64,000 nt of DNA, taken from sequence record PV245935.1, one strand, 5' to 3'. Positions 1-64,000 of this stretch are shown piece by piece. Positions within the stretch are counted from its first letter, which is position 1; every line of letters starts with the position of its first letter. Origin of the DNA: Escherichia phage kaset. A program made the translations under genes and the position numbers. The notes beneath the pieces are model-generated. The model was not told the origin of the DNA and did no database searches. It saw nothing but the letters and a program-made list of their open reading frames with translations.

Positions 1-596
1 AAGGTCTGGAGGGTATTGCGGATTACTACCTGAAAGAAGGTCAGGATGTGGATTTTGACCCTCAAAAAGATTCACGGTCGGTGCAACCGTCTACCCTTCC
101 AAGCGTCAAAGGTAATGTCGTTAACTTACGACACAACGTTGGAAAGATGGACGCAGCATCGTTACCTAAGATGAAGTTGCACGGGCTGATTCTTGGGATT
201 GAGAATCCTCGCAACAGCATCCGTAGAGGGAACAGCCTTGACGGTGAATGGGCAGTCAAGATGCCGCATCACTACGGATTCATCAAGGGCACTAAGGGCG
301 CGGACGGCGATGAAGTCGACTGCTTTGTTGGTCCAAATATGAAGTCGCCGAAGGTCTTTATCGTTAACCAGAACGATAATTACTCTGGCGAGTTTGATGA
401 ACACAAGTGTATGCTTGGATTCGATTCAGCAGAAGAAGCGAAAGAAGCTTATCAAGCATCATTTGGTAACGGTTGGAATGGATTCGACTCAATCCACGAA
501 TTAGATGTGAACTCATTCAAGGAGTGGTTGAAGGGTGATTGCTCTCAAGCATACGGAGCACTCAATAATCCTACTAATTCACCGAAGCAAGGTTGA
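1..596 (+). CDS. Partial CDS (5' end outside window); C-terminal region carries an inorganic-pyrophosphatase-like signature
   Basis: Frame is open from window start into track ORF 48..596; motif YGFIKGT...DGDEVDC fits the family I pyrophosphatase pattern D-[SGDN]-D-[PE]-[LIVMF]-D as I recall it. Confidence 0.5.
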   Translation, partial: GLEGIADYYLKEGQDVDFDPQKDSRSVQPSTLPSVKGNVVNLRHNVGKMDAASLPKMKLHGLILGIENPRNSIRRGNSLDGEWAVKMPHHYGFIKGTKGADGDEVDCFVGPNMKSPKVFIVNQNDNYSGEFDEHKCMLGFDSAEEAKEAYQASFGNGWNGFDSIHELDVNSFKEWLKGDCSQAYGALNNPTNSPKQG

Positions 597-597
597 T

Positions 598-1449
598 ATG
601 GCTTTTAAAGCTTCGAAAAAACGTGAGCGCCGCTCACCCGATAGAATCGGGCGCGGCAGTCCGATAATCCCATCAAACGCTATTGCGATGGCCTACCGTC
701 GTGAGATGAAAGGTCTTTGCTATGCGATGATTGATGACTATCAGGAAGGCATTTCAGAATGGCTTGACAAGAAGCAGGTGCAGAAGTTTTTTGCGCAAGA
801 CTCTGCTGATTCGACATTCCAGACCCTTATGAAACGGCTGCAGCTGAAATGGGCAAAGGCGTTTGCACGTGTTGGGTCGAAGATTGCTGCTGATTTTGTC
901 AAATCGGTCGAAAAGGGTGCCACTTCTGCTACATTCGCCAGCCTTAAGTCCGCAGGCATAGAAGCGCCAAAGGCCACGTACAACAAATTCGTTGAGAACA
1001 CTCTTAGAACAAGCGAGACATTTAACACGACTCTAGTGACCAAGGTCGGCGAGGATATTCACAACAGAGTGTACGAAGCAGTAATGCTTTCACTGACTTC
1101 GCCCGACCCAGCCAAACAAGGCACGTCAGGCATTCAGGCGGCGCTGCGAAACGTCAAACACTTTTCTGCAAAGAGAGTCGATTTAATCGCTAAAGATCAA
1201 ACAAGTAAATTGTATTGCGTTCTAAGCGATGAAAGAATGCGCCAGAATGGAGTTGAAGAATTTGAGTGGGCGCACTCAGGAGCAGGAAAGGAGCCGCGAA
1301 TCTCTCATGAACACGTCGACGGAATGAGATTCAAACTTGATGACAAGCGTCTATGGGAAGTTGGCGGAGAATTGAAGTTCAAAAAGGGCGACATCGGTCC
1401 TCCTGGATGGGCGATACACTGCAAGTGCAGGAAAATACCAATCATTTGA
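598..1449 (+). CDS. Head morphogenesis protein, Mu F / SPP1 gp7-like
   Basis: ATG at 598 overlaps upstream stop (TGATATG); C-terminal R-x-S-H-x-H-x-DG motif (PRISHEHVDGMRF) typical of MuF-like minor head proteins. Confidence 0.7.
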   Translation: MAFKASKKRERRSPDRIGRGSPIIPSNAIAMAYRREMKGLCYAMIDDYQEGISEWLDKKQVQKFFAQDSADSTFQTLMKRLQLKWAKAFARVGSKIAADFVKSVEKGATSATFASLKSAGIEAPKATYNKFVENTLRTSETFNTTLVTKVGEDIHNRVYEAVMLSLTSPDPAKQGTSGIQAALRNVKHFSAKRVDLIAKDQTSKLYCVLSDERMRQNGVEEFEWAHSGAGKEPRISHEHVDGMRFKLDDKRLWEVGGELKFKKGDIGPPGWAIHCKCRKIPII

Positions 1450-1456
1450 GGTCATT

Positions 1457-2377
1457 ATGACGATACCAATCAGCACGTTTCCTCTATCTGGACAAACGCC
1501 AGTATTACCTGCTGTATATGCGAACGGTTTGGCGATTGTTTCAGAATTTACATCCGATAAAAATTTGATTGTTCCATTGAGTCCGCCATTGGCATCTGGA
1601 TACAATTCAGTCGGACAATTCTTTATGATCGGTAATGATGGAGATTCTACCAGCAAACCGAATCTGACCCTTTCAGTCCCCAAAATGAACATAACAGACG
1701 TGCAGACTGGTTTGACTGCATCTACAATCACCATCGCTTTTGGAGAAGCAGTGATTATAGGCATGGAGTCTGGAGGGTCCAAGAATGCTGTCGCCGTTAA
1801 AGTAGTCAAATCCAGCGGCAACCAATACACATTACCAGCAGCAACGGCTTCTGTTCTTGGCGGAGTCAAAATAGGGAGTGGCATAAGCGTTGCAGGTGAC
1901 GGTACAATTAGCGTGACTCAATACTCATTACCGATTGCATCAGCATCAACCTTGGGTGGCATAAAGGTAGGTACGACACTATCAATTGATGGTTCTGGAG
2001 TTCTCAATGCTGCTGCAAGCACTGTGCAGAACGCAAGCAACAGCGTAAGCAATCCTCCGACAACTCTGGTGAATCTGGCAACCTTAAACCTGCCTGCAGG
2101 GAAATGGCTTGTGACAGCAAGTCAGTTGACTGTTGCGACAGAAGGAGTTCAAGCGAATACCGGAATTACAGTCAAACTGTCAACAAGTAATTCAGATATT
2201 ACGGATGATGCATTTACGATGTCAGCTGGCATTCGGGCTGCAGGTCGTTTCGGCGGCAATATTCCAACAAAAATAATTACTCTTGCCGCGCCTGGCAACG
2301 TGTATCTAAACTATCAATGCACAGACGCATTGACATCTACCGTTTACGGACAGATCACCGCAATTAAGTTGAACTAA
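1457..2377 (+). CDS. Structural protein with internal Gly/Ser-rich repeats (decoration or fiber-like)
   Basis: RBS GAGG before ATG; repeated segments LGGVKIGSGISVAGDGTISV / LGGIKVGTTLSIDGSGVL. Confidence 0.6.
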   Translation: MTIPISTFPLSGQTPVLPAVYANGLAIVSEFTSDKNLIVPLSPPLASGYNSVGQFFMIGNDGDSTSKPNLTLSVPKMNITDVQTGLTASTITIAFGEAVIIGMESGGSKNAVAVKVVKSSGNQYTLPAATASVLGGVKIGSGISVAGDGTISVTQYSLPIASASTLGGIKVGTTLSIDGSGVLNAAASTVQNASNSVSNPPTTLVNLATLNLPAGKWLVTASQLTVATEGVQANTGITVKLSTSNSDITDDAFTMSAGIRAAGRFGGNIPTKIITLAAPGNVYLNYQCTDALTSTVYGQITAIKLN

Positions 2378-2387
2378 AGAGGAAGTT

Positions 2388-2525
2388 ATGCAAAAGATTA
2401 TTCAGTCACGTTACGTTAAAGTGCGAAATATTAATTGCAACTCTTTGCTTTCTTGGAAATGGGCTGTTTACGACTCGATGCTGATTGGCGTTTTAGTTGC
2501 TGGAGTGCTTTTTAATATTCACTGA
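2388..2525 (+). CDS. Small hydrophobic protein (45 aa), hypothetical
   Basis: Strong RBS AAGAGGAAG 4-11 nt before ATG; C-terminal hydrophobic stretch MLIGVLVAGVLF; below the ORF-track size cutoff. Confidence 0.4.
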   Translation: MQKIIQSRYVKVRNINCNSLLSWKWAVYDSMLIGVLVAGVLFNIH

Positions 2526-2539
2526 ATCGCCTGGCAGTG

Positions 2540-2835
2540 GATTGCCGCAGGATTTTACGCGTATAATGACGTATCATCCGTATCAAGTAAGTAGTTGTTT
2601 TCAAAAGAATCTTACGGATGATACGGATGATACGCGTTGCCGCGATACTTTATAGGAATTCAAATAAATTAATTTAAAATTATATATCTAATTTAATTTT
2701 ATTTTTTTATAAACTCTTATATATGAAAAGTATCCGTATCATCCGTATCATCCGTAGCACACCAGTGATAGCGCGGCTTATACACCGATACGGATAAAAA
2801 TACGCCTCATTTTATCCGTATCATCCGTATCACAC
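2540..2835. repeat. Iteron-like module A: 9-mer ATCCGTATC arrays in direct and inverted orientation around an AT-rich core
   Basis: Direct copies at 2576-2584, 2732-2756, 2814-2831; inverted TACGGATGA x2 at 2613-2630; AT-rich 2646-2730; homologous to 54601-54890. Confidence 0.7.
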
Positions 2836-2889
2836 TAATTAAGGCGCGGCTATATCGGTTGTTATACATATTCAAACCATAATTATTGT

Positions 2890-2918
2890 TTGCCTAAGTT
2901 TTTTTCATTAGATATAAT
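2890..2918 (+). promoter_or_regulatory. Sigma70-like promoter candidate upstream of the scaffold/capsid genes
   Basis: -35 TTGCCT (2890-2895), 17 bp spacer, -10 TATAAT (2913-2918); ATG at 2942. Confidence 0.4.
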
Positions 2919-2941
2919 ACACAATACTTATTTGAGGGTGG

Positions 2942-4363
2942 ATGCGAATGCAAACGGCACGCGAAATTGACAAAAATGGATTCTTGACGATTGTGGGTTG
3001 TCCCATTTCGTCATTTGGCATTTTTGATTATTCTGCAGGTCAGGTTGGACTTGATGGTGATCCGAATCGCATCGTAAAAGTTTATCGCCCAGAGTCAGCG
3101 GTGAAAGACCCCGAAGCGATAGATTCATTCAAAAATATCCCTTTCATCGACAATCACGAAATGCTTTCTGGATTCGAAGGTGATGAGGATAACACGGCAC
3201 CCGAAGAGTATGGCGTTGATGGAGTTCTAACTGGCAATGTTTATTATGACAAGCCATGGATGCGCGGCGACCTTAAAGTTTTTAGCCGTCGTCTGAAGAA
3301 AGCCATCGATTCTGGAAAGGTTGACTTGTCTTTGGGCTATGACTGTGAATTCATCATACAGTCTGGAGAGTTTGACGGGCAGCCGTATGAAGTGGTACAG
3401 ACAACTCTTCGCGGCAACCACATTGCTCTCGTGGACGTTGGTCGAGTACCAGGTGCACGGGTGCTGGATGGTCGTTGCTTTGACCATCTTTGTTTGACGA
3501 CTGTAACACCATCCAACGAGGATTTAGATATGCCAAAACCGTTAAAAGGTAAAGCGCGTGATAATGCTGTTGAACAGCTGAAATCACTGATCCCTGCGCT
3601 CGAACAATTTCTGAATGAAGAGAGCACCGAAGCTGCTCATCAGGATGAAGTTGAAGTGAAAGCAGAAGAGAAGGATTCAACCGAAGAACGTGAAGAAGTG
3701 ATGGTTGATCCAGAAGTCAAAGCAGAAGCTGAAGAGACTCCAGAAGGTGAAGAGAAGTTTGAAGTTGAAACTGAATCTCACGCTGGTGGCGAGCTTCCGC
3801 AACTGATCAGCCAAATCGAAGCACTTATTGCAAAACTGAAAGGTGGCGCGGTAGGTGATGAAGAAGAAGTTGAAGCCGAAGTCAAAGACGAAGAAGAAGT
3901 TGAAGTCAAGGCTGAAGATGTATCACCTTGCGACAAAGCTGAAGATGTGGTTAGCGGCCTGCAAAACAGCAACGTAAAGGGGGCTTCGGTCGAAAAAGAT
4001 GACAAACCGACAAAAGCGGCGAAAGCGTCGCCAGGTCCAGCAAAAGGGGAACACTCAATGGCATCTGATTCAGCAGTTGCTGCTTTCTACGCTGATTCTG
4101 CTCGTAAGAATAGCCTCTACCAGCGCCTGTCTAAAGTTGTTGGTGCCTTTGATCATGCAACTATGGACTCCAAGTCCGTAGCGAAATATGGCGCTAAAAA
4201 GTTAGGCTTGAAGTGCGTTGATGGCGCTGAGTTTGACGTTGTGGATAACTATCTGCGCGGCGTTGAACACGGTCAAAAACAGCGTGTAGTCGCAAAACAA
4301 AAGGCCGCTGCGGATTCTGCAGCAACTGACGAAGCATTTGAAGCTTGGTTGAAAGGGGAATAA
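2942..4363 (+). CDS. Putative scaffolding / prohead assembly protein with acidic repeat region
   Basis: Lies immediately upstream of the capsid candidate; long E/V/K-rich acidic repeats (EEVEAEVKDEEEVEVKAED); RBS GAGGG. Confidence 0.55.
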   Translation: MRMQTAREIDKNGFLTIVGCPISSFGIFDYSAGQVGLDGDPNRIVKVYRPESAVKDPEAIDSFKNIPFIDNHEMLSGFEGDEDNTAPEEYGVDGVLTGNVYYDKPWMRGDLKVFSRRLKKAIDSGKVDLSLGYDCEFIIQSGEFDGQPYEVVQTTLRGNHIALVDVGRVPGARVLDGRCFDHLCLTTVTPSNEDLDMPKPLKGKARDNAVEQLKSLIPALEQFLNEESTEAAHQDEVEVKAEEKDSTEEREEVMVDPEVKAEAEETPEGEEKFEVETESHAGGELPQLISQIEALIAKLKGGAVGDEEEVEAEVKDEEEVEVKAEDVSPCDKAEDVVSGLQNSNVKGASVEKDDKPTKAAKASPGPAKGEHSMASDSAVAAFYADSARKNSLYQRLSKVVGAFDHATMDSKSVAKYGAKKLGLKCVDGAEFDVVDNYLRGVEHGQKQRVVAKQKAAADSAATDEAFEAWLKGE

Positions 4364-4365
4364 AC

Positions 4366-4983
4366 ATGACTTTCCAAACTAGTGTAGGCCGTCAATATAC
4401 AACTGGCTTTCCTGGCGACATCGTTCGCGACGGCCCACAGCGTGGGAAGCCAGGCCGAATTGCCAACGCTAACGAAGGCGCAAACGTAAACGCCATCAGC
4501 CGTGTGTTCGGTTTTAAGACTGACGTATCCTTAATGGGTACTGGTCAAACCAAAACTTTGGGCGCGCAGGACTTTGAAGTTGAGCTGGGCGGCACTAACT
4601 ACTACGGCATCCTCGGTAATAGCAAGCGTTACGCGCTGTATGGCAACTCTACTGGTCCTTTAGGTGCCAGCATGGTTCTGCCTCAATATAGCGAAGGCGA
4701 GTTTTACGATATGTGCACGGGCCTTGTAGTTGAAGTATTCAACCCAAGCACCAGCCCGCAGACGCTTAACTATGGCGACCTGCTCGCTTATGTACCTAAA
4801 GGCATTTCCGGCGCGAACAACCCGAACAACTTGCCTATTGGCGCAATTATCGCCTATACTGGCTCACTGCCAACTGGCATGGTTGCCATCCCAGGCGGTA
4901 TTGTGATTGACCCGACTGCTATTGCCCTTTCCGGTCCAAGCGTCCAGTCTTCCACTTATACCATTGTACAATTGACTCGTTAA
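4366..4983 (+). CDS. Head-associated structural protein, hypothetical
   Basis: ATG 4366 with RBS GAAAGGGG; sits between scaffold-like and capsid candidate genes. Confidence 0.55.
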   Translation: MTFQTSVGRQYTTGFPGDIVRDGPQRGKPGRIANANEGANVNAISRVFGFKTDVSLMGTGQTKTLGAQDFEVELGGTNYYGILGNSKRYALYGNSTGPLGASMVLPQYSEGEFYDMCTGLVVEVFNPSTSPQTLNYGDLLAYVPKGISGANNPNNLPIGAIIAYTGSLPTGMVAIPGGIVIDPTAIALSGPSVQSSTYTIVQLTR

Positions 4984-4997
4984 TAGGCAGGTGAATA

Positions 4998-6137
4998 ATG
5001 ACTCGCATTAGCCAAACACACTCTCGCCTCCCAGCGAGCAAGGTGCGCCCTTTTGATATGCAATCCGTTACCGACGCGGCTGTTTCCCAGCTTGCTCGTA
5101 TCGGTATTGTGTTTGATTCCGCGATTGTGCGTGATCAGATTGAGCACTTAAACCGTGCAGGCGCTTTCCGCGTAGGTGACGCCGCGTTTACTGCACCGCA
5201 GACCACGCCATCAATCCCGACCCCGCTGCAGTTCCTGCAACAGTGGCTGCCTGGCTTCGTCAAAATCATGACCGCTGCTCGTAAAATTGACGAGCTGGTT
5301 GGTATTGACACCGTTGGCCAGTGGGAAGATGCAGAAATCGTTCAGGGCATTGTTGAACCAGCTGGCACCGCAGTTGAATATGGTGATTTCACCGCCATTC
5401 CTCTGGCAAGCTGGAACGTAAACTTTGAACGCCGTTCCATCGTTCGCGGTGAAATGGGCATGGCAGTCGGCATGCTGGAAGAAGGTCGCGCGTCTGCGAT
5501 GCGTCTGAACTCCGCAGAAACCAAGCGCCAGCAGGCTGCTGTATCTCTGGAAATCATGCGTAACGCAATCGGCTTCTATGGTTGGTACAACGGGAACAAC
5601 CGCACGTTCGGCTTCCTGAATGATCCAAACCTGCCAGCGGCGATGACTTCAAACACCACTTCCGGCTGGGCTACTGCGACCTTCCAACAGGTGACTGCAG
5701 ACATCCGTTTGATGGTTCGTCAAATTCGTGTAAACTCTCAGGACCAGATTGATCCAGAGAAGGTTGACATGACTCTGGCGCTGCCGACCAACTCTATTGA
5801 TTGGCTGTCAAACACCACCGACTTCGGTATTTCTGTACGTGACTGGATCACCCAGACTTATCCGAAGATGAAGATCAAATCTGCACCGGAACTCAACGGC
5901 GCACTTGGCAGTGACCCGACTTTCCTGAACGTGGCATATCTGTACGCTGATCACATCGATTCCTCAATTGATGGCTCAAGCGATGATGGTTCCGTATTCA
6001 GTCAGCTGGTCCAGACTAAGTTTATGACTCTGGGCGTTGAGAAACGTGCTAAGAGCTACGTTGAAGACTACGCAAACGCAACAGCAGGCGTTCTGCTCAA
6101 GCGTCCTTTCGCAGTCGTCCGTATGACTGGTATCTAA
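4998..6137 (+). CDS. Major capsid protein candidate
   Basis: 379 aa ORF following the scaffold-like gene; position and size typical of a major capsid protein; stem-loop follows the stop. Confidence 0.55.
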
Positions 6138-6162
6138 TTGCTGTGATTACACAGTAAAACAC

Positions 6163-6192
6163 ATGGGGCGTGGTCGAAAGGCTTCGCCCCAT
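6163..6192 (+). terminator. GC-rich stem-loop after capsid gene (possible terminator or mRNA stability element)
   Basis: GGGGCG ... CGCCCC inverted repeat; no clear U-tract. Confidence 0.3.
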
Positions 6193-6252
6193 ATCAATAG
6201 ACCTCAAGGGCTGTAGGGGCTTATCTGAGGCTTATATAAATAGGACTACAAA

Positions 6253-6717
6253 ATGCCAAAATATATCGTTTCAACTATGTCTATGTCAGTCAACTACACT
6301 TTCTATACTGAAGTGAAAGAAAACCCGAACGCAAAAGCTGGTTCAGGCGCTCTTCCAAATATTCGCAAACAGATTCTGATTAAGGGCGGCGCTGGCCTTA
6401 CTTCGGCAACCTCCGGCTTTGGTGAAATGGCAAAAGGCGCTGATGGTGCACCTTTGTGGACTCCTGAAGGAATCGTCACCGTTGTAAGCGATGCTGATTT
6501 TGAACATCTAAAAGATCATCACGTATTCAAGCAACACCTTGAAAAAGGTCTGGTTAAAGTCGTAAATCACGACATTGTTGGCAATCACAAAGCTGTCGCT
6601 AAAGAAGTGCGCGGCATGTCAGATGACCCGTTCGCACCTATGACGCGTGAGACGGCTGACAAGCGCATCAAGGTTAAATTGAGCGGCGACCAAGAAGATG
6701 ATTTGTTCCGCGTTTAA
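6253..6717 (+). CDS. Hypothetical structural protein
   Basis: ORF with ATG start in head-tail joining region. Confidence 0.5.
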   Translation: MPKYIVSTMSMSVNYTFYTEVKENPNAKAGSGALPNIRKQILIKGGAGLTSATSGFGEMAKGADGAPLWTPEGIVTVVSDADFEHLKDHHVFKQHLEKGLVKVVNHDIVGNHKAVAKEVRGMSDDPFAPMTRETADKRIKVKLSGDQEDDLFRV

Positions 6718-6731
6718 ATAAGGTGAATGCC

Positions 6732-7187
6732 ATGTCATTAGATTACGAAAAGTTCAGAATAAAATTTCCACAGTTTGCTGATCAGGTCAAATTCCCTGAC
6801 ACAACGCTTCAAGTATTCTATGACATGGCATGTGAATTTATTGAATCACAAGACAGTCCTTGTCGTGTTTTAAATGGCAGTAAATTGGAGCTGGCATTGG
6901 AATATATGACGGCTCATCTTTTATGCATAGCCGCAGACCAACAGGTGTCTGTGTCTTCTGGTGACGGAGTTGAACAAGGCGGTTTCGTGACTGGTGCAAC
7001 AATCGGTGACATCACCGTGAATAAAGTAGCGCCGCCTGCGAGTGATGGTTGGGAATACTGGCTGTCAAGCACTCCTTATGGCATGGCGTTGTGGGCGCTT
7101 CTTCAAGCACTGGCCGTTGGCGGCTTGTCATTCGGTGGGCTTCCAGAGCGCGAAGGATTTCGTAAAATTGGTGGGGTATTCTGGTGA
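6732..7187 (+). CDS. Hypothetical structural protein (head-tail connector region)
   Basis: In-frame ATG at 6732 preceded by AAGGTG RBS. Confidence 0.5.
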   Translation: MSLDYEKFRIKFPQFADQVKFPDTTLQVFYDMACEFIESQDSPCRVLNGSKLELALEYMTAHLLCIAADQQVSVSSGDGVEQGGFVTGATIGDITVNKVAPPASDGWEYWLSSTPYGMALWALLQALAVGGLSFGGLPEREGFRKIGGVFW

Positions 7188-7570
7188 GGATTCCTGGCGT
7201 AAACTTATATCGAGTTGCGACAAAGGTCATCGGTCGCCAACCGATTCAATATTACATGTACAAGGGGCGCACTCTTGATAAAATGCGCAACTACGTTACA
7301 ACTTATGAAGAACCAATCACGCTACTTGCTTCGGTGCAGGCTGTTCTTCGAAATCAATACGTCGAGCTTGGATTAGAGCTTCAAAAGAACTATGTCAAAA
7401 TCTGGGTAGACAAAGACATTGTTGACCTTGACCGCGATGCTTCCGGCGACTATTTTGTGTTTGGTGGGAAAAAGTATAAAATGGAAGATGAAACGACATG
7501 GTTTGACCAAGATGGTTGGACGTCTTGCCTTGCCGTGGAAGTAAAACAAAGCTTTCCAGTGTCTACTTGA
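7184..7570 (+). CDS. Hypothetical structural protein
   Basis: Track ORF with GTG start overlapping upstream stop; start uncertain. Confidence 0.45.
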   Translation: MRIPGVNLYRVATKVIGRQPIQYYMYKGRTLDKMRNYVTTYEEPITLLASVQAVLRNQYVELGLELQKNYVKIWVDKDIVDLDRDASGDYFVFGGKKYKMEDETTWFDQDGWTSCLAVEVKQSFPVST

Positions 7571-7577
7571 GGTGTAT

Positions 7578-8153
7578 ATGACAGATGTCGACCTGATTGA
7601 CATGCTGGCAACGCGAATTGAAGAAGGTCTGGCGGCGTATAGTCGTGCAGACCTTTCTGCTGTTCCGGTCCAGAAAAAGTATCAACCGACTCAACAGGGC
7701 ATTCCGACTGGTGATCAAATTTGGTTTAACCTTTTATTCTCAGTTCCTTTTGGATGGTCCATGAGGAAAAGTGAATTTGCCAATGATGAGTCTCAATTCG
7801 TAAACGGCAAATTTAAAGATATTGAAGATCAGATATACGCAACACGTTTTCAAATCAGCGGCTTATTTCCAGAAGTTCCTGGCAATCCAGAAAAGCCTAC
7901 TGCTAATGACGTGTTGACTTATTTGGCAAGATTCATAACTCATAAAGCTAATCTGAGAGATTGGTTCAAAAAGCATCAGGCATCAGTATATCGAATCGAC
8001 ATGAATAATAATGAAAAGTTTTATGATGACATGTCACAATTCGAATCATTCCCTTCTTTTGATTTAGTAATACTTCACAGAAACGCAATTTCAATTGATA
8101 CTCCTGCAGTGGCAAGAGCTGTTAATAATGATTTGGGTGACGTTCCGGTGTAA
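7578..8153 (+). CDS. Hypothetical structural protein
   Basis: ATG 7578 after GAGGTG RBS. Confidence 0.5.
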   Translation: MTDVDLIDMLATRIEEGLAAYSRADLSAVPVQKKYQPTQQGIPTGDQIWFNLLFSVPFGWSMRKSEFANDESQFVNGKFKDIEDQIYATRFQISGLFPEVPGNPEKPTANDVLTYLARFITHKANLRDWFKKHQASVYRIDMNNNEKFYDDMSQFESFPSFDLVILHRNAISIDTPAVARAVNNDLGDVPV

Positions 8154-8154
8154 T

Positions 8155-8640
8155 ATGACAAAATCAAAAATGATAGAAAAACAGATTAAGGCACTTCAAT
8201 CTATGAAGGGTCTTACTGTTGAGGCAGGATGGTTTGATTCTACCAGATACCCTTCAGAAACTGGTGGAGAAGGCATGCTGGTGTCAGAAGTCGCGCGGCT
8301 TAACGAGTTTGGTCACATAGCCGTTTTGAACTTTGGACAAGGCCCAGTCAGGGTAGAAGTGCCACCCAGACCATTCATGAGATATGCCTATGAATTATTC
8401 GTTAGTGAGCGCAGTGAAATAGAGAATAAAATTGCTAAAAAGATTTTTTCCGGTAAAATAGACGCTAGACAGGCATTGGGTCAAATTGGGCTTGCGATGG
8501 AAGCAAAGATTGTCGAATCAATTAAAAACGGACCGTGGCAACCAAACGCCAGATATACTGTACGTGTGAAGGGATTCGACAAGCCTTTGATTCACACTAG
8601 CCTCATGTGGCAATCTGTCAGCAGCCAAGTCATTAAATAA
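8155..8640 (+). CDS. Hypothetical structural protein
   Basis: ATG at 8155 immediately after upstream stop. Confidence 0.5.
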   Translation: MTKSKMIEKQIKALQSMKGLTVEAGWFDSTRYPSETGGEGMLVSEVARLNEFGHIAVLNFGQGPVRVEVPPRPFMRYAYELFVSERSEIENKIAKKIFSGKIDARQALGQIGLAMEAKIVESIKNGPWQPNARYTVRVKGFDKPLIHTSLMWQSVSSQVIK

Positions 8641-8652
8641 GAGGACACCGAC

Positions 8653-10191
8653 GTGATCAGTCAATCTCGTTATATTAAAATTGTATCAGGGGTCGGAGCA
8701 GGCGCGGCTGTTGCAGTTCGCAAACTGTCGCTTCGCGTCATGACTTCTAATACAGTTCTGCCGCCAGGCATTGTAGCAGAATTTTCAACGGCTGATGCTG
8801 TTGGATCATATTTCGGTTATTCTTCCGAAGAATATAAGCGCGCAGCATTATATTTTGGATTCATCAGCAAGCAAATTAACTCGCCTGATTCAATCAGCTT
8901 CTCGCGTATTGTTTCAACTGCGATCCCAGCAATGGTCATCGGTGATACTGAGCCTAAAGTGCTTGCTACGTTTCAAGCATTCACTGGCGCTATCTTAAGC
9001 ATCACTTATGATGGCACAGACTACCTGACTGACGCAATTAACCTTTCAGCGGCAACAAGCCTGGCAAATGTGGCTGAACTTCTGGAAACGGCAATCAATA
9101 CTAAATTTGCAGCAGAAGGTGGCACGTCGGTGCCTGCACTTGCTGATGCAGAAGTGTATTGGAACGCTAATACTCAGCAGTTCACGCTGGAAGCAGCGCC
9201 GTCGACCGCTGGTGCAGGCAATCTGTCTATCAACGTCACAGGCCAACCGACCGACCCGTCTCAGGCATTGGGTTGGACCACCACTGGCACCGTAACCGTT
9301 GCAGGCCAGGGCGTTTCAAGTCCGGTAGAAGCCATCGCGGCATCTGTGGAAATCTCCAACAACTTTGGCTCATTCCTTTTTGCTGGGGCTGACCGAACTC
9401 TGGAAGAAATTACCGCTGTGGCAGCGTGGACTCATTCGCAGAATAATATGTACATGTATTTATTCTCGACTTCGTTCGCTAATATCGGGTCATACTACAC
9501 CGCTCTGAAAGGGTACTCAGGCGTTGGCATGATGATTCGCGCAACTAACCTTGCCAACGATTACATCGACCAAGCACCTGCTGAAATCCTCGCGGCAACA
9601 AACTATAATACTGTGAATGCGACTCAAAACTACATGTATTATCAGTTTGATACTCGCAACGTGACTGTTTCAACTGACTCTCGCGCAGATACTGCTGATC
9701 AAAACCGTGCGAACTACATCGGTGCTACTCAGCAGGCCGGACAAACCTTGGCATTCTTCCAGCGCGGCGTATTGATGGGCGGGTCAACAGCAGCAGTTGA
9801 TATGAACACTTATGCCAACGAAATGTGGCTCAAGTCTGCTATTACATCTCAGCTGTTCAGCATGTTCTTGAATCTTGGTCGCGTCCCTGCTAACGAAGAA
9901 GGGAAAGCGACTGTGCAAGCCATGATTCAGGTTGCTGTGGATAACGCAAAAGTGAACGGCACCATCTCTGTTGGCAAGGCGCTGACTGAGATTCAGAAAC
10001 AATACATCACGCAAACTTCCGGTGACAACACTGCTTGGCGGCAGGTTGAAACTATCGGTTACTGGCTGACTGTAGATTTTGATACTGAAACCACTTCCGA
10101 TGGGCGCACCGAATACTATGCAACATACACGCTAATCTACTCTAAAGATGATGCTGTGCGTCGCGTTGAAGGTCGTGACGTTCTTATCTAA
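8653..10191 (+). CDS. Tail sheath-like / major tail structural protein candidate
   Basis: 512 aa ORF directly upstream of tube-like genes; GTG start with AAGAGGA RBS; assignment by size and synteny only. Confidence 0.45.
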   Translation: MISQSRYIKIVSGVGAGAAVAVRKLSLRVMTSNTVLPPGIVAEFSTADAVGSYFGYSSEEYKRAALYFGFISKQINSPDSISFSRIVSTAIPAMVIGDTEPKVLATFQAFTGAILSITYDGTDYLTDAINLSAATSLANVAELLETAINTKFAAEGGTSVPALADAEVYWNANTQQFTLEAAPSTAGAGNLSINVTGQPTDPSQALGWTTTGTVTVAGQGVSSPVEAIAASVEISNNFGSFLFAGADRTLEEITAVAAWTHSQNNMYMYLFSTSFANIGSYYTALKGYSGVGMMIRATNLANDYIDQAPAEILAATNYNTVNATQNYMYYQFDTRNVTVSTDSRADTADQNRANYIGATQQAGQTLAFFQRGVLMGGSTAAVDMNTYANEMWLKSAITSQLFSMFLNLGRVPANEEGKATVQAMIQVAVDNAKVNGTISVGKALTEIQKQYITQTSGDNTAWRQVETIGYWLTVDFDTETTSDGRTEYYATYTLIYSKDDAVRRVEGRDVLI

Positions 10192-10196
10192 ATAAT

Positions 10197-10217
10197 TGCC
10201 GCCGTAACTGGCGGCCA
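10197..10217 (+). terminator. Stem-loop after sheath-like gene
   Basis: GCCGCC-GTAACT-GGCGGC hairpin immediately after stop; weak U-tract. Confidence 0.3.
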
Positions 10218-10238
10218 TCTCTCTGAGAGGAATCTGTA

Positions 10239-10706
10239 ATGATTAACGTTTCCGGTTTTGGCGCTTCGATTCGTTTAGTGGCATCAAACACTTTTCCAAA
10301 TGGTGTAACTCTTTCTGATTTCGCAGATGATGCTGATCCGATTGACGCGCCTGATCTTCAAATCTCTGAAGCAGCAATGGGATTGAACGGTGACCTGGTA
10401 GTATGGAACCGTGCCAACCCTCTTGAAGTAGGCGTCAACATCATCCCTACTTCTGAAAGCGATGTGAACTTAGATGTTCTGGCAGCGGCTAACCGTGTAG
10501 GCAAGCGAAAGAACTCTGCGAAAGACGTGATCACCCTTATTCTGACCTACCCTTCTGGCATGGTCATTACACTGAACAAGGGCACTTTGACGACTGGCTC
10601 AGTAATTCCTGGCATCCAGTCTCAGGGTCGTGTAAAAACACGTCAATATCGCTTTAAGTTTGAGAACGTAGTCAAAACTGGCGTGAGCAACCAAGAGATT
10701 TTATAA
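10239..10706 (+). CDS. Tail tube-like protein, paralog 1
   Basis: RBS GAGAGG; N-terminus MINVSGFGASIRLVA matches paralog at 11657. Confidence 0.55.
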   Translation: MINVSGFGASIRLVASNTFPNGVTLSDFADDADPIDAPDLQISEAAMGLNGDLVVWNRANPLEVGVNIIPTSESDVNLDVLAAANRVGKRKNSAKDVITLILTYPSGMVITLNKGTLTTGSVIPGIQSQGRVKTRQYRFKFENVVKTGVSNQEIL

Positions 10707-11035
10707 TGTATCAAATACCACTTGACAGCGTACCTAACCAGAATATCAGCTTTAACGTTGACGGTGCTTATTGGCAGCTGCACATATTCGCCGCAATTGA
10801 GCACATGTGCGCAGATGTTTACCGCAATGGCGAATTGTTGATTCAGGGGGTACGTTGTTTTGGTGGTATACCAATGGTGCCTTATAAATATCTCATGATT
10901 GGGTACGGCAATTTTATTTTTGACAGCACACCCGATTATGAGAATTTTAACTCTGGCGGCTGTAATTTATATTACATGTCAGAATCTGAGTTGGCTGAAT
11001 TCCAGAAAACTGCTGAAGCGGAGTTTGCAATTTGA
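10706..11035 (+). CDS. Hypothetical tail protein
   Basis: ATG overlapping upstream stop (TAATG). Confidence 0.5.
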   Translation: MYQIPLDSVPNQNISFNVDGAYWQLHIFAAIEHMCADVYRNGELLIQGVRCFGGIPMVPYKYLMIGYGNFIFDSTPDYENFNSGGCNLYYMSESELAEFQKTAEAEFAI

Positions 11036-11388
11036 CAACTCTAACGATTGAAGTTAATGATAACAACGACCTGTTTCTGCCTGATGGAAGAAATTTGAAT
11101 ATTCTGTCAGGAGAAAAGGCCATGGTACAAGTTATCAAGGCGGCGCATCAAATGCGACTTGGTGAAGACTTGTACGATGTTGAAAACGGAGTCGATTATT
11201 TAGGCACTGTTTTCAAATCGCCCGTTGATGAAGACGGTGCGAGAAAGTCGATTGCAGATGCTATTCTGAAGAAAGCAGACGTTGCCGGAATCGACTCATT
11301 GACTGTCACCATCCAAAACGGTATTCTTGGATTCACCGCTGAAGTGGTGACTATTTATGGCGAACGTATAAAGGTGAGTAATCAATAA
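11032..11388 (+). CDS. Hypothetical tail protein
   Basis: Track ORF, TTG start overlapping upstream gene. Confidence 0.45.
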   Translation: MTTLTIEVNDNNDLFLPDGRNLNILSGEKAMVQVIKAAHQMRLGEDLYDVENGVDYLGTVFKSPVDEDGARKSIADAILKKADVAGIDSLTVTIQNGILGFTAEVVTIYGERIKVSNQ

Positions 11389-11654
11389 TGGCACAAGTAA
11401 TTCATTTTGCTAATGGCGTCATGAAATTTGGCGAAAAATTTGAAGACGCATCTGAATTATTTAACAAGACTTCAAAGCCTGTTGCGGAGAAGAAAGAACA
11501 GGTCGAAGAGAAGACATTAGAGTCGAAAGTTGATTTTGATTCAATGAGTGTCTCTGAATTGAAGGCTTATGCAAAGGAACATGAGATTGACATCAAAGGT
11601 CTTTCTTATAAGGATGAAATTCTTGCGGCAGTTAAATCTGCATCTGCGGAGTAA
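11388..11654 (+). CDS. Hypothetical acidic protein
   Basis: ATG overlapping upstream stop (TAATG). Confidence 0.5.
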   Translation: MAQVIHFANGVMKFGEKFEDASELFNKTSKPVAEKKEQVEEKTLESKVDFDSMSVSELKAYAKEHEIDIKGLSYKDEILAAVKSASAE

Positions 11655-11656
11655 AC

Positions 11657-12154
11657 ATGGTCAATATTAGTGGATTTGGCACAAGCATTAGAATTGTCGC
11701 TCTCCAATCTTTTCCTGTTGGGCTGAACATCAGTTCTTTGTCTGATGACCAGGATTCGCTAATTATTGAGGAAGTTGAATCAGTAGGCTATCAACTTACT
11801 TATGACGGCGGCATTTGTATTTACGACAAGGCCGCCGTCGTTCGCGTATCCATTTCGGTGATCCCAAACACTGAAGACGACATAAACCTAAAGCTTTTGC
11901 TTTCCGCTCGTAAAGGCGGATTCAAGTGGCTTCCTATACAGGATGTCACGTCAATGCTTATTACATATCCTGATGGCGGCAGAGTGGCATTTTCAAACGG
12001 AACCATCATCAGCGGTCCGCTTGGCGACTCCATTGAGCAATCCGGTCGTCGTAAGACAAACAGATACACATTCGTGTTTGCCAGCTACGGCGGCGCACAG
12101 AGCACATCGCAAATTGCAAAAGGCGTGGTGCAGAGCATATTGGGGTCAATTTAA
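11657..12154 (+). CDS. Tail tube-like protein, paralog 2
   Basis: N-terminus MVNISGFGTSIRIVA and C-terminal GRRKTNRYTFVF match 10239..10706 (SQGRVKTRQYRFKF). Confidence 0.55.
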   Translation: MVNISGFGTSIRIVALQSFPVGLNISSLSDDQDSLIIEEVESVGYQLTYDGGICIYDKAAVVRVSISVIPNTEDDINLKLLLSARKGGFKWLPIQDVTSMLITYPDGGRVAFSNGTIISGPLGDSIEQSGRRKTNRYTFVFASYGGAQSTSQIAKGVVQSILGSI

Positions 12155-12687
12155 TGGCTATCGATTTATTGTCATATAGTCTTTCCAACAGAAGCTTCAC
12201 AATAAGAAGCTTCAACCTTGGGGAAGTGTCAACGCTTGGTTGGGCAATTGTTAACGTTAAAATAAGACTCCAAGCAAAGATATTCAAGAACCAAAGGGAA
12301 GATGGAAGCTATATTGTCGATGGCAGAGTCAAAATGCCTAGAATATTGACTGTGACTGTAATAGCACAGACAAAAAGCGCATCCGACGCAATCGCAAAGA
12401 TGTTGCAGAACAGGTCCACGATATACACAATAAATTCTCGTGGGCTAATATTTGAACGTATGGTGCTGCAAAATAACAATTTCAGCCAAGACGCTGACAA
12501 TATAACTTCACAACCCATACAACTGGTCTTCCATGAGATATTAACACAGCAGGACGTGTCTATTCAAACAGCGCAAGCAGCCGACTCCACTGTCATTGAG
12601 CGCGGCATCGCTTATATAAAAGAGACTACTGCCAGCGTCACTGGCGTTGCAACAAAGGTGATGAATGGCATCAAGGGGATGTTCTGA
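12154..12687 (+). CDS. Hypothetical tail protein
   Basis: ORF overlapping upstream stop. Confidence 0.5.
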   Translation: MAIDLLSYSLSNRSFTIRSFNLGEVSTLGWAIVNVKIRLQAKIFKNQREDGSYIVDGRVKMPRILTVTVIAQTKSASDAIAKMLQNRSTIYTINSRGLIFERMVLQNNNFSQDADNITSQPIQLVFHEILTQQDVSIQTAQAADSTVIERGIAYIKETTASVTGVATKVMNGIKGMF

Positions 12688-13247
12688 TGGACTTTGTTTC
12701 GATTCTGCTTTCTGGTCAATCTCTGACCATAACGAATGAGTCGACAGGGCTTCCTGTCTGGACAAGGCTTTCTCCAGTGTCTGCAGAAATAACATCACCA
12801 GCAGAAACTACTCAATTTCCACTTGCTGGAACGGCGATGCAGGTGGTGGAAGTATCAAGCACATCCTCAGTAAGCAATTTACAGGCGGCAAAAGTAATAA
12901 TGCCAGCGCACATGGCGCTAAACGTAATTTGCAACGACCAATCGACTATTGAAAACATAATTAATACATTCGACAATGATGAAGTCACATTTTCGATAAC
13001 TTCTCGAAGCATAATTGCAAGCAAAATGTCGATGTCTGATGTCGAAATAACTCAGTCAGAAGAAAACCTGAATGGAGTCTCAATTGTAATAACATTTGAA
13101 CAGACGTCATTTAGTATTCAAGGAAGCTTTGACCCTAAACAGTCCGCAGATGAATCGTCAAATGGCGTGGCTATTAAAGAGCCAGTCAGTTTGACTACAA
13201 CTGTGAGTTCGTTATATAATAAAATAAAATCAACAGTAGGAATATAA
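12687..13247 (+). CDS. Hypothetical tail protein (possible tail assembly chaperone)
   Basis: Position just upstream of tape measure gene. Confidence 0.45.
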   Translation: MDFVSILLSGQSLTITNESTGLPVWTRLSPVSAEITSPAETTQFPLAGTAMQVVEVSSTSSVSNLQAAKVIMPAHMALNVICNDQSTIENIINTFDNDEVTFSITSRSIIASKMSMSDVEITQSEENLNGVSIVITFEQTSFSIQGSFDPKQSADESSNGVAIKEPVSLTTTVSSLYNKIKSTVGI

Positions 13248-13248
13248 A

Positions 13249-13665
13249 ATGAAGATCACCAATAAACAAACTGGTCGCAAAGTAGAAATTAAAATCAGCA
13301 AAATGACTGCGATGGAAGGTTGGAACATACAGCGACGATTCATCGAATTTGCGATGTCAAAAGACCCTGCCTTTCGTTCAGAATATACAATGGAAGTATT
13401 AAGCTTTGCGAAGGTTGAACTTGATGTCGGGCAAGAAATTCCTCTGAGCACTGGCGCACTTATTGACAACCATCTTGGCGACTGGGAAAACTTGAAATTG
13501 GTTTTCGAAGCGGTGTTGATGGAAAACGGAATCAACCCAGAGACTCACGCTGAACGTGAAGGATACTGGGAACAAGCTGGCGGCGAAATGGCTGCAGCAT
13601 TTATTGGCGAATCGATGCGATTAATCGCGCCATTCCTCAGCGGCGAGACTCCAAACAAGGGGTAA
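13249..13665 (+). CDS. Hypothetical tail protein (possible tail assembly chaperone)
   Basis: Position just upstream of tape measure gene. Confidence 0.45.
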   Translation: MKITNKQTGRKVEIKISKMTAMEGWNIQRRFIEFAMSKDPAFRSEYTMEVLSFAKVELDVGQEIPLSTGALIDNHLGDWENLKLVFEAVLMENGINPETHAEREGYWEQAGGEMAAAFIGESMRLIAPFLSGETPNKG

Positions 13666-13668
13666 ACT

Positions 13669-15849
13669 GTGTCTGACTCATTAGAAAAATTTGTTCTTCA
13701 ATATACGGTGGACTTGAAAGAGTCCATCAATCGTCTTGAGCAATTGCAAGATAAGGTTGATCAGACAAACAAAAAGGCAAAGTCCGCTGGTAAAGACTTC
13801 ACCGGAGCATTCAAAGATGTATTTGGTGAGTTGAAGCCTCTCACAGCTGAACTGGGGTCTATTGACGGAATCCTTGCGCGGCTTACTTATCGCTTTGCCG
13901 CGCTCGTTCCTGTTGTCGCAGGATTGGCTGTTGTAGTTAAATCAATCGTTGATGTTCGAAAAGAATATGAAGCGCAAAGGAAGCTTGGATTTGAAGCAGG
14001 ACTTTCACCAATCGGAGTGGAGCAACTACAGCGACAATTGAATGAAAGTTCAGGCGGCATCCTTGGTGCGCAGGGATCAAGGGATTTGATCAGCAAGGCT
14101 TCTAATCTCGCATTCAACGCATACACCAACCCCGATGTGATGAACAAGGACAACTTGCTGCTGAACAAGATGGGGACCAGTCCTTTCAACAGTAACGGCG
14201 GCATCAAAGACACAAACCAGCTGCTTGATGAAATTGGCACAAAGCTGAGAAGTGTGAATGAGCAGACCGCTCGTGCTATTGGTGCTCTGGCAGGTTTTAC
14301 CGCCGATGAAGTCCGTGCGCTTCGTGAGCGAAATCAATCAGTCAAAGAAAGTACCCGTATAAGCGACGAAGAAACCGCGAAGCTGCAAAGACAGCAGGCC
14401 GCGCTTGAAACGATACGAAACAGCATGGGCCAAATTCAAGAAGACTGGCGACGCATTGAACTGGTAATCGGTGAAAACGTGATGCCTGCATTCTCGACGC
14501 TTGTCAGCAAAACCGCCGATACAGTCGAAGGATTCCAGATGATGTTCCAAAGAATGTCTGATGGATGGTCCGAATTTGTCGACAATTTCATTGCTGACTT
14601 GAAGCACCCGTTTGATAAACAGGCGGCTGTCAACGAGCGCCACGAGCGTGCCGTTGATAGATGGATCACACAGATGGCAGACGGTGATGTGAAACGTCAG
14701 AGGAACCAGGAGCAAAACGCGGCTGAACAACGTTCTGCGCAAGCACTTTTCACTCGCGATATAAACCTGTTTTCAAGCGCCGTTTCAACCTTTGCTGGTG
14801 TTATTGATGAGCGACAAGCGTGGGCTGCATGGGCTGGTGAGATAGGACGAAGCGCAGGTCAATCCGCAATGCCTGGCACGCCAGCACTAAGCACTGGTGC
14901 GACCGTAGGCAACAACTTGGGGTCAGGCAATCCGACTGCATATGACTCAATCTATGAGGAAGCCTCCAAGCGTTATGGAATCCCTGTTGCGATGATGAAG
15001 GCCGTCACAGAAGTTGAATCCGGATTCAACCCTAATGCTGTGAGCGGAGCAGGCGCAACCGGATTGATGCAAATAATGCCTTCCAACTTCAAAGGTCTTG
15101 GAATCACGGACGGTAACGACCCAAGACAAAACATTATGGGAGGCGCTCAACTTCTCAAGGAATATTTAACTGCTGCCAATGGCGATTGGAATCTTGCTCT
15201 GACGATGTATCACGGCGGATACGACCGCAGCGGATGGGGGAAGAACACACGTGCATATCCTGGCAAGGTCATGGCTGCTCTCGACCGACAGGCGAATGGA
15301 GAATACGCCACAGGAGCGCCGCAAGGTGCACCAGTAACTCCAGTCCTTAGCGGTAGCGGAGCAGAAGCGCCGAAAGGCAGTTACGCACCAGTACAAGGCC
15401 AATCCCGCCAAACGGTGCAATACAGACAGTTGCAAGAAGCCATTGCAGGATACCTAAATGTGCCAGTTGAGCAGTTGATGCAAGGGCAAGTTAACAAAGG
15501 CGATATTGACTTTGCTCAAACTTACCTTAAACTTGGAACGCAAAGGGATTATATTAAAAACATGCAGCTGGCTTCAACTCCAGGCGTAAGACCGAACATT
15601 CAGGCCGAAGCGATGAAGAATGCTCGTCTTGCGGCATTCCAGCTTGAGGCATTCCAGAAATACGGCAGCGACCTTTCCGCTAATAGTCGACCTGGTGGGC
15701 GTGATATTACTATGGGTCAGAAAAACGTTGTCATCAACGTCAACGGCGCTCAAGACCCAAGAAGCACGGCATTCGAAACAAAACGAGTGCTTGAACAAGA
15801 TGATATCAATGACATAAACAACCTTACTGCTACACCTTTGAAGTGGTGA
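13669..15849 (+). CDS. Tail tape measure protein with lytic transglycosylase (SLT) domain
   Basis: 726 aa, N-terminal coiled-coil and TM segment; SLT motif EVESGFNPNAVSGAGATGLMQIMPSNF. Confidence 0.7.
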   Translation: MSDSLEKFVLQYTVDLKESINRLEQLQDKVDQTNKKAKSAGKDFTGAFKDVFGELKPLTAELGSIDGILARLTYRFAALVPVVAGLAVVVKSIVDVRKEYEAQRKLGFEAGLSPIGVEQLQRQLNESSGGILGAQGSRDLISKASNLAFNAYTNPDVMNKDNLLLNKMGTSPFNSNGGIKDTNQLLDEIGTKLRSVNEQTARAIGALAGFTADEVRALRERNQSVKESTRISDEETAKLQRQQAALETIRNSMGQIQEDWRRIELVIGENVMPAFSTLVSKTADTVEGFQMMFQRMSDGWSEFVDNFIADLKHPFDKQAAVNERHERAVDRWITQMADGDVKRQRNQEQNAAEQRSAQALFTRDINLFSSAVSTFAGVIDERQAWAAWAGEIGRSAGQSAMPGTPALSTGATVGNNLGSGNPTAYDSIYEEASKRYGIPVAMMKAVTEVESGFNPNAVSGAGATGLMQIMPSNFKGLGITDGNDPRQNIMGGAQLLKEYLTAANGDWNLALTMYHGGYDRSGWGKNTRAYPGKVMAALDRQANGEYATGAPQGAPVTPVLSGSGAEAPKGSYAPVQGQSRQTVQYRQLQEAIAGYLNVPVEQLMQGQVNKGDIDFAQTYLKLGTQRDYIKNMQLASTPGVRPNIQAEAMKNARLAAFQLEAFQKYGSDLSANSRPGGRDITMGQKNVVINVNGAQDPRSTAFETKRVLEQDDINDINNLTATPLKW

Positions 15850-15853
15850 TAAT

Positions 15854-16726
15854 TTGAAAAAGAGAATCCTTAAAGTCACCTTATCCATGCCGGATGGCAC
15901 AAGCCAAGTGCTTGATGAAGGGTTGATGCTTAGATGCCGAATCAAAAAGGCAGCACTTTCCGTTCAGAATAAGGCCACGATTGAAGTTGCAGGATTGACA
16001 GGGTACTTGAGAGAGTACCTGCTTTCTAACTTCACGGCATTCAACAAACGTCTGCGCGACCAAGGCCAGCTGGCGGCGAACTACGTCAACGTGACTATTG
16101 AAGCTGGATACAGAGAGGGGAGCGTAATCAGCAGCAACTTGGTATACAAGGGACAGGTGACGACGGTGGAGATAACAGCGCCGCCGCCGAATATCGTCAT
16201 CAGAATCACGTGTTATACAAACCAAATAAACAGAACTAAGTTCATAACTCAAGCCGCGCCATCCAACCCGACTTTCAAAGAGTTTGTGGAATGGTCTGCA
16301 AAACAAATGGACATCGACACTGTTATTTGCGACACGTCGATTAATAATCAGCGCCTTGTGAATCCAGGAAGAACGACATATGTTGCTGCTGCGCTGCTGC
16401 TTGAGATCCAGAACTATCAACGCAACTCAATCGCGGCATACATTGATGACGATACGTTAATTGTTAAGGATAAAGACAAAATTCTAAATCCAGACCAGAT
16501 TACAGTCATTGAGGAATTTGTCGGAATACCGATGTGGAACGAGTGGGGTGCAGACTTCACTTGTATGTATAACGCAGATTTGAAGCTTGCACAAGGTGTT
16601 AAATTCAAATCAGTCTTAAACCCAAGCTTGAACGACACCACATTTGTCATCATGCAACTTGAATATGATTTAGCGAGTCGTGATGATATATTTACGGTGA
16701 CGGGCGGCGTTGCACCATCGGCATAA
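15854..16726 (+). CDS. Tail/baseplate protein, hypothetical
   Basis: ORF following tape measure gene; TTG start in track. Confidence 0.5.
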   Translation: MKKRILKVTLSMPDGTSQVLDEGLMLRCRIKKAALSVQNKATIEVAGLTGYLREYLLSNFTAFNKRLRDQGQLAANYVNVTIEAGYREGSVISSNLVYKGQVTTVEITAPPPNIVIRITCYTNQINRTKFITQAAPSNPTFKEFVEWSAKQMDIDTVICDTSINNQRLVNPGRTTYVAAALLLEIQNYQRNSIAAYIDDDTLIVKDKDKILNPDQITVIEEFVGIPMWNEWGADFTCMYNADLKLAQGVKFKSVLNPSLNDTTFVIMQLEYDLASRDDIFTVTGGVAPSA

Positions 16727-16728
16727 AT

Positions 16729-17250
16729 ATGAGAAAGAATAAAATAATCGACTTGTTTGGCGTAACTTATGAAATTCATCAATTCAGCGCAATAGATGCA
16801 TTTGAAATGGTCGATGACATAAGTATATTAACCCCACTTGAATTATTGAGTGAATGTTATGTAATCAAATACGACGGGTCCAAAGTAAGGCTTAATTCTG
16901 AAAAAGTAATTAGCGAGGAAGTGAAAAGTATTCCTAATCACTTGCCGCCTAATCTTGTGTTGAAAGTATTGATGGAAGCCGTTAAAAAGCACAACTTTGG
17001 ATTCCTTAGCGATTGGAAAAGCACCAAAATTCCAAATAGATTCTTGGCTGATGCACCGACAGTAGAGCCTAATTATCTTGAGCCAATGGTTGCAAGTCTA
17101 ATAAATAACGGCCTTGCATCTTTAAAGGAGTTGGAAGAATACTATTCACTGCGTGATGCATTTGCCATGTTTGATGGTTTAATAGCAAAATCACTTAATG
17201 AAGCCTACTCAAACGAAGCTGCCATTAAAGAATCAAAGTCAAATCGCTAA
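16729..17250 (+). CDS. Tail/baseplate protein, hypothetical
   Basis: ATG start; in baseplate block. Confidence 0.5.
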   Translation: MRKNKIIDLFGVTYEIHQFSAIDAFEMVDDISILTPLELLSECYVIKYDGSKVRLNSEKVISEEVKSIPNHLPPNLVLKVLMEAVKKHNFGFLSDWKSTKIPNRFLADAPTVEPNYLEPMVASLINNGLASLKELEEYYSLRDAFAMFDGLIAKSLNEAYSNEAAIKESKSNR

Positions 17251-17307
17251 AATATTGCTTATAGACTCCTTATAGATTATAATTTGTTGATCAGATATAA
17301 GGAGTCT

Positions 17308-18036
17308 ATGATGGCAGAAAAGTTAACCCAACTTACAAGCCCCAACCAAACTGACAAATCAAGTATGTTTGCCGCGCTTCAGGGAATGCTGGACCGTGGC
17401 AAGTATACCACTGACGGCATGATTCCTGCGCAAGTAATATCTTATGACCGCGCTAAAAATTTAGCAGTCATAAAACCTGTAATTCATTTCGTAAGTCTTG
17501 ATGATAAACCAGTGGAGCGTCAACCTTTGGTGTCAATTCCGGTATTGGCAATCGGCGGCGGCGGCTTCGTGATTAACTTCCCTTTGAAGGAAGGGGACTT
17601 GGGCTGGATATTCGCTGGCGACCGCGAGTTGTCGACATTCCTTGAAGAATTGAAGCCGACTGCGCCTACCAATGGCCGTGTAAAAACTTTCGCTGATGGA
17701 CTGTTCATACCGGATGTATTCCGAAAATACACCATAAGCGGAGAGGATGCAGGGTCAATGGTAATTCAATCCCTCAGCGGCGCTGTGAGAATTGCACTAA
17801 GCGATGACTCAATAAACATAACTGCGTCTGCTGGAGTAAACGTCAAGACCCCGATAACCACTATCGATCAACAATTGATAGTAAATGGAAAGGCAACATT
17901 CAATGGTGGGATAGAAGGCAAAGAAGGAACGACGGCAACGCTTCCGACTGGCACAACGGTCGGCGGCATTGATGTATCCACTCACGGGCATATCGGTAAC
18001 GGGCCTGGAAACAGAACTGGGAATATGATAGAATGA
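17308..18036 (+). CDS. Putative baseplate spike/hub protein
   Basis: ATG 17308 preceded by AAGGAG; Gly-rich C-terminal beta-like repeats ending in HGH. Confidence 0.45.
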   Translation: MMAEKLTQLTSPNQTDKSSMFAALQGMLDRGKYTTDGMIPAQVISYDRAKNLAVIKPVIHFVSLDDKPVERQPLVSIPVLAIGGGGFVINFPLKEGDLGWIFAGDRELSTFLEELKPTAPTNGRVKTFADGLFIPDVFRKYTISGEDAGSMVIQSLSGAVRIALSDDSINITASAGVNVKTPITTIDQQLIVNGKATFNGGIEGKEGTTATLPTGTTVGGIDVSTHGHIGNGPGNRTGNMIE

Positions 18037-19304
18037 GTGCACAATATTCTTACATAGTAAGCACTGGTGTGATCACCATTGACACGGCAGATTTATTGGC
18101 TGATGTTCAAGGTGAATGGATTGAGTCTTTAGGGGTCGGGCTTGATGTTGATGCTTCGACGCCGCAAGGCACGCTAATCGCAACAGAGACATTGGCAAGA
18201 ACTTCAGTGATGAAGAACAATGCCGAATTGGGAAGTCTCATCAACCCTAACTACTCATATGGAGTATATCTTGATGCAATCGCGGCGCTTCTTGGTATCG
18301 AGCGAACAAAGAACGTAAGCACGATGTTGAAAGGTGTGACTGCAGAGGGAACGCCGCTGCTGGAAATTCCTGCTGGAAGTCTTCTTACTGATTCAAATGG
18401 TACATACTGGTATGTTCTGGAAGACGTTCAAATCACTTCGACTGGCAAGACAAGCAATATGACTCTTGCGTCAAAAGATTATGGATCATTCACTGTTGCG
18501 CCTGATGAAGAGTTTACAGTGGTGCAAGGTTATGACGTCATCGGATGGTCAAGAACTTATTCAACGTCGGCAACAACGACCGTGCCAGGAACACAATACA
18601 TGAGCGACGGAGCATTAAAGGCCGCTCGTGTTAAGCGTCTTTACCAGCAGGGCATTGCATCGCTTGGTGCCATTCGCGCTCGCGCCATGTCGGTCGACGG
18701 TGTAGAATCTGTGATGGTCGTGGAGAACGACACAGGAGCGCCTGGAACGGTGCGCGGCATCACCTTCTCAACGCCTAACGGTGTTTGGGTGTGCGCAAGC
18801 GGAACATTTGACAAGCAAGTGTTTGCGGAGACGATATTCAAGGCGAAGATGGGCGGTCAACCTTGGGACTTTGGCGCTGCTAATCAAGGTGATCCGGTAA
18901 ACTCGCCTGATGGAATCGAAGTGGTCGATGCAGAATCACAGCTGTCTTATTTCGTCAAATTCAACACTGCAGTGATATATGATTTGTATGTTGATATAAC
19001 CGTTTCAAGAGGAACGGCTACCGCTGATGCTGAGTCTATCATTGCCGCTGTGCTGAATTACGGCAATGGCAATTTTAACGGTGAGCAGGGATATACAGTA
19101 GGCCAATCTCAATCTTCTTTTGAAATTGCTTCAGCAGTATCCTGTGAATATCCAGGACTTTATATCAAAGATTGCAAAATTGCAGCAGTCAAAAGCGGAC
19201 AGGCAGCGCCAACTTATCCTTCCGATTATGGCAGCGAGTGGATTGCCAATCCATGGGATAAGGCCAATACTATGCGCGGCTTCATCAACGTTAAATTTGT
19301 GTGA
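18033..19304 (+). CDS. Baseplate protein (J-like by position)
   Basis: 423 aa; ATGA overlap with upstream gene; position in baseplate block. Confidence 0.45.
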   Translation: MSAQYSYIVSTGVITIDTADLLADVQGEWIESLGVGLDVDASTPQGTLIATETLARTSVMKNNAELGSLINPNYSYGVYLDAIAALLGIERTKNVSTMLKGVTAEGTPLLEIPAGSLLTDSNGTYWYVLEDVQITSTGKTSNMTLASKDYGSFTVAPDEEFTVVQGYDVIGWSRTYSTSATTTVPGTQYMSDGALKAARVKRLYQQGIASLGAIRARAMSVDGVESVMVVENDTGAPGTVRGITFSTPNGVWVCASGTFDKQVFAETIFKAKMGGQPWDFGAANQGDPVNSPDGIEVVDAESQLSYFVKFNTAVIYDLYVDITVSRGTATADAESIIAAVLNYGNGNFNGEQGYTVGQSQSSFEIASAVSCEYPGLYIKDCKIAAVKSGQAAPTYPSDYGSEWIANPWDKANTMRGFINVKFV

Positions 19305-19310
19305 GGAACT

Positions 19311-22049
19311 ATGCAAAAGTTTGACACAAACCTGTTGCAAAACCTTAAGTGGATGCAGAACAACGCGCCAAACATCACATCTTTGGTTCAGAAGAAGAGT
19401 GACTGGTATGAGCGATATCAAGATCAGTTTTGGATTGACTGGTACAAGAACATATTCAACATTGATACTTGTGATGCAATGGGCATCTATATTTGGTGTG
19501 ACATCCTATGCATACCAAGGGATTTTGTTGACTTAAGCAACTATGAGCACAACTGGGCGTTTGGACCCACACGCGACAACTTCGAAGGGCCGGACAATAT
19601 CGGCGGCAACTTCTTTGGTGCTGGCGGAAAGGTTGTGAAAAACATCGAAGAAGCCCGCATCCTTCTGAAGCTTCGTTATCTGACGCTTACAAGTGATGGC
19701 CGCATAGAAAGCATCAACCGTATGCTTAAGTGGATTTTCAACCGTGGAGAAGATTGGGATTACTCTTCATCGCGCTACGCATATGTGACAGATAATACTC
19801 AAGGCGCGGTGTCTTCTTCTGAAGCAACAAACGGCTCATTCCTTCTGTACGACTGGCAGGGGTCAACTGAGATTCAGCACGATTATAAACAAGTCCTTTT
19901 GAGCCACGGCAACAACGCAGGACTTACCATAAGTGGGGTGGCAGGGACCGTTTCGCGAATGGCACACCCAGACTGGTATTCATGGGGTAATGGTTCCGGC
20001 GCTGGTATTGTCGGCGGCGATACACGACAATATGGCGGCCCTGACTATTACGGCCAACTGTGCGGTGACTACCCAGGAGAGGCCATAGAGAATTTCGCCA
20101 ACGCAGTACGGGTCATCAAGACCGCTTCCAGCGGCGAGCCTGTGTATTCTTTGGCCAATAATCCAAGCGCCCAATCTATTGCGCTTCCTTCTCAGGCTGG
20201 TGTCAACGTTTGCTATAGCTTCTACATAAAAGTGCTTTCTGAAAACGTGGCTTCTGTTTCCGTAACAGAGAACAGTGATGCATCGAGTAATGGAAAACTT
20301 TTCGACCCAGTGACTGGTCAGTTCAATCTTGACTCTTCTTTGAGTTATTTCATCACAGGCAAGTTCGATGGTGTGAGAAGGGAATCAAACCGTGGTGGCA
20401 TCAAGGCAATCGGCGGCGATTGGTACAGAATCTGGATTGTAGAGCAAACTGCAAACGCGACGGCTGGGGTGAAAACAAGCTTTTCAATTGAGTTGAAAGC
20501 AACTGCCGCTGGATCAACCCAGACTCGCGAATTGCCTGAAGGGTCTGATGCGCTTCTTTTTGGATACTCCATTTGCGTTTGCGACCCTGTTCAAAATCCT
20601 AATGGGCCTGAGCCTTATTTCTATGGGACTCAAAATCCTCCTGCAGATGGAACGGCAATCCTGTCTGTTACGGCAGGAACGCTCAACAACATATCTTGCG
20701 CAAACGGTCCGTTGACCACAAGGGATGGCGTGGTAGGTGAATCATTCATGCAGCCTGGTTCATCGCTTGCATACTCTGGTTCAATCGGCGGCTACCCGTA
20801 CCCAGGAAACGCAACATTGATTGCAGAGACAGATGGAATCAGACGCTCATGGAACGTTAGCCGACTGGACGGAGTACCGCCGCCGCCGACCGCTGACTAT
20901 TACATGGAATATGTCATCGGACCTTATTTCGCCAACAACTTGTCTGATAACTTTAAGACGCTAGTTGGCGACAGGAATGAAGGATTCTTGCCAGCAAATG
21001 CCGGAATACGTTGGCAGCTTTACCAAGAAGTCGCAGACTTATCTGATATTGATTTGACTGTCAGCAACATAACAGACACGCGAGTAGGATTTGAAACGGA
21101 AGGTGTCGCATGGATTAACACTGACGGCATCATCAGAGTTGGCGGCATAAACGAGTGGCCGTTGAACAACTTCAAAGGTGTTATACGACAGCTTGAATCT
21201 TTGAAAGGTGTGAACCAAGTTATCGACGGCGCACTTGTCAACGACTATTCAATCTCAAAAGCATCAAGAGATGACTTTGGTCGTGAAATCCCACGTGCCG
21301 CGATCACAAACTACTGGCGATACACACAACCCAATGACGGCACATCTTTTGGAAATATCGTCAAGGACGGAGATAACACGGTAACGGCGACGCCAATCAG
21401 CGGTGTTCCCAACCAGTTCCCATCATTCAAGCTTTCCGCTACAATAGGGACTGTGCCAGCGTCCGGCTATGCACGTGCTGTACTTGCTACTAAATACACT
21501 GGCAACCTGACTGGTCCTTTGTCATTTATCGCAATAGTTAAAAACAACACGGCAAACGGTCAAAAACTTTTCGTAACCGTACCGGATGGTATGGGCGGCT
21601 ATATCCCTAAATTCTACAGCATAGGCGCAGGTGATTTGCAACGCATCGAAATTGACCTTGCCGCTGAGATTGTTGCAGGAACGACTTGGGATGGTTCGAC
21701 AGGTGGAATCAGCATTGGTTTGATATCAGGGAAAGACTTGCCGACCGAAGTCGGTACGACTCTTGAACTTGATATTTTAAGCTTGATGCTTGTTTCTGGT
21801 AATACGATGAATGCGCTTGCGATTTCAACAAGCGAAGACTTTGCAAAGAAAACTGCAACTTCCATATACATCAAAAACCCAGGGTCACTGGCGACTGGAG
21901 TTCAATTGATAGCTTCGAATGGGGATGTTGTAGCGACAGTAAACTTTCCAAGAAGTGCTGCTGGCGGTTATGTTTCAAGCATGAATATAACTGACTTAAC
22001 TGGTGATTGGGCATCGACCCTTTTATCAAAAATTAAATACATCGTGTAG
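19311..22049 (+). CDS. Large baseplate wedge / fiber-associated structural protein
   Basis: 912 aa ORF upstream of tail fiber gene. Confidence 0.5.
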   Translation: MQKFDTNLLQNLKWMQNNAPNITSLVQKKSDWYERYQDQFWIDWYKNIFNIDTCDAMGIYIWCDILCIPRDFVDLSNYEHNWAFGPTRDNFEGPDNIGGNFFGAGGKVVKNIEEARILLKLRYLTLTSDGRIESINRMLKWIFNRGEDWDYSSSRYAYVTDNTQGAVSSSEATNGSFLLYDWQGSTEIQHDYKQVLLSHGNNAGLTISGVAGTVSRMAHPDWYSWGNGSGAGIVGGDTRQYGGPDYYGQLCGDYPGEAIENFANAVRVIKTASSGEPVYSLANNPSAQSIALPSQAGVNVCYSFYIKVLSENVASVSVTENSDASSNGKLFDPVTGQFNLDSSLSYFITGKFDGVRRESNRGGIKAIGGDWYRIWIVEQTANATAGVKTSFSIELKATAAGSTQTRELPEGSDALLFGYSICVCDPVQNPNGPEPYFYGTQNPPADGTAILSVTAGTLNNISCANGPLTTRDGVVGESFMQPGSSLAYSGSIGGYPYPGNATLIAETDGIRRSWNVSRLDGVPPPPTADYYMEYVIGPYFANNLSDNFKTLVGDRNEGFLPANAGIRWQLYQEVADLSDIDLTVSNITDTRVGFETEGVAWINTDGIIRVGGINEWPLNNFKGVIRQLESLKGVNQVIDGALVNDYSISKASRDDFGREIPRAAITNYWRYTQPNDGTSFGNIVKDGDNTVTATPISGVPNQFPSFKLSATIGTVPASGYARAVLATKYTGNLTGPLSFIAIVKNNTANGQKLFVTVPDGMGGYIPKFYSIGAGDLQRIEIDLAAEIVAGTTWDGSTGGISIGLISGKDLPTEVGTTLELDILSLMLVSGNTMNALAISTSEDFAKKTATSIYIKNPGSLATGVQLIASNGDVVATVNFPRSAAGGYVSSMNITDLTGDWASTLLSKIKYIV

Positions 22050-22059
22050 AGGAACGGCA

Positions 22060-23847
22060 ATGCCAACACTTATTAACAGACCTTTCGCGCAAAGCGGTGA
22101 TGTATCCGTGGTGCCGGATGCAAGCCCAAGCGGTTATGTGAACTTCCAGCGCGGCTACACTCCTGACTATGCGCTTGCGCTGGAGGCCGGAAACGTCGCC
22201 GCGAAAGCTGTTGAGCGCGAATCGATGAACTGGTTGCTGAATTTGATTACAGACAACCTTATGTTTATTCAAGATCATGGCGCTCAACAATATTTCTCTT
22301 CTGACTTGAAGCCGGATGGATACCCGAAAAACGCCATTGTTGTCAGCAACTCTGGAACGCCTTCAGCACCTGAGTGGCGCATCTTTCAAAGTGTGGTTGA
22401 CGGCAACACAAGCGCAGTACCAGCTAACGGAGAAACGGAATCTTGGCAGGAATTAACACTGCCCAGCGAAGCGCGAAAATACATTCCTATGCCTGCTGGC
22501 GGCGATGCGCAAAACCCGTATTTTGTTCGCGGATTGATTTCAAGCGTTGTCGACTTTGACAATATTACGACTTCCACAACTATTGTCATCCAATCCGATG
22601 CCGTTGCCGCTCTGTGCTCTAATATTCCGAATGCTGTTGGCGCGACGAAGGTTGCAGGTCGCCTTCAGGTTTGCGCTTGGCAGGTCGATGCGCAAACGTT
22701 TGCGCTGCAACAATACACGTCAATGAACGGATATGTTTTTACCCGCTCTTATACGTCTGGTGCTTGGAGTGCTTGGATTCAAAATGCCACCGTTCAAGAT
22801 GTGCAAATTGGAACGCCGAATCTTGCATCAGGTAAAGGCGCGCAAGATATAATCCTCACCGTTCCAGCAGGGTATTCATGGCCTCCGTCAGCAGGTAGTC
22901 GTTTGACAATCGTCAATGATGTAACGACTACCGGACCTGTCACCGTGACCATTGGTGTAAACAAAGTTGCCGTTCTTGGATTCGACGGCGGCGAGCTGCC
23001 AGCTGGCGCTATCGTAGGCTTGTTGCCATTCACCATAATTTATGACGGCACTGTTTGGCGTCTCCTTCAGGCGTTTGGCGCGGCGCAAATCGGCGTTGAT
23101 GCTACTGAGCCGCAACAGTTTGTTACAAAGCGCCAACTCGATGCTTTGGCTGCGAAATTGATCACTATGGGCGACGTATTCGAAGTCGGTGAGACTCGAT
23201 TCCTCACCAACGGAACAGACCCGAATACTAAACTGGGCGCTTACGGCCAGGTATGGACACGACTTCCTGATAACATGGTCATCAGAACATCTGGCACGGC
23301 GCGAAACGGTCTTGCCACTGGCGGCGCGGACTCTGTTACTCTCACCGCTGCAATGCTTCCTCTCCACAATCACAGCGTGAACATTACCACGCGACAAAGT
23401 GGTCCATGGTCTAATACCACTGGAGATGCTGGAAATCACAACCACACAGGTGATACAAGTCAAAACGGTGCTCACGTGCATGGAATGGATACGGCAGGCA
23501 ACCATCACCATGACAGCAGCTGGGGTGAAGCCAATACTAGCGATGCGCGGTACGGCGTTTATGATGGGACACACAACAACTTCGGAAGTCGCAAAGGCGG
23601 CGACTGGGATAACTACAAATACAACACTTCGACTAACGGCAACCACGTCCATAATATTCAATCTTCTGGATCACACACCCATGGATTGAATATAAATTAC
23701 GCTGGCAATCACAGCCACAGTTATACCCTTCCCGCTCACACTCACGATGTGGTCGGTAACACTGGCAACGCAGGGCAGTCGGTGCCAACGGCTGTTGCGA
23801 CTTTGCCGCGATACGTTGTCTTGAATGGCTGGTACAGAAGCGCATAA
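22060..23847 (+). CDS. Tail fiber protein with His-rich C-terminal tip
   Basis: ATG 22060 after GAGGA RBS; C-terminal region has seven HxH motifs (NHNH, HVH, HHH, HVH, HTH, HSH, HTH) as in metal-binding fiber tips. Confidence 0.65.
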   Translation: MPTLINRPFAQSGDVSVVPDASPSGYVNFQRGYTPDYALALEAGNVAAKAVERESMNWLLNLITDNLMFIQDHGAQQYFSSDLKPDGYPKNAIVVSNSGTPSAPEWRIFQSVVDGNTSAVPANGETESWQELTLPSEARKYIPMPAGGDAQNPYFVRGLISSVVDFDNITTSTTIVIQSDAVAALCSNIPNAVGATKVAGRLQVCAWQVDAQTFALQQYTSMNGYVFTRSYTSGAWSAWIQNATVQDVQIGTPNLASGKGAQDIILTVPAGYSWPPSAGSRLTIVNDVTTTGPVTVTIGVNKVAVLGFDGGELPAGAIVGLLPFTIIYDGTVWRLLQAFGAAQIGVDATEPQQFVTKRQLDALAAKLITMGDVFEVGETRFLTNGTDPNTKLGAYGQVWTRLPDNMVIRTSGTARNGLATGGADSVTLTAAMLPLHNHSVNITTRQSGPWSNTTGDAGNHNHTGDTSQNGAHVHGMDTAGNHHHDSSWGEANTSDARYGVYDGTHNNFGSRKGGDWDNYKYNTSTNGNHVHNIQSSGSHTHGLNINYAGNHSHSYTLPAHTHDVVGNTGNAGQSVPTAVATLPRYVVLNGWYRSA

Positions 23848-23855
23848 GGTGATTT

Positions 23856-24500
23856 ATGATTAATGCAAACGTAATATCTAAAGGGACCGGATGCAGCATG
23901 GATGTTGCAGAGAAATGGGTGGACCCTTTCAAGCAGGCTTGTGAGCACTACGGAATCAAAAGCAAGAATGCCATCGCGGCATTCCTTGCAAACGTAGGAG
24001 TAGAGACGGGCAGCTTGAAAACCTTTGTGGAAAATCTCAACTACTCTGCTCAAGGTCTTGCCAATACATGGCCTAGTCGTTACAGCGTCAACGGTCGTTT
24101 CGGCGGCGCACCCAACTCCTTGGCATTGTCGATTGCCCGTAAACCAATGGAAATCGCCAATAATACATACGCAAACCGCATGGGCAACGGTTCAGTATCA
24201 TCTGGCGACGGTTGGAAGTACCGTGGCCGTGGTGCCATTCAGCTAACCGGAAAGGCTAACTATGCTGAATATACGCGTCAATCAGGCTATGATGCATTGA
24301 ACAATCCTGATATTCTGACTGAACCAAAATACATTGCTGACAGCGCGGCGTGGTTCTTCAAGAACAGCGGTTGCATTCCACTTGCTGATGCAGGCGCATT
24401 TGATTCGACTGTGAAGAGGATTAACGGGGCCGCGCCGAATACGGCTAACCATGGGGATTTGCGACGGAAGCGTTACAAGGATGCACTAGCAGTTATGTAA
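23856..24500 (+). CDS. Endolysin, glycoside hydrolase family 19 (chitinase-like) type
   Basis: Motifs AAFLANVGVETGSLKTFVENLNYSA and KYRGRGAIQLTGKANY typical of GH19 endolysins; RBS AAGGTGA. Confidence 0.75.
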   Translation: MINANVISKGTGCSMDVAEKWVDPFKQACEHYGIKSKNAIAAFLANVGVETGSLKTFVENLNYSAQGLANTWPSRYSVNGRFGGAPNSLALSIARKPMEIANNTYANRMGNGSVSSGDGWKYRGRGAIQLTGKANYAEYTRQSGYDALNNPDILTEPKYIADSAAWFFKNSGCIPLADAGAFDSTVKRINGAAPNTANHGDLRRKRYKDALAVM

Positions 24501-24501
24501 G

Positions 24502-24532
24502 AAAAAGGCCCATATGGGCCTTTGTTTATTTT
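24502..24532. terminator. Bidirectional rho-independent terminator between convergent genes
   Basis: Palindrome AAAGGCCCATATGGGCCTTT with T-runs on both strands. Confidence 0.6.
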
Positions 24533-24738
24533 ACGGCTTCAACTTGGACGGGCGGAGCGGAACTTGTATCAATGTCTGGCAAGTCGAAGTAATACCCCGC
24601 CATACCAATCACACCTACAATCGCGGCCCGTGCCACCTTGTTGCTAATTGACTCCCCAATAAGCTTTACCAACAGGGATAAGATTTGAGACGTCAAAGCC
24701 TTTTTCAGCCTTTTGTTTTCTTCCAAATCTTTCTGCAT
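24526..24738 (-). CDS. Small membrane protein (possible holin-like), hypothetical
   Basis: ATG at 24738 with GGTGG RBS; single hydrophobic segment AAIVGVIGMAGYYF; function unverified. Confidence 0.4.
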   Translation of the reverse strand: MQKDLEENKRLKKALTSQILSLLVKLIGESISNKVARAAIVGVIGMAGYYFDLPDIDTSSAPPVQVEAVK

Positions 24739-24752
24739 AACTACCACCCATG

Positions 24753-25295
24753 TCAACGCACTTCCTGTGTCTTAACATTACCTGAAGCATCTCTCAAGGG
24801 CAGTGGATAGTAGGCCATTTGGTAGTCTGATACGCCTTCAATGTGATAAAACACGATTACGTCTTTGCTGTTGATGAGCATGTTAACGACATCTGATTTA
24901 TCTTCTGGAGTGAGTATTAGTGCGCCGCCTGTCCTGCTGTCTACTGCAACAGGGTATGTCTTGTCGACAAGGCCGCTGTCCAATGTATTATACCTGACAA
25001 CGATTTCAGGGGCATCAACTTTTGCCATCGACATTCCGAACACAAACGACACGACCTGCCGACCGCGATCATTCATTACGCACATCTTTTCTTTGTCAAA
25101 TCTTTCTTTTATTACGTCGTATTTATTCCAGCAAAACTCAAATGACTGCCCATTGTTGAAATATCTTGTCAAAACTTTTGCACTTCCATTCGGCGGCGTA
25201 AACATATTTTCAGCCGATGCAGTCTTGGTGAAGAATATAACTGTCAGCATAGCCATGATGATGATCAAAACAATCTTTAATTTGTTCGCTTTCAT
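24753..25295 (-). CDS. Secreted/periplasmic protein with signal peptide, hypothetical
   Basis: N-terminus MKANKLKIVLIIIMAMLTVIFFTKTASA resembles a Sec signal peptide; RBS AAAGGTGA. Confidence 0.55.
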   Translation of the reverse strand: MKANKLKIVLIIIMAMLTVIFFTKTASAENMFTPPNGSAKVLTRYFNNGQSFEFCWNKYDVIKERFDKEKMCVMNDRGRQVVSFVFGMSMAKVDAPEIVVRYNTLDSGLVDKTYPVAVDSRTGGALILTPEDKSDVVNMLINSKDVIVFYHIEGVSDYQMAYYPLPLRDASGNVKTQEVR

Positions 25296-25365
25296 TATAA
25301 TTCACCTTTTGATTATGAATATTAATAGTATAGGCTCAAGGTTTTGAAAGTAAATACGCCGAAAG

Positions 25366-25396
25366 TAAATAAAAGAAAAGCCGGAAATTTCCGGCT
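25366..25396 (-). terminator. Rho-independent terminator on - strand
   Basis: Palindrome GCCGGAAATTTCCGGC followed by T-run on - strand. Confidence 0.55.
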
Positions 25397-25470
25397 TTAT
25401 GTATACACTGTATATTAAATTCTAGAAAACGGCGCGATAGATTATACGCACCAATTATTTATCCAGTGTG

Positions 25471-26445
25471 TTAAAAATACTCCATATCGGTAATATCACG
25501 GAAGCATTTATACAAGGCAGAGCGCGGCACGTCAACGATGCCAAAGTTGAAGAATTTATATGTCAGATACTTGTTGCGATAATTCTCGCGATTCTCCCAA
25601 AGCATTTTTCTCTCTGCCATAGGCATTGAACCAGCGGAGACGCGGAAAGGAATCATTTCACCTTTCTCATCAACATATTTTGGATTGACAACCACAAATG
25701 ATCCAAGGTATCCTTTTGCAACTAAGCCTTCAGCCTCTTTCGAACGCTTAGTGCGACCCAACTCATCAATGAATGCTTCGTTGTTGTTCTCCATCATCTC
25801 AACGAAGTCTATGATCAGTCCTTCTTCATCGGTCCACGGCTTGTCCTTCCACACATCACGTGACTTTGGCGTCGCGCGACCATGCTTGTATTTGCCCGTC
25901 CAAGACTTGCCATACAAGCCTTCATAGCCAAGTTGGTCTGCTTCGATTTGCATTGCCGCGTACTGTTCCATATTTTCGATGTTGCGATATTCGAGAGCGC
26001 GAAGGAATGGACGTCGGCCATGGTCAATGAGATATTGATTGACCTCAGCAACGCGTCGATTATACTGCTCATAACGTGCCGAGAAAGGCAAATCAGGTTC
26101 GCTAAAGTCATCAAACACCCACCATGTGAAGTTTGTTATAGCATCGGTATTCATGCAGGCGGTATAGGCTTGCTGCATTACGTTCTTATCATTCGGATTG
26201 CCGTCAATAAGCTCTCCATCAAGGCCGTGAATCAATTCACCCAAAAAGAGGAACTCTTTTTTAATCTGGACGTTTCGAAGCGCCATGCCGGACGTACCCA
26301 TTGGCAAGTTGTCATACGCCATCGCGCGTATGCCATCGACCTTGAAGGACAACCCGCAAGGCAGCGGCACATCTTCGCCACGCTCGATAATTTGTTTACG
26401 CTGGCAACCTTTCATTGGTTTTAATGCTTTGATTTCCCCTGCCAT
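25471..26445 (-). CDS. ATP-dependent ligase-like nucleotidyltransferase (DNA or RNA ligase)
   Basis: Motif I KVDGIRA (KxDGxR); EGLYGKS resembles motif IV. Confidence 0.55.
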   Translation of the reverse strand: MAGEIKALKPMKGCQRKQIIERGEDVPLPCGLSFKVDGIRAMAYDNLPMGTSGMALRNVQIKKEFLFLGELIHGLDGELIDGNPNDKNVMQQAYTACMNTDAITNFTWWVFDDFSEPDLPFSARYEQYNRRVAEVNQYLIDHGRRPFLRALEYRNIENMEQYAAMQIEADQLGYEGLYGKSWTGKYKHGRATPKSRDVWKDKPWTDEEGLIIDFVEMMENNNEAFIDELGRTKRSKEAEGLVAKGYLGSFVVVNPKYVDEKGEMIPFRVSAGSMPMAERKMLWENRENYRNKYLTYKFFNFGIVDVPRSALYKCFRDITDMEYF

Positions 26446-27038
26446 TACTCGCGACCCTCATTCATTACTTGTTCCATTGCGTAGGCATAAGCCTGATCAG
26501 TCGATTTGATAAACGTGCCGTTGTACATCACCCCTTTACGGTCCTTGATGTCTTCATAGGCGGCTTGAGCGCAATCAGACAGTCGAAGTCCATAATCATG
26601 CGCTACGCCGGAAAGATAATCGACTGCGGCCATGATAGTGACATCAATATCCATGCTTTGATTTTTAGCAATGGCGTCACCAAGCCGTCCGAGAGTCTTC
26701 GCCAAGCGAAGGATAAAGGAATGAGGGTGAGCGCCTTTGTCAGCGCAACCGCCGCCGATGATGTCTTCGATTTTTGCACCATTTTGCGCGGCAAGAATAG
26801 TTAACACAACAAGGCAATCACCGATGTCGTCCTTGATTGCGGCTTGCAAATCACAAATGGCCTGCTCTGTATATCCGATTTCAGGGTCAAAGAACACAAG
26901 GTCATGGAGTTGATCCACGTGGTCGGTCAACTCCCCAAACTCGCTAATAAGCTTCGGGTATTGGTCTTTAAGGTCGCAACCTTTGATGATGTTACGGTCA
27001 GAAGCCCATTGGCGAATGTTTGCATAAATCTGGTTCAT
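26445..27038 (-). CDS. MazG-like nucleotide pyrophosphohydrolase candidate
   Basis: EFGEL and IGDCLVVL segments resemble MazG EExGE / GDxL helices. Confidence 0.45.
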   Translation of the reverse strand: MNQIYANIRQWASDRNIIKGCDLKDQYPKLISEFGELTDHVDQLHDLVFFDPEIGYTEQAICDLQAAIKDDIGDCLVVLTILAAQNGAKIEDIIGGGCADKGAHPHSFILRLAKTLGRLGDAIAKNQSMDIDVTIMAAVDYLSGVAHDYGLRLSDCAQAAYEDIKDRKGVMYNGTFIKSTDQAYAYAMEQVMNEGRE

Positions 27039-27553
27039 TTATTTTCCTTTGATGCGTTGAATTGGTCGATTTTAATTTTAGCCTGATTATAAGTATCAAT
27101 CAAGCTATTAACTTTCTCTTTTAATCGGTTCGTTTCTGCGGCGAACTGAACAAGAAATCGGACATCCTCTTCTGATAGTCCACAGTTTCCTTCTGGGATA
27201 GAGAGGCGTCCAGTGGTCGCAGAGTAGGGCACACTCCTGAGTAATTCACGGGAACAGCTGAGTTGCTCGCGCAGCTTGATATTCCCAGACTTGTAACGAG
27301 CAATAGTGTCATCAGCAACCAGTTGCGCTTCCTGGCGACCCTTCTCATATGCCGATGCCGATTCAACCTGTAAAGATGCAATTTGCTCTTCGAGTGCATT
27401 TATCTTGTCCTTACGCTCATTAAGCGATGTCAGATATTGATTGTCCTTGGCCAGTGATGCGTTGGTTTGCTGAAGGTCTTCAACGTATGATCCAGCGGCG
27501 AACGCGCCAACAAGGGCCAGAATCTTCAGTAGCGGTACAATTCTTTCTATCAT
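27035..27553 (-). CDS. Rz-like inner-membrane spanin (i-spanin)
   Basis: N-terminal TM segment LLKILALVGAFAAG followed by long coiled-coil-type sequence; embedded lipoprotein ORF in +1 frame. Confidence 0.6.
   Translation of the reverse strand: MIERIVPLLKILALVGAFAAGSYVEDLQQTNASLAKDNQYLTSLNERKDKINALEEQIASLQVESASAYEKGRQEAQLVADDTIARYKSGNIKLREQLSCSRELLRSVPYSATTGRLSIPEGNCGLSEEDVRFLVQFAAETNRLKEKVNSLIDTYNQAKIKIDQFNASKENK
27121..27399 (-). CDS. Rz1-like outer-membrane lipoprotein spanin (o-spanin), embedded in Rz-like gene
   Basis: Signal-peptide-like region with lipobox-like ISSC (LLLVTSLGISSC); out of frame within 27035..27553; AAGGA RBS before 27399; alternative internal starts at 27348 or 27312. 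Confidence 0.5.
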   Translation of the reverse strand: MHSKSKLHLYRLNRHRHMRRVARKRNWLLMTLLLVTSLGISSCASNSAVPVNYSGVCPTLRPLDASLSQKETVDYQKRMSDFLFSSPQKRTD

Positions 27554-27610
27554 GATGCACCAGATAAATAAAAGGCCGCCAATCGGCAGCCTTGTTGATT
27601 TGATTGTCGA

Positions 27611-28471
27611 TTAAAACTCTTCTGCGTCGGTCGGAGTTTCATTGACAGGACCAGCGGCACCACTTGCTTCTTCCTGCTTGCTGCGGTCAATGTTAACGTT
27701 GCCGCCAACTACGTCGTTGTGGAACGCTTTGGCGACTTCGTACAGGCCTTTGTCCTGCACCAGACCTTCCAGCTCAAACTTCAGGACGGACCAGGTGTTG
27801 CCGTCTTTGGACTGAGACGCAGTACCCATGCGAACGATGTTCATGAAGGTCGGCGGCATTTTCAGGCCCTGCGGAGTCTGAACTTTCTTCTGCTGCAGCG
27901 CGGTCATCAGCATGCGAGACGGCTTGATCATGGAAGAAGTCAGAGACAGCATTGCGCTACCAAATTCACCAGTTTCTTCGTTCAACAGGATCACAAAGTG
28001 GTTACGTGTATCTGCGTAGTAAGGTGATTTCTTCTCGTGCACCTTGCCGTTTTCGTCTGGAACAAACACCTTACCGTTGATCTCAACAGCGCGGCCTGCC
28101 GCGACTTCTGCATCAACGTGCTCTTTGGTAAATTCACCTTTAAAGCCTTTATCGTCGGACTCGCGACCGCCCCAAAGGATGAAGGTGCGTTTGAATGCAC
28201 AAGGGATGATCTGCACGCCTTTCTTGCCGTCATACAATTCACCAGTAACGGTATTGTACAACATACCAGCTTTTGCGCCAGGAACGTGTTTTGGATCATC
28301 TTCGTCGACCATCGGAGACATCTTTTGCAGTACGACGATAAAAGGAATGGCATAAGCGTCGGCATCGGCACCTTCAAAACCAGCGCCAAAATCGGTCATA
28401 TCGACAAAATCAGCCATAGCGGACATCTGGGTGTTTTTCACTGCAACTTCGGTAGTTTCTTTCTTAGACAT
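27611..28471 (-). CDS. Putative ssDNA-binding protein (T7 gp2.5-like by C-terminal acidic tail)
   Basis: Acidic C-terminus ending ...TDAEEF; location within replication module; similarity judged by eye. Confidence 0.4.
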   Translation of the reverse strand: MSKKETTEVAVKNTQMSAMADFVDMTDFGAGFEGADADAYAIPFIVVLQKMSPMVDEDDPKHVPGAKAGMLYNTVTGELYDGKKGVQIIPCAFKRTFILWGGRESDDKGFKGEFTKEHVDAEVAAGRAVEINGKVFVPDENGKVHEKKSPYYADTRNHFVILLNEETGEFGSAMLSLTSSMIKPSRMLMTALQQKKVQTPQGLKMPPTFMNIVRMGTASQSKDGNTWSVLKFELEGLVQDKGLYEVAKAFHNDVVGGNVNIDRSKQEEASGAAGPVNETPTDAEEF

Positions 28472-28530
28472 TTGATGTTTTCCTATAGTATCAAGTTTCG
28501 TGGCAACCTGATTTCAAGATAAAGGTTAAA

Positions 28531-29088
28531 TTACTTTTTGCTTTTAGGCAAGGTTATTTTAGCTTCTTTATACTCAAAGACGCTAATATCTTCACTGACT
28601 GGATTACCCGCTTCCAGCTGTTCTTTTACGAATGACTTCAGTGTAGCAGAATGAACGCCTTGTTTCAACGTGGCTTCAATACCGTCTTCACGCAGCGCGG
28701 CAACAATCTCTTGCGCTTGCTCGATTTCTTCGCGACCGAACTCAGCCGTGACGCTGGACTTGATCAAGCCGCCGTAACCGTTGTTGACAAGCCAATCGAA
28801 TACTTTCAATTCATTTTCTTTCTTAATTGAAGCATTGACTTTTGACTCGACCTTGATTTTGGTCTTGTCTTCAAGCTTGATTTCGGACACGCCAAGCTCA
28901 TCCATAACGCCAGGAAGCAGAACAGTTTTGATTTCACTGATGCGCTGCTTTTGCATATCAGCTTCATCTTCAAGCTCTGTCAAAGCTTCTTGGCGTTCTG
29001 CCAATTCCGATACTAAGCGCGCAAGGCGCTCTTGGATGCTCTCAGGAGCGACCTGCGGCAAATCATCTTCCCAATTAATATTGCTCAT
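28531..29088 (-). CDS. Hypothetical protein
   Basis: ATG with RBS AAGAAGGT; start codon lies in first copy of a 52-bp tandem repeat. Confidence 0.5.
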   Translation of the reverse strand: MSNINWEDDLPQVAPESIQERLARLVSELAERQEALTELEDEADMQKQRISEIKTVLLPGVMDELGVSEIKLEDKTKIKVESKVNASIKKENELKVFDWLVNNGYGGLIKSSVTAEFGREEIEQAQEIVAALREDGIEATLKQGVHSATLKSFVKEQLEAGNPVSEDISVFEYKEAKITLPKSKK

Positions 29089-29184
29089 ATTTTACCTTCT
29101 TGCATTAGCCCTTCAACACGGGTCATTTGATATTGCTCATATTTTACCTTCTTGCATTAGCCCTTCAACACGGGTCATTTGATA
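29081..29184. repeat. Perfect 52-bp tandem duplication (2 copies) spanning a gene junction
   Basis: TTGCTCATATTTTACCTTCTTGCATTAGCCCTTCAACACGGGTCATTTGATA at 29081-29132 and 29133-29184. Confidence 0.85.
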
Positions 29185-29400
29185 ACGTTCAGGTTTCCAA
29201 GCCGCCAAAGCCTTCTCAGCGCCTTTTAAAGTTTTATATGCCTTGATGCCAGGCATAATGACGGTATTCACCCCAGCACCGTTGCCATAATCAAACTCTT
29301 TTACAACGCGGAACATGCCGTCAATTTCTTTGACCAAAAGACGTTTGAACGCGATTGCGCCAGTAGCTTCATTTTTGTAACGTTCAAGGATGCGTACCAT
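29137..29400 (-). CDS. Hypothetical protein
   Basis: 87 aa ORF; C-terminal codons lie within second copy of the 52-bp repeat. Confidence 0.5.
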   Translation of the reverse strand: MVRILERYKNEATGAIAFKRLLVKEIDGMFRVVKEFDYGNGAGVNTVIMPGIKAYKTLKGAEKALAAWKPERYQMTRVEGLMQEGKI

Positions 29401-29474
29401 TTTGTATTCTTCTATTTCGTTTCGATGAAGTAATTATGACTCATCTTCCGTGACAAGTCAAATTATTTTTGATA

Positions 29475-30998
29475 TTAATTCATCTTTTTGCCGTCGAGGA
29501 TGTGATCAGCAAGCATAGACTTCATACTTAGTGAACGCTGAATTTCTTCATCGATGGTGTCAACACCAATAAAATCAACATACAACACGCTTGATTTGGT
29601 GCCGATGCGGTGATTTCGGTCTTCGGATTGCTTGCGCAACTCGTTGTCGTAGTTGCAAGAATAATAAATTGCCAAGTCAGCGGCTGTAAGCGTGATGCCG
29701 ATGCCTGCCGCAGCAGCGTGGCAGACCAATACTTGTGTTCCACCATTCTCGACTGTGTTTTTCTGGAAGTCATCAATCAAGAACTCACGCTGCTCTTTTG
29801 ACGTTTCACCGTTGTATACACCCGTGACCACGCCTTCAGACTCAAGCCAATCCTTAATCTGGTTCATCTCTTCCTTAAAGATGGCCCAAACAATGAACTT
29901 GCGCTCTGGGTCGTCTTCCAGCACCCCTTCCACATAATCCTTAAAGGCCGTGAATCGTGGGTTGTCTTCCATGTAGACCATCTCATCATACACCTTAACA
30001 AAACCGGATGTCACCTGCTTCATCTTAGTGCGCGACGCGATCATCTCAAACTTGACGTTTTCTTCTTCGCCCTTGTATTCCATCAAATAGTTGTACTCAT
30101 TCTTGAGTTCATCGTAAACATCGCGTTGTTTAGGCGACAACTCGAAGTCAATAAACTTGTACACCTTCTCTGGAAGGTCAGGCAAGTATTCTGCTTTTGT
30201 TGCACGAAAATAGTGCGGTTCCATCAGCCGGATAAGCTTGTCAAGGTTCTTGTACATCGGTCGGCCAAACTGGTCTTTGCGCGGCACTTGCGGAATCCCA
30301 TAGCCATTGCCGCCGATTTTCTTGAGGATGGCTTGCATCTCTGGGTCGTGCGCTTCAAGCAGCACAGTGAATTCAGAGTTGAAGGCGCGGAAAGATTTGG
30401 TGCCGAGCAATCCTGCTTCAAGGAAGTGATATTGCATGTAAATATCAGCAGGCGAGCGCGGCAACGGCGTGCCAGAAAGGATTCGACGGGCCTTTGCCAG
30501 CCGTCCCAATTCCACAACCTTGATGGAGCGTTTGGCTGTGTTATTCTTGATGCGCGTTGATTCGTCGATGATCATCAGGCAGCGGTACTTCTTCAAGACC
30601 GACTCGATGTGTTGATAACCGACTGGTGTGTTGACAGTATCGATGTTGAATGAGAAGATGCGCGCAGGCACTTCGCCTTCGGGGTAGTGATCAGCAAACA
30701 TCTTCTCCCAAAGCGCCTTGCCCTTTTTAGTTTTCATCTTATCATTGCCGCGCCAGTAGTGCCCAATCCACTTGATGGAAAGGTGTTCTGGTGCTTCACG
30801 ACGAATCCAGTTTGAGTGGACGCCGTTTGGAGCGATGACGACCATGGCATCGAACGCGCCAGCGGTGAAGTGCTTTTCAAACTCTGCCAAAGCGGTCCAA
30901 GTTTTACCAAGACCCTGTTCCATAAAATAGGCAAAGTATTTTCTGCGGCCTGCTTTATCAAGCGCCAATAGTTGGTGGCGCATTCCTTGTGTTTTCAT
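29475..30998 (-). CDS. SNF2-family helicase
   Basis: Motif I GLGKT, motif II DESTRIKN (DExx box), LSGTPL motif. Confidence 0.75.
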   Translation of the reverse strand: MKTQGMRHQLLALDKAGRRKYFAYFMEQGLGKTWTALAEFEKHFTAGAFDAMVVIAPNGVHSNWIRREAPEHLSIKWIGHYWRGNDKMKTKKGKALWEKMFADHYPEGEVPARIFSFNIDTVNTPVGYQHIESVLKKYRCLMIIDESTRIKNNTAKRSIKVVELGRLAKARRILSGTPLPRSPADIYMQYHFLEAGLLGTKSFRAFNSEFTVLLEAHDPEMQAILKKIGGNGYGIPQVPRKDQFGRPMYKNLDKLIRLMEPHYFRATKAEYLPDLPEKVYKFIDFELSPKQRDVYDELKNEYNYLMEYKGEEENVKFEMIASRTKMKQVTSGFVKVYDEMVYMEDNPRFTAFKDYVEGVLEDDPERKFIVWAIFKEEMNQIKDWLESEGVVTGVYNGETSKEQREFLIDDFQKNTVENGGTQVLVCHAAAAGIGITLTAADLAIYYSCNYDNELRKQSEDRNHRIGTKSSVLYVDFIGVDTIDEEIQRSLSMKSMLADHILDGKKMN

Positions 30999-31417
30999 GA
31001 CAATTCCTCTAAATACTTAATGATGTGATGAATAGTTCCCTTCACGATTATCTCACGTTGAACGTCTGCAATATTATAACGCTTTAATTCAATCGAAGGG
31101 TGGACTAAATAAAACATCTTCTCAGAATCGACTTTAAGCAAAACAAATGATGGGTATTTCCAATCATTCCACGAAGAAAGAAAGCTGCACTGACCTTTCT
31201 CAAATGCATTTCTGAAAGGTGCAGTGGTAGCCCTTGCAGGCCACGATTCAAAGAACTTCATTTCAAGCCAAAAGCCGCGCCCTTTCCGGTTGGTGCCGAT
31301 TACATCCGGCACACCATCACCCGTCATGGATTCGATTCTTTGAAGCTTCAATACTGATTCCGAATGCTTCTTCAAAGGTACGAATATGTATTTCTGTTCA
31401 CGGTTGTTTGTTGCCAT
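30995..31417 (-). CDS. VRR-NUC / PD-(D/E)xK nuclease
   Basis: GVPDVIG ... FWLEMK motif; AGGTG RBS before ATG 31417; adjacent to SNF2 helicase. Confidence 0.6.
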   Translation of the reverse strand: MATNNREQKYIFVPLKKHSESVLKLQRIESMTGDGVPDVIGTNRKGRGFWLEMKFFESWPARATTAPFRNAFEKGQCSFLSSWNDWKYPSFVLLKVDSEKMFYLVHPSIELKRYNIADVQREIIVKGTIHHIIKYLEELS

Positions 31418-34301
31418 CTGGATACACCTGTTTGATAACGTCGACGATGAACATGTCAATGCCTTCAAGTTTGCGACCTTTCATCAGGAAGAATGCACCG
31501 TTCCCGACGTTCTCTGCAATGTACTTCCCGTACTTCTGGAACTTCTCTGGGCGAATCCTGAAACGCATTGGCGAATCGGTCGAATCGTCTTTGCACATAA
31601 GGTCGATGAACTGAGTTTCAAGCTTGTTTCCATACTGGTCAAACTCTGCGTAGCGGCCATCGGCCTGAAGACCCTTTTTAAGTTTGCCGTGCTTTGTATA
31701 AATGCCGCGCTCAAGACGTTTACGGATTCGTGTTGCTTCGTTCTCGTCTGCCAGCACTTTCTTGGTCAACTTGCCGATTACTATTGCACGCTCATCATCG
31801 CCTACTTCCTTCATCTGGCGTATTGAAGCACCGGAAGTAACGCCAATCAGATAGGGGTCATTATACGCCCAGCCGAACTTGGTGTGCATCTCTGTAAGGT
31901 CGCCGTATTTGACTTCAGCATTGGCCAATGCATCCTTTTGCTTTTGCGTTAAGGTTCCGGCTTCACGTGCTTCGATATACTTCATCGCCTTCACCATTCC
32001 GTACCCTTTAGCGTTCATGATGCCGCCGATTAGCTTTCCGTTAGCGATGGTCCAGTTCATTGAAGAGTGATCAGGGTCGATTGGCACATAATCCACGCCT
32101 TCCTTCGCAAGTTCACGTAATATCGCAATCGTCTGGTCTTCGTCCTTAGCAGCGCGTAAGCAGGCAGCGGCAAATTCCAACGGGTAGTGTCGTTTAAGCC
32201 ACAAGGTCCAGTAGGTCACGACCGCGTATGATACGGAGTGTGACTTGTTAAAGCCCCATGACCCGAACGTCGCCATCGCTTGCCAAAGCTTTCTTGCATC
32301 CGCTTCCGGTACGCCGTTATTTATTGCGCCTGCAACGAAGTCTTCGCCAAGCTTGTTAAAGTATTCCTCACCCTTACGGCCTGACATCGCCTTACGTACA
32401 GCGGATGTCTTCGCCCAGTCAAATGAACCAATCTCTTTCACCACGGCCATGATTTGCTCTTGGTAAAGAAACACGCCGTAAGTCTCTTTTAAGTACGGCT
32501 CAAGCTGCGGCACGTCGTACTCAATCGGCGCACGTCCTGCCGCGCGTTCAATGTATTTCTGGGCCATACCGGATGACAACGGGCCAGGTCGACCAAGTGC
32601 TGTCAGGTTATCGATTTTGTTAAAGTTATCAACGTGCACAAAGTTGGTTACTGAGCGTACAGCATCGCCTTCGAACTGGAAGATGCCTGACATCTTATTT
32701 TCGTTAAGGATGTCAAGGACGCTTTGATCATTGAGCTTGATTCCGTACAGCGTTTCAGCATCTATCACGCCAGTATCGGAAATTATTCCGAGTGTGCGGA
32801 GGCCCAGCGCATCAAGCTTCAAAAGGTTAAGGTATTCGCTGTCAGGCTTATCAATTTGCGCAATCCCTTCCGCCGTTACCGTACAGTAATCAGAGATTGG
32901 ATCATTACACACGATGATTCCCGCTGCGTGAACGCCAGTGTGGGAAGGGTGAATCTCAAGGTCACCCATGCATCGCGCGGCGTCAGGATATTTCGCCACG
33001 AACTCTTGGCCCGTGGTCGTGGTTGCAAAGGTATCCTCCAGGCCGTGACCATAACGGGCGTCACCGGATGAGTATTCAAGCAATGCGTTTTTAATGTTGG
33101 CCGTTTCGTGATAGCCGATGTTGAACTTCTTACCAACCTGAGCCATTACTGAGTTGGCCTTAAGCGTGTTGATGTTGCCAAGTTTTGCAACGTTCATTTC
33201 GCCGTATTTTTCTTTAAGGTAATCAAACACCATATAGCGTTTGGTATCCTCAAAGTCAATATCAATATCAGGAAGGTCGGCGCGGCTTACGTCGATGAAT
33301 CGGGCAAACAACAGCTTATACGGGATTGGGTCAACTTCCGTGATGCCGAGACAATAGCAAACCAGTGAACCAGCCGATGAGCCGCGAGCGGGTCCGACGA
33401 GCATTTTTGTCTTTGCGAATCGTACAAGGTCTGCTACCACCAGAAAGTATGAGTCGAAATCTTTCAGCTGAATCTGGTGAATCTCTTCGTTGAATCGGTC
33501 CTCATATTCCTGAGTCCATTCTTTGATGTGGCCTGCCTTGAGGCGGTACTCCATCCCCTCACGAGCAAGTTTAACCATGTCACCAGCAAGGTGAATAATC
33601 GGTGCCTTGCGCAACTTCAGGCCAAGCCCCACGATTCCGTTTGCGATATCAACAGCATTGGACGTTGCTTGATTCAACTCATCTTCGGTAAGGATTCCTT
33701 CAAGCTGTTTTCGCAAGTCTTCCGCGTCAACGATGCAATGCGGCTTAACTGTGTCGCGAACTTCCCACGCATAAGCAAAGTCGACGTGCTCAGGTGAAGG
33801 CATATGGTTGTATCCGGTTAAAACCAGCGGCCTTCCGTTGCTGCGGTGAGCCAATGCCTGGCGCTTAGCCAAAAGGAACGATGATGGGTTGACGTCTATA
33901 TAATCGTAGTCCTCTGGCAGCAGCAACTCCACGGCACCGCCACAGAATTTAACGACTCCATCGAGCGCCCCGAACTCTGCACGGGTCAGTCCGCCGCGCT
34001 GTGTTGCAAGTGTCGTAGCGTTGTAAAAAGATTTCAGGTCAAGGGCCAATATCCAAGCCTTCGGTTTGAATCCCTTTTTCGGGTCCGCATCAGGGTCAAT
34101 GATTGGAATCTCCATGCCGAACATAGGCTTGATATCATTCTTCTGACATTCCTTTTCCCAGCGAACGTGACCCCATGTATTGTTGTCAACTAATGCCGCG
34201 ACTTCGCAGCCCAACTCTTTGAGCCGTGCTATAATTTCAGGATGCCGTCCATATACTTCTTTGAACGTGTAACCGCTGCGAACTCTCAATTGTGGAAACA
34301 T
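31398..34301 (-). CDS. DNA polymerase III alpha-like (DnaE-type) replicative polymerase
   Basis: 967 aa; motif NKSHSVSYAVVTYWTLWLKRHYPLEFAAA characteristic of DnaE family. Confidence 0.8.
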   Translation of the reverse strand: MFPQLRVRSGYTFKEVYGRHPEIIARLKELGCEVAALVDNNTWGHVRWEKECQKNDIKPMFGMEIPIIDPDADPKKGFKPKAWILALDLKSFYNATTLATQRGGLTRAEFGALDGVVKFCGGAVELLLPEDYDYIDVNPSSFLLAKRQALAHRSNGRPLVLTGYNHMPSPEHVDFAYAWEVRDTVKPHCIVDAEDLRKQLEGILTEDELNQATSNAVDIANGIVGLGLKLRKAPIIHLAGDMVKLAREGMEYRLKAGHIKEWTQEYEDRFNEEIHQIQLKDFDSYFLVVADLVRFAKTKMLVGPARGSSAGSLVCYCLGITEVDPIPYKLLFARFIDVSRADLPDIDIDFEDTKRYMVFDYLKEKYGEMNVAKLGNINTLKANSVMAQVGKKFNIGYHETANIKNALLEYSSGDARYGHGLEDTFATTTTGQEFVAKYPDAARCMGDLEIHPSHTGVHAAGIIVCNDPISDYCTVTAEGIAQIDKPDSEYLNLLKLDALGLRTLGIISDTGVIDAETLYGIKLNDQSVLDILNENKMSGIFQFEGDAVRSVTNFVHVDNFNKIDNLTALGRPGPLSSGMAQKYIERAAGRAPIEYDVPQLEPYLKETYGVFLYQEQIMAVVKEIGSFDWAKTSAVRKAMSGRKGEEYFNKLGEDFVAGAINNGVPEADARKLWQAMATFGSWGFNKSHSVSYAVVTYWTLWLKRHYPLEFAAACLRAAKDEDQTIAILRELAKEGVDYVPIDPDHSSMNWTIANGKLIGGIMNAKGYGMVKAMKYIEAREAGTLTQKQKDALANAEVKYGDLTEMHTKFGWAYNDPYLIGVTSGASIRQMKEVGDDERAIVIGKLTKKVLADENEATRIRKRLERGIYTKHGKLKKGLQADGRYAEFDQYGNKLETQFIDLMCKDDSTDSPMRFRIRPEKFQKYGKYIAENVGNGAFFLMKGRKLEGIDMFIVDVIKQVYPDGNKQP

Positions 34302-34843
34302 TATTTACTCCATATGTCATATACGCCAATTTGTTGGCAGACTTTGTGCAGTAATATTACGTCGTCTAATGCACGGTGCTTCTGTTCATATTTTCCGAAA
34401 TATAATTCATACAACTCTTGAAGCTTAACTCTTCGGCCAAAAATAGGCAAGGTTTGCTCGACTGTACAAATGTTTATTTCTGGAAAATTAACATCACCAA
34501 GTGTAAGACCTTCGCGCTGTAATGCATAGTCAAGAATGTTTTTATCAAACGCATGGTTGTGCGCGATAGTTGCATCCGTCTTCTTGAATATTTCTTTTAG
34601 CTGCGGAACGAAATGAATAAATGGTGGATTGCACTCAAGGTCTTCGTTGGTTAATCCGGTAATCTTCGTGATGATTTCTTCAATCACAATTTCAGGATTA
34701 ATTATGAACTCGAACGTTTCAAGAATCTCTTTGCCGTCCGTCAACAGGCCTGCAAATTCAATAGGGCGCGGCTGCATTCCAAGCGGCGCTTTCGGGTGCA
34801 CGGTTAATCCGGTTGTTTCGAAGTCATAAGGGAGAAATAACAC
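34301..34843 (-). CDS. DnaQ-like 3'-5' exonuclease (proofreading)
   Basis: Exo motifs DFETTGL, HNHAFD, HRALDDV; immediately upstream of polymerase gene. Confidence 0.75.
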   Translation of the reverse strand: MLFLPYDFETTGLTVHPKAPLGMQPRPIEFAGLLTDGKEILETFEFIINPEIVIEEIITKITGLTNEDLECNPPFIHFVPQLKEIFKKTDATIAHNHAFDKNILDYALQREGLTLGDVNFPEINICTVEQTLPIFGRRVKLQELYELYFGKYEQKHRALDDVILLHKVCQQIGVYDIWSK

Positions 34844-34897
34844 ATTGGCCTCCTACAAAAAGGCCGCCCATTAGGACGGCCACAGATTCAAGATTCG

Positions 34898-35449
34898 TTA
34901 TGCAGTGTACGGAGTGCCGTCTTGATTCAACCGCACGATGAATTTAAGGTCTACACCGATGATTTCACGCGTATCAAAGATCACATAGTTGTAACGACGC
35001 TGACCAGCAATATTTGGGTTGGTGTGAGAGTCAGTTACGACTTCCTGCGCAACCTGAATGCCTTCTTCTTTAAAGAACTTACGCCATTCAGCAAGTTCAG
35101 CGACAGTCACGTGCATACCAAGATGGCTGACCTGATTATCGTGCGCATCGAGCATGTCGATGTTTTCGTTGATCCAGTTGCAACCTTTTGTGTAGTCAAG
35201 AATTTCAAGTTCAAGAGGCTTGCCAGCGCCGCCATCGGTGCCGTTGCCAGCCTGATAGTTGAAGCGCAAGTCAGCTTCATTGGTGCAATCGTCGCGACGA
35301 CCTTTAAATTCATCAGCTTCAAATACGCGACCAGTAGCAACAACATGATCATGGAACCATTCTGTCAGGCCGATTTTGGCCAGAAAATCCTGTGCACGCT
35401 GAGCATCTGGAATTGACAGGGCGATTTGTTCAATTTTAAAGTGTGGCAT
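34898..35449 (-). CDS. VOC (glyoxalase/dioxygenase)-like fold protein, hypothetical
   Basis: Two beta-alpha-beta-like modules (IEQIALSIPDAQRAQDFLAKIGL; HLGMHVTVAEL) judged by eye. Confidence 0.45.
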   Translation of the reverse strand: MPHFKIEQIALSIPDAQRAQDFLAKIGLTEWFHDHVVATGRVFEADEFKGRRDDCTNEADLRFNYQAGNGTDGGAGKPLELEILDYTKGCNWINENIDMLDAHDNQVSHLGMHVTVAELAEWRKFFKEEGIQVAQEVVTDSHTNPNIAGQRRYNYVIFDTREIIGVDLKFIVRLNQDGTPYTA

Positions 35450-35469
35450 TTTGTTTCCTTAATTAAATA

Positions 35470-35685
35470 TTATTGATTAATTACTGTGTTGTCTTCGTCC
35501 TGTTTCTTTTCAGGAGCGGGTGTGACAACTTCAAATTTAGGTTTGGGCAATTCACCTTTAGCACCTGGGACTTCAACGACAATCTTTTTGTCAGGCTCAA
35601 CAGGATTTGGAACTTCAAATTTGATCGTGTATCCTAATACAACAAGAAGCACTAAACCGATTACCGCTACCCAGGCTTTGTTCAT
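35470..35685 (-). CDS. Small membrane-anchored protein, hypothetical
   Basis: N-terminal TM segment AWVAVIGLVLLVVLG, Pro/Lys-rich tail. Confidence 0.5.
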   Translation of the reverse strand: MNKAWVAVIGLVLLVVLGYTIKFEVPNPVEPDKKIVVEVPGAKGELPKPKFEVVTPAPEKKQDEDNTVINQ

Positions 35686-35688
35686 GAT

Positions 35689-36372
35689 TTATTTCCCAAA
35701 TGGAATATCAGTACCAGACATAAAGCGCCATGCGCCCGTAATTAAGATATGGCGAATGAAGTCAGCAATTACTTGCGGCTCAGTCTCCAATCCATTCATC
35801 AACGCCTTTTTCTGGTATTCAGCAGCATACTCAGGAGTCCAGCCGCGAGTCGCGCAAACAGCATCTTCAATCTGTTTAGACATACCAGTGCCGCGCAACT
35901 TGTTAGGACTAATAGAGAATACCGTGATCCCGTATTTAGGCGTAAGTTCGTGGGCCATCTGCTTACTGATCATAAGCGCAGCGGCCTTGGAAGCATTATA
36001 ACACAAGCTGGACGTCATAGGAATATGCGCAGCGTTGGAAACGATATTGATCACAAAACCTTTGTTGTCGATAAGACTTTTCAGTGTCGCCTGAGTCGTG
36101 TTAACGAAAGAGAAAGCGTTGGTATGCATAACGCGGTTAAATTCTTCGTAGTTGACATCTTCAAACCAGTTGTTGGAGTTTACGCCAGCACAGTTGATCA
36201 AGCCTTCTACATCATATGGGCTTAAAATTTCTTTCATCTGTTTAGCGTCGCGGACGTCATATCCGTATGCTGAATCGATGCCAAGCACGTTATGACCGTA
36301 AGCGCCAAGGGTGTCAAAAATAGATTTACCAAGACCAGAATTGGAACCTGTTACAACAATTACTTTTTTCAT
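35689..36372 (-). CDS. Short-chain dehydrogenase/reductase (SDR) family oxidoreductase
   Basis: Rossmann motif VTGSNSGLG and catalytic YNASKAA (YxxxK). Confidence 0.7.
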   Translation of the reverse strand: MKKVIVVTGSNSGLGKSIFDTLGAYGHNVLGIDSAYGYDVRDAKQMKEILSPYDVEGLINCAGVNSNNWFEDVNYEEFNRVMHTNAFSFVNTTQATLKSLIDNKGFVINIVSNAAHIPMTSSLCYNASKAAALMISKQMAHELTPKYGITVFSISPNKLRGTGMSKQIEDAVCATRGWTPEYAAEYQKKALMNGLETEPQVIADFIRHILITGAWRFMSGTDIPFGK

Positions 36373-36437
36373 TTATTTATCCTTTTTGGACTTCGTTTCG
36401 ATGAGATAAATATAACTCATCGAAACGCACAAGTAAA

Positions 36438-37310
36438 CTATTTATTGAAATTAATATTGTGGGTGTTGACGAGACGTTCACACATGGCGCTGTAAACACC
36501 ATCATCGTGTATAGAGTCTTCGTGCTTCAGGCCGCTGATTGCGAAGCGTGTAAGCTTGACAATCTTAAGCTCGAACAGATGCCACATGTGGTAGTCTTCC
36601 GGCGTTTTCAACGTTACGCCATTAGGGAAAAGCACCTGCATAACCTGGCCAACCATCACGGCGTTATCGCCATAGACAGCGTTGCGCTCACGGAAGGTTG
36701 CCGCCATTGCATCAAGAATATCGGCGGCAGTGGCCGGAGATTGTTCAATTTCCACAGCCTTAGTCTCTTCTTGCCCTGTTGCGCTTGGATCAATTGCTAA
36801 TTGTTGCACCACTTCACCTGCCTTGCAAAGATTAAATGTAAAAGCGATTTTATTTTGAGCAACGGAATTATAATACAATGCTTCATCTTGCATCCGCGCG
36901 AGCACGTCTTGTCGGTCGTCGAATACATTGATGATTCGATAATCGCCGTGCCGCAATGCGTGCGATAGCCATGCAGATTTCATAATAGTTGATGGACGTT
37001 TGTCGCCATAGTCTCTCATCTTGATTGTAAATTCATCAAAAGGAAAAACATTGTCCAGACGTTCAAAAGTCACTTGTCTGTATTTTTCTGGCCTTGCAGT
37101 CCAATATTCAACCGCCTCACCGCGAAGAGATGCCGACTCTACTGCTGATGCAATGTGAGGATAGAACTGATCATAACCAATACCGCTGTGATAGTCATCA
37201 TAGTCTGACAACGGACCTGCCACCTTGATGCGGTCTAAGCGCCAACGGTCATCAAACAGCGTTCCGTCAAGGTCGAATACGTTTAAGATTTCGCTGTTTT
37301 TAATGCTCAT
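36438..37310 (-). CDS. HAD-superfamily hydrolase domain protein with extra C-terminal domain
   Basis: Motif I VFDLDGTLFD (DxDGT); later VFDDRQD. Confidence 0.6.
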   Translation of the reverse strand: MSIKNSEILNVFDLDGTLFDDRWRLDRIKVAGPLSDYDDYHSGIGYDQFYPHIASAVESASLRGEAVEYWTARPEKYRQVTFERLDNVFPFDEFTIKMRDYGDKRPSTIMKSAWLSHALRHGDYRIINVFDDRQDVLARMQDEALYYNSVAQNKIAFTFNLCKAGEVVQQLAIDPSATGQEETKAVEIEQSPATAADILDAMAATFRERNAVYGDNAVMVGQVMQVLFPNGVTLKTPEDYHMWHLFELKIVKLTRFAISGLKHEDSIHDDGVYSAMCERLVNTHNINFNK

Positions 37311-38152
37311 CCTTTTGATACTCCATCTTTAGCGACTGGATTGTTGGTGATTGGCATCGCACTCCAAAACTGGATGCGCAACTCTTCTTGCTGTGCCGTG
37401 GTATCCATCCAATCACGATACCAAGGGCAATGTGCTTTACCGTGACGGGGAAATGCGCACTTACCCATACCGATGCATTGCGGCTGTAGTAAAGGATTAG
37501 CCCAAGGGTGCACCTTGAGGACTTCCGCAACCATTGCACGAAATACTTCTTGATACTCGCCTTGAGTGCGCGTGCACAAGCGGTTTGACGCCATCTGCTG
37601 CAGCGTGCGCAAGTTGAACTTTGCCATGATATGCGTTTGCATATTAGAAGGCAACACGGCACGTGCATCCTGAATCTCTGCGCCAGCCGCGCGAAGTTCT
37701 TGGTATAGGGCGTCAATGGTTGCCATTGCATCATCCCACTTCTCTGCCAGCACACTTCTTTTTTCAGAGTCCCAGTATCCTTCTTCATCCTGGTCGAAAA
37801 AGTCTTTTTTACCAAGATCATCTAAACTATCAAAATCACCATCCCTTTCAAATGCCTTCGGACGAATTGCATCAAACGCAGACGACTCCTGAGCGCGGCT
37901 AGTGCGTTCTTGATATGCGCCTGTGCGTGTGCGCACCATCTGATGGGTCATGTTCTTTGAAACATCAGTGATGTCAAAGATATAGTCCACAAAGTCAAAG
38001 GGCGACTTGATTGTATCAAGCATGTAGCGCCAGTGCTCTTGCTTCTCTGATTCTGTCATCTCAGAGACAGGCTTGCCAGTCATGCGCGTGTTCTTTGTTT
38101 CCAGCAAAAGGTCAAGTGCATCTTGGGTGTATCGAATTAATTCAACTTTCAT
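37307..38152 (-). CDS. ThyX-like flavin-dependent thymidylate synthase homolog (divergent)
   Basis: ARAVLPSNMQTHIMAKFNLRTLQQM resembles ThyX ARxVLPxN...NxRSL block; RHR-like motif present as RTRTGAYQERTSR. Confidence 0.55.
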   Translation of the reverse strand: MKVELIRYTQDALDLLLETKNTRMTGKPVSEMTESEKQEHWRYMLDTIKSPFDFVDYIFDITDVSKNMTHQMVRTRTGAYQERTSRAQESSAFDAIRPKAFERDGDFDSLDDLGKKDFFDQDEEGYWDSEKRSVLAEKWDDAMATIDALYQELRAAGAEIQDARAVLPSNMQTHIMAKFNLRTLQQMASNRLCTRTQGEYQEVFRAMVAEVLKVHPWANPLLQPQCIGMGKCAFPRHGKAHCPWYRDWMDTTAQQEELRIQFWSAMPITNNPVAKDGVSKG

Positions 38153-38166
38153 TTTAATTATTCCTA

Positions 38167-38613
38167 TTAACGGTAATTCACTAATTGCTGATCACCAGAG
38201 AAGGTGCAATGATAAACGAATTGTGCGTTGTAAAGCAACTGAAAACTTTTCTTTGGTTCACTATTAGCACTCATCGATGTGAATACTTCTGCACCGGAAC
38301 GGTTTTCACCAATCAGATTGATAAAGCCGCCAGTTGAACGAGGTTGAACGAAAGTGAAACGTTGCATCCACGGAGTCCGGTTGGCACCTTTACCCGTGAA
38401 TCCTTGAATCTGAATATTCAGACCTTCTTGCTCATTCACACCGATGTAAGTGGTAATCTTCGCACCAGTCGTTGCTGCGGTCTTGCCGTCCATCGCTTCG
38501 CAATCGTAAACAGCGATTGAATCGGAAGTACGGATGGCAGCTTCAGTCGCTTCCATATACATGGTGCCGAGAATAGCAGTTGCGGCAAGCGCGATTCCAG
38601 TGATTCGTTTCAT
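38167..38613 (-). CDS. Secreted protein with signal peptide, hypothetical
   Basis: N-terminus MKRITGIALAATAILGTMYMEA; two Cys residues. Confidence 0.5.
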   Translation of the reverse strand: MKRITGIALAATAILGTMYMEATEAAIRTSDSIAVYDCEAMDGKTAATTGAKITTYIGVNEQEGLNIQIQGFTGKGANRTPWMQRFTFVQPRSTGGFINLIGENRSGAEVFTSMSANSEPKKSFQLLYNAQFVYHCTFSGDQQLVNYR

Positions 38614-38677
38614 TTCGTTTCCTCTATGAGTTCTGCTTCAATGATTAAAGTATACGCCCATTGAAGCAGAAAGCAAA

Positions 38678-39673
38678 TTATTTATTGGCAATATAAGCAA
38701 ATTTTTGATAGTTATTTGCTTTGATGAGTTTTTCAACTTCAACAAGGTCATGAGCGACGTCATCAAGCAAAATGTTGCGCCAGGTAGCGAATCGACCAAC
38801 ACTAAACACGTTCAAATCCATAGTCAGCTGCAGGAGTAGGGCGTGTCGCAAGTCTTTCGGAATGTCGACAATCTTGCCATATTTCTGGTCGACCTTTTCA
38901 ACTTCTTCAAGAGCAATGTCACTCCATGAAAGGCCAAAGGCCGTCAACACTTCGTCGACTTCTGCGCGAAGCTTTATGTCACGGTAACGAGTGATGCCGC
39001 CAGCGGCTTCAACTGCAGCTTCACTTACGCTGACCAAAGGAATTGTTTCAATGATAAGCGTGTCACCAGTAATTGATGCGCGGTAAGTTCTGACTGAGTA
39101 GTCAGGGAAGTAAATTGTTTGATACAACTCACACTTACGTTTAATCTTAAAGCGGTAAACACGAATGTTTGCTTTATCAAATGAGAAATCAAGCTTTTGA
39201 TCAATCCCAGCAAGCTTCAGCATGACTGGCAGCGGCGATGTGTTGATGATTGGCGTCTCGCTATAGCCGCAAAGAGTATCAACCGGAGTATTAAAGAATA
39301 TGCGGTCACCCAGTTTGTCGACAAGCTGATCATAAAAGTCATCAGGCGCAATATAACGCGTTGCAGTTTTAAGCTTCATGATTGAACGGCTGCCAAACTG
39401 ATTGGTGACCTTCATGGAATACATATTGGCAAGGTTAATTGGGCAATGGTCGTGGTAGTAGTTGCCGCGAAAATACACAGCCTTGTCAACTGTCACGGCC
39501 TTAAAGGGGATTCCGGTAATACGGCTTACTTCTTCGCCACGGAAGCGTAGCAACGCCTTGTGCTGTTGCGCCCGTTCCCCTGCTTCGTACACAATAGAGT
39601 TCGGGAAGTGACACGCTGTGATAAGTCCTGCCAGTCCGCCGCCGATAATCATTACAGGTTGTTTCATGTTCAT
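38678..39673 (-). CDS. FAD/NAD(P)-binding oxidoreductase
   Basis: N-terminal dinucleotide-binding motif VMIIGGGLAGL (GxGxxG). Confidence 0.6.
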   Translation of the reverse strand: MNMKQPVMIIGGGLAGLITACHFPNSIVYEAGERAQQHKALLRFRGEEVSRITGIPFKAVTVDKAVYFRGNYYHDHCPINLANMYSMKVTNQFGSRSIMKLKTATRYIAPDDFYDQLVDKLGDRIFFNTPVDTLCGYSETPIINTSPLPVMLKLAGIDQKLDFSFDKANIRVYRFKIKRKCELYQTIYFPDYSVRTYRASITGDTLIIETIPLVSVSEAAVEAAGGITRYRDIKLRAEVDEVLTAFGLSWSDIALEEVEKVDQKYGKIVDIPKDLRHALLLQLTMDLNVFSVGRFATWRNILLDDVAHDLVEVEKLIKANNYQKFAYIANK

Positions 39674-39805
39674 TTGTCCTTTGTGGGTGATATGAGAAGT
39701 ATAATAGCTAAATTATTTTACAGCAACAAGTCATTTTATTTAGTACAGATGAAAAAAGACCCACAACAAGTGTGGGTCAATTACCGCTGCATAACCGTCC
39801 TAAGG

Positions 39806-40651
39806 TTATTCCGCTTGATCACCGTCTTCGGCATCGTCGTTGGATTCAACATCGACAAACTCGATGTGGCCCATCTCTTCCAGCTTGCTCAGGTAGGAGC
39901 GAACGGAAGCGCCAAACAGTTGATCTTTAACTTTTTCGCCCAGCTCATCGATAGACTGCGCCACGCCAACTTCGCCTTCTTTGATCGCCGCTAGAACGCG
40001 TCCACGGGTGGAATGCTCTTGCGGCTGGCTCAGGCCATTGCCAGTGTAGATGAAGTGGGTTGCTTTTGCACGACGCTGACCGTTTGCCTTTTTAGCAGCC
40101 TTACGTTCTGCGATGGCTTTGCGACGTTCTTCAGCTTCTTGCTTACGCTGTTCTTTCTGCTGTTCTGCAGCTTCTTTTGCCGCAATCTTAGCAGCTTCAC
40201 GCTCTGCCTTGCGTTTCGCTTTAGCTTCTTCTTTGGCCTTCTCTTTTTCGGCCTTCGCTGCAGCACGGGCTTGATCACGCTCTGCTTTCTTAGCAGCAGC
40301 TTGTTCAGCTTTCAGGCGCTTGGCTTCTTCTTTAGCCTTTGCCTTTTCGATTTCTTTCGCTGCTTTAGCGGCTTCACGCTCTGCTTTCTTAGCAGCAGCC
40401 TTTTCTGCGCGCTCTTTGGCCTTCTTAGCTGCTTCTTCAGCACGCTTCTGAGCCTTCTCATCAGCAGCCTGCTTGCGTTTCAGTGCAGCTTCTTCACGCT
40501 TGGCTTGTTTTTCCTGCTCACGCTTCTGGCGTTTTTCTTCGGCTTCTTTCTTTTTAGCCAGGCGTTTTTCTTCAGCCACGCGACGACGTTCTGCTGCAGC
40601 TGCTTGTTTTTCTTCTTTAGATAATACTTTGATTGCTTCGGCCATGTTCAC
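39806..40651 (-). CDS. Highly charged Lys/Ala/Glu-repeat protein with globular C-terminal domain
   Basis: About 200 aa of KAE-rich low-complexity repeats (AEEKR, KAKEEAK) then acidic tail; nucleotide-level repeats gcttctttagc. Confidence 0.5.
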   Translation of the reverse strand: MNMAEAIKVLSKEEKQAAAAERRRVAEEKRLAKKKEAEEKRQKREQEKQAKREEAALKRKQAADEKAQKRAEEAAKKAKERAEKAAAKKAEREAAKAAKEIEKAKAKEEAKRLKAEQAAAKKAERDQARAAAKAEKEKAKEEAKAKRKAEREAAKIAAKEAAEQQKEQRKQEAEERRKAIAERKAAKKANGQRRAKATHFIYTGNGLSQPQEHSTRGRVLAAIKEGEVGVAQSIDELGEKVKDQLFGASVRSYLSKLEEMGHIEFVDVESNDDAEDGDQAE

Positions 40652-40804
40652 AGTCCTTAAATAAATTAGTTTATTTTATATTCCCCGTTTGGGATAACTT
40701 AATTATGCCTTCAGTCGCCGCCAGTAGCAACTAAAAACTCTGGCGGCAATGCCACTTTAATTAAACTGATTTTCAGTTTTATTTTTCGTAAATTTACGTC
40801 AACA

Positions 40805-41989
40805 TTAACGCGCTTTCAAATCACGGTACACGGTCAGATTCTTTTTAGCGCGGGTGATGGCGGTGTACATCATCTTGGAGTACGGAACGCCGCGCAAGAT
40901 TTCTTCCAGCACGCACACATTGTCCCACTCGCTGCCTTGCGATTTGTGCACCGTTATGACATAGCCATAGTCCATGCCTCCAACAGCGCGTTGGGCCTCT
41001 TTGCGCACTTCCTGATCAGTAGAGAAGGAAAGAGGATTTATCTTCACCTTTATATCTTTGCCATCGGTAAGCGAGCGCAAATTGACATACATTATTTCAT
41101 TGGACTCGTCTTCATCCCTTTCAAAGTCCGGTACTGGCTCATAACTAATAACAATCCCTTGCTCGCCATTACAGAATCCTGGACCGTGTTGGTTGAATGT
41201 GCAAATAACTTTCTCGCCGATTCCTGGCATTGGCGTTATACGTCCGCTCACTTGGCGCAATAATGAATTCCATTTATCTTTGGTGCTATTATATGAGCAA
41301 ATAATTTGATCATCTTCGCCCATGAATTTCTTCAACGCAGTAACGCGCGGCGATTCAGCCAAAACCTTGACGTCATCGTATTCACGCGGAGGAAGTCGGT
41401 TGCCCTGTCGCACGAAGAAGGAAGCGCGGATTATGTTTGACTCTTTTCCTTGCCGCATGATTTCGGTTAACAGTACGTCAACGGCATCTTCAGTAAAGTA
41501 GGCGGCGGCTTTTACCGGAGGGACTTGTCCAATGTCGCCTAATGCCAGAACAGGGATGCGGTGATCAAGAAGGCGCTCTGTGTCCCACTCGCCAACCATT
41601 GAAGCTTCATCAAGGACGACAAGATGCGGCCTTTCATCAAGCGTTGACTTCCTTGCAAAGATTGGTTCATTGTCATCGTTAACGCCGCGCACGTTATAGA
41701 TGAACTGATGAAGGGTCTTAGCGCCACGACACCCTTTCTGCTTCAATCGGCTGGCGGCCTTTCCGGTCGGCGCAATATAAATGGCACCGTACTCACCGAC
41801 ACAACGGCGCACAATCTCACGCGCAATAGATGTTTTACCTGTTCCTGCATAGCCAGCGATGAAAAACACGCGCTTCGTTGTTTTACCGTCCTGCAATCGC
41901 TTGTACCATGCAACGGCCTTTTCGATGGCATCAATTTGTTGCGCGTTGAACTGAATCACTGGCTCATTATTAAATTCTGGAATGTTCAT
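40805..41989 (-). CDS. SF1B helicase, Dda/RecD-like
   Basis: Walker A AGYAGTGKT; VLDEASM (motif II); VHKSQGSEWDNV and TAITRAK (motifs V/VI). Confidence 0.7.
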   Translation of the reverse strand: MNIPEFNNEPVIQFNAQQIDAIEKAVAWYKRLQDGKTTKRVFFIAGYAGTGKTSIAREIVRRCVGEYGAIYIAPTGKAASRLKQKGCRGAKTLHQFIYNVRGVNDDNEPIFARKSTLDERPHLVVLDEASMVGEWDTERLLDHRIPVLALGDIGQVPPVKAAAYFTEDAVDVLLTEIMRQGKESNIIRASFFVRQGNRLPPREYDDVKVLAESPRVTALKKFMGEDDQIICSYNSTKDKWNSLLRQVSGRITPMPGIGEKVICTFNQHGPGFCNGEQGIVISYEPVPDFERDEDESNEIMYVNLRSLTDGKDIKVKINPLSFSTDQEVRKEAQRAVGGMDYGYVITVHKSQGSEWDNVCVLEEILRGVPYSKMMYTAITRAKKNLTVYRDLKAR

Positions 41990-42315
41990 TATAACTCCAC
42001 TACGCTTTCAAGGTCCAGATATACTGGAATAAAATGGCAATCTTCTTTTCGTTCAAACATCTCGCCGTCAACGTGACTGAAGAAGACAGTTGTGTTTGGT
42101 ATCTTCCACCCTTTCTCGTCGCGCACCAGGTACGCCATGGATTCAACAGGGATGTAAAGCGATACCGGATTCGCGGCAAAGATGAATTTGATTCTGTCTG
42201 GTTGACCCAGGAATCGCATAATTGTAAGACTTGAATTCAGTCTTGTATTAAGGAAGGACTCAACAATGCCGACGTGTGTTGCACGTTCGCGTTGCTTCGT
42301 ATCTTTTTCGTTCAT
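41989..42315 (-). CDS. Hypothetical protein
   Basis: 108 aa ORF, ATGA overlap with helicase gene. Confidence 0.5.
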   Translation of the reverse strand: MNEKDTKQRERATHVGIVESFLNTRLNSSLTIMRFLGQPDRIKFIFAANPVSLYIPVESMAYLVRDEKGWKIPNTTVFFSHVDGEMFERKEDCHFIPVYLDLESVVEL

Positions 42316-42418
42316 TTCAGGCGACCTTTGTTAGTGCGGAAATATTTTCTGATAGTATAATTGCAGATATAGTATAAAGCAAAGTAAATCGAAATTGTGA
42401 ACTAAATGGTAAATATTG

Positions 42419-42446
42419 TTGACTTTGTATCACTCAATATTATACT
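42419..42446 (+). promoter_or_regulatory. Sigma70-like promoter upstream of PrimPol gene
   Basis: -35 TTGACT (42419-42424), 16 bp spacer, -10 TATACT (42441-42446). Confidence 0.45.
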
Positions 42447-42475
42447 GCAGGTATTGATCACCGAAGGAAAGAAAG

Positions 42476-43558
42476 ATGGCTAGTTTAAGAGAAGAAGCAA
42501 AAATAATCGAAGAGTTTTTGACGGAACTCCAAAGAGGCATTCCAGAAGATGAACGCGTCATGACTGTGTTTGCGCCTGAAGCAACGGTGCAGACCGACGA
42601 GCGCGGCAAAAAGATTAACAGCAGCTTCTGGCCTAAGCCTTGGAAGCTTGGCAAGCCGCTGATGCAACATCAGAACGGTTACGCCTGCATAAGTTCAATG
42701 CGCAAGTCTCCCAACCCAAAGACAGGCGAGATGCGATACTGGCGCACGGAATCGGCTTTCGGTCATGGCATGGCAATGATGGTCGACGACATCGGACACG
42801 GTAAAGGGTCAAAGGGCGATTTAGATTTGGAGTTCTTTTTCGAGCGTCTGAAGCCAACCGTTATCGTTGAGACTTCACCGAACAACCATCAGCTGTGGTA
42901 CTTCTTTAAAGAACCGATTGACCATCTTATTCAGTTCAAAGCATTCCTTGGGTCTTTCGTAAACATGGTACTCAAGAAGGGCGGCGACAACACGATTAAA
43001 GACGTGACGCGCGTGGGCCGTGTTCCTGGGTGCATCAACAATAAGCGTGTGACTCACGACGGCCCCTATAAATATGTCGATGAGAACGGCGACCCGTTCC
43101 GCTGCCGACTTGTTCATGCAGACTATTCTTTGCGCTACACAATCGAAGAGATTTGCCAAGCATTCGGTTTCCACGTCGTTATGCCGCAAAAGCGTGAAAT
43201 TCAAATCGACGTTGACGAATACAAATATGACGCTGTTTGGTATAAGATAGCCCAGCAAATCCTTGCGCGCAATAAGATGGGCGAAGGGTCCGATGGCGAT
43301 GTGGTTGAAAACATGTCAGGTAAATGCCGCATCATCTGTCCTTGGGGTGAAGAGCACACCAACGGCGACCCATACGGCGCTTATTTTCGCGGCCCAATCC
43401 CTGGCGCTGAACATGAATTCGTTTTCGGTTGCGCTCACGACTGTCACCGGAAAGGGGAAGGCAAGAAAGGCTGGACCGCTTTTGTTGAAGCAGTAGTCAT
43501 GCCTTATATTGAGAATCAACTTGATATGATAAATCGTCGCGCAGGTGGCATAAAATAG
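42476..43558 (+). CDS. Primase-polymerase (AEP/PrimPol-like) with C-terminal Cys/His cluster
   Basis: AEP-like motifs MMVDDIGHG, SPNNHQLWYFF, RVGRVPGCINNK; CPWGEEH...CAHDCH. Confidence 0.65.
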   Translation: MASLREEAKIIEEFLTELQRGIPEDERVMTVFAPEATVQTDERGKKINSSFWPKPWKLGKPLMQHQNGYACISSMRKSPNPKTGEMRYWRTESAFGHGMAMMVDDIGHGKGSKGDLDLEFFFERLKPTVIVETSPNNHQLWYFFKEPIDHLIQFKAFLGSFVNMVLKKGGDNTIKDVTRVGRVPGCINNKRVTHDGPYKYVDENGDPFRCRLVHADYSLRYTIEEICQAFGFHVVMPQKREIQIDVDEYKYDAVWYKIAQQILARNKMGEGSDGDVVENMSGKCRIICPWGEEHTNGDPYGAYFRGPIPGAEHEFVFGCAHDCHRKGEGKKGWTAFVEAVVMPYIENQLDMINRRAGGIK

Positions 43559-43616
43559 TTTGCTTTTATTTTTCTAGCAACTATAATCATTTTATGAACT
43601 GAAGCAGAGGTGATTT

Positions 43617-43763
43617 ATGAAAAGCGAAGAATTGAATATCGAGCTTGAAGGTCTGTTAAAGTCGTTAGAACCTAAGCCCGTAGAGCTTCCCACCCTTGAA
43701 GGTGTCATGGCTCACCACCAATCGGCTGCGGCCAAACACTACTATGAATTTGTTAAGGAATAA
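43617..43763 (+). CDS. Small hypothetical protein (48 aa)
   Basis: RBS GAGGTG before ATG; stop adjoins next ATG; below ORF-track cutoff. Confidence 0.4.
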   Translation: MKSEELNIELEGLLKSLEPKPVELPTLEGVMAHHQSAAAKHYYEFVKE

Positions 43764-43765
43764 AA

Positions 43766-44056
43766 ATGAACGAACCAAAAATGATGACTCCTGAAGAAGC
43801 GCAAAAACTTCGCGTGGAGAACGAGCTTAAGCTTGTCAATGAAATCCTTCCTCTGTTTAAAGGCTATGCGGTTGAAGAAGTCGTTGGCGCAATCCTTAAT
43901 GTGTCGACGCACGTGGCGATGAATCTGAATGCAGAGCGTTTCAATACTTTGCTGACGATTAACAACTTTACTGTCAGTGCAACGTTTACCGTTGAGCCAG
44001 TGAATTTTGAAGAAGCTGCAGCCGCGATTCAACAACAGCGAGATCAAGAGGTGTAG
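43766..44056 (+). CDS. Hypothetical protein
   Basis: Track ORF with ATG. Confidence 0.5.
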   Translation: MNEPKMMTPEEAQKLRVENELKLVNEILPLFKGYAVEEVVGAILNVSTHVAMNLNAERFNTLLTINNFTVSATFTVEPVNFEEAAAAIQQQRDQEV

Positions 44057-44057
44057 C

Positions 44058-44321
44058 ATGGGTGCTTTCCGCAACGAGTTCGTTTGGAACGTCACAAGCA
44101 GTCTTTCGACTTGTCCTAACTGTGCAAGTGATGTGATCAAGGTGCGGCAGCATCGCAATGCAGAGGAAGGTGCCTGGGAGGACGGCGACCTTGTAGAGTG
44201 CCAGTGTTGCTCTCACGAAGGCGTGGTGGAGCTTTACGCCGGAGAAGGTTGTCCACCAGCAGAACGTACAGCACGCGTTGAATGGGATGCGACAGACTCC
44301 ATTGGTGATCCTCAACAGTAA
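44058..44321 (+). CDS. Zn-ribbon-like small protein
   Basis: CPNC ... CQCC cysteine pairs; RBS GAGGTG. Confidence 0.5.
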   Translation: MGAFRNEFVWNVTSSLSTCPNCASDVIKVRQHRNAEEGAWEDGDLVECQCCSHEGVVELYAGEGCPPAERTARVEWDATDSIGDPQQ

Positions 44322-44339
44322 ATTTAGGTATAGATACAT

Positions 44340-44444
44340 ATGAAAGCCGTAAAGAAATACACATTAATCATTTCCCTTGTTATCATCCTGGGGCTATTAT
44401 ATGTATTGGATATGGCATATTATTTGGCAGGGGTGAGTAAATGA
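44340..44444 (+). CDS. Small hydrophobic peptide (34 aa), hypothetical
   Basis: ORF MKAVKKYTLIISLVIILGLLYVLDMAYYLAGVSK; stop overlaps next ATG (ATGA); weak RBS. Confidence 0.35.
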   Translation: MKAVKKYTLIISLVIILGLLYVLDMAYYLAGVSK

Positions 44445-44731
44445 ATATTGTAATTCTTTATGGTGAGAATATCAGCGATGACGACATCGAAGTTGCCGTT
44501 GATGTTTACGGTATCGATGAGGTGAAACGTGTTGAAGAAATTAATGGCGCAAATCTTAACGAGATTGTCAAAGAAGCTGGTTGCCCTTCGGAAGAGATTC
44601 TGGTGGTTACTAACGATGACCTGTCTTCTATGGATTGTTTGCGCCGCATCTTCACCGATTGCCAATACCTTCATGCTGTTCAGTCAGTAAACAAATTGAG
44701 AAAGACATACGCTGACCAATTTCCTTGCTGA
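44441..44731 (+). CDS. Hypothetical acidic protein
   Basis: Track ORF with ATG. Confidence 0.5.
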   Translation: MNIVILYGENISDDDIEVAVDVYGIDEVKRVEEINGANLNEIVKEAGCPSEEILVVTNDDLSSMDCLRRIFTDCQYLHAVQSVNKLRKTYADQFPC

Positions 44732-44780
44732 TAGTTCACCAGTTATATTGCTTTAAACTGAGTTTTACTATATTAATATA

Positions 44781-44806
44781 CAACGCCAGATTTCTGGCGT
44801 TTATTT
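44781..44806 (+). terminator. Rho-independent terminator candidate
   Basis: AACGCCAG-ATTT-CTGGCGTT hairpin then TATTTA. Confidence 0.5.
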
Positions 44807-44867
44807 ACCGCACCCTGAAAGGATATATCCATGCAACAATATAACAAAGCCGTATCAGGAGGATTAA

Positions 44868-46538
44868 ATGTCAATTGAACATGACAATCTTCCAGAGGAT
44901 ACAGGTGATGAATTTGGTGCAATCTTTGACGAAATTCAAGATGCTGGTGTTTCAGAAGAAATGCAAGCGGCAGAGCAGCAAGGCACCAGAGCTAAAATAA
45001 GCCTTCAGCACAAGGCTGTTGAGAAAGATGCAGAGCGCATGGAATGCTACGGTGAAGAAGACTTGGTTGAAAGAGCACGTTTGCTCGCCTCACTTCAGGT
45101 AATCAAGTTCCCTCACTACAAACCGACGAAAGATGATTTTGTTCTTCAGGCGGACCGGACGAGTGACATGAACCGTTATGCGGTTTTCGACGCGTTGTTT
45201 GATAAGGGAAGCGGCATCGTCCCATTCCCTCACAAAGATACTTTTCGTGGACGCTTAGTCGACCATCGCGGCGAAACATTCACCGACCGGACATTGGAAG
45301 TCACAGAGATAGTTGCCGCTGTCGACGCAGCAGGTCTGTCCAACCCAAACTCACGTCAGGTCGCTCAATCCTATAAGGAATGGGCCATGCGTTATCAGCG
45401 CGACGACCTGATGGACTTCTTCTACAAGAAGCTGCCTGAATGGGACGGTACTGCGCGCATTGAAAAATACCTTATCGAGCTATTCCGACCGTTCGATACA
45501 GAGTTAAACCGACAAATCGGTGTGTATTTTTGGCTATCGCTCTATAACCGCCTGACCAATCCTGGCTGTCAAGCGCCAATCTCCATTGCGCTCATCGGCG
45601 GCCAGAACGCAGGGAAGAGTTATTTTAGTAAGCTGCTTTGCGAAGCTATTATGAACGACCGCCACGCAACACCGATTCCGTTGAACTTGGCCGCGCAAAA
45701 CTTCAACCCGTTCTTGCGAGCTATTACGGGTCGCTCAATTATCGCGAACGTTGGCGAGATGACAGGCTTTAAAAAGGCTGACATCGAAAACATGAAAGCA
45801 TTCCTGACTAAGACGGAAGATGACCTGGACTTCAAATTTGAAGATACGCAGGTTAAACCACGCCAGTGGATTGCTATCATGGACGGCAACGAATACGCAG
45901 GCATGCAGCGTGACGATACGGGCAACCGTCGTGTGTATCCTATCTTTGTTGGCCAACTCGCCGACAAGGACGGGCAACCGAACTGGTCTAAAGACTTCCA
46001 AGCTGACCTTTCCACTTTGAAAGAAGACGTTTGGCAGCTGATGGCTGAGTGCGCTGCGTGGATGGAGAAGCACGGCGAAGCAGGTTACAACGCCTTTGTT
46101 GGTGAAACATCTCGTATGCTTACTGAGTTCAGTAAGAACGAAATGGAACGTGCGCGCGGCGTTATCCGTGATGAGATGGTCGACAACGACCTTGTTGAAG
46201 TCATCATCACCGCGCCTTATGACCGACATCACAGCGGACGCTGGCACATCACCAGTGGGGCAATCGCTATGGGATTCAGAGCTAAGTGCGGCAAGTCGCC
46301 TTTCTCACGTACCCTTGCGCCGCACATGTCGAAGCTTGGATTTGAGCCTGCAACCTATCGCAACCAGCGTGGCTACTTTACGCCGCTGATTAAGAATGAA
46401 GCAGGGGAATACATTTCTGACTTGATGACCATCTTAGCGTATCTTATTCGCGACGAGTCTGACCCTGAAGATATTGAATTCTTGAAGAAGGTTATTGAAC
46501 GCAAACGTTCTTTAGGAAGAGATAAGGATGAATTCTGA
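44868..46538 (+). CDS. P-loop NTPase, primase-associated (VirE/D5-like helicase candidate)
   Basis: Walker A IGGQNAGKS; 556 aa; downstream of PrimPol gene. Confidence 0.6.
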   Translation: MSIEHDNLPEDTGDEFGAIFDEIQDAGVSEEMQAAEQQGTRAKISLQHKAVEKDAERMECYGEEDLVERARLLASLQVIKFPHYKPTKDDFVLQADRTSDMNRYAVFDALFDKGSGIVPFPHKDTFRGRLVDHRGETFTDRTLEVTEIVAAVDAAGLSNPNSRQVAQSYKEWAMRYQRDDLMDFFYKKLPEWDGTARIEKYLIELFRPFDTELNRQIGVYFWLSLYNRLTNPGCQAPISIALIGGQNAGKSYFSKLLCEAIMNDRHATPIPLNLAAQNFNPFLRAITGRSIIANVGEMTGFKKADIENMKAFLTKTEDDLDFKFEDTQVKPRQWIAIMDGNEYAGMQRDDTGNRRVYPIFVGQLADKDGQPNWSKDFQADLSTLKEDVWQLMAECAAWMEKHGEAGYNAFVGETSRMLTEFSKNEMERARGVIRDEMVDNDLVEVIITAPYDRHHSGRWHITSGAIAMGFRAKCGKSPFSRTLAPHMSKLGFEPATYRNQRGYFTPLIKNEAGEYISDLMTILAYLIRDESDPEDIEFLKKVIERKRSLGRDKDEF

Positions 46539-47185
46539 TGAATAAAGCAATCAACATCGCTAAATTCTTTCAACATCTCGGTGAACTGAACAAAGAGAGT
46601 GACGTTCACGGAGAAGAAATGAACCGGATGATTTCAACCGTGTTGCGTGGTTTTGGGTACGATAAGGACTCCATCACCTGTAAACGCACGAAGCTTGTCG
46701 ATGAGACATACCTTTACTACGTTGAATTGCGCGTAGGCAAGGATTTGATGATCATCGACCCTAAATTGGAAGGGGCGCACTGTTTTGGCGCTCACCCTCG
46801 TGCGAGTGAATTCAAGGGGCGCGGTCGCAACCGACTCCAGAAGCTTGATGATGCAGGCGACCTGAACATCTCGATGTTCCTCAAAGAGTTCCTTGCTCTG
46901 CCGAAGGTTGCATCCTCAACAGGTCGTGATGACCTGTGCAAGATTGGATTCAGAACTAAAGATTTGCGCAATGCGCTACGCAAGAAGGGATTTGTGCCTT
47001 CTTATGATAACGTCGCCGCGCTGATGGCTTCCATGGAGGAAGCTGAAGCAATGGATAAAGTGCGCGGCTATTTCCTGAATACAGGCTACACAATGTATGA
47101 GTGGCACACCAAAGGATTGACTGTCGCCGACTTCATCTATTCATTAGAGCAGAAGTATGTACGCAATATGCAGGCCACAGGATAA
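46538..47185 (+). CDS. Hypothetical protein
   Basis: 215 aa ORF, ATGA overlap with upstream gene. Confidence 0.5.
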   Translation: MNKAINIAKFFQHLGELNKESDVHGEEMNRMISTVLRGFGYDKDSITCKRTKLVDETYLYYVELRVGKDLMIIDPKLEGAHCFGAHPRASEFKGRGRNRLQKLDDAGDLNISMFLKEFLALPKVASSTGRDDLCKIGFRTKDLRNALRKKGFVPSYDNVAALMASMEEAEAMDKVRGYFLNTGYTMYEWHTKGLTVADFIYSLEQKYVRNMQATG

Positions 47186-47224
47186 TTATCATCAAAATAT
47201 TTGCTTTTCTGACGAGGTGATATT

Positions 47225-47449
47225 ATGATTAATTTAGACAGGATTGAGTTAGCACTTAGTACCTTAATCAAATATTACCAGTTTGCTTTTAAGGCTAGTT
47301 TGTTTGGCTTGTTCAATCCTCATCAAGCAGCAAAGGCTCGAAGCAATGCCAACCGCCTGCGCTGCACTGGTATAGTCATCCACGACCGGATATTGACAGA
47401 GGGTAGATTCAGCCATGAATACACAAGGGAGAATAACAAAGCAACGTAG
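47225..47449 (+). CDS. Hypothetical small protein
   Basis: RBS GAGGTG before ATG. Confidence 0.45.
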   Translation: MINLDRIELALSTLIKYYQFAFKASLFGLFNPHQAAKARSNANRLRCTGIVIHDRILTEGRFSHEYTRENNKAT

Positions 47450-47620
47450 GGCTTTACAAGTCCTCATCTACTACCTGACACGCCTTTATCCAACGGCGCA
47501 CGAGCAGAATCCATCAACGGGTCACCTGTTTAAGCGCCGTAACCTTTCGTTGAAAACATTCGCTTTAATCCAATACGACCGCTACCTGGACGGGCGCTAC
47601 TGCGGCCCGAAGGACTCACT

Positions 47621-47899
47621 ATGATTACTACATACAAAGTATTCTTTGTCAAATGCACATCATCGATTGATGACCAGTTTACTGCTGGAAAGAATTATCC
47701 CGTGATTTCTGAGTCAATACTAGATATAATCTTGAACGATCATGAAATCTATGAGCCGATGCCAGCGACTGCGTTTGATGTTATCGGTCACGTTCGGATT
47801 AAGACGAATGTTGAAACGATGCATGACCCGTTGTTCAAGAAGCAAATTAAGAATGCCATGCAAGACTTTTGCGCGGCTATGTTCAAATACTATAAGTGA
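47621..47899 (+). CDS. Hypothetical small protein
   Basis: Track ORF. Confidence 0.45.
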   Translation: MITTYKVFFVKCTSSIDDQFTAGKNYPVISESILDIILNDHEIYEPMPATAFDVIGHVRIKTNVETMHDPLFKKQIKNAMQDFCAAMFKYYK

Positions 47900-47906
47900 G
47901 TTGAAG

Positions 47907-48128
47907 ATGAGCAAGAAAACTCTTAAGGCTGGCGACCGTATCCGTTGGATGTCAGGGCAGAATATGCGCGCAGGCACCATCCTTGAGCTGGACCAATACC
48001 TTACTGATTCACGCGGTCGCAATCATTACCGCGTTCGAATCGATACGGTAAAAGAAGATGACAAGTCACTTGTTGGTGAAGTGGTCATCGTTACTCCACG
48101 TCAAATTAAGGCGGCTTGTGAAGCATGA
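47907..48128 (+). CDS. Hypothetical small protein
   Basis: In-frame ATG 47907 within track ORF 47742..48128. Confidence 0.45.
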   Translation: MSKKTLKAGDRIRWMSGQNMRAGTILELDQYLTDSRGRNHYRVRIDTVKEDDKSLVGEVVIVTPRQIKAACEA

Positions 48129-48280
48129 ATAAATTTCAGTTTAACGATAACAAGGTTAGTAAAGCAGACGCAATCAAGCAGCTTCGCCGCGTGCTTGAAG
48201 CCAGCGGCCACACGAAAGAGCGCGCACGCGTCTTAGCCAAAGAACATTATAAACGTTTCGTGTCACAAATCAGAGGTTGA
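48125..48280 (+). CDS. Hypothetical small basic protein (51 aa)
   Basis: ATGA overlap with upstream stop; below track cutoff. Confidence 0.35.
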   Translation: MNKFQFNDNKVSKADAIKQLRRVLEASGHTKERARVLAKEHYKRFVSQIRG

Positions 48281-48282
48281 CC

Positions 48283-48630
48283 ATGGCTCATGTTAAAGAC
48301 GAAGTGCTGTTTGGCGCAGAGATTAAGAAGCGTGTCAGAGAAATGGCAGGAGAAGAAAGAATGAAGCCACTGCGAAAAGGTTTTGATCACATCAATGGCG
48401 TATCCGGCACGAAGGAGATGGGTGTGTTGGTAAAAGACATTCGCGTTGGCGATGTCATGGTCATCGACCGACAAGCGCGAGTCGTTATCCAGGTGCAACC
48501 GAACGATGATGAAGGATGTGTCCTATTGAAGCTGAAGAAGCTTTCATCCAGCCCAGCAAAGGCCGTCATCAAGAAGGTCTGGCCAGAAGGATTACGCAAA
48601 CTCATTCGTCGACCCGTGGAGAATGTGTGA
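48283..48630 (+). CDS. Hypothetical protein
   Basis: ATG 48283 after AGAGG RBS. Confidence 0.5.
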   Translation: MAHVKDEVLFGAEIKKRVREMAGEERMKPLRKGFDHINGVSGTKEMGVLVKDIRVGDVMVIDRQARVVIQVQPNDDEGCVLLKLKKLSSSPAKAVIKKVWPEGLRKLIRRPVENV

Positions 48631-48866
48631 TGGAAGATTATATCAATTCTATGTACATGGCATTCTATGTCGTACAACTTCCCAATGGCGCGGTATTTTA
48701 TGGCGAGTATACCTTTGACGTTCAATATGACGTCTCAGAGCGTACAGTGTTAACAAGGGAGTTGATTGCGGACCTTAAGGACGACATCAAGCGCGTCGCG
48801 CGGCAGCAGTTCAATTTGGATGACACCGTCATCGTTCGAATTACCGGAATAACAGAGGTGCAGTGA
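48630..48866 (+). CDS. Hypothetical small protein
   Basis: Start overlaps upstream stop. Confidence 0.45.
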   Translation: MEDYINSMYMAFYVVQLPNGAVFYGEYTFDVQYDVSERTVLTRELIADLKDDIKRVARQQFNLDDTVIVRITGITEVQ

Positions 48867-49195
48867 TGACCCGTGATCAGATACTCGCCGCGCATGAGCG
48901 TGAAAAGGCGAAAGAAATCTGGAAAAGACACAACGCCTTTGCCGAGTCCTATTACTTCTTAAAGAGGTGCATAAAAGAGAATGTGAGGATGGGTGATACC
49001 GTTTTGACATTTAACATTTTGTCTTATGGTAATAAGCTTAATGCAATATATGCTTGTCGACTAGCCAACATGAAGTTCGATAGAGGAGGTGACGGAGAGT
49101 TGACCATCTATCGATTCTCTCACCGGACGGGTGATACAAAGATAACAAGGACACGTGAACAGATAGAGATTGACTTACTTCACTATGTAAAATGA
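48863..49195 (+). CDS. Hypothetical protein
   Basis: ATGA overlap; followed by terminator-promoter cassette. Confidence 0.5.
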   Translation: MMTRDQILAAHEREKAKEIWKRHNAFAESYYFLKRCIKENVRMGDTVLTFNILSYGNKLNAIYACRLANMKFDRGGDGELTIYRFSHRTGDTKITRTREQIEIDLLHYVK

Positions 49196-49200
49196 ATATC

Positions 49201-49249
49201 AAAAAGGTGAGCTAAATGCTTGCCTTTTCTTTTATCAATACTTATACTC
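49201..49249 (+). promoter_or_regulatory. Terminator-promoter cassette copy 1
   Basis: Hairpin AAAAAGGTGAGC-TAAAT-GCTTGCCTTTT with U-tract; -35 TTGCCT (49220-49225) overlapping 3' arm; -10 TATACT (49244-49249). Confidence 0.5.
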
Positions 49250-49280
49250 TTTTCATCAAGACTAACAAGCGAGGTGAATT

Positions 49281-49598
49281 ATGATTTACTTAGGCATCGA
49301 CCAGGAACAAGATGAGCAGTTAGGAAGCGTGTTAAACGTAGAATTAAACACAGCTGTACACGTCAAGCCTTGGCCAGAGGCGCACCCCGACGTAGTTGTA
49401 CCCGTTGCACCTTGGACGCGTTACGTTGCCATTGACGATAACGGCCTTGTCCATTGTTACTCAGAAAAGCCGACATACTTCGAAAAGTATCACCAATGGC
49501 TTATGACTGGTTGGGCAAAGGTGCGCTGTTGCGGCGAAGTCGGCCTGGAAGGATGGGGCTTCAAGGCTAGTGAATCATGCGTCGAGGTGCAATTATGA
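49281..49598 (+). CDS. Hypothetical protein
   Basis: RBS GAGGTG before ATG. Confidence 0.5.
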   Translation: MIYLGIDQEQDEQLGSVLNVELNTAVHVKPWPEAHPDVVVPVAPWTRYVAIDDNGLVHCYSEKPTYFEKYHQWLMTGWAKVRCCGEVGLEGWGFKASESCVEVQL

Positions 49599-49813
49599 AT
49601 GCCGCGCTGGGTAAGCTGTCTTTCAACAAACGCAATGAGCTGCGCATGGTATCGCTCTTTCAACAAACGCATTTATCACTAATCAAGATTGCAAACAAGG
49701 CCTACTCTCTAAATTGTCCTGAAGAAGAATGGAAAGAATTGAATGAGCGTCGTAAACAATTACAAAAGGCTGCATTCAAGCTGCAGCAATATGCCATGGA
49801 GTATGCAAAATGA
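49595..49813 (+). CDS. Hypothetical small protein
   Basis: ATG 49595 after GAGGTG; ATGA overlap. Confidence 0.45.
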   Translation: MNAALGKLSFNKRNELRMVSLFQQTHLSLIKIANKAYSLNCPEEEWKELNERRKQLQKAAFKLQQYAMEYAK

Positions 49814-50202
49814 GAATGAAACGTTGCCCGTATTGCCACGATGTGATGCATCTTCCACATGAAGAGTTTGTGCAGCACATGACTCATTGTGATAAGAATC
49901 CTAAAAGCGAGAGTCAACTTGAAGAAAGAATGTTTCTGGTTTCGTTCAAGTATTCAGCTTATGACGCGCAACTGGCTTACGGTGCGAGCGGTGCACCAAA
50001 TGCTATTTACCGACCAACAACATTGAGAAGCGACATAGACTCAATACAGCTTGTGGCCTGGATTAACGTTAAGGAAGGAATCACGGCGCACTTTATCGCG
50101 CGCATCCAATCCGAGATTCTACGAATCAAGCGCGAATACAACCGTGACATTACTGAAGTGAAGGTGCTGACCATCACACCGATGAATAAGGAGTTGCTGT
50201 GA
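49810..50202 (+). CDS. Zn-finger-like protein, hypothetical
   Basis: CPYCHD ... HMTHC motif. Confidence 0.5.
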   Translation: MRMKRCPYCHDVMHLPHEEFVQHMTHCDKNPKSESQLEERMFLVSFKYSAYDAQLAYGASGAPNAIYRPTTLRSDIDSIQLVAWINVKEGITAHFIARIQSEILRIKREYNRDITEVKVLTITPMNKELL

Positions 50203-50459
50203 ACAAGGGTCCGATGACTAAGCTGGCCGTTGCCGCGCGGAAGCTTCGACAAGCTGTTAATGGGTCGCGGCCCGTGGTGTTAACACTCGACGACGCGAAG
50301 GCGCTGGTAGAGCTGCTCGACGAGCACAACCGACGAAAGAATCTGGAGAACACATTACGCTGGCGCGTCACCCCAGCCGGGCGGGAGAGCGAGAAGAAAG
50401 CTTACTTGCGACGCAAACTAAGGTCAGTCGGCCTTCACGAAGAGGCGAAGAATATTTAA
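50199..50459 (+). CDS. Hypothetical basic protein
   Basis: GTG start after AAGGAG RBS. Confidence 0.45.
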   Translation: MNKGPMTKLAVAARKLRQAVNGSRPVVLTLDDAKALVELLDEHNRRKNLENTLRWRVTPAGRESEKKAYLRRKLRSVGLHEEAKNI

Positions 50460-50462
50460 TTC

Positions 50463-50509
50463 AAAAAGGTGAGCTAAATGCTTGCCTTTTTATTTGCCTG
50501 TATTATACT
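50463..50509 (+). promoter_or_regulatory. Terminator-promoter cassette copy 2
   Basis: Same hairpin AAAAAGGTGAGCTAAATGCTTGCCTTTTT; TTGCCT then -10 TATACT (50504-50509). Confidence 0.5.
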
Positions 50510-50537
50510 TAGTTCATCAAGCAAAGGAGAATTGATT

Positions 50538-50834
50538 ATGAGTTACGACGAAAGGTTTGGCAGAAGCGGGCTGTTTCATGATGCTGTATACAAAGACAGC
50601 CAAGATGTCGTCTGCGTATTGAGAAATGATTCTTACGGCGTGCTCAAGCCGTTTAAGGTCGGTGAGACATACGAATTGTTTCACGGATGGATTACGCAAC
50701 CAAACAACCTTCCTGATATGGAAGTCTGGTGGATAGAATACAAGGGCCAGGCGCATCGTTGCAAGGTCGTAGAAATACGCGGCGTGACACACTATCAATC
50801 TATTATCAGCGGATTTGTTTTTAAGGAGATTTGA
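50538..50834 (+). CDS. Hypothetical protein
   Basis: ATG 50538 after AAAGGAG RBS; track N-terminal extension runs through terminator and is rejected. Confidence 0.5.
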   Translation: MSYDERFGRSGLFHDAVYKDSQDVVCVLRNDSYGVLKPFKVGETYELFHGWITQPNNLPDMEVWWIEYKGQAHRCKVVEIRGVTHYQSIISGFVFKEI

Positions 50835-50836
50835 TT

Positions 50837-51139
50837 ATGAGTACCGAAGCGATGAAGAAAAAGGTTTTGAACGCTTTGCAAGAAGCCGTGAACTGTGGTG
50901 CCATTAAAGTATTTCATGAATTGCAATTTGGTGAAGGTGACGCGGTAGAATTTTACAGCAATAAAGACGGTCTTGCGACAATTTTCTTTTCAGAGCAAAG
51001 GGTTGGTGAGTGCATCCTGCAAATTGGTGGATATAGGCTTGTCGTCGACGATGCATTTATCACCTGCGCTGATGGCCTTAATCCGATGTTGACGTTTGAG
51101 CGTCGCGGCATCCGTGTTGCAACATTTGGAGGACAGTGA
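50837..51139 (+). CDS. Hypothetical protein
   Basis: ATG after AAGGAG RBS. Confidence 0.5.
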   Translation: MSTEAMKKKVLNALQEAVNCGAIKVFHELQFGEGDAVEFYSNKDGLATIFFSEQRVGECILQIGGYRLVVDDAFITCADGLNPMLTFERRGIRVATFGGQ

Positions 51140-51324
51140 TGAGCACCGAAGTACACAACGCATCAGCCTTGGTAAGCTTTTACCGTAACAAAGGCGTGTC
51201 GCTCGTTAAAACGCCGCAAGGGATGTTGTTCTTTGGCACGCGATTCCTTAAAGCATCGGAGCGTGAAACGCTGTCCAAGTTCGACCAGAAAACATTACAC
51301 GCAGTTTGGAGAAGACAACAATGA
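51139..51324 (+). CDS. Hypothetical small protein
   Basis: ATG overlapping upstream stop. Confidence 0.45.
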   Translation: MSTEVHNASALVSFYRNKGVSLVKTPQGMLFFGTRFLKASERETLSKFDQKTLHAVWRRQQ

Positions 51325-51614
51325 GACTAAGCCTAGCGCAAATTCAAACATTATACCGAATGGAAGACGGCACGCCATACATGCTGCGCGGCGACCGCAA
51401 GAAGGCTTATGAAAAGCGGCCATCACTATTTCACGACATCAATGCGCCATCAATACCTGTCTTATTCCGGCTTGGTCTTGTTGATTGGGCGGTGCCAGGA
51501 GAGAAAGACCCGACGCGTTATTCATCCGTGGTGATGACAAAAGCAGGTCGCGCGGCATTAAAAGAAATTAAAGAGAATATGGCTGGAGGTAAATATTATG
51601 ACATCAAATCTTAA
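51321..51614 (+). CDS. Hypothetical protein
   Basis: ATGA overlap. Confidence 0.45.
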   Translation: MRLSLAQIQTLYRMEDGTPYMLRGDRKKAYEKRPSLFHDINAPSIPVLFRLGLVDWAVPGEKDPTRYSSVVMTKAGRAALKEIKENMAGGKYYDIKS

Positions 51615-51780
51615 GGCCCGTTTATTATTCATCAATCCGCATGTGCCGTATAAGATTAGCAAGCGCACCTGGCTTAATATTTACAACCGCAGCGGCGACC
51701 GTTGCTTGTACAAGGCGAAGCGACGCAATAAAAGATACTTTCGTGTAGCGCAACCAAGTTTTCTCGGAGTAAAGAAATGA
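51598..51780 (+). CDS. Hypothetical small basic protein
   Basis: Track ORF overlapping neighbours; uncertain. Confidence 0.35.
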   Translation: MTSNLKARLLFINPHVPYKISKRTWLNIYNRSGDRCLYKAKRRNKRYFRVAQPSFLGVKK

Positions 51781-52286
51781 AAATCGAACAACTCGAAGCA
51801 GTACTGGAAATGGCTGTAAAGGCAGGCGCAATCAAAAGCTATCGTCGCGAGAAGTCTGAGGATTCTGCACACTTTTGTCGCAACTTCTATATCGTCGGCA
51901 ACCTTAACGACCACTACACCATCGAGTGGTATATTAACATAATGACCCTTAAGTCGCGCAGCATGGAGCTTTGGTGTGATGACATCTGTCTTTCGAATAC
52001 TCACCCAAGCTATGATGTCGCCCTGGCGTTCTATCACGGAAGCCGTCAACCTGTCGCCCACATCGGTGAGAAGCATGAGCAATTGAAGGAGAAACCAACG
52101 GCAGCTGACGGCTGGGTTGATTGGGACGGCGGCGACTTGAATCCAGTACCAGGAAAGAAGGTGCTTTACATTCTGCGCGACGGTGCTACAGCTACAAAGC
52201 CGATTGCATCAAATGAATTGCGCTGGGAAAAGATTGAGCGCCACCGCGATGGCGATGTCATCAAATACAAAGTCGTGGAGGAATAA
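51777..52286 (+). CDS. Hypothetical protein sharing a C-terminal domain with 53170..53838
   Basis: C-terminus WVDWDGGDLNPVPGKKV...YKVVEE parallels WTAWFGGENPVPGKMV...YRVVKEG. Confidence 0.5.
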   Translation: MKIEQLEAVLEMAVKAGAIKSYRREKSEDSAHFCRNFYIVGNLNDHYTIEWYINIMTLKSRSMELWCDDICLSNTHPSYDVALAFYHGSRQPVAHIGEKHEQLKEKPTAADGWVDWDGGDLNPVPGKKVLYILRDGATATKPIASNELRWEKIERHRDGDVIKYKVVEE

Positions 52287-52627
52287 TGGAAGAGCAAGAA
52301 GGCCGTGAGCTAACGTTCGACGAGCAAATGAAAGAGCTTCAGCGCACATCGCCGCTGCGCGGTAAGGTTGTTGACATTGAGGCGAGCGAATCCAATCTCA
52401 CCAAGTGGCGAATCAAGTGCACCAGCACAAGCAAGGATATGTTAAGCTTCAAAGTCGGTCAGACTTATTTGCTTTATGAGGCAAAAGGACTTATTATTGA
52501 TGGAAGGCAAATTGTCTTCACGGTAGTCAACGGCATGCGTTGGTTCGTGAAGCGTGATGTAGAGGGTCGTGACATGTTTGTCGCAGGCTTCCCAGAAACA
52601 AGATTCAAATTGGAGAAGGTTAAATGA
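52286..52627 (+). CDS. Hypothetical protein
   Basis: ATG overlapping upstream stop. Confidence 0.5.
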   Translation: MEEQEGRELTFDEQMKELQRTSPLRGKVVDIEASESNLTKWRIKCTSTSKDMLSFKVGQTYLLYEAKGLIIDGRQIVFTVVNGMRWFVKRDVEGRDMFVAGFPETRFKLEKVK

Positions 52628-52953
52628 AATTGAAATGGTACGTGGACCCTGAGCCAACAGGCCAATACAGGTCATTCCAACGTCGCGGCTGGCCGACTTG
52701 TTACAGCGGTAATCCCGATAAAGAAGATTGCGAGCTGCTTGCCGCTATCGTAAGCCTCGACCGTCACGGCTATGAAGGCCACTACGCGAGAGCAACCAAC
52801 CTTCGGCTTAAGGTGCGCATCCATTTCAAGGTCGCAGGCGAGGACCGCACCGGACTCTCCAAGGAAGAGTTCAGCAGCATCGCTGAAGCAAAGGCATGGC
52901 TCAAGGCGTTCTATAAGAACAACCCTAAATTCTATCCAACTAAGGATGCATAA
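52624..52953 (+). CDS. Hypothetical protein
   Basis: ATGA overlap. Confidence 0.5.
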   Translation: MKLKWYVDPEPTGQYRSFQRRGWPTCYSGNPDKEDCELLAAIVSLDRHGYEGHYARATNLRLKVRIHFKVAGEDRTGLSKEEFSSIAEAKAWLKAFYKNNPKFYPTKDA

Positions 52954-53186
52954 TGACCGATAAACAATACGCAGTCGGGCAACGTGACATCGAGCAACTC
53001 GACGAGGGCGGCTATTATACGCGCCACATCTATGCCATGACGCATGAAGGACTTTACAGCAAGTCGGACATCGCCGCTGAACTGGCCCATCGTGACTTGC
53101 AAATTGACGTGTTGCGTCTCGCGCTTGAGAAGCAAACGCAAATCGCTATTGAAATTTTGGAGAAGTTAAATGATACAACGTTATGA
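52953..53186 (+). CDS. Hypothetical small protein
   Basis: ATG overlapping upstream stop. Confidence 0.45.
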   Translation: MTDKQYAVGQRDIEQLDEGGYYTRHIYAMTHEGLYSKSDIAAELAHRDLQIDVLRLALEKQTQIAIEILEKLNDTTL

Positions 53187-53838
53187 TGTTGATTATTGCA
53201 CGCAGCACGCTTGTACATGCGAAGTTGTAAAGGATGATGAAGGCGGCTACGTTGAATATGAGGACTATGCCGCGCTGGAAGCGAAATATAGTTCTCTTAC
53301 GTACATTGACAGCGAACCGTTTGCATACATCATTCAGGACAAGTATGAAAGGGAGAAAGGATTAGATGGTCATCTCAGTCGCAGTCATGTATCCAAATAT
53401 GTTAGCCAGGAAGACATCAACGAGCATGAAATAACTTGCATCCCGCTCTATCGCCAAGCACAGTTGGCGATAGCAATAAAACCGTTGGCAAAAACCGATG
53501 ATGAGGACTACGCCGCGCTGGAAGCGAAATATGGTGAAGCGCAACGCGAGTTGGTTGCATTACGCTCACAGGTCCGTGATGCGTCGGCGCTCGTTAAGCA
53601 GTTGCACGACGTTGTTGCTACTATAGGCGTGGATGTTGATGCTTGCGAAAAGCAGGAAGAAGCGTGGACCGCGTGGTTTGGTGGAGAGAATCCGGTGCCT
53701 GGGAAGATGGTTGTGTTTGAGTTGTTAAACGGTTACAAATCAAAAGAGGCTGTGCCTTCGGATAATTTGAACTGGGGTGCAGTGGCAAGCCCTTTTGGCG
53801 AAGACATTGTTGCTTATCGGGTCGTTAAGGAGGGGTGA
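53170..53838 (+). CDS. Hypothetical protein with internal duplicated segment and shared C-terminal domain
   Basis: EDYAALEAKY occurs twice; C-terminal domain paralogous to 51777..52286. Confidence 0.5.
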   Translation: MIQRYDVDYCTQHACTCEVVKDDEGGYVEYEDYAALEAKYSSLTYIDSEPFAYIIQDKYEREKGLDGHLSRSHVSKYVSQEDINEHEITCIPLYRQAQLAIAIKPLAKTDDEDYAALEAKYGEAQRELVALRSQVRDASALVKQLHDVVATIGVDVDACEKQEEAWTAWFGGENPVPGKMVVFELLNGYKSKEAVPSDNLNWGAVASPFGEDIVAYRVVKEG

Positions 53839-54287
53839 TGAGTAAACGGCTTATCGCCGCTGGCTGGGCCATACCGAAGTGGGGCCATCGTGCGCATTAC
53901 TTTGACGAAGGAGAAGTGCAAAGCCTTTGTGGTCGCGCAACGTATTTCGGTGATGAGCGCGTCAGCGGCGATTACATCGACTCGCTTTTAGGTAAAGGTG
54001 ATTGCAAGAAGTGCCAGAATATATTAAGAGATATTCTTACGCAAAAAGGATTGCTTGAGCTTGATGAATCGGAAGAAGTGATTGAGCTTAAGCTGGAAGC
54101 AAATTACCTTATTTATACGTTCAAGAACTATTACGCAACTAATATGCGCTCAAAAATGAGCGAGGAAGTAATAGAAAAGGTGTTCACCTACAATCCGCTA
54201 AGGATGAATAAAACTAAATTGAAGAAGTTTAATATAATGTTAAGGAAAGAATTTAAAAGGCTAGGAGTGAAGAATTTTATATTTTAA
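53835..54287 (+). CDS. Hypothetical protein with Cys cluster
   Basis: CGRATYF...CKKCQ motif; last gene before terminator. Confidence 0.5.
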   Translation: MMSKRLIAAGWAIPKWGHRAHYFDEGEVQSLCGRATYFGDERVSGDYIDSLLGKGDCKKCQNILRDILTQKGLLELDESEEVIELKLEANYLIYTFKNYYATNMRSKMSEEVIEKVFTYNPLRMNKTKLKKFNIMLRKEFKRLGVKNFIF

Positions 54288-54303
54288 TAGTGATTAATGT
54301 TAA

Positions 54304-54328
54304 GAGGGCCAATCGGCCCTTTTTGTTT
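54304..54328 (+). terminator. Rho-independent terminator ending the + strand early gene block
   Basis: AGGGCCAATCGGCCCT hairpin followed by TTTTGTTTG. Confidence 0.6.
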
Positions 54329-54600
54329 GCCTGTTGTTTGTGAGTTTTTATTATCGGATAAAGCGATTGATTTGTGTAAATCTATTAGAGGATGGTGGGC
54401 CGTGAGGATTGTGACGTGAATTTTGTGTCTTGAATATGTGTTCGAATTTGGAAGAATATTGTACTGTGGTGCTGTGGGATTGGAGAGGGAATCACTAGGT
54501 TTTGGGGCGTGTACCGTGGTGTGTGGGCCTGTAGGCTGCGCCGTGTCTGGGATTGCCGCTTGAAATTAAAAAGGAGATATAGTTAGCTGGCTAACCTTAC

Positions 54601-54890
54601 GTATAGAATTTAAGCGTATAATGACGTAAGATTTGGACCTATCCGTAGTTCACTCCACACACTTCTATGGTGCGCCGCGACTGGGTTCAATGGTACATCT
54701 TACGGATGATACGGATGATACGCGTCGCCGCTATACTTTATACAACTTTGAAAAAAACAATTAACTCCATTTTGAATTAATTTAAATTAATTTTTTTCTA
54801 CATCCTCATACTTATACTAAAATTATATTTATACGTATTATCCGTAAGATATAAATAAAAACAAAGACTTGCGGCAATACGGATGATACG
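54601..54890. repeat. Iteron-like module B, homologous to 2540-2835
   Basis: Shared GCGTATAATGACGTA; inverted TACGGATGA x2 at 54689-54706; CGCTATACTTTATA; AT-rich core 54721-54850; further copies at 54826-54834 and 54864-54887. Confidence 0.7.
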
Positions 54891-55047
54891 CCATGATACG
54901 CTTCAGCCAGCCAGCAGCGGCTAAGTCATTGATTTGCATAACAAGCGGCGAAAGGGATGGATTTCTTTTATACGTATCAAACAGTACACCACGCACCACG
55001 GTCCATTATTCATTCAGCACTATGATTTATGTACTTTTACAGCCAAT

Positions 55048-55094
55048 TTGAACATCAATCTGCACTTGAATATAATGTTCATTCATTGTATAAT
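55048..55094 (+). promoter_or_regulatory. Tandem sigma70-like promoter candidates upstream of 55129 gene
   Basis: TTGAAC-17 bp-TATAAT (55071-55076) and TGTATAAT (55086-55093). Confidence 0.4.
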
Positions 55095-55104
55095 TCACAC
55101 TATT

Positions 55105-56584
55105 AATTTGCACTATGGGATTTGCACTATGAGTCAAGATTATGTAGCAATGCCTGAAGACTTTGAAGACCCGCGATTTGCAGAGCATAATCAGGCATTA
55201 TTCGATGAGTTCATTGACCTTGTTATTCAGGGCCATGACATGCGCGCAGCTTTTGCACTAGTATTTGGCATGGAGGTTGCGACCGATAACTACACTGGCC
55301 AGCGAATCCTGTGCACGCAACGCAATCCGTACTACAAGATGCGCTACAAAAAGCGTATGGAAGAGATGCCATTGAAGGAATTGTGGAGCGTAAAGAGTTC
55401 CATCCACAATTTAGTGAAGCTTGTGCGTGATCCAGAAGTCGCGGCATCAGCCAAGCTTAATGCCATTCGTGAACTGAATATCATCTACGGCATCACGATG
55501 ATTGATGAAAACGGCAATAGTAAAATGGGCCGTTCCATGGACGATTTCTACAAGGATTTTGGAGAGGCAGCCAAAGAGGGTGAGCAATTCTCCCGCCACT
55601 AGCCAATTTGCACTATAAAACGGCCCTAGAACACATTTTCTCCACTTCTAGGGCCATCGGTAATACGACGGTGAATGCTGCAACCATAAACGCGTTAGAA
55701 AGTGTATTATTATAAGTCATCTTTTAGTCACTTTACGTAACAATTTACGACCTTCCGCCGTCCAGTCGAACGACTCCACCAGCAGATTTGCACTATAACC
55801 TAAGACGATGCGCCCTTTCTCGTTATCGACCCGCCAACAAGTCTCGAATAGCATTCGATTTGCACTATTAACTATCACCGCAACGCGCGTTGGGTAAGCG
55901 CAATTTGCACTATGGTCGTAAAGGGATAAGGTGCGACCACTTCCGATGGACAACGTAGCGATGAGAATGAGTGTGTTCATAAGCCACCAATTTGCACTAT
56001 GAAAAGCGACCCCGAAGGGCCGCCATTCGATTAGATGATCTGGAAGGTGTAGGATTTGTTGCCGAACTCAAAGTTCAAGCGCCCAGCTTCCTTAAGCTTC
56101 ATACGGAAGCGAATGTGCTTGCTATCCGGTAAGCCCAGCGCGGCGAACGCTACGCGGACCGATTTGAACTCGCCTACACCCTCGACCATAACGCCGTTGC
56201 GCGTAAGACGCTTTTGCGCTACTTCCTTGTTGTCCCAACTTTTTGCAATACCTTCGCTATTCGAACGGCGATGGGAAGGAGTTCCATTTTGCACTACGCA
56301 ATTTGCACTATCGTTTAGGCCGCTCTTAACGAAGGCTTCATACTCTTCGTCGGTCATCGCGTCGAGTTCTTCCTGGGTCGGCTCGGCCTTTTTAACGACC
56401 GCACGCGCCTTATGCGTTTTTACATCGCTGGACACTTCCTCGCGCGGCTTCGCGTCGGGGATGGGCGATTCGTTGGACGGCTCATCGAGCGCGTTTAAGG
56501 ACTCGATTAACGCGATTACGCGAGTCTCGGCGGTACGGCGGTCCGCGAACTTTTTAATCGGCTTCGAACCGGAATTTGCATTAT
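55105..56584 (+). repeat. Dispersed same-strand array of ATTTGCACTAT motifs
   Basis: Copies at 55105, 55120, 55605, 55786, 55858, 55902, 55989, 56300; variants at 56286 and 56573; related AATTTGCAGTACACT at 58462 and 58559. Confidence 0.7.
55129..55602 (+). CDS. Hypothetical protein (candidate regulator; ATTTGCACTAT motifs overlap its start)
   Basis: ATG 55129; track N-terminal extension runs through promoter region and is rejected. Confidence 0.5.
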   Translation: MSQDYVAMPEDFEDPRFAEHNQALFDEFIDLVIQGHDMRAAFALVFGMEVATDNYTGQRILCTQRNPYYKMRYKKRMEEMPLKELWSVKSSIHNLVKLVRDPEVAASAKLNAIRELNIIYGITMIDENGNSKMGRSMDDFYKDFGEAAKEGEQFSRH

Positions 56585-56657
56585 AAAATGCAACGAGGTC
56601 GGCGGTCTTAGTTGCGATAACGTCGCCGCTAGTCGAGAAGCGATTTAAGCTAACCAT
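56031..56657 (-). CDS. Hypothetical protein in CpG-rich block
   Basis: 208 aa ORF; CG-rich codon usage distinct from rest of window. Confidence 0.5.
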   Translation of the reverse strand: MVSLNRFSTSGDVIATKTADLVAFYNANSGSKPIKKFADRRTAETRVIALIESLNALDEPSNESPIPDAKPREEVSSDVKTHKARAVVKKAEPTQEELDAMTDEEYEAFVKSGLNDSANCVVQNGTPSHRRSNSEGIAKSWDNKEVAQKRLTRNGVMVEGVGEFKSVRVAFAALGLPDSKHIRFRMKLKEAGRLNFEFGNKSYTFQII

Positions 56658-56737
56658 AATAAACTCCTATTTGTTAGGGCGCTAGGCGCGAAAGAATTTT
56701 ATTAAAGCGCCGCGCACGACGCTCTAAAAATCCTCTC

Positions 56738-57022
56738 TTACGCTTCGACGAGGGAGAAGGTCTCAAATTCTTCTTCGCCCATAACGAGTAAAATATTACC
56801 GATTTCGACCGCTTCGAAGAAGTATCCGTTAACGTTTACTTCGAAGGCTTCGCGGTCCGATTCCGGTAACGCCGCGTAAAGTTTAAAAGCTTCGGCGACC
56901 GTTACCCCACCCGCTTCGATAGTTTGGTCTACGTTCGCGGCGTAGACTTCGGATAAATTTTGTTTTACGCCGTAGTTCTCGACGATAGCGTTACGGATAG
57001 AAGAAACGTTAAGAATAGCCAT
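56738..57022 (-). CDS. Small protein, member of paralog family (with 57655..57945)
   Basis: Shared pattern SEVYAANVDQTIE / ESVYLSNVDAIIE and VNGYF..EIG / INGFV..EIG. Confidence 0.55.
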   Translation of the reverse strand: MAILNVSSIRNAIVENYGVKQNLSEVYAANVDQTIEAGGVTVAEAFKLYAALPESDREAFEVNVNGYFFEAVEIGNILLVMGEEEFETFSLVEA

Positions 57023-57245
57023 TTTAAACTCCTAGTTGGGAGAGGCGTTAACGACCTATTCGTTAACTCATCCCGTCCCGATATGAGTACATTATAATAT
57101 AGTGTAGAAAAAAGTAAAGCACTTTTTCGATAAAAATGCGATAAATTATTTTATCTTTTTTCTTTACTTCTTCGTACACTCGCGTATACTTGTTTATATC
57201 GAGACGGGCGATGGCCTTTCTTCTACTATCATCGGGAGCTTTATT

Positions 57246-57548
57246 ATGACTACTTTAATCTCTTCCATCCTTACTTACGACGAAGACCGTTTAACCGTTC
57301 GCTCTCTTATCGCCGCCGTTAACGCGGAACTAGAATCTAGCGCCATTAAGGTCCGCGCTTTCGTCTTCGCTAGTCTTTCCTTCGACGAAATTAAATACGC
57401 CGAACGTAGCGCCATCCGCTTCGCGAAGACCGACGACGAAGCCGTTACCCTTATCGAGACGGTTACGCCGCGCGGCGAAGCGTTAATTATCGTCGAGTAT
57501 ATCGACGTAGAAGGCGATAAATCTTATAAATATTTTATCGCAGAATAA
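57246..57548 (+). CDS. Small protein, possible distant paralog; flanked by 16-bp inverted repeats
   Basis: Preceded by promoter-like module; inverted repeats GTAAAGCACTTTTTCG (57114-57129) and CGAAAAAGTGCTTTAC (57549-57564). Confidence 0.5.
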   Translation: MTTLISSILTYDEDRLTVRSLIAAVNAELESSAIKVRAFVFASLSFDEIKYAERSAIRFAKTDDEAVTLIETVTPRGEALIIVEYIDVEGDKSYKYFIAE

Positions 57549-57654
57549 CGAAAAAGTGCTTTACTTCTTCGTACACTAAGACTATACTTATTTATATCGA
57601 GAGGGGAGAGGAAGCGAATAGGTCGCTACCCTCCCGACTAACTAGGAGAATATT

Positions 57655-57945
57655 ATGATCACTTTATCCGCTATCCGTTCCGCTCGCGTCGAAACTTCCG
57701 AAAACTCTAACATATTTGGCGAAACCTTAGAGAGCGTTTATCTCTCTAACGTCGACGCGATTATCGAGTCTATTTATGAGCCGATCAACTTCCTCGACCT
57801 TTACAAGTATCGCGACGAGGACATCGTATCCTGCCGCGTAACGATTAACGGCTTCGTCTATACGATTACCGAAATCGGCGGCGAATATATCGCTGTACCG
57901 CAACTCGGCGGAGAAGTGACTTATTTTAAAATCGTCTCCTTATAA
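57655..57945 (+). CDS. Small protein, member of paralog family (with 56738..57022)
   Basis: RBS AGGAGA; preceded by duplicated promoter-like module. Confidence 0.55.
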   Translation: MITLSAIRSARVETSENSNIFGETLESVYLSNVDAIIESIYEPINFLDLYKYRDEDIVSCRVTINGFVYTITEIGGEYIAVPQLGGEVTYFKIVSL

Positions 57946-57963
57946 TACCCTTCCGTTACTAAT

Positions 57964-57990
57964 AGGCCGCGCTTAGTCGCGGCTTTTCTT
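57964..57990 (+). terminator. Rho-independent terminator candidate
   Basis: GGCCGCG-CTTAGT-CGCGGC hairpin followed by TTTTCTTCG. Confidence 0.5.
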
Positions 57991-58642
57991 CGTCCCTATC
58001 TCGATGCGCTTCTCCGCGAAAACTCCTTTATTCTTCCCTTCGTCGTCTCATAATCTTCTTCGAGATGCTCCTTAGTTCGCATAACGGGTATTACGTTAAA
58101 TGGAGAACATCGCGTAAGTCCTTGTTTTATATAGACACCTATATCGGACCGTTAAGGCGGGTCGCGTAAGTCGTTGTTTTATAAAGGCGCAAAACTTTCC
58201 CTTCGTTCCGAACTAAAACGAGAAATATGCGGACCCTTCGCCCGAAAATAGTACGCATACGAAATTACCGACATCTAAAATAATCCCCGCCTATATTATC
58301 CTACACGCAATCATTAGCCTTCGAATCATTATGCTTCATATTATTATGCATCGAATCATTCGCTTTCGAATTGTAACGCTGGAAACTGTAACGGCGATTG
58401 ATTATTGCGTTCGTGTGGTTTTTAGGGCATGGGTCTTTTGGTGCGTTTTGGTACTTGATGAAATTTGCAGTACACTAATCAAAATATGACACATTTGGTC
58501 CACTAACTTTTCAAAGAAAAAGTCCTAGACAGTACCGTACTATTTTGTGCCCACAGTAAATTTGCAGTACACTCCTGCGCGGCAGGCAAAATAAAGGGCC
58601 GCCACAGCGACCCACGATTCACGGTTAAATCAGCAACACCCA

Positions 58643-59023
58643 CTATTCACTCTTATGGGCATCACCAAAGCCATCCGCAATCTGGCTGATCAATGATTCA
58701 ATGGACACAGTTTTACCAATTGATCGAGCGGTAATAGCAAGCATATTATCAATCAAACCATGATTGGCTGCATATGGTCCAGGTTGTGAATCATCTTCAG
58801 AACAACCAAAAAGCTGATCGCGAAGACTTTCAAGAGAACGCTCAATATTTTCCAGCTTCTCTTCTAAATCGGATTGGCGACGTAAAACCCATGTTAAGTC
58901 TCGGTTGCCGACTTCCAACCCATCAGAATCGCAAGCTGGAACGTCAATTTTGATACTGCCACCAAAGGCCATTCCGCTGCCTTTAGTATACGCGTGGTGA
59001 ATAGAATCATTTTTATTCGACAT
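58643..59023 (-). CDS. Hypothetical protein
   Basis: ATG 59023 preceded by AAAGGT; upstream in-frame ATG at 59038 lacks RBS. Confidence 0.45.
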   Translation of the reverse strand: MSNKNDSIHHAYTKGSGMAFGGSIKIDVPACDSDGLEVGNRDLTWVLRRQSDLEEKLENIERSLESLRDQLFGCSEDDSQPGPYAANHGLIDNMLAITARSIGKTVSIESLISQIADGFGDAHKSE

Positions 59024-59096
59024 ATCATTACCTTTCATGAGGGTGATTAACTTAATTTATAATAAAGCCGCATTGCGCGGCATTCAAATCGGTTTA

Positions 59097-59345
59097 TTAA
59101 TTGTAACGATTGGATTCATCAATCGATACCAACTGTACTGGGTCGCCGGATACGGTCGCACCAATGATGCCCATCTGCTGAAAGAACTCTGAATAAACTT
59201 CCTTCCAGTACTTACGCGCTGCTTTCTGGGCTTGTCCTTTGCGCTTGAAGCTTTTACCTTGAAAGATGAAACGGTCGCTTGCCGCGCGATACTCCACCAC
59301 ACCTTCCAGCCATTGTAAGAATGCTACTGATTCATTTTGATTCAT
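59097..59345 (-). CDS. Hypothetical small protein
   Basis: Track ORF. Confidence 0.45.
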   Translation of the reverse strand: MNQNESVAFLQWLEGVVEYRAASDRFIFQGKSFKRKGQAQKAARKYWKEVYSEFFQQMGIIGATVSGDPVQLVSIDESNRYN

Positions 59346-59352
59346 GTTAACC

Positions 59353-59748
59353 TCAATATTTTAATAAGAAAGCACCCAACCAACTTTCCTCAACCTCGCG
59401 CCCAGTAGCCACACGGTCGGTCTTTGCTATGGGTCTGGATTCGCCGCAGGGCAATCCGTCTTGCAATTGTGTACTATTGCCAATTCTCACCATAACCTTT
59501 CCATCAGGGTCGATATAAGCACGGCAACCCATGATTTCGAGTCGTTGTAGACACTGGCGAATCGTTTTCAGCCTTTCACCGGACCGGATAGAGCGCAGTC
59601 GCGACCTCTGACCGTTCTTGTTCACTGTACGCTTAACAACCGGAATCTCATTGGTGCGTTGCGCTTTCGGTCGGTAGTATGCTTCTTCGCCAGGAGTCGC
59701 ACCTGGCGTCAATTCGCGCTTGAGCGCCTTTTCAATATCGATGATCAT
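59353..59748 (-). CDS. Hypothetical basic protein
   Basis: Track ORF, Arg/Lys-rich. Confidence 0.45.
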   Translation of the reverse strand: MIIDIEKALKRELTPGATPGEEAYYRPKAQRTNEIPVVKRTVNKNGQRSRLRSIRSGERLKTIRQCLQRLEIMGCRAYIDPDGKVMVRIGNSTQLQDGLPCGESRPIAKTDRVATGREVEESWLGAFLLKY

Positions 59749-59842
59749 GATTCATGCCGCTGCAGCGTGGATGATTACGTAAACGATGCCAAATAGTGCG
59801 GCAATACACACCGTGCCCCAAAATGCAAAGCGTCGTGACTCT

Positions 59843-60139
59843 TTATCCATTAGAACTTTCTCCGCATGACATGTAATTCACGATTAATGTCGCGATGTCA
59901 TCTTGTGAAACGACACTGTAGTGCTTAGGCAAATTTCCTTCTGACAATGCTTTCTGGGCTTTTTCTGCTGTCTCAAACAAAGGGATGCACCAATTAACTG
60001 CGTCGCCAGAATCATTGCTATCAACTTGTTTCAAGAAAACCAAGCGGTTGTCTTCAGGATCAATTCCGCAAATCAAGTATTTAGGCAACGCTTTTGCTTT
60101 TTGGGCCTTATCGATGTCTTCGAATTTCATTTCACTCAC
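59843..60139 (-). CDS. Hypothetical small protein
   Basis: Track ORF immediately downstream of fiber gene. Confidence 0.45.
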   Translation of the reverse strand: MSEMKFEDIDKAQKAKALPKYLICGIDPEDNRLVFLKQVDSNDSGDAVNWCIPLFETAEKAQKALSEGNLPKHYSVVSQDDIATLIVNYMSCGESSNG

Positions 60140-60213
60140 CTCACTTGTTAACGTATAATGAGTATAACTTAATAGCGCATAAAGTAAAGGCGCTTTTCAG
60201 CGCCTTGAGTGAA

Positions 60214-62586
60214 TTATTTTGCTGCTTTCAGCGCGGCTATCTCTGTCTCTAAAGATTCGACCTTCTTCATCAACTCCTGTACAACGTGCATCGTATCCAA
60301 AAGCATAGGTGTTGTGTCAAGTTGTTTTTGCTCAACTTCGACACCTTCACTCGGATAGAATTTAATCGTTTTAACATACAACGGGTCAATAGTCTCTGCC
60401 TGTTGAGCGATAATTCCCCTTCTCACCCTTTCCTTTTCATCATTGTTGTAGATGAACGTTACATACTCCAGAGATGAAAGGTTGCTCCATGCTTTTTCTA
60501 CCGTTCCTGGTTGTATGTCATGCTTCAAATTCTCATCAGAGATAGCATTCTTTTGAAGAGTGAAGAAGCTGTCAGAGCCTGGAACGGATACTGAAAAGAA
60601 TACGTCCTCTACGTTAGGCTGGATTTGCATCTTTGTTTGATACTTTGCATCATCATCACCAGAAGCAATCCACGTAGCTTGCGCAAAACTTCCATTGTTG
60701 TTGTGAATCATGCCATGGTGAACAGTAGTTGCGTATCCTGTATTAACAGATTGACTACCGCTGATAAGGCTGTTGAAACCATAGTTCTGACCAAGACCCT
60801 GACGAACCATCGAGAAGGTGCCTGACTTTGATCCTGTCTCAGCCCATGACATCAATGTTCCGTAACGTGCTGCAAATCGGTCAGACCATAATAGACCGTC
60901 ATCCGTCAAGCTGATGTCTTTTTCTTTACCTGCAGTGACATTTTTTACTGATAATTGAGTTGAATATGTACCGCCAATCGTTGCTGATGTGTAAACCGTT
61001 CCTTGCGCTTCGATGGAAGTTCCAATCTTGTATTCTGCGCTTACTTTTCCTGATTCAACTCTCGTACCGTCTATCGGTCTGGTGGCGTCACCGTTGATAA
61101 CACTCCAAGACGTTTTCGCGGCAACAAATCCACCCGATGCACGAATCACCCAAACGCCTGAGAAGTTGCGAGGCAGCACTTCATCCGTTGCAAGGTTATT
61201 ACGACCGTAAGCTGGACTTGAGTTTGAAGCTCTTAGTGTGATGCTGCCCAAAGAGTTTGCACCGGAACTTAAAAGTGATACCCCACGAACATATCGCGGA
61301 ATGGTGAATCCTTCTCCATTGACGAATGCACCGCCAGCACCTGCGACAACCGTTCCTGATGCTGGCTCACTGGCAGGGCCGGACCCGTGGAAGTTGATGT
61401 TGCCAGTAATGTTTGGTAGGAAGGATTCCATTATCATTCCGTCATTTGACGAGTTTCCGCCATCGCCACGGGCAAAAAGTGCACGAACACTTCCCGTTTG
61501 AACGCCGTTCCTGTCCGGTACGCGGAATGTTGTTGTGCCGTTGCCCAATGAATACTTGCCGCGCTTCAATGGGTCTGCAAGCCAGTCAGCGTCAGCAATA
61601 GGTGAAAGCATTTGCGCATACGCCCAAAGCTCAGGCCAGTCCGCACGGTTTAACAGTTGTCCATCGGCAACGACTTCATAAGGTTGAATATAAGCACGAC
61701 TATCACGTAAGTGGAAATCACCTACACCATAGTTCATGACTCCATTCATGCTTGGGCCAACGGTGCCTGTGTTTATCAAGTTCTCGACCCAACGCTTGGT
61801 AGTTGCATCATAATCGTTAACGGGGTCGCCTGCAAGTGGCGTTGATCCTTGAGGGCGTATGTTCAGCCATGCTTGCGCATTATCCCCTGAGCCTGTTCCG
61901 CCCATGGAAGTTGGAACAATGTTTTGATCAGCAACTTGACCAAATCCAAAAGCAGTCTTCATGCCTTGAATGGTGGTTTGACCCGTTCCACCGTTTGACA
62001 CTGGCACTATTCCGCCTGAGTTGAATTCACTGTACCAAGGTGACCATTCAACTCCATTATATGTCCTTCTGTATTCAGTTTTTGAACTGTATGGGTGATA
62101 CTTCTGAATACAATCACTTGCTGAATTGGCTGGAACTTGGAACACTTCAAGAACACCAGCTTGCTGAATGGGATAATTAAGCACTGGAGATGCTTGAGAA
62201 TCACTTCTTTGATAGTACTGACCGAACCAAGGACCAGTAAGCGCATCAAGATTAATTCCTGAAGGGATTGGACCGAAATTCCTGATTGTTCCTGCCAAAA
62301 GCGCGGCAGTGGTTCGAATGGAAAGAAGGTCACCAGCCGCCCATGCACGTGCCGCAGTCCCTTCCTGTGCACGCTGCACGGTTAGTACGTTGCCAACAAC
62401 GGCTGTTACTGTGACGATTTCGAATTGGAGGCCTGTTGCAGCGTCGACGATTGTCGCCACTACTTGCTCGTTTGCAGCCAAGGTCGGAAAGCCCGACCCT
62501 GAGCGGATTGTAATTGTGGTGTCTGAAGTCGTCGTTGGTTGAGCCAGCGCGACCTCAAAGTTGTTTTTGAATATTAGCCTTGGCAT
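60214..62586 (-). CDS. Tail fiber/tailspike protein with C-terminal intramolecular chaperone-like (S74-type) domain
   Basis: 790 aa; GAGGA RBS; SDENLK motif (Ser-Lys spacing as in self-cleaving fiber chaperone domains) about 108 aa from C-terminus, then coiled-coil tail. Confidence 0.6.
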   Translation of the reverse strand: MPRLIFKNNFEVALAQPTTTSDTTITIRSGSGFPTLAANEQVVATIVDAATGLQFEIVTVTAVVGNVLTVQRAQEGTAARAWAAGDLLSIRTTAALLAGTIRNFGPIPSGINLDALTGPWFGQYYQRSDSQASPVLNYPIQQAGVLEVFQVPANSASDCIQKYHPYSSKTEYRRTYNGVEWSPWYSEFNSGGIVPVSNGGTGQTTIQGMKTAFGFGQVADQNIVPTSMGGTGSGDNAQAWLNIRPQGSTPLAGDPVNDYDATTKRWVENLINTGTVGPSMNGVMNYGVGDFHLRDSRAYIQPYEVVADGQLLNRADWPELWAYAQMLSPIADADWLADPLKRGKYSLGNGTTTFRVPDRNGVQTGSVRALFARGDGGNSSNDGMIMESFLPNITGNINFHGSGPASEPASGTVVAGAGGAFVNGEGFTIPRYVRGVSLLSSGANSLGSITLRASNSSPAYGRNNLATDEVLPRNFSGVWVIRASGGFVAAKTSWSVINGDATRPIDGTRVESGKVSAEYKIGTSIEAQGTVYTSATIGGTYSTQLSVKNVTAGKEKDISLTDDGLLWSDRFAARYGTLMSWAETGSKSGTFSMVRQGLGQNYGFNSLISGSQSVNTGYATTVHHGMIHNNNGSFAQATWIASGDDDAKYQTKMQIQPNVEDVFFSVSVPGSDSFFTLQKNAISDENLKHDIQPGTVEKAWSNLSSLEYVTFIYNNDEKERVRRGIIAQQAETIDPLYVKTIKFYPSEGVEVEQKQLDTTPMLLDTMHVVQELMKKVESLETEIAALKAAK

Positions 62587-62624
62587 TTTACGGTCCTCGT
62601 TTTGTCGACAACCGTATTATAACC

Positions 62625-62966
62625 TTAATTTCTTTTGAGAGGAATATGACGGTTACTGTCATTATTTGGTTTAATAATGAGCATAAAAACGATTAGAAAG
62701 ATGATGGCTGATATACTTAATTCAATCAGCGCGGCCTGAGATATGGATTGATCTTCATGATATTGCTTTTGCATTTCCGCTTTCTTCTGAGCGCAAACTT
62801 CAGGTGATATATAATCGCCTTTTGAGTTGCCATAATAAATCTCGCCATTCTCAGAAATAAGTCTGCCGCAAATATCCGTATCGGCCTTTGCGCTTGACAT
62901 CATAATAACGGTGCCGATGATAGCAGCGATTGTCCAGATTAGCAGTTGTGATAAAGTGTTGTTCAT
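62625..62966 (-). CDS. Membrane protein, hypothetical
   Basis: N-terminal and C-terminal hydrophobic segments (LLIWTIAAIIGTVIMM; AIIFLIVFMLII). Confidence 0.5.
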   Translation of the reverse strand: MNNTLSQLLIWTIAAIIGTVIMMSSAKADTDICGRLISENGEIYYGNSKGDYISPEVCAQKKAEMQKQYHEDQSISQAALIELSISAIIFLIVFMLIIKPNNDSNRHIPLKRN

Positions 62967-63161
62967 GATAACCTCTTTAATTCCCTTCCCGATATGGGAA
63001 GGGTGAATATTATTTTACGCGAAAGAATAAGCGCGTGCCACACAGCGAGTCCCAACGGCCCTCACCGTCCCATATCGACCCAACACCAGCGGTGATTGGG
63101 CCAGCAGAATTGGCGGCATTGGCCCAGGCGAGTCGTTTCAGCTTCCAACTGCACCAACGAT

Positions 63162-63425
63162 TCACAGTTCACCTCCAGATTGCAAAACAAGTCCCGCATA
63201 GAGGATTGCTAGAGCTAAAGGCGTTCCGCTTCCATAATTTCTGTTTTCTTTGATCTGAATTGTGTCTTTTAAGAATTGCAACTGGACGTTGAATTCATTT
63301 TCAATTCCAAGAACTCCAGCCAATTCCTTCACAGAATCTGCATATGCCTTGTCTAGAACTGCTTTTGGTAATGTCAAAGTCAATTCACTTGCCATTTTCT
63401 TTCCACTCCACAAATGTGCTGCCAC
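63162..63425 (-). CDS. Hypothetical small protein
   Basis: Track ORF. Confidence 0.4.
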   Translation of the reverse strand: MAAHLWSGKKMASELTLTLPKAVLDKAYADSVKELAGVLGIENEFNVQLQFLKDTIQIKENRNYGSGTPLALAILYAGLVLQSGGEL

Positions 63426-63606
63426 TTGTTTCTCTGTTTAGCAGATACCTGCCGCGCATTCCGTGAAGGCTGAACTCAGCCGTCGATGGATTAGATTTTG
63501 AAAGCCACATCGCTTGACCGTCAAAAGGTCCGCCGATGCATATGTATTTGGCCTTTGGCTCACTCCTTTTGGGTCGCTTTGCCCGCTCTTTGATTGATAG
63601 TCTCAT
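63385..63606 (-). CDS. Hypothetical small protein
   Basis: Track ORF. Confidence 0.4.
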   Translation of the reverse strand: MRLSIKERAKRPKRSEPKAKYICIGGPFDGQAMWLSKSNPSTAEFSLHGMRGRYLLNRETSGSTFVEWKENGK

Positions 63607-63821
63607 CAGTCTTCACCTTGAGATTCCAGACAAGTAAGAACAAGCCATGTCATCGGAAGAATCAAAACCAGAGAAATAAGTGACCAAATGGACCAACATA
63701 AGATGACAGACTTGAATGTGTGAACGTTGCCAAACACAGCAGTGAAACAAAATCCCATCACGAAAGCAAGCGCGGTGGAGTGGTTATCAATGGCTTTGAT
63801 GGCGCGGTCGATAAGTTTCAT
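63606..63821 (-). CDS. Small membrane protein, hypothetical
   Basis: Two hydrophobic segments; ATGA overlap with downstream gene. Confidence 0.45.
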   Translation of the reverse strand: MKLIDRAIKAIDNHSTALAFVMGFCFTAVFGNVHTFKSVILCWSIWSLISLVLILPMTWLVLTCLESQGED

Positions 63822-63893
63822 ATTACCTCCGGTTTTGAGTTAATATGATTATAACGCAGAGTTTAAGAAAGGCAAACTTTTTGTGAATTTAAA

Positions 63894-63923
63894 TTAAAAA
63901 AAATGGCCAGAAAGAATCTGGCC
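63894..63923 (-). terminator. Rho-independent terminator on - strand
   Basis: GGCCAG-AAAGAAT-CTGGCC hairpin followed on - strand by T8. Confidence 0.5.
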
Positions 63924-64000
63924 GAAAAGATCACCCTTTATCCACTACTAAGCTGGAATCATAATTTTACTTGATATAGCTGTCGCAAGCAAACTATAAT

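Follow-up and report, generated by a model that had tools for sequence, protein, structure and literature searches.

Introduction

The gene block addressed here has close relatives that are already described. The Wifcevirus phages of E. coli, including Mansfield (MK903282), ECML-117, FEC19, WFH and Bas98-101, carry the same gene order with matching annotations, namely Pol III alpha and epsilon, a RecD/Dda-like helicase, a RepB-type primase, a flavin-dependent thymidylate synthase (ThyX), a phosphatase, a short-chain dehydrogenase/reductase (SDR), a glyoxalase-family protein and a UDP-galactopyranose-mutase (UGM)-like protein. In the sister genus Pbunavirus, the same suite was published in 2025 for phage Banzai (section 3.7 of PMC12390725), with an alpha-like polymerase, an epsilon-like exonuclease, a Holliday-junction resolvase and an SNF2-like translocase in the same order, together with a Dda-like helicase, a primase, a SaPI-type self-loading helicase, a ligase and MazG. 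The Pbunavirus module also includes ThyX, a HAD phosphatase and a flavoprotein.

Beyond these relatives, the E. coli Pol III core combines a family C polymerase bearing a "variant" PHP domain, its metal ligands lost, with proofreading by a separate DEDDh exonuclease, and loss of the PHP ligands goes together with a separate epsilon (Barros et al., PMC3666897). The plasmid RSF1010 primase RepB' and the VapE-like Rep of SaPI/PICI elements are further points of comparison. In the phage, a lytic virus, their counterparts are separate genes that occur together with a family C polymerase of the phage's own.

Organization of the Replication Gene Block

The window is a stretch of 64,000 nucleotides from Escherichia phage kaset (PV245935.1), and the part considered here groups the DNA replication genes of an E. 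coli phage of Wifcevirus type, with a bacterial-style polymerase and a separate proofreader. The features concerned with replication and recombination are as follows.

29475-30998, minus strand: SNF2-family ATPase/translocase, 507 aa (Pfam, PDB)
30995-31417, minus strand: PD-(D/E)XK nuclease, 140 aa (conserved motif, predicted structure)
31398-34301, minus strand: DnaE-type family C DNA polymerase, 967 aa (Pfam, PDB, PHROG/NCBIfam-type profiles, alignment)
34301-34843, minus strand: DEDDh 3'-5' exonuclease (DnaQ/epsilon-like), 180 aa, catalytic domain only (Pfam, PHROG, motifs)
40805-41989, minus strand: SF1B helicase (Dda/RecD2-like), 394 aa (Pfam, PDB, Walker A)
42316-42475, no strand: intergenic region separating the divergent replication operons, leftward and rightward (promoter, GC skew)
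42476-43558, plus strand: RepB'-type (AEP-fold) DNA primase, 360 aa (Pfam RepB_primase)
44868-46538, plus strand: VapE/D5-type (SF3-like) P-loop NTPase, 556 aa (Pfam, PDB, Walker A)

From the intergenic region, one operon runs rightward and carries the primase and the VapE/SaPI-Rep-like helicase. The other runs leftward: it starts with the Dda-like helicase, continues through ThyX, the HAD phosphatase, the flavoprotein, the SDR and a VOC-fold protein, and ends with four genes with overlapping stops and starts, namely the exonuclease, the polymerase, a Hjc/RecU-like nuclease and the SNF2 translocase. Further downstream, Bas98 encodes a MazG-like pyrophosphatase and an ATP-dependent ligase.

Across the whole interval, nucleotide identity to the Wifcevirus phages named above is 96-97%, and the module is already annotated in these near-identical genomes. 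The polymerase is 99% identical to its Wifcevirus counterparts (967 aa here, 965 aa there) with scattered substitutions, and nothing functional separates them. The gene order extends to Pbunavirus PA5 and 14-1, which bears out the proposal of the first-pass annotation that the suite characterises the lineage. Protein identities to Pbunavirus are only 27-64%. Compared with Pbunavirus, the window additionally carries the SDR and VOC genes and has no homologs of 14-1 ORF68-71, and the Pbunavirus polymerase is longer, at about 1035 aa, with an insertion after the fingers domain in the one relative aligned (P0102, 1036 aa).

The interval 30995-46538 had been put forward as a replisome suite. The gene types named for it are all present, with profile matches well above chance level. 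Replication proteins account for only about 7.8 kb of its 15.5 kb, and about half of it encodes non-replisome proteins: ThyX, the HAD phosphatase, the SDR, the VOC/glyoxalase-fold protein, the flavoprotein, a Lys/Ala/Glu-rich protein and small ORFs. The SNF2 helicase counted as part of the suite exists, but its gene falls outside the proposed start at 30995. Very probably, the stretch is a module for replication and recombination that is conserved among virulent myophages of the Wifcevirus/Pbunavirus type (Lindbergviridae-like), with nucleotide-metabolism enzymes interleaved.

The Polymerase and Its Separate Epsilon-like Exonuclease

The assignment of the 967-aa protein to the family C polymerases, and not to some other family, is carried by several profiles. 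Pfam DNA_pol3_alpha matches at 3.1e-63 (214.3 bits, cut-off 23.9) and DNA_pol3_finger at 1.7e-37 (128.8 bits, cut-off 22), the superfamily model TIGR00594 is passed at 473.7 bits (cut-off 434.35), and the solved Taq and E. coli Pol III alpha structures match at 1e-84. The motif quoted in the first-pass annotation is present as GFNKSHSVSYAV. The protein is laid out as a degenerate PHP domain (residues ~1-240), palm, thumb and fingers (~243-790) and a lineage-specific C-terminal region (~800-967). It shares the family C catalytic core of E. coli Pol III at 30% identity, and the catalytic triad D345, D347 and D497 (E. coli D401, D403 and D555) is intact and invariant in all 19 aligned sequences. 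A DnaE-like polymerase had been claimed to stand in place of a family A or B enzyme, and near-identical Bas98 is indeed annotated with a single DNA polymerase and none of family A or B. DnaE-like genes occur in 1413 of 50,697 phage records (2.8%), at least 80% coverage of the 967-aa protein is reached in only 372, and the polymerase, nuclease and flavoprotein are found together in about 360-372. The class is well populated and well annotated, though its description as comparatively rare is fair.

The PHP domain matches its Pfam model at 8.4e-6, with 26.7-29.4 bits (cut-off 26.4). Ligand positions were mapped from Table 1 of Barros et al. (PMC3666897), where the nine canonical metal ligands are H H D/H H E H C/H D/N H. 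The phage polymerase has R6, R8, E15, N40, E64, G77, G122, H166 and P168; read without gaps, the alignment places K81 at the sixth position. E64 is the one canonical residue among them, with E15 and H166 near-canonical, giving at most 1-3 of nine. E. coli has four of nine and a less degenerate PHP domain. Judged from these residues, the PHP domain is degenerate and E. coli-like, its metal ligands having been lost, and the possibility of an intact metal site raised in the first-pass annotation came out negative.

The neighboring 180-aa protein matches Pfam RNase_T (1.6e-21, 77.9 bits) and phrog_192, "DNA polymerase exonuclease subunit" (1.9e-37). Its motifs DFETTG, HNxxFD and HRALDD align with the PolC exonuclease (2p1j) and E. 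coli epsilon, and the DEDDh residues D6/E8, D99 and H156/D161 are intact, the last pair corresponding to H162/D167 of epsilon. The pairing of a DnaE-family polymerase with an adjoining DnaQ-like proofreader is therefore confirmed by Pfam, the structure matches and the DEDDh motifs. The exonuclease stop overlaps the polymerase start by 1 nt (TAATG), and the two genes are, as read from the DNA, translationally coupled. The exonuclease ends at residue 180, directly past Exo III, and has no counterpart of the C-terminal alpha-binding tail by which E. coli epsilon is tethered to the PHP domain of alpha, the alignment ending at epsilon residue 174 of 243. Since this tail is missing, it is the gene coupling that suggests a physical complex between the two proteins.

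Family C polymerases normally need the beta clamp for processivity, as Pol III does. The pair may therefore not be self-sufficient and may instead join the host holoenzyme, borrowing the beta clamp and its loader from E. coli in a hybrid replisome. This usual dependence favors such a reading, as does the fact that profiles recognise no phage clamp, clamp loader, DnaB, DnaG or SSB (an absence of matches); of the Pol III components, theta, beta and the clamp loader have no recognisable genes in the phage. Against this reading, the region aligned with the internal clamp-binding motif QADMF of E. coli alpha (920-924) is deleted in all 18 clade members examined, and a regular-expression search found neither Qxx[LMIV]F nor Qxx[LMIV]xF in the polymerase or the exonuclease, so that the clamp-binding Q-motif of epsilon is also not found. 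Residues 660-967 have no Pfam match, with neither an OB-fold nor a tau-binding domain detected, and hhalign of the C-terminal 190 aa against E. coli alpha 860-1160 detects no resemblance (probability 0.2%). A hybrid replisome is possible, if on the unlikely side.

The same lack of clamp and tau modules could be taken to mean that the 967-aa protein serves in repair or error-prone synthesis as a DnaE2-like accessory polymerase, while host Pol III performs bulk replication. It would fit this that, of the NCBIfam DnaE models, only the superfamily model TIGR00594 is passed and none of the equivalog cut-offs for bacterial DnaE is reached, the best being PRK05673 at 493.8 bits against 1002. The DnaE1 model nevertheless scores 494 bits and the error-prone DnaE2 model 330, the gene is coupled to a proofreading exonuclease, and no ImuA/ImuB-like partners were seen. 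The neighbors of the gene include a primase, helicases and a ligase, and it belongs to the core gene set of a large clade of virulent phages. An accessory role is very improbable.

Nuclease and SNF2 Translocase

The start of the gene for the 140-aa nuclease overlaps the final 20 nt of the polymerase gene, and its stop is in turn overlapped by 4 nt (ATGA) by the start of the SNF2 gene. The nuclease had been named VRR-NUC, an identity that finds no support: the VRR_NUC profile (PF08774) gives no match to this ORF even at E<=5, and the closest fold does not fit VRR-NUC. It carries the conserved motif E29 ... P37-D38 ... E52-x-K54 ... Q76, and its structural model, of moderate confidence (pLDDT 67, from an alignment of five sequences), adopts a restriction-endonuclease-like fold whose nearest relatives are resolvases; the E...PD...ExK catalytic motif is present. 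As modelled, it looks most like the RecU/Hjc Holliday-junction resolvases, and we refer to it as a putative resolvase. The SNF2 protein has both lobes (SNF2-rel_dom 8.6e-22, Helicase_C 5.8e-11), and its structural matches are led by Sulfolobus SNF2/Rad54 (1z63, 3.5e-21), followed by INO80 and CHD1L.

Helicases, Primase and the Divergent Region

The helicase at the start of the leftward operon matches AAA_30 (2.5e-22) and UvrD_C_2 (6.3e-13), as well as the structures of RecD2 (3e1s, 2.5e-15) and T4 Dda (3upu, 4.5e-6), and its Walker A motif is GYAGTGKT, in agreement with its earlier description as an SF1B helicase. The primase matches RepB_primase over residues 40-237 (1.6e-36, 126.4 bits, cut-off 24.3), is 60% identical to PA5 gp050 and 64% to 14-1 ORF72, and has a Cys/His-rich C-terminal region (CRIICPWGEEH ... 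CAHDCH). An AEP-type PrimPol had been claimed. The AEP-fold primase stands and the name PrimPol is not supported, as RepB_primase was the only family matched in a Pfam scan at E<=0.01, with no match to the Prim-Pol profile. RSF1010 RepB' belongs to the same Pfam family, but its direct similarity to the phage primase is weak (phmmer, E=0.4).

The Walker A NTPase was correctly recognised, with GGQNAGKS at residue 244 of the 556-aa protein. It resembles the SaPI/PICI Rep, matching VapE-like_dom (1.6e-28, 100.1 bits, cut-off 25) and, at 4e-11, PDB 7pds, a six-chain deposition of a VapE-like protein. The Pbunavirus ortholog has been described as a SaPI-type self-loading helicase (PMC12390725), and the phage protein is a candidate self-loading replicative helicase or initiator. 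The term "bacterial-type replisome" holds for the alpha and epsilon homologs and overstates the rest, because neither a clamp with its loader nor an SSB can be recognised; the same is true of DnaB and DnaG, and the helicase and primase are of plasmid/PICI type.

A sigma-70-like promoter (TTGACT-16-TATACT, 42419-42446, plus strand) is present in the divergent region, and a cumulative GC skew profile of 2-kb resolution reaches its minimum close by. A putative origin near 42316-42475 is suggested by this minimum and by the divergent transcription. Unlike in the RSF1010 and SaPI systems, no iterons or ssi-type elements were identified in a search at this region. GC skew can, as a general matter, merely mirror the direction of transcription.

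In the scheme that we propose, the VapE-like protein would melt the origin near the divergent region and serve as replicative helicase, and the RepB'-type primase would prime synthesis. The polymerase and exonuclease would form a two-subunit core replicase, in which, given the loss of the metal ligands from the PHP domain, the epsilon-like exonuclease would do the proofreading as a separate protein. Processivity could come from the host beta clamp, from the lineage-specific C-terminal domain or from coupling to the helicase. Okazaki fragments would be sealed by the ligase, while Dda, SNF2 and the resolvase would support recombination-dependent replication and debranch concatemers ahead of packaging.

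Embedded Enzymes and a Possible Role in DNA Modification

The remaining genes of the leftward operon are as follows.

34898-35449, minus strand: VOC/glyoxalase-fold protein, 183 aa (weak Pfam Glyoxalase_4, 0.004; Mansfield annotation)
35689-36372, minus strand: SDR, FabG-like, 227 aa (Pfam adh_short 5.9e-31)
36438-37310, minus strand: HAD-superfamily phosphatase, PNKP type, 290 aa (Pfam HAD_PNKP 5.4e-8)
37307-38152, minus strand: divergent ThyX homolog, 281 aa (Pfam Thy1 2.7e-30)
38678-39673, minus strand: flavoprotein, FAD-type (GxGxxG), 331 aa (UGM/protoporphyrinogen-oxidase fold)
39806-40651, minus strand: Lys/Ala/Glu-rich protein, 281 aa (translation; phrog_4765 1.5e-84)

The SDR, annotated as a moron or auxiliary metabolic gene in Bas98, and the VOC-fold protein yielded no homologs in the Pbunavirus module, and no 14-1 ORF maps to either. 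The phosphatase domain occupies the N-terminal 142 aa of its protein, whose Pbunavirus ortholog is 14-1 ORF57 and whose C-terminal half has no Pfam match. The Lys/Ala/Glu-rich protein, with a C-terminal globular domain of about 90 aa and an acidic tail, is conserved in Pbunavirus (PA5 gp057, 1e-20). The ThyX homolog scores 75.2 bits with NCBIfam thyX, under the cut-off of 87.9, and carries RTRTGAYQERTSR in place of the usual RHRxxSxxxxSxR when aligned to T. maritima ThyX.

The middle third of the interval may not belong to one suite at all, but may be a DNA-hypermodification pathway merely sharing an operon with replisome genes, made up of ThyX, the phosphatase and the UGM-fold flavoprotein, plus the SDR and VOC proteins. 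A 2025 preprint reports, by LC-MS, a sugar-type hypermodified thymidine at TG in the DNA of Pbunavirus F8 and 14-1 (PMC12191111); because it names no genes for it, the embedded enzymes are candidates for a DNA-modification pathway. Wifcevirus isolates resist restriction-modification (RM) systems by a protection mechanism that is not known (PMC11990801). The flavoprotein, a core gene of the clade, has the fold of a nucleotide-sugar mutase, and the ThyX motif is atypical. F8 and 14-1 carry different adducts, and the HAD phosphatase is among their most divergent proteins (79% identity, compared with 92-99% for most). The most divergent F8/14-1 gene is, however, ORF70 (56% identity), which has no homolog in the window; ThyX and a phosphatase are also ordinary nucleotide-supply genes, and a TG-specific modification implies a sequence-reading enzyme acting on DNA, while none of the candidates shows a DNA-binding domain. 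We regard a separate pathway as unlikely, and the module reading with interleaved nucleotide-metabolism enzymes is preferred.

ThyX and UGM both use a covalent flavin-N5 iminium intermediate. The flavoprotein could act in the manner of ThyX, with a sugar carbon, rather than a methylene, being passed to C5 of a uracil nucleotide. By mass arithmetic, the 362 Da adduct equals dU plus a tetrahydroxypentyl group, which is consistent with sugar-carbon transfer. That these five enzymes make a sugar-type thymidine hypermodification in Wifcevirus DNA resembling that of F8 and 14-1 is quite unlikely. If true, it would make the module a combined "replicate and modify" unit and would explain the resistance of Wifcevirus to RM systems.

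Gene Content of the Replication Block

The replication block of phage kaset, at 30995-46538, is an ordinary, already annotated lineage module. An ORF listing combined with profile searches gave the following gene map.

29475-30998, minus strand: SNF2 ATPase
30995-31417, minus: nuclease, 140 aa
31398-34301, minus: DnaE-like polymerase, 967 aa
34301-34843, minus: DEDDh exonuclease, 180 aa
34898-35449, minus: VOC/glyoxalase-fold protein
35689-36372, minus: SDR (FabG-like)
36438-37310, minus: HAD (PNKP-type) phosphatase
37307-38152, minus: ThyX
38167-38613, minus: ORF, 148 aa
38678-39673, minus: flavoprotein, 331 aa
39806-40651, minus: Lys/Ala/Glu-rich protein, 281 aa
40805-41989, minus: Dda-like SF1B helicase
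41989-42315, minus: ORF, 108 aa
42476-43558, plus: RepB'-type primase
between the primase and VapE-like genes, plus: several small ORFs
44868-46538, plus: VapE-like P-loop protein

All components named in the first-pass annotation are present, with the SNF2 gene falling just outside the start of the interval. About half of the interval is non-replisome. The 96-aa ORFs at 43766-44056 and 44441-44731 were considered as paralogs, and this was ruled out by their lack of mutual similarity; no similarity was found between orf96b and the annotated primase PA5 gp051. The Lys/Ala/Glu-rich protein consists of about 190 residues of such sequence, followed by a globular domain of about 90 aa and an acidic tail, DDAEDGDQAE. 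Its gene is kept as a neighbour of Dda in Pbunavirus and bears the label "TolA protein" in some records, and the product might bind DNA or replisome proteins. Two ORFs on the replication-gene strand are flanked by the SNF2 gene on one side and the MazG/ligase genes on the other: the ORF at 27611-28471 (minus) matches Pfam Pam3_Gp34 (4e-86), and an adjacent ORF (within 27611-29088, minus) maps to ORF52 of phage 14-1, itself a match to the Pam3 gp33-like family DUF7307.

Distribution and Prior Description

A search of phage records with 30995-46538 gave 27 that match across 80% or more of the interval; the closest, at 96-97% nucleotide identity, are Escherichia phages ECO71P1, Mansfield, ECML-117, FEC19, vB_EcoM_WFH and, from the BASEL collection, Bas98-101. 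All are myophages of the genus Wifcevirus, which is distantly related to the Pseudomonas Pbunavirus (PB1-like) phages (PMC11990801; PMC6563267). Wifcevirus records already annotate DNA polymerase III alpha and epsilon, a RecD/Dda-like helicase and a RepB-type primase, as well as ThyX, a phosphatase, a dehydrogenase, a glyoxalase-family protein and a UDP-galactopyranose-mutase-like protein. The Pbunavirus phages PA5 and 14-1 share the gene order at 27-64% protein identity. The SDR and VOC genes (34898-36372 in kaset) have no Pbunavirus counterpart; since no 14-1 ORF maps there, they look like lineage-specific metabolic genes. The same suite was described explicitly for Pbunavirus in the Banzai paper (Viruses 2025), so the first-pass finding is right in substance but already known. 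The finding as stated adds little: annotations of the module exist in 25 or more near-identical genomes, and its counterpart in Pbunavirus is in print. The observation is partly confirmed and its interpretation partly supported.

Of 50,697 phage records, 1413 (2.8%) carry a DnaE-like gene, most of them from phages that infect Pseudomonas, Mycobacterium, Streptomyces, Gordonia and Bacillus; a full-length relative is present in 372 records. A metagenome-scale search returned more than 6000 homologs, the closest 120 of which lie mostly on contigs of about 60-74 kb.

The DnaE-Type Polymerase

Profile searches place the 967-aa protein among polymerase families, as had been proposed (Pfam DNA_pol3_alpha 3.1e-63, DNA_pol3_finger 1.7e-37, with a marginal PHP match), and the motif quoted for it is found as GFNKSHSVSYAV. 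Among solved structures, phmmer E-values were about 1e-84 for Pol III alpha of Taq and of E. coli, and 2e-78 for DnaE1 of M. tuberculosis. In NCBIfam the protein passes only the superfamily model TIGR00594 and none of the bacterial DnaE equivalogs, scoring 494 bits for DnaE1, 330 bits for error-prone DnaE2 and 44 bits for PolC. An alignment of the kaset protein with 17 members of its clade and E. coli DnaE, to which it is 30% identical, shows the catalytic aspartates D345, D347 and D497 to be invariant, corresponding to E. coli D401, D403 and D555.

The PHP domain does not retain intact metal ligands. The nine ligand positions were taken from Barros et al. 2013, Table 1 (PMC3666897), which gives H H D/H H E H C/H D/N H as consensus and, for E. 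coli, R10 H12 D19 F44 D69 H83 G134 D201 R203. The phage residues are R6, R8, E15, N40, E64, G77 (K81 if ungapped), G122, H166 and P168. Because E64 alone is canonical, the domain is read as a "variant", non-metal-binding PHP, more degenerate than that of E. coli. In bacteria, loss of the PHP ligands is reported to be accompanied by a separate epsilon-like proofreader (PMC3666897), and the degenerate PHP with a separate exonuclease fits this pattern; here the pairing is seen in a phage lineage.

At the position of the E. coli internal clamp-binding motif QADMF the clade has a common gap, and neither Qxx[LMIV]F nor Qxx[LMIV]xF is present in the polymerase or the exonuclease. A QKYIF at the N-terminus of the nuclease was rejected as a clamp-binding motif, as about two chance matches are expected in the module by our own estimate and it is absent from the PA5 ortholog. 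The tau-binding domain of the polymerase is absent, and an OB fold is undetectable at the sequence level. MAFFT did place the C-terminus opposite the E. coli OB region, and homology to an OB fold or tau domain was considered; this reading was dropped, since Pfam gave no match to residues 660-967 and hhalign gave a probability of 0.2% for the clade's C-terminal 190 residues against E. coli alpha 860-1160. We treat the C-terminus as a putative lineage-specific domain with no family match. Its residues from about 800 to 967 (31398-31900, minus), some 170 aa, are conserved in the clade and show no detectable similarity to a Pfam family or to the E. coli alpha C-terminal domains. Several relatives lengthen it by acidic tails, such as AEDYIYAEETYAE. 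Two metagenomic members of the clade have an extra length of about 250 aa, P0115 (1232 aa) and P0095 (1215 aa); a precomputed Pfam match to the intein-splicing domain PF14890 suggests an intein inserted in P0115, and P0095 has no such match on record.

Exonuclease, Nuclease and Gene Coupling

The DnaQ-like assignment of the exonuclease was borne out (RNase_T 1.6e-21). When it is aligned with E. coli epsilon and with 2p1j, the exonuclease domain of PolC, Exo I (D6, E8), Exo II (D99) and Exo III (H156, D161) can be identified. Nothing follows the catalytic domain, so a counterpart of the alpha-binding epsilon tail is lacking. The exonuclease stop and polymerase start overlap in TAATG, the polymerase 3' end and nuclease start by 20 nt, and the nuclease stop and SNF2 start in ATGA. 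Because of these overlaps, the four genes are read as one tightly coupled unit.

The 140-aa nuclease had been labelled VRR-NUC, a label that fails at the sequence level: neither VRR_NUC nor any other Pfam family matched at E<=5, and no PDB sequence matched. It carries a PD-(D/E)XK pattern with invariant E29, P37-D38, E52-x-K54 and Q76. The fold search, on a structure model built from a five-sequence alignment (the six close relatives being all homologs returned), prefers a RecU/Hjc-type fold over VRR-NUC.

Helicases, Primase and a Proposed Replication Scheme

Matches of the SNF2 protein are to Sulfolobus SNF2/Rad54 (3.5e-21) and then INO80/CHD1L remodellers; those of the SF1B helicase are to RecD2 and T4 Dda. 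The 556-aa P-loop protein combines a VapE-like domain with a Walker A motif, GGQNAGKS, and resembles the VapE-like structure 7pds (six chains deposited); the Banzai paper reads its ortholog as a self-loading helicase of the SaPI type that is also the likely initiator. The AEP-type primase stands by its Pfam RepB_primase match (1.6e-36); the label "PrimPol" finds no support in the Pfam scan, which returned no Prim-Pol family match. The complete annotation of Bas98 includes one DNA polymerase, an ATP-dependent ligase and a MazG-like pyrophosphatase, and no sliding clamp, clamp loader, DnaB, DnaG or SSB; a PHROG search for a clamp or SSB among the larger early ORFs that lack annotation likewise gave nothing. 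"Bacterial-type" describes alpha and epsilon only, the other components being of plasmid, PICI or phage type.

Transcription probably diverges from the intergenic region 42316-42475, where near-repeats (GATAGTATAA / ATATAGTATAA) and a sigma-70-like promoter (TTGACT-16-TATACT, 42419-42446) are located. The cumulative GC skew of the window, at 2-kb resolution, has its minimum at about 42 kb. A search of the divergent region and the primase and helicase genes for iterons or ssi-like repeats found only short two-copy matches. Gene content, motifs, coupling and synteny are shown directly; beyond these, we infer a scheme in which the VapE-like protein probably opens a nearby origin and acts as replicative helicase, the RepB'-type primase would prime synthesis, the DnaE-exonuclease core would synthesise and proofread, and the ligase would seal nicks. 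Dda, SNF2 and the resolvase would serve recombination-dependent replication and the debranching of concatemers. A family C replicase reduced to alpha and epsilon, without recognisable clamp, tau or OB modules, represents a compact system for studying the processivity requirements of family C polymerases. Infection cycles of Wifcevirus phages are reported to be extremely short (PMC11990801).

Embedded Enzymes and a Possible DNA Hypermodification

The ThyX motif reads RTRTGAYQERTSR against RHRxxSxxxxSxR, with T, A, T and A in place of H, S, S and Y, and the protein scores 75 bits on NCBIfam thyX, under the 88-bit cut-off; it may still be an ordinary dTMP synthase. The flavoprotein aligned to PDB sequences only over its GxGxxG segment, so identification by PDB sequence match was set aside and its fold was assigned from a structure model. 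Residues of about 190-290 of the HAD phosphatase form a separate conserved C-terminal region with no family match.

In DNA of the Pbunavirus phages F8 and 14-1, thymidines at TG sites, about a quarter of all T, bear a sugar-type hypermodification, for which the 2025 preprint names no biosynthetic genes (PMC12191111). Wifcevirus isolates are reported to resist RM systems without any recognised protection mechanism (PMC11990801). F8 and 14-1 differ in their adducts; comparing the two phages, identity is 92-99% for most module proteins, only 79% for the HAD phosphatase and only 56% for ORF70. The 14-1 ORF70 (6820-8124 of the 14-1 sequence, L009) encodes 434 aa and has no homolog in the window; Pfam gave no informative match for it or for the rest of ORF69-71. 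Given the atypical ThyX, the F8/14-1 adducts and the divergent HAD phosphatase, the embedded enzymes are plausible, if low-probability, candidates for a DNA modification pathway. Lying outside the first-pass claims, they are, together with DNA hypermodification, the single avenue of real promise: the non-replisome enzymes may, at that low likelihood, belong to the thymidine hypermodification pathway of a therapeutically important phage family.

Follow-up and report, generated by a model that had tools for sequence, protein, structure and literature searches.

The window under study, the whole 64,000-nucleotide stretch of Escherichia phage kaset (PV245935.1), was assigned to Wifcevirus (PB1-like E. 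coli myovirus). Positions 34898-39673 hold seven ORFs, all on the minus strand, flanked by the genes for DnaQ (34301-34843) and DnaE (31398-34301) on one side and by a Dda-like helicase gene (40805-41989) and TolA-like genes on the other; ORFs and flanks were confirmed as proposed by a previous sequence-only reading. A DNA ligase gene and a MazG-like gene are located in the same replication arm. Two strong minus-strand intrinsic terminators enclose exactly the seven genes. The upstream one (39758..39778, 8-bp stem followed by TTTTTT) is, as judged from its sequence, the end of the helicase/TolA-like transcription unit, and the other (34862..34881, 8-bp stem with seven GC pairs, followed by TTTTT) closes the operon before DnaQ. 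The same pair is annotated in the record of phage Mansfield. The earlier view of a single seven-gene cluster held for these boundaries, but not for conservation: on sequence comparison, the operon is made up of a conserved three-gene core (GlfL, ThyX-like, HAD-DUF6378), an accessory SDR/VOC pair and two small Wifcevirus-specific ORFs.

The first gene of the operon (38678..39673, minus strand) encodes GlfL, an orphan FAD-type flavoprotein (phrog_4828) present in 361 phage records. Its fold is of the UDP-galactopyranose-mutase (UGM)/protoporphyrinogen-oxidase (PPOX)/amine-oxidase type, with UGM as the closest and PPOX scoring almost equally. At 331 aa, GlfL is shorter than these flavoproteins (365-470 aa), with which it shares 11-18% identity. 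None of 43 GlfL members matched Pfam GLF, and a profile-sequence comparison with E. coli Glf revealed nothing shared beyond GxGxxG.

The ThyX-like protein (37307..38152, minus strand, 281 aa; Thy1, 3e-30) belongs to a clade found in about 365 phage records. In common with canonical ThyX (PF02511/TIGR02170), it has the Thy1 fold, the arginines that bind the phosphate and base of dUMP, Q75, N163 and R165. All the dUMP-binding arginines are kept in the clade, where R78, R80, R90, R147, R165, R174, Q75 and N163 are invariant. It differs from canonical ThyX by the change of H53 (folate/flavin face) to I, by an acidic insert, and by being always paired with an orphan flavoprotein. Matches to ThyX structures in the PDB were weak (E about 1e-3). 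The sequence-only reading had described a divergent ThyX with RTR in place of the RHR motif, and this was borne out: the motif reads R[T/S/N]R across the clade, and H53I, H59F, H79T/S/N, Y91A/V and H178R were fixed in 69/69 members (subfamily signature, in T. maritima numbering, I53/F59/T79/A91/R178), while S88 is mostly T. Control phage ThyX sequences retained H53 (Y in STSV2), H79, S88 and Y/F91. A canonical ThyX would have counted against that reading; its motifs are not those found here, and the score for the NCBIfam thyX equivalog TIGR02170 (75.2) fell below the cut-off (87.9). By prediction, the protein belongs to a distinct subfamily of flavin-dependent enzymes that alkylate pyrimidines at C5.

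The stop of this gene overlaps by 4 nt the start of the third core gene (36438..37310, minus strand, 290 aa), which encodes a HAD phosphatase-DUF6378 fusion. The HAD domain (HAD_PNKP, 5e-8, above cut-off) resembles the phosphatase of PNKP, without the kinase domain. The extra C-terminal domain suspected previously (residues about 190-290) could be identified as DUF6378, a four-helix bundle joined through a variable linker and matched by 14 of 22 orthologs (best 3.6e-6).

The accessory SDR (35689..36372, minus strand, 227 aa; adh_short, 6e-31) is FabG-like (phrog_3142), has both classical motifs, TGxxxGxG and YxxxK, and its best PDB matches were FabG-type reductases (E about 1e-12). Its partner, the last gene (34898..35449, minus strand, 183 aa), encodes a VOC/glyoxalase-superfamily protein. 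Glyoxalase_4 matched it only below the cut-off (E=0.004) and matched 16 of 25 orthologs (best 9.3e-6); a PDB sequence search returned no match. Its invariant residues Q8, E82, H109 and D167 are inferred to lie at the positions expected for VOC metal ligands. The VOC, SDR, ThyX-like and HAD assignments of the sequence-only reading are all consistent with these profiles. SDR and VOC were both present in 28 loci and both missing in 12, VOC occurred without SDR in one, and SDR is absent from Pbunavirus; compared with that genus, Wifcevirus has SDR, VOC and two small exported ORFs in addition. The remaining two ORFs, a 148-aa protein with an N-terminal signal peptide (38167..38613, minus strand) and a 71-aa peptide with an N-terminal TM anchor (35470..35685, minus strand), had no matches in family searches. 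Homologs of the former, an insert between GlfL and ThyX, were limited to Wifcevirus loci (L001, L005-L007), the corresponding gap in Pbunavirus holding different small ORFs, and tblastn matches to the latter were found only in L001 and L005. Both probably stand outside any pathway encoded by the operon.

Among 69 unique GlfL loci, ThyX was found in 59/59 of those extending far enough, DUF6378 in 50/52, DnaQ in 39/41 and DnaE in 37/38. Comparison of gene neighbourhoods across related phages showed the order GlfL>ThyX>HAD on one strand in 58/58 loci, which indicates that these genes do not stand together by chance. This arrangement was kept with DnaE identity down to 37%, and the trio was also detected on unrelated backbones, namely Cronobacter podophage Ss1, a 40-kb Ralstonia phage and 206-kb Rhizobium phages. 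In Pbunavirus, which belongs to the same phage supergroup as Wifcevirus, orthologs of GlfL, ThyX-like and HAD-DUF6378 lie in the same order and adjoin DnaQ-DnaE.

The sugar-like modification of thymidine has been shown chemically only in Pbunavirus. LC-MS of virion DNA from phages F8 and 14-1 revealed derivatives of thymidine (362 and 390 Da) carrying adducts the size of a tetritol or a pentose, located at TG and replacing about 1/4 of T; the authors stressed the absence of known modification genes, and the biosynthetic genes remain unassigned (Yee et al. 2025 preprint, PMC12191111). The masses correspond to dU + C5H11O4 (362) and dU + C6H11O5 (390), or to 5-hmdU plus a tetritol or pentose minus H2O. 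The proportion of T in TG context, 26.5% in the window and 27.4% in F8, fits the replaced fraction. A matching footprint was observed in both genera. For 6-bp palindromes of the window, the pooled O/E was 0.98 for those containing TG/CA and 0.70 for the others (p=1.4e-3), and in F8 the values were 0.97 and 0.76. Across 31 cluster-bearing loci they were 0.87 and 0.65 (29/31; Wilcoxon 2e-8), versus 0.62 and 0.62 in six unmodified control phage lineages, and TG/CA was the only dinucleotide class with a palindrome excess. S_TG differed between cluster-bearing genomes and controls (p=9e-7), while S_noTG did not (p=0.7). TG-containing palindromes escape avoidance in cluster-bearing genomes, where other palindromes are avoided as strongly as in unmodified phages. 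Shared ancestry confounds the link between cluster and footprint, as the DnaE replication module is common to all the loci that bear the cluster.

We consider it probable that the operon is a locus making sugar- or polyol-type hypermodified thymidine in virion DNA, although there are no nucleoside data for Wifcevirus and no genetics or biochemistry on the genes. The best explanation of the data is that the operon represents the Pbunavirus modification in its Wifcevirus form and would shield T in TG context from restriction. In PB1-like therapeutic phages, the genes responsible for adding sugar-like groups to thymine in DNA are still unassigned, and this operon is the best candidate for them. 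The support is circumstantial (ThyX motifs, Pbunavirus adducts, TG footprint), and both the chemistry and the TG-reading step are inferred. The sequence-only reading, which suggested a pathway leading to a noncanonical pyrimidine or a sugar-nucleotide, is supported to that extent, probably without the two small ORFs. In the proposed route, the ThyX-like enzyme would, like canonical ThyX, activate dUMP at C5 and would stop short of the folate-dependent reductive methylation, the C5 substituent being or becoming a sugar-bearing methylene. Either an exocyclic-methylene intermediate may be trapped by a sugar hydroxyl, giving ethers of 5-hmdU, or a flavin-N5 sugar iminium from GlfL, an intermediate of UGM chemistry, may take the place of the flavin-N5 methylene iminium, in which case the 'methyl' carbon would be C1 of an aldose. 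Both variants agree with the published masses. The HAD domain would strip phosphate off a sugar-phosphate or nucleotide intermediate, DUF6378 would be essential in an unknown role, and SDR and VOC, in Wifcevirus and the many relatives that have them, could reduce or isomerise the sugar and so yield a different adduct.

Two known systems offer partial parallels. In the 5-hmdU pathway of phages M6, ViI, SP10 and PaMx11, T is also partially replaced, in a motif-dependent manner, by an adduct that is linked through a C5 methylene and prevents restriction, and by analogy the exocyclic-methylene intermediate is probably common to both routes. That pathway, however, employs a ThyA-family dUMP hydroxymethylase, the P-loop kinase 5-HMUDK and aGPT-Pplase/AADT transferases, with amino acids as donors (Lee et al. 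2018, 2021; PMC5889632, PMC8989533), whereas the Pbunavirus adducts are sugar-like. None of these enzymes was detectable here, and the other mid-size ORFs of the window and of F8 yielded no dioxygenase, glycosyltransferase, 5-HMUDK or aGPT-Pplase. The flavin-dependent 5-hydroxy-dCMP synthase of RB69 and DLP3, a ThyA homolog, is a precedent for a phage enzyme of the thymidylate synthase family with switched cofactor chemistry generating a new C5 substituent, later glycosylated (PMC13326640), and UGM homologs also occur in such clusters. It has a ThyA fold, targets cytosine and is served by dedicated glycosyltransferases, while the Wifcevirus system has a ThyX fold, would act on thymine/uracil and lacks a glycosyltransferase.

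In many phages ThyX serves merely as a source of dTMP, and it is possible, if rather unlikely, that the operon combines nucleotide supply with auxiliary metabolic genes while other, unrecognised genes make the hypermodification. The ThyX-like protein would then be a divergent functional thymidylate synthase for rapid replication, GlfL its flavin reductase or an unrelated oxidoreductase, HAD-DUF6378 a partner of the phage ligase, acting as a nucleotidase or as a 3'-phosphatase on DNA ends, and SDR and VOC morons. ThyX is indeed widespread as a phage dTMP source (544 records), the dUMP-binding arginines are intact, the HAD domain is closest to the PNKP phosphatase with ligase and MazG-like genes in the same arm, the trio of the Rhizobium jumbo phage is located among dUTPase and RNR genes, and the extremely fast replication of Wifcevirus (PMC11990801) implies a high dTMP demand. 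TG specificity, moreover, argues for a sequence-reading enzyme at the DNA level, whereas ThyX enzymes use mononucleotides, and the lack of a recognisable DNA-binding or base-flipping domain in any cluster protein likewise counts against a modification operon. Against a mere supply role speak the clade-wide loss of H53, H59, H79 and Y91 with a score under the equivalog cut-off, and the strict association with DUF6378 and an orphan UGM-fold flavoprotein, which ordinary phage ThyX does not have; neither Wifcevirus nor Pbunavirus yielded any other enzyme candidate, and the enzyme types present match sugar-type adducts.

The TG motif and partial replacement would be accounted for if ordinary T were incorporated and GlfL, as an amine-oxidase/PPOX-like dehydrogenase, ran the final ThyX step backwards by oxidising the thymine methyl in DNA at TG to an exocyclic methylene, to be trapped by a sugar or polyol; HAD-DUF6378 would process the phosphorylated donor and ThyX only supply dTMP. 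The adduct masses suit this, the many invariant Arg/Lys residues of GlfL are compatible with a polyanionic substrate, and PaMx11 gp47 shows that modified T in DNA can be the substrate of a FAD enzyme (PMC8989533). We nevertheless regard it as improbable, given that flavin-dependent oxidation of the thymine methyl is without precedent, that no DNA-binding domain is detectable in GlfL, whose nearest folds act on small molecules, and that the ThyX remodelling is left unexplained. Least credible of all, and very unlikely, is a sugar-nucleotide or other small molecule unrelated to DNA, for example for host surface glycans (superinfection exclusion, O-antigen remodelling). The UGM-like fold invites it, as the E. 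coli O16 O-antigen, the Wifcevirus receptor, has galactofuranose made by host Glf, and so do the two exported or membrane proteins and the SDR and HAD enzymes typical of sugar pathways. Yet the exported ORFs are confined to Wifcevirus while the core is kept in phages of Pseudomonas, Xanthomonas, Rhizobium, Ralstonia and others, no GlfL member matched Pfam GLF, there is no glycosyltransferase, and neither the TG footprint nor the close association with ThyX and the replicase would be explained.

Within the preferred reading of a thymidine hypermodification locus, a further difficulty is that F8 and 14-1 have different adducts despite the same gene set at the locus (81-97% identity); what determines the adduct may lie outside this locus or come down to a few substitutions. 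The resistance of Wifcevirus to RM systems was reported, unexplained, in the BASEL work. Counted in favour of the preferred reading, the EcoP1I site, AGACC/GGTCT, contains no TG. On the other side, Wifcevirus resists EcoRI in vivo, even though the site GAATTC has no TG and is itself one that the window avoids (O/E 0.56), which indicates that another factor also contributes to RM resistance. F8 does not resist EcoRI, and the adduct or the extent of modification may therefore differ between F8 and Wifcevirus.

The seven co-directional minus-strand ORFs that the sequence-only reading had placed at 34898-39673 were all found at those coordinates. Profile searches gave a weak VOC/glyoxalase match (34898-35449), a clear match to a classical SDR (35689-36372), a HAD_PNKP phosphatase domain in the N-terminal half of its protein (36438-37310) and a Thy1/ThyX domain (37307-38152), all on the minus strand. 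The 331-aa product of 38678-39673 (-), here called GlfL, matched only PHROG 4828, of unknown function, and no family was matched by a 71-aa membrane-anchored ORF or a 148-aa signal-peptide ORF, both also on the minus strand. Strong intrinsic minus-strand terminators at 39778-39758 and 34881-34862 enclose exactly these seven genes, which makes the cluster a discrete transcription unit, and the same pair is annotated in the curated Mansfield record. The operon lies between a Dda-helicase/TolA-like block and DnaQ-DnaE, and the window shares about 95% identity with the Wifcevirus genomes ECML-117, FEC19, Mansfield, WFC/WFH and Bas98-101 of the BASEL collection. The neighboring Lys/Glu/Ala-rich "TolA-like" protein (39806-40651, minus strand; phrog_4765) has a globular C-terminal domain; practically every PB1-like locus has its gene at this place, with the Dda helicase on one side and GlfL on the other, and a terminator divides it from the operon.

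Gene neighborhoods, whose comparison the sequence-only reading had proposed, were compared in 80 viral loci with GlfL relatives together with annotated phage records (69 unique GlfL loci). A ThyX-like gene followed GlfL in all 59 loci that were long enough, and the order GlfL, ThyX, HAD on a single strand was kept in 58/58, despite DnaE identity down to 37%. The counts for the other genes were 50 of 52 GlfL loci for the DUF6378 domain, 39 of 41 for DnaQ and 37 of 38 for DnaE. The trio is likewise found in a 42-kb Cronobacter podophage, in which the product of the third gene joins a HAD-like domain to DUF3310, as well as in a Ralstonia phage of 40 kb and in Rhizobium phages of 206 kb, where it is surrounded by dUTPase and RNR genes. 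Within INPHARED, GlfL is present in 361 records and the ThyX-like clade in about 365. SDR and VOC genes were found together in 28 loci and were both lacking in 12, with VOC lacking SDR in one; they are missing from Pbunavirus, and the 71-aa and 148-aa ORFs are confined to Wifcevirus. From these co-occurrence counts, the conserved module is GlfL, the ThyX-like protein and the HAD-DUF6378 protein, with SDR and VOC as an accessory unit. In Cronobacter Ss1 an HNH endonuclease gene separates the HAD-like gene from DnaQ (L002 9271-9717), and a Seg-like endonuclease gene directly follows GlfL in a Rhizobium phage (L003 8909-9559); both are homing endonuclease insertions within the module.

The ThyX-like protein matched Pfam Thy1 (PF02511) at 106 bits (cut-off 24.8, E=2.7e-30), scored under the cut-off of the NCBIfam equivalog TIGR02170 (75.2 vs 87.9 bits), and matched ThyX structures in the PDB with E values of only about 1e-3. 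Its residues were checked in 69 clade members aligned to T. maritima ThyX, the numbering reference, whose sequence as used was consistent with PDB alignments in the motif regions. The motif RHRxxSxxxxSxR(Y/F) is not matched, and the window reads RTRTGAYQERTSRA. This check bore out the divergence claimed from the sequence alone: in 69/69 members H53 is replaced by Ile, H59 by Phe, H79 by Thr, Ser or Asn, Y91 by Ala, Val or Ile and H178 by Arg, while S88 is mostly Thr. The substrate- and phosphate-binding residues Q75, R78, R80, R90, R147, N163, R165 and R174 are invariant in the 69 members, and thus the dUMP-binding arginines of the T. maritima enzyme (R78, R80, R90, R147 and R174) are kept in 69/69. 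In T. maritima ThyX, His53 belongs to the flavin/folate face. Control ThyX proteins from a cyanophage, a Clostridium phage, a Bacillus phage and a Sulfolobus virus kept H53 (Tyr in STSV2), H79, S88 and Y/F91. Among the five control viral proteins, RHR and Y/F91 were kept in four, and position 53 was His in three and Tyr in STSV2; the fifth protein, the "ThyX-like" gp68 of mycobacteriophage Gumball (L092; 366 aa), has L53, Q79 and F91, a deviation unlike that of the GlfL-linked clade, and may represent another non-canonical ThyX subfamily.

Judged from these alignments, the ThyX-like clade is a distinct conserved subfamily and not a decayed copy. Its members are predicted still to bind a dUMP-like substrate and to have a remodelled flavin/folate face, both binding and catalysis being inferred. 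The protein also carries an acidic insert of variable length at about residues 90-140. It is 87-90% identical among Wifcevirus genomes, where neighboring genes are 95-99% identical, and in a Salmonella-phage-like contig (L036) ThyX is 82% identical but DnaE just 60%, a disparity suggestive of mosaic exchange of the ThyX-like gene. A 173-aa ORF in another frame (37300-37821, minus strand), wholly within this gene, is most likely a chance ORF.

For the predicted HAD phosphatase with an extra C-terminal domain, HAD_PNKP was matched above its gathering score (33.5 vs 27.6 bits) and motifs I-IV are present (invariant D13-x-D15-G-T, T71, K111 and D131-D132). No P-loop 5'-kinase domain of the T4 Pnk type was found in this protein, the non-HAD part being assigned to DUF6378; with the catalytic HAD motifs kept and no kinase domain, the PHROG label "polynucleotide kinase" gives a wrong impression. 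The C-terminal half is the most conserved part of the protein. In the window itself it did not match DUF6378 (PF19905), but 14 of 22 aligned orthologs did (best E 3.6e-6), and by way of these orthologs it is putatively assigned to that family. The domain was modelled as a four-helix bundle (pLDDT 93.9), for which no informative structural relative was found. The SDR oxidoreductase was likewise upheld, by an adh_short match of 107.9 bits and by intact cofactor (TGxxxGxG, here TGSNSGLG) and catalytic (YxxxK, here YNASK) motifs. The VOC claim needs its orthologs: the window protein alone falls below the Pfam Glyoxalase cut-off (17.9 bits vs 27) and the VOC profile had no match in the PDB, but 16 of 25 orthologs matched the glyoxalase family at E<=1 (best 9.3e-6), so that the putative assignment holds at the family level.

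GlfL belongs to a family of more than 1,900 proteins (phrog_4828), and its overall fold resembles solved structures of UDP-galactopyranose mutase (UGM, Glf). Sequence comparison did not recover this likeness. None of 43 GlfL family members matched Pfam GLF (PF03275), NAD_binding_8 being the only Pfam match; hhalign against E. coli Glf gave a probability of 4% with coverage of GxGxxG only; and searches of the PDB with the single sequence and with a profile matched only that N-terminal motif. The family has invariant Arg, Lys and Tyr residues. No plasmid match to GlfL was obtained by tblastn.

The DNA of the Pbunavirus phages F8 and 14-1 contains thymidine-derived nucleosides of 362 and 390 Da that replace about a quarter of T, and the adducts were read as a tetrose sugar-alcohol and a cyclised aldopentose; the authors emphasised that Pbunavirus lacks known modification genes (PMC12191111). 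No later paper giving genes to this modification was found in the literature collection searched. By mass arithmetic, 362 and 390 Da correspond to 5-hmdU plus tetritol or pentose minus water, and fit equally dU with a C5H11O4 or C6H11O5 carbon chain. TG context accounts for 27.4% of T in F8 and for 26.5% in the window, in agreement with "about one quarter". F8 DNA is cut by EcoRI, HindIII, XbaI, DraI and BsaI, none of whose sites contains TG (PMC12191111). Wifcevirus resists restriction-modification (RM), with EcoP1_I as the exception (PMC11990801); the EcoP1I site (AGACC/GGTCT) lacks TG and forms part of the BsaI site, at which F8 is cut. In the genus papers on Wifcevirus, no restriction or nucleoside data for its DNA were found. 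When a 15-kb region was compared between F8 and 14-1, gp070 was the most divergent protein (57% identity, with core replication genes at 97-99%). It consists of a Zn-ribbon (CXXC) and a coiled-coil (F8 gp070, L087 2031-3227; 14-1 gp71, L088 1931-3235), and a counterpart is missing at that position in Wifcevirus. Having no enzyme fold, gp070 was rejected as the determinant of the adduct difference between the two phages.

Protection of T in TG would be expected to free TG/CA-containing restriction sites from the avoidance by which phage genomes are shaped. Observed-to-expected ratios (O/E) of all 64 six-bp palindromes were calculated under a maximal-order Markov expectation and pooled for the 16 with TG/CA and the other 48. 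The two classes stood at 0.98 and 0.70 in the window (Mann-Whitney p=1.4e-3), and at 0.97 and 0.76 in F8, which is experimentally TG-modified. Across 31 dereplicated cluster-bearing loci the means were 0.87 and 0.65, with the TG class higher in 29/31 (Wilcoxon p=2e-8). The unmodified controls gave 0.72 and 0.62 (lambda), 0.60 and 0.58 (T7), 0.67 and 0.73 (T1), 0.59 and 0.43 (phiKMV), 0.54 and 0.61 (N4), and 0.58 and 0.72 (P22). Because scans with the T7 and phiKMV DNA polymerases gave close relatives only, each was counted as a single lineage; 12 T7-like loci, pooled at 0.64 and 0.59, were counted with T7. Cluster-bearing loci differed from controls in the TG class (p=9e-7) but not in the non-TG class (p=0.7), and among ten dinucleotide classes only TG/CA exceeded the control baseline (in/out ratio 1.36 vs 1.01). 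The footprint was equal in loci with and without SDR/VOC. No TG contrast was seen among 4-bp palindromes, because only two of these have TG. The footprint ties the window, and the cluster-bearing group as a whole, circumstantially to the TG-specific protection demonstrated chemically in Pbunavirus.

Several other sites are rare in the window. The GC-rich palindromes AGCGCT (0 vs 25 expected), CCGCGG (0 vs 19) and CGGCCG (0 vs 11) are missing; GATC (O/E 0.38) is far rarer than expected, and CCWGG (0.65) moderately rarer. The TG-free EcoRI (GAATTC) and EcoRV (GATATC) sites are avoided as well (O/E 0.56 and 0.33). In the BASEL study, Wifcevirus resists EcoRI in vivo with 18 sites. Resistance despite a TG-free, avoided site implies either an additional anti-restriction mechanism in Wifcevirus or a modification with a broader motif than in Pbunavirus.

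Genes for other routes were sought in the cluster and in 20 further ORFs of medium size from the window and from F8, gp070 included; not every small ORF was covered. The known 5-hmdU/5-HMUDK/AADT pathway was rejected, since its three enzyme types (ThyA-family dUMP hydroxymethylase, 5-hmdU DNA kinase and aGPT-Pplase) were missing from the scanned ORFs by Pfam and PHROGs. A base-J-like route was rejected in the same way, as neither an Fe/2OG dioxygenase (5mYOX/JBP T-dioxygenase) nor a glycosyltransferase domain was found in those ORFs by Pfam; the paper on phage T-dioxygenases mentions neither Pseudomonas phages nor Pbunavirus. What the scan did match were a MazG-like pyrophosphohydrolase, Pam3 gp33/gp34-like proteins, a VapE-like primase-helicase and domains of unknown function. 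Among the ORFs scanned, the operon is the sole recognisable small-molecule enzyme set common to Wifcevirus and Pbunavirus.

Conserved linkage, the remodelled ThyX, the match between the enzyme types and sugar-type adducts, the absence of alternatives among the ORFs scanned and the footprint lead us to consider it probable, though far from settled, that the operon makes hypermodified thymidine. The noncanonical pyrimidine or sugar-nucleotide pathway foreseen from the sequence alone has thereby gained strong but circumstantial support, in which enzyme functions and chemistry remain inferred. The product would share its kind with the known phage thymidine hypermodifications (ThyA/5-HMUDK/AADT), while the ThyX-based, sugar-type enzymology is unrelated. 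The ThyX reaction proceeds by way of a flavin-N5 iminium and an exocyclic C5-methylene intermediate, and that of UGM by way of a flavin-N5 sugar iminium. A sugar hydroxyl might trap the methylene intermediate, or a sugar iminium might replace the methylene iminium; either would yield products with the masses observed. Dephosphorylation of a phosphorylated donor or intermediate would fall to the HAD domain, and SDR and VOC may tailor the sugar in Wifcevirus. A more specific proposal, which we regard as improbable, is that the ThyX-like protein and GlfL carry out a thymidylate-synthase-type reaction with a sugar in place of the one-carbon unit. The N5 sugar iminium of reduced flavin, the UGM intermediate, would then replace the N5 methylene iminium and alkylate C5 of deoxyuridylate, giving a C-C-linked 5-(1-deoxyalditol-1-yl)- or 5-(1-deoxyketosyl)-dU, formula-identical to the 362/390 Da nucleosides.

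The main weakness of the hypermodification reading is that TG specificity needs a DNA-level, sequence-reading step, which no operon protein obviously supplies. A route in which the flavoprotein drives modification after replication and ThyX merely supplies dTMP would act at that level; a Foldseek search of viral structures with GlfL returned its own family only and no characterised DNA-acting flavoenzyme, and we give this route little credence. An ordinary supply of dTMP accompanied by auxiliary genes is a real but unlikely possibility: it would be compatible with the kept dUMP-binding arginines and would have to accommodate the uniform loss of the canonical ThyX residues. The cluster-bearing phages also have the DnaE replication module in common, so that the footprint correlation does not isolate the cluster genes. 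A sugar pathway not concerning DNA, which would leave the TG-specific footprint unexplained, is very improbable.

Pbunaviruses are among the most used P. aeruginosa therapeutic phages, and their DNA hypermodification, found in 2025, has no assigned genes; the RM resistance of Wifcevirus is explicitly an open question in the BASEL study. For both, the operon offers a concrete gene set of three core and two accessory genes. The Wifcevirus vB_Eco4M-7 can be rebooted from assembled DNA (PMC11074155), and F8 and 14-1 are tractable. If confirmed, it would establish a ThyX-based, sugar-type branch of thymidine hypermodification, enzymatically unrelated to ThyA/5-HMUDK/AADT, and a first function for two large orphan families, phrog_4828 and DUF6378. 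It is relevant to host range in phage therapy, to END and type IV restriction and to the enzymatic production of modified DNA. Replacement of the one-carbon unit by a sugar, if true, would be a new reaction class, a flavin-mediated C-glycosyl-type alkylation of a nucleotide, and would bring a new DNA-base family across hundreds of therapy phages. Relief of TG-palindrome avoidance could serve as a sequence-only flag for the trait in metagenomic phages.

Outside the operon, the MazG-like nucleotide pyrophosphohydrolase (26445-27038, minus strand; weak Pfam match) adjoins DNA ligase and is also annotated in Mansfield and as F8 gp049. This enzyme could alter the dNTP pool, for instance through hydrolysis of dUTP or dTTP, and might in that way supply or safeguard the proposed pathway. 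Two adjoining genes at 27611-29088 (minus strand) encode the Pam3 gp34-like (4e-86) and Pam3 gp33-like/DUF7307 (2e-37) proteins, a pair also kept in F8 as gp051 and gp052.

Follow-up and report, generated by a model that had tools for sequence, protein, structure and literature searches.

A charge-striped helix joined to a predicted winged-helix domain in Escherichia phage kaset: a candidate architectural protein of the phage genome

The bacterial DNA-bridging nucleoid proteins H-NS, MvaT, Lsr2 and Rok, the last of which has a winged helix as its DNA-binding domain, and the plasmid protein KfrA, in which a DNA-binding domain is joined to a long Ala-rich helical tail, are among the described systems closest to the phage protein considered here. 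Charge patterning is thought to be important for function in nucleoid proteins such as H-NS, and helices built from 11-mer repeats are known from group-3 LEA proteins, apolipoproteins and alpha-synuclein. By sequence, the protein belongs with the phage proteins of PHROG 4765 (unknown function), which include Pbunavirus LBL3 ORF66, 14-1 gp67, Pa193 gp84, a protein of Serratia phage MTx and the ‘TolA protein’ of Burkholderia phage BcepF1. These members share the architecture of the protein encoded in the 64,000-nt stretch of DNA analyzed here, from the Wifcevirus Escherichia phage kaset (PV245935.1; the window); their genes likewise come after that of a Dda-like helicase and are followed by a terminator, and in none of these respects is there a difference. 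The gene belongs to the core of the Wifceviruses, which are very fast and insensitive to restriction, and yet its annotations read, wrongly, TolA, cell-wall hydrolase or structural protein, or simply hypothetical. We propose, at about even chances of being right, that its product has no enzymatic role but is an abundant architectural protein that binds nucleic acid, belongs to the phage genome and is able to reach virions, and that it is best thought of as phage “chromatin” or a genome-coating accessory of the replication module.

An earlier, sequence-only reading had pointed to an ORF rich in Lys, Ala and Glu (KAE), and this ORF is indeed present, on the minus strand (Table 1), with a predicted product of 279 residues that has a calculated pI of 9.6 and a mass of 31.1 kDa. 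The ATG at 40645-40643 is likely the start codon in place of the GTG at 40651, since the Shine-Dalgarno sequence lies 8 nt upstream of the ATG and merely 2 nt from the GTG, and the annotated Bas99 ortholog, with 840 nt and 279 aa, is exactly as long as a gene that begins at the ATG. Between Bas99 and the gene in the window there are 21 synonymous differences and 1 non-synonymous difference, a substitution pattern that agrees with the minus-strand frame. The antisense ORF at 40013-40624 (plus strand, 203 aa, F/L/S-rich) merely mirrors the KAE codons and was rejected as a gene. Strong purifying selection thus acts on a genuine, translated gene, and the possibility raised in the sequence-only reading that it might be untranslated is excluded by the 21:1 substitutions together with the detection of an ortholog by mass spectrometry (MS). 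Its optimal-codon fraction of 0.711 is the highest among the 76 ORFs of the window (mean 0.50 +/- 0.08; major head protein 0.696), and all 25 of its Arg codons are CGT or CGC, like those of the capsid gene. The candidate promoter lies within the 159 nt that separate the gene from that of the Dda-like helicase, in a region 99% identical in Bas99, and the terminator follows 27 nt downstream of the stop codon; a terminator occupies the same position in Pbunavirus LBL3, where it is annotated, and in 14-1, and stable hairpins lie 3' of the gene in 25 of the 25 IMG/VR homologs examined. Judged from these signals, the gene would form its own transcription unit, running from the promoter-like site to the terminator with a strong Shine-Dalgarno sequence.

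Table 1. Coordinates of the gene, its flanking signals and the regions of its product in the window.
Feature	Position	Strand	Basis
Strong intrinsic terminator, GACCCACA-cttgt-TGTGGGTC then TTTTTT	39748..39778	-	terminator scan
Complete CDS with TAA stop (39806-39808)	39806..40645	-	ORF list, PHROG 4765, Bas99 comparison
Acidic C-terminal tail modelled with low confidence, residues 265-279 (DVESNDDAEDGDQAE)	39809..39853	-	pLDDT <50
Winged-helix-like domain, residues 198-264	39854..40054	-	structure model, conservation
Basic linker/arm, residues 187-197 (ANGQRRAKATH)	40055..40087	-	conservation; pLDDT dip ~70
N-terminal charged helix (predicted), residues 10-186	40088..40618	-	AlphaFold2, block pLDDT 75-98
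Shine-Dalgarno AAGGA, 8 nt 5' of ATG	40654..40658	-	read from sequence
Candidate sigma-70-like promoter, TTGCTA-N17-CATAAT	40702..40730	-	9/12 consensus matches, consensus scan
Inverted repeat GCCGCCAG-N15-CTGGCGGC, overlapping the -35 hexamer	40717..40747	.	read from sequence

The match to PHROG 4765 extends over residues 1-279 (E = 2.7e-84) and is kept by the C-terminal 94 residues alone (E = 7.5e-47), and distant relatives are assigned to the same family, in which the N-terminal region is conserved in composition only. Neither Pfam (E <= 1) nor NCBIfam gave a meaningful family match for the protein, so that the mundane repeat family that the sequence-only reading had allowed for did not appear; the only profile match is this one of unknown function. 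Low complexity overwhelmed a word-indexed protein search, which kept only 8 hits out of 8000 candidates, and an exhaustive profile search was required. Such proteins had been called uncommon in phage replication modules, but in this lineage the protein is not uncommon: in Wifcevirus, Pbunavirus and their relatives the gene is syntenic and part of the core (356 phage records, 35 IMG/VR loci). It immediately follows a Dda-like helicase gene in every locus with enough flanking sequence, bar one small contig (L025) where only part of Dda is matched, on the other strand, and the module runs in the order RepB-primase, Dda, the gene studied here, further genes, RNase T-like exonuclease and Pol III alpha; a Pol III-alpha module also surrounds the genes of distant members in which the KAE helix is missing. 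The family is small and essentially confined to phages. One scan of 185,579 species genomes yielded a single 506-bp contig, probably phage contamination, and we rejected a prophage or bacterial origin.

The KAE-rich part had been put at about 200 residues; by composition it covers residues 1-185, with 30% Ala, 24% Lys, 21% Glu and 11% Arg, a net charge of +23, K+R at 35%, E+D at 22% and bulky hydrophobic residues at 6%. AlphaFold2 predicts a single uninterrupted helix of 177 residues, which would be ~26 nm long if straight. The sequence had been called near-periodic, and it is so far beyond chance: Fourier power at 3.67 residues exceeds that of shuffled sequences with z ~17 for K/R and z ~9 for E/D, and residue autocorrelation has maxima at lags 7-8, 11, 15, 18-19, 22, 26 and 33. 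The pattern is one of hendecad (11/3) charge stripes, with K/R at repeat positions 1, 2, 5 and 9, E/D at positions 4, 7, 10 and 11, and Ala distributed over every position. K/R thus occupy one face of the helix, in an arc of ~100 degrees, and Glu/Asp the opposite face; the K/R phase shifts only gradually and remains approximately opposite to that of E/D over the whole helix. This very strong 11/3-residue charge periodicity, conserved family-wide, is newly found here: it is kept in homologs, with z up to 30, while sequence and length vary and the net helix charge ranges from +2 to +26 across 25 homologs. The phase of the stripes relative to the RR anchor is alike in most homologs, with a mean resultant of 0.87-0.92 that is inflated by the relatedness of the sequences. 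As many as 41 residues of the helix are acidic; a tail that coats DNA would not usually be so, and this counts against a genome-coating reading.

No hydrophobic or Ala periodicity at 3.5 residues was found (z = -0.8 to -0.9), so that the coiled-coil check proposed in the sequence-only reading came out negative, and a canonical coiled coil was rejected for want of a heptad hydrophobic a/d seam. Of the two alternatives offered there, a single alpha-helix (SAH) or a histone-tail-like protein, the first survives in part. The predicted helix is long, unbroken, rich in E/K/R and poor in hydrophobic residues, as an SAH is, but it is not a classical ER/K helix, which we rejected because E-to-K/R pairs at i+4 are not enriched (12 observed vs 14.0 +/- 2.7 expected) and the charges are segregated on opposite faces; K/R-to-E pairs at i+4 number 22, compared with 13.9 +/- 2.7 expected. 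The comparison with histone tails does not hold, since acidic residues make up 22% of the region and the prediction for it is helical. Short repeats had also been seen in the DNA, and imperfect dispersed repeats do occur at spacings of 33, 99 and 198 nt, which equal 11, 33 and 66 residues; they are weak, however, and a true tandem array was rejected, as Tandem Repeats Finder gives one 15-nt repeat in two copies alone.

The composition of this region also accounts for the name TolA. A TolA homolog or mimic in the cell envelope is implied by the GenBank names ‘TolA protein’, which several records carry, and ‘putative cell wall associated hydrolase’. Domain II of E. coli TolA is likewise a long, helical, low-complexity region rich in Ala, Lys and Glu (39% A, 19% K, 15% E), and uncorrected BLASTP against MG1655 TolA returns E = 1e-32. 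Composition-based statistics, however, reduce the best E to 0.075, with domain II alone aligning, and no TolA model of Pfam (E <= 1) or NCBIfam (E <= 1) matches. Unlike TolA, the phage protein lies outside any tol-pal context and has no membrane anchor, its N-terminus (MAEAIKVLSKEEKQAAAAERRR) being devoid of a hydrophobic anchor, a signal peptide or a bulky-hydrophobic stretch, and its C-terminal domain is predicted to be a winged helix and not TolA domain III. The 3.67-residue charge periodicity is absent from TolA domain II (z = 0.2, as against z = 17). The name ‘TolA protein’ is an artefact of composition, and this reading is effectively refuted.

The domain of about 90 residues with an acidic tail that had been noted after the repeats is present, with its sizes refined to a part of mixed composition of 78 residues and a tail of 16. 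The arm that links the helix to this domain carries the near-invariant motif RRxKATH, in many homologs in a GRRPK version, and R191 and R192 are almost invariant; like S212, R214, R249, K254 and H260 they are among the conserved polar and basic residues. The C-terminal domain is modelled confidently (pLDDT 88), with the elements beta0, a conserved loop GLSxPQxxSxRG, H1, beta1, H2, H3 (SVRSYLSKLEEMGH) and beta2 in that order, and the three helices and small beta-sheet of the model, with their similarity to solved winged helices, place it in the winged-helix fold. As the winged helix is the commonest nucleic-acid-binding fold, a nucleic-acid-binding role is a reasonable prediction. It counts against the architectural reading that winged helices elsewhere also bind proteins, as in RPA32C, Scc1 and the MotA N-terminal domain, and that no sequence profile assigns the domain to a described HTH family: no Pfam family matches the protein, nor does any match consistently across 34 family members. 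PDB profile searches gave nothing below E = 0.05, and we treated the sub-threshold matches of the PDB sequence and profile searches to JUBO2, PAP7, an HU-like ‘DNA-binding protein’ (E = 0.05) and PadR (E = 0.6) as chance.

Such a domain might instead belong to a sequence-specific winged helix-turn-helix (wHTH) transcription regulator, dimerised through the helix, that acts on middle or late genes or on its own gene. Helix H3, S-V-R-S-Y-L-S-K-L-E-E-M-G-H-I, matches the pattern typical of recognition helices in wHTH regulators, and PADLOC gives a sub-threshold match to Csa3 (E = 0.014) at the C-terminal end of the profile, which we take to be its wHTH region; both observations count for the fold in the architectural reading as well. 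The 8-bp inverted repeat shares positions with the -35 hexamer of the gene and might serve as an operator, or else as the 3' hairpin of the helicase transcript; its octamer occurs 13 times in the window against 1.7 expected, and the Bas99 annotation contains no transcription factor. The octamer copies lie mostly inside coding regions, however. Regulators, moreover, rarely top the codon optimisation of a phage or the MS signals of its virions, and a charged helix of 180 residues without a hydrophobic seam is no known dimerisation device, so that we regard a regulator as distinctly improbable. The closest shape found by Foldseek, the insert domain of type-2 methionine aminopeptidase, Ebp1 and Arx1, docks on the ribosome, and from this one might picture an RNA- or ribosome-binding factor with its Lys-rich helix lying on rRNA. 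Those matches are not significant (E 0.3-1, identity 6-18%) and the gene is located in a DNA replication module; we judge such a factor very improbable.

The tail (residues 264-279: eight D/E, no K/R) is acidic in 25 of 25 distinct IMG/VR homologs, its sequence is not conserved, and it ends without an aromatic or hydrophobic tip. Acidic C-terminal tails are also found in T4 gp32, T7 gp2.5 and E. coli SSB, and these, with RPA32C, are precedents for a replisome adaptor or SSB-like accessory in which the winged helix and tail would be protein-protein interaction modules that hold the Dda-like helicase, the primase or Pol III alpha, and the long helix would serve as a spacer. Against this stand the lack of sequence conservation and of a terminal tip in the tail, the absence of an OB fold from the model, and abundance: the capsid-like codon usage and a high MS score for an ortholog point to stoichiometric abundance and not to replisome-level copy number. 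We therefore consider an adaptor unlikely.

The MS score comes from CsCl-purified particles of the Wifcevirus vB_Eco4M-7, in which the ortholog (31.1 kDa) was identified by 7 peptides with 25.8% coverage and a score of 1197.6, which ranks 7th among 33 and exceeds those of portal, capsid and sheath; this coverage approximates four large C-terminal tryptic peptides (~70 residues). In CsCl-purified ECML-117 particles the ortholog was detected by 2 peptides. The same data sets include evident non-virion proteins (a helicase, a glyoxalase-like protein and a reductase), so that the association with virions may merely reflect abundance and stickiness. In Pbunavirus SCUT-S1 the protein is absent from the list for DNA-free ghost particles. 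The abstract of the E217 cryo-EM study counts 19 built gene products, and the protein is unmentioned in the searched part of that text, as it is in the searched part of the Pa193 paper. Of the 22 LBL3 proteins labelled ‘putative structural protein’, the homolog, ORF66, is alone in being encoded away from the structural module. The LBL3 annotation reportedly goes back to work by Ceyssens et al. in Environ Microbiol in 2009, in which 22 virion proteins are said to have been identified by MS, and these are presumably the 22 labelled ‘structural’.

We now put forward a hypothetical mechanism for an architectural protein of this kind. Large amounts would be made from the gene's own promoter-to-terminator unit beside the Dda-like helicase gene. 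The winged-helix domain and the basic RRxKATH arm would dock on DNA, and the Lys/Arg face of the 26-nm helix would lie along neighbouring DNA, or pair with the acidic face of another copy to give side-by-side assembly, or both. The disordered acidic tail may tune binding by taking the place of DNA on the basic surfaces, or it may recruit a partner. We propose that the protein turns up in purified virions because it remains on the phage DNA; the DNA binding, the roles of stripes and tail and any location inside the capsid are what we infer. In a stronger version of this proposal, which we hold to be rather improbable, the genome-coating protein would go into the capsid along with the DNA and either accompany it into the host cell or re-coat it at once, and the thin basic-striped 26-nm helix would shield the duplex along its length from restriction enzymes and DNA-sensing defences. 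If true, the packaged coat would be a protein-based, histone-like form of genome protection, shared with therapeutic Pbunavirus phages. The combination of strong expression, a winged helix with opposite charge stripes and co-purification with virions makes the protein a testable candidate for phage chromatin or genome protection. The opposite-stripe hendecad pattern, which we describe as unique and conserved, also provides a natural example for questions of protein design and polyelectrolytes, in which one basic and one acidic helix face meet DNA or each other.

Among the known systems, the architecture is, by analogy, close to that of H-NS, MvaT, Lsr2, Rok and KfrA, which follow a similar two-part logic in linking a small DNA-binding domain, through a basic linker, to a helical part for self-association or spacing. 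The phage helix is 5-10 times longer than the oligomerisation domain of H-NS or Rok and lacks a hydrophobic seam; there is no sequence relationship to the nucleoid proteins or KfrA, an acidic tail is added, and the domain order is the reverse of that in KfrA. Linker histones H1/H5 also join a winged helix to a long Lys/Ala-rich extension, and the yeast H1 globular domain is among the weak Foldseek matches (rank 20, E = 2.8). The H1 tail, however, is acid-free, Pro-containing and disordered, while the phage extension, 22% acidic, is predicted to be one striped helix, and the Linker_histone Pfam model does not match the protein. With the wHTH domains of MarR, ArsR, Fur and BlaI the modelled domain shares the H1-beta-H2-H3-beta core and an H3 motif, xSVRxxLxKLEExGhh; it differs from them in the N-terminal strand beta0, which replaces the second wing strand, in a long H2-H3 loop and in having no HTH-clan profile match. 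The SSB/gp32/gp2.5 type has the acidic C-terminal tail in common with the phage protein, of which the sole folded domain is predicted to be a winged helix, and an OB-fold SSB was rejected. The ER/K SAHs are similar in being long, charged, hydrophobic-poor helices, and the phage helix too is predicted to stand alone. Finally, its 11-residue repeat resembles the helices of LEA-3 and apolipoprotein type, with no match to the LEA_4 Pfam model, and, unlike the lipid-binding 11-mers with their apolar face, it sets a basic face against an acidic one.

We give about an even chance to the best-supported reading of the charged protein encoded next to the helicase, in which an abundant protein without enzymatic activity binds nucleic acid and is linked to the replication module of the phage. 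Window positions 39000-42000 are 95-98% identical to 28 sequenced Wifcevirus phages (E. coli and Shigella myoviruses of 66-72 kb, e.g., ECML-117, FEC19, WFH, and the BASEL phages Bas99 and Bas100), whose records name the gene "hypothetical protein" or "TolA protein". At the position given by the sequence-only reading, 39806-40651, the minus strand carries an ORF of 281 codons. Its Shine-Dalgarno sequence, AAGGA, lies 8 nt from the ATG at 40645 but only 2 nt from the GTG at 40651, and the annotated Bas99 ortholog has the length of the ATG-start gene, so we take the protein to be 279 aa. Residues 1-185, the KAE region (A 30%, K 24%, E 21%, R 11%, Q 6.5%), carry a net charge of +23 with 6% bulky hydrophobics, residues 186-263 are of ordinary composition, and residues 264-279 contain eight D/E and no K/R. 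The proposed order of KAE-rich region, mixed domain, and acidic tail thus stands, with the first part spanning 185 residues and not about 200. The gene differs from that of Bas99 at 22 nt, of which 21 changes are synonymous (13 within the KAE region), so the frame is translated and constrained, which excludes an untranslated ORF. The matching DNA repeats are present but weak, comprising one 15-nt tandem repeat in two copies and imperfect dispersed copies at spacings of 33, 99, and 198 nt. An antisense plus-strand ORF (203 aa, F/L/S/C-rich) was rejected as a gene, being a mirror artefact of repeated GAA/GCT/AAA codons.

AlphaFold2, run with an 11-sequence alignment, predicts a single unbroken helix for residues 10-186 (block pLDDT 75-98), which at 1.5 Å per residue would be ~26 nm long. 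Residue autocorrelation peaks at lags of 7-8, 11, 15, 18-19, 22, 26, 33, and 37, and the near-periodicity noted by eye is borne out by a sharp Fourier peak at 11/3 = 3.67 residues relative to shuffles (z ~17 for K/R and ~9 for E/D), while Ala and hydrophobic residues have no periodicity at 3.5-3.67. Set out in rows of 11, the sequence has K/R at positions 1, 2, 5, and 9, covering an arc of ~100 degrees, and E/D on the opposite side at positions 4, 7, 10, and 11, with Ala spread over every position; the K/R phase drifts only gradually along the helix and stays roughly opposite to that of E/D. A single alpha-helix had been suggested, and one long helix is indeed predicted, but the ER/K signature is missing, as E-to-K i+4 pairs are not enriched (12 vs 14 expected); K-to-E i+4 pairs are (22 vs 13.9). 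Without a hydrophobic seam in the helix, a canonical coiled coil, the other structure to be checked, is unlikely. Nearly all homologs carry the same K/R periodicity in barely alignable regions of ~30 to 270 residues (z up to 30; 16.5 in gp67 of Pseudomonas phage 14-1; exceeding 6 in 22 of the 25 distinct homologs from IMG/VR). With the conserved RR pair as anchor, stripe phase is similar in most homologs (mean resultant 0.87-0.92), a statistic that is only suggestive because the sequences are related and yield no valid probability. E. coli TolA domain II, used as a control of similar composition, has no 3.67 periodicity (z = 0.2). The "TolA" label is wrong, as the protein has no anchor, domain III, or profile match and the similarity is lost under composition correction, and we consider a TolA-like envelope role extremely improbable. 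In many homologs (P0008-P0012, P0020, P0025, P0026, P0033; loci L024, L028, L029, L044, L045, L049) the charged helix is preceded by a His-rich tip (MSHGHHHH..., MSHAHGHHHNHEHH...), which suggests a metal-binding or pH-sensing end; the window protein has no such tip.

The family-conserved part starts at an almost invariant basic motif, RRxKATH (often GRRPK), continues with GLSxPQxxSxRGxV, and ends in LYGxSVRSxLSKLEExGHxDF. Modelled alone, this C-terminal domain (pLDDT 88, pTM 0.78; order beta0, H1, beta1, H2, H3, beta2) is predicted to be a divergent winged helix with an N-terminal strand in place of the second wing strand. Foldseek found no match below E = 0.3 among solved structures and, among viral models, only members of the domain's own family, which carry the label "TolA protein" or "putative structural protein". 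Pfam, NCBIfam, and PDB sequence profile searches gave no match, the sole hint being a sub-threshold match with the Csa3 profile at its C-terminal end (E = 0.014). H3 presumably follows the usual recognition-helix pattern of winged helix-turn-helix regulators, and an Arg-rich arm beside such a domain, as the basic motif may be, commonly contacts the minor groove or backbone. We infer DNA binding from the predicted fold and these conserved residues. That the protein is instead a sequence-specific regulator we regard as quite unlikely, and an RNA- or ribosome-binding factor, suggested by the MetAP2/Ebp1-like shape of the domain, as very unlikely.

Only 38 clusters were returned when 1.84 billion cluster representatives were searched exhaustively with a profile, and all 38 carry the domain at the C-terminus. 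By tblastn the family occurs in 356 phage records, 293 of Pseudomonas (Pbunavirus), 26 of Escherichia, and the remainder of Serratia, Burkholderia, Xanthomonas, Pantoea, and Aeromonas. When 185,579 species genomes of bacteria and archaea were scanned for the pattern, a single match emerged, on the 506-bp contig NZ_JPLE01000168.1 ("Xanthomonas pisi DSM 18956"). There the encoded stretch matches the C-terminal domain of this E. coli phage protein at 100% identity, most likely through phage or sample contamination of the assembly, so this appears to be a family of virulent phages. Homologs lie directly downstream of a Dda/RecD-like helicase at every locus with enough flank except one small contig (L025), in the order RepB-type primase (divergent), small ORF, Dda-like helicase, target gene, terminator, 330-aa PHROG 4828 protein, (ThyX cluster), RNase T-like exonuclease, and Pol III alpha. 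Distant members without the KAE helix are still within a Pol III-alpha module. In these (P0038, P0040, P0042, P0043, and locus L009) a different N-terminal domain, with the motif TYNALTGKxVKRFESRAIAE and a weak PHROG 4730 match, replaces the helix, and their siphovirus-like contig retains RepB-primase, ThyX, PNKP-HAD, SDR, RNase T, and Pol III alpha. The annotation of the complete Bas99 genome contains no SSB, clamp, loader, or transcription factor. That the protein serves as a replisome adaptor or SSB-like accessory is possible, if rather doubtful. The small ORF before the helicase has no Pfam or PHROG match, and related phages have a small ORF in the same position. The conserved minus-strand cluster downstream of the target gene may represent a pathway for modifying nucleotides or DNA, which would matter for the RM insensitivity reported for Wifceviruses.

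Among the 76 ORFs of the window, the target gene has the top optimal-codon fraction, 0.711 (mean 0.50, sd 0.08; major head protein 0.696). Arg is encoded by CGT or CGC in 25/25 cases, Glu by GAA in 78%, and Ala by GCT or GCA in 71%, choices like those of the capsid and sheath genes and unlike those of the neighboring helicase and polymerase genes, so the high score is not merely amino-acid composition. A candidate promoter lies in the 159-nt gap after the helicase gene. A terminator occupies the equivalent place in Pseudomonas phages LBL3 (annotated) and 14-1, and stable hairpins follow the gene in 25/25 IMG/VR homologs. The octamer GCCGCCAG / CTGGCGGC occurs at 13 sites in the window (1.7 expected), reads CTGGCGGC on the sense strand of local genes at 10, and lies in GC-rich inverted repeats at two intergenic sites, one upstream of the target gene; that just past the tail sheath gene is TTGCCGCC-gtaa-CTGGCGGCC. 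Codon bias could account for it, as could a site for protein binding, a terminator, or an RNA element.

Features of the target gene and associated loci in the window
Feature	Position	Strand	Remarks
Octamer inverted repeat	10196-10217		GC-rich, intergenic
Pam3_Gp34-like protein, 286 aa	27611-28471	minus	PF23977; optimal-codon fraction 0.696, as major head protein
DUF7307 (Pam3 gp33-like) protein	28531-29088	minus	neighbor of Pam3_Gp34-like gene
331-aa PHROG 4828 protein	within 34898-39673	minus	UDP-galactopyranose mutase in one record
148-aa ORF	within 34898-39673	minus	signal-peptide-like N-terminus, no family
ThyX-type thymidylate synthase	within 34898-39673	minus	
PNKP/HAD-like protein	within 34898-39673	minus	
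Short-chain dehydrogenase (FabG-like)	within 34898-39673	minus	
Glyoxalase-like protein	within 34898-39673	minus	
Promoter-like site of next gene			TTGCTG-N17-TATACT
Strong intrinsic terminator	27 nt past target stop codon		terminator scan
Target gene	39806-40645	minus	
Antisense ORF (rejected)	40013-40624	plus	
Shine-Dalgarno sequence	40658-40654	minus	
8-bp inverted repeat with octamer	40717-40747		overlaps -35 hexamer of candidate promoter
Candidate sigma-70-like promoter	159-nt gap		TTGCTA-N17-CATAAT
108-aa ORF	41989-42315	minus	precedes Dda-like helicase (40805-41989); 1-base overlap, ATGA-type coupling

When CsCl-purified particles of two Wifceviruses, vB_Eco4M-7 and ECML-117, were analysed by LC-MS/MS, the ortholog ("TolA protein", 31.1 kDa) was found in both, with 7 peptides, 25.8% coverage, and a score of 1197.6 in vB_Eco4M-7, the 7th highest of 33 and exceeding portal, capsid, and sheath, and with 2 peptides in ECML-117 (PMC7048862). 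The same lists include a helicase, a glyoxalase-like protein, and a reductase (PMC7048862), so not every detected protein is a virion component. The calculated mass of the target, 31,130 Da, matches the listed value, and because tryptic peptides of the KAE region are mostly too short for detection, 25.8% coverage is close to that of the four large C-terminal peptides. In the GenBank record of LBL3 the homolog, ORF66, is the only one of 22 "putative structural protein" labels outside the structural module. The accompanying paper reportedly identified 22 virion proteins by MS. For DNA-free ghost particles of Pbunavirus SCUT-S1, the proteins listed by MS do not include the homolog. The abstract of the E217 cryo-EM study gives 19 gene products built, and the searched text of the E217 and Pa193 cryo-EM papers makes no mention of the homolog. 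We consider it unlikely that the target is co-packaged to coat the genome and shield incoming DNA; if true, this would have a bearing on why Wifceviruses are insensitive to RM and other defences, which is as yet unexplained. Proteins matching the masses of the Pam3-like pair (31.2 and 20.7 kDa) were also detected in CsCl-purified Wifcevirus particles; their genes lie beside the replicative helicase, outside the structural module, and the pair is also kept in a distant 68-kb phage.

We propose that, in an abundant nucleic-acid-binding protein of the replication module, the winged helix and basic arm would form a docking unit, the charge-striped helix would serve as an extended basic surface, as an interface for self-association, or as both, and the acidic tail would act as a modulator. 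Abundance together with DNA affinity would explain recovery in virion preparations and, weakly, absence from DNA-free ghosts.

The protein itself is no new discovery, since its family has an entry in the catalogue (PHROG 4765) and MS had already detected it. What is new is the assignment to the winged-helix fold, the conserved arrangement of opposite charge stripes in a hendecad pattern, the rejection of the TolA annotation, the evidence that the gene is expressed at a very high level, and its strict association with the Dda-like helicase. The family is relevant to widely used therapeutic phages. Relative to the DNA-architectural proteins known from phages and bacteria (H-NS/Rok, KfrA, H1, and HU types), the target is a variant that lies outside every described family.
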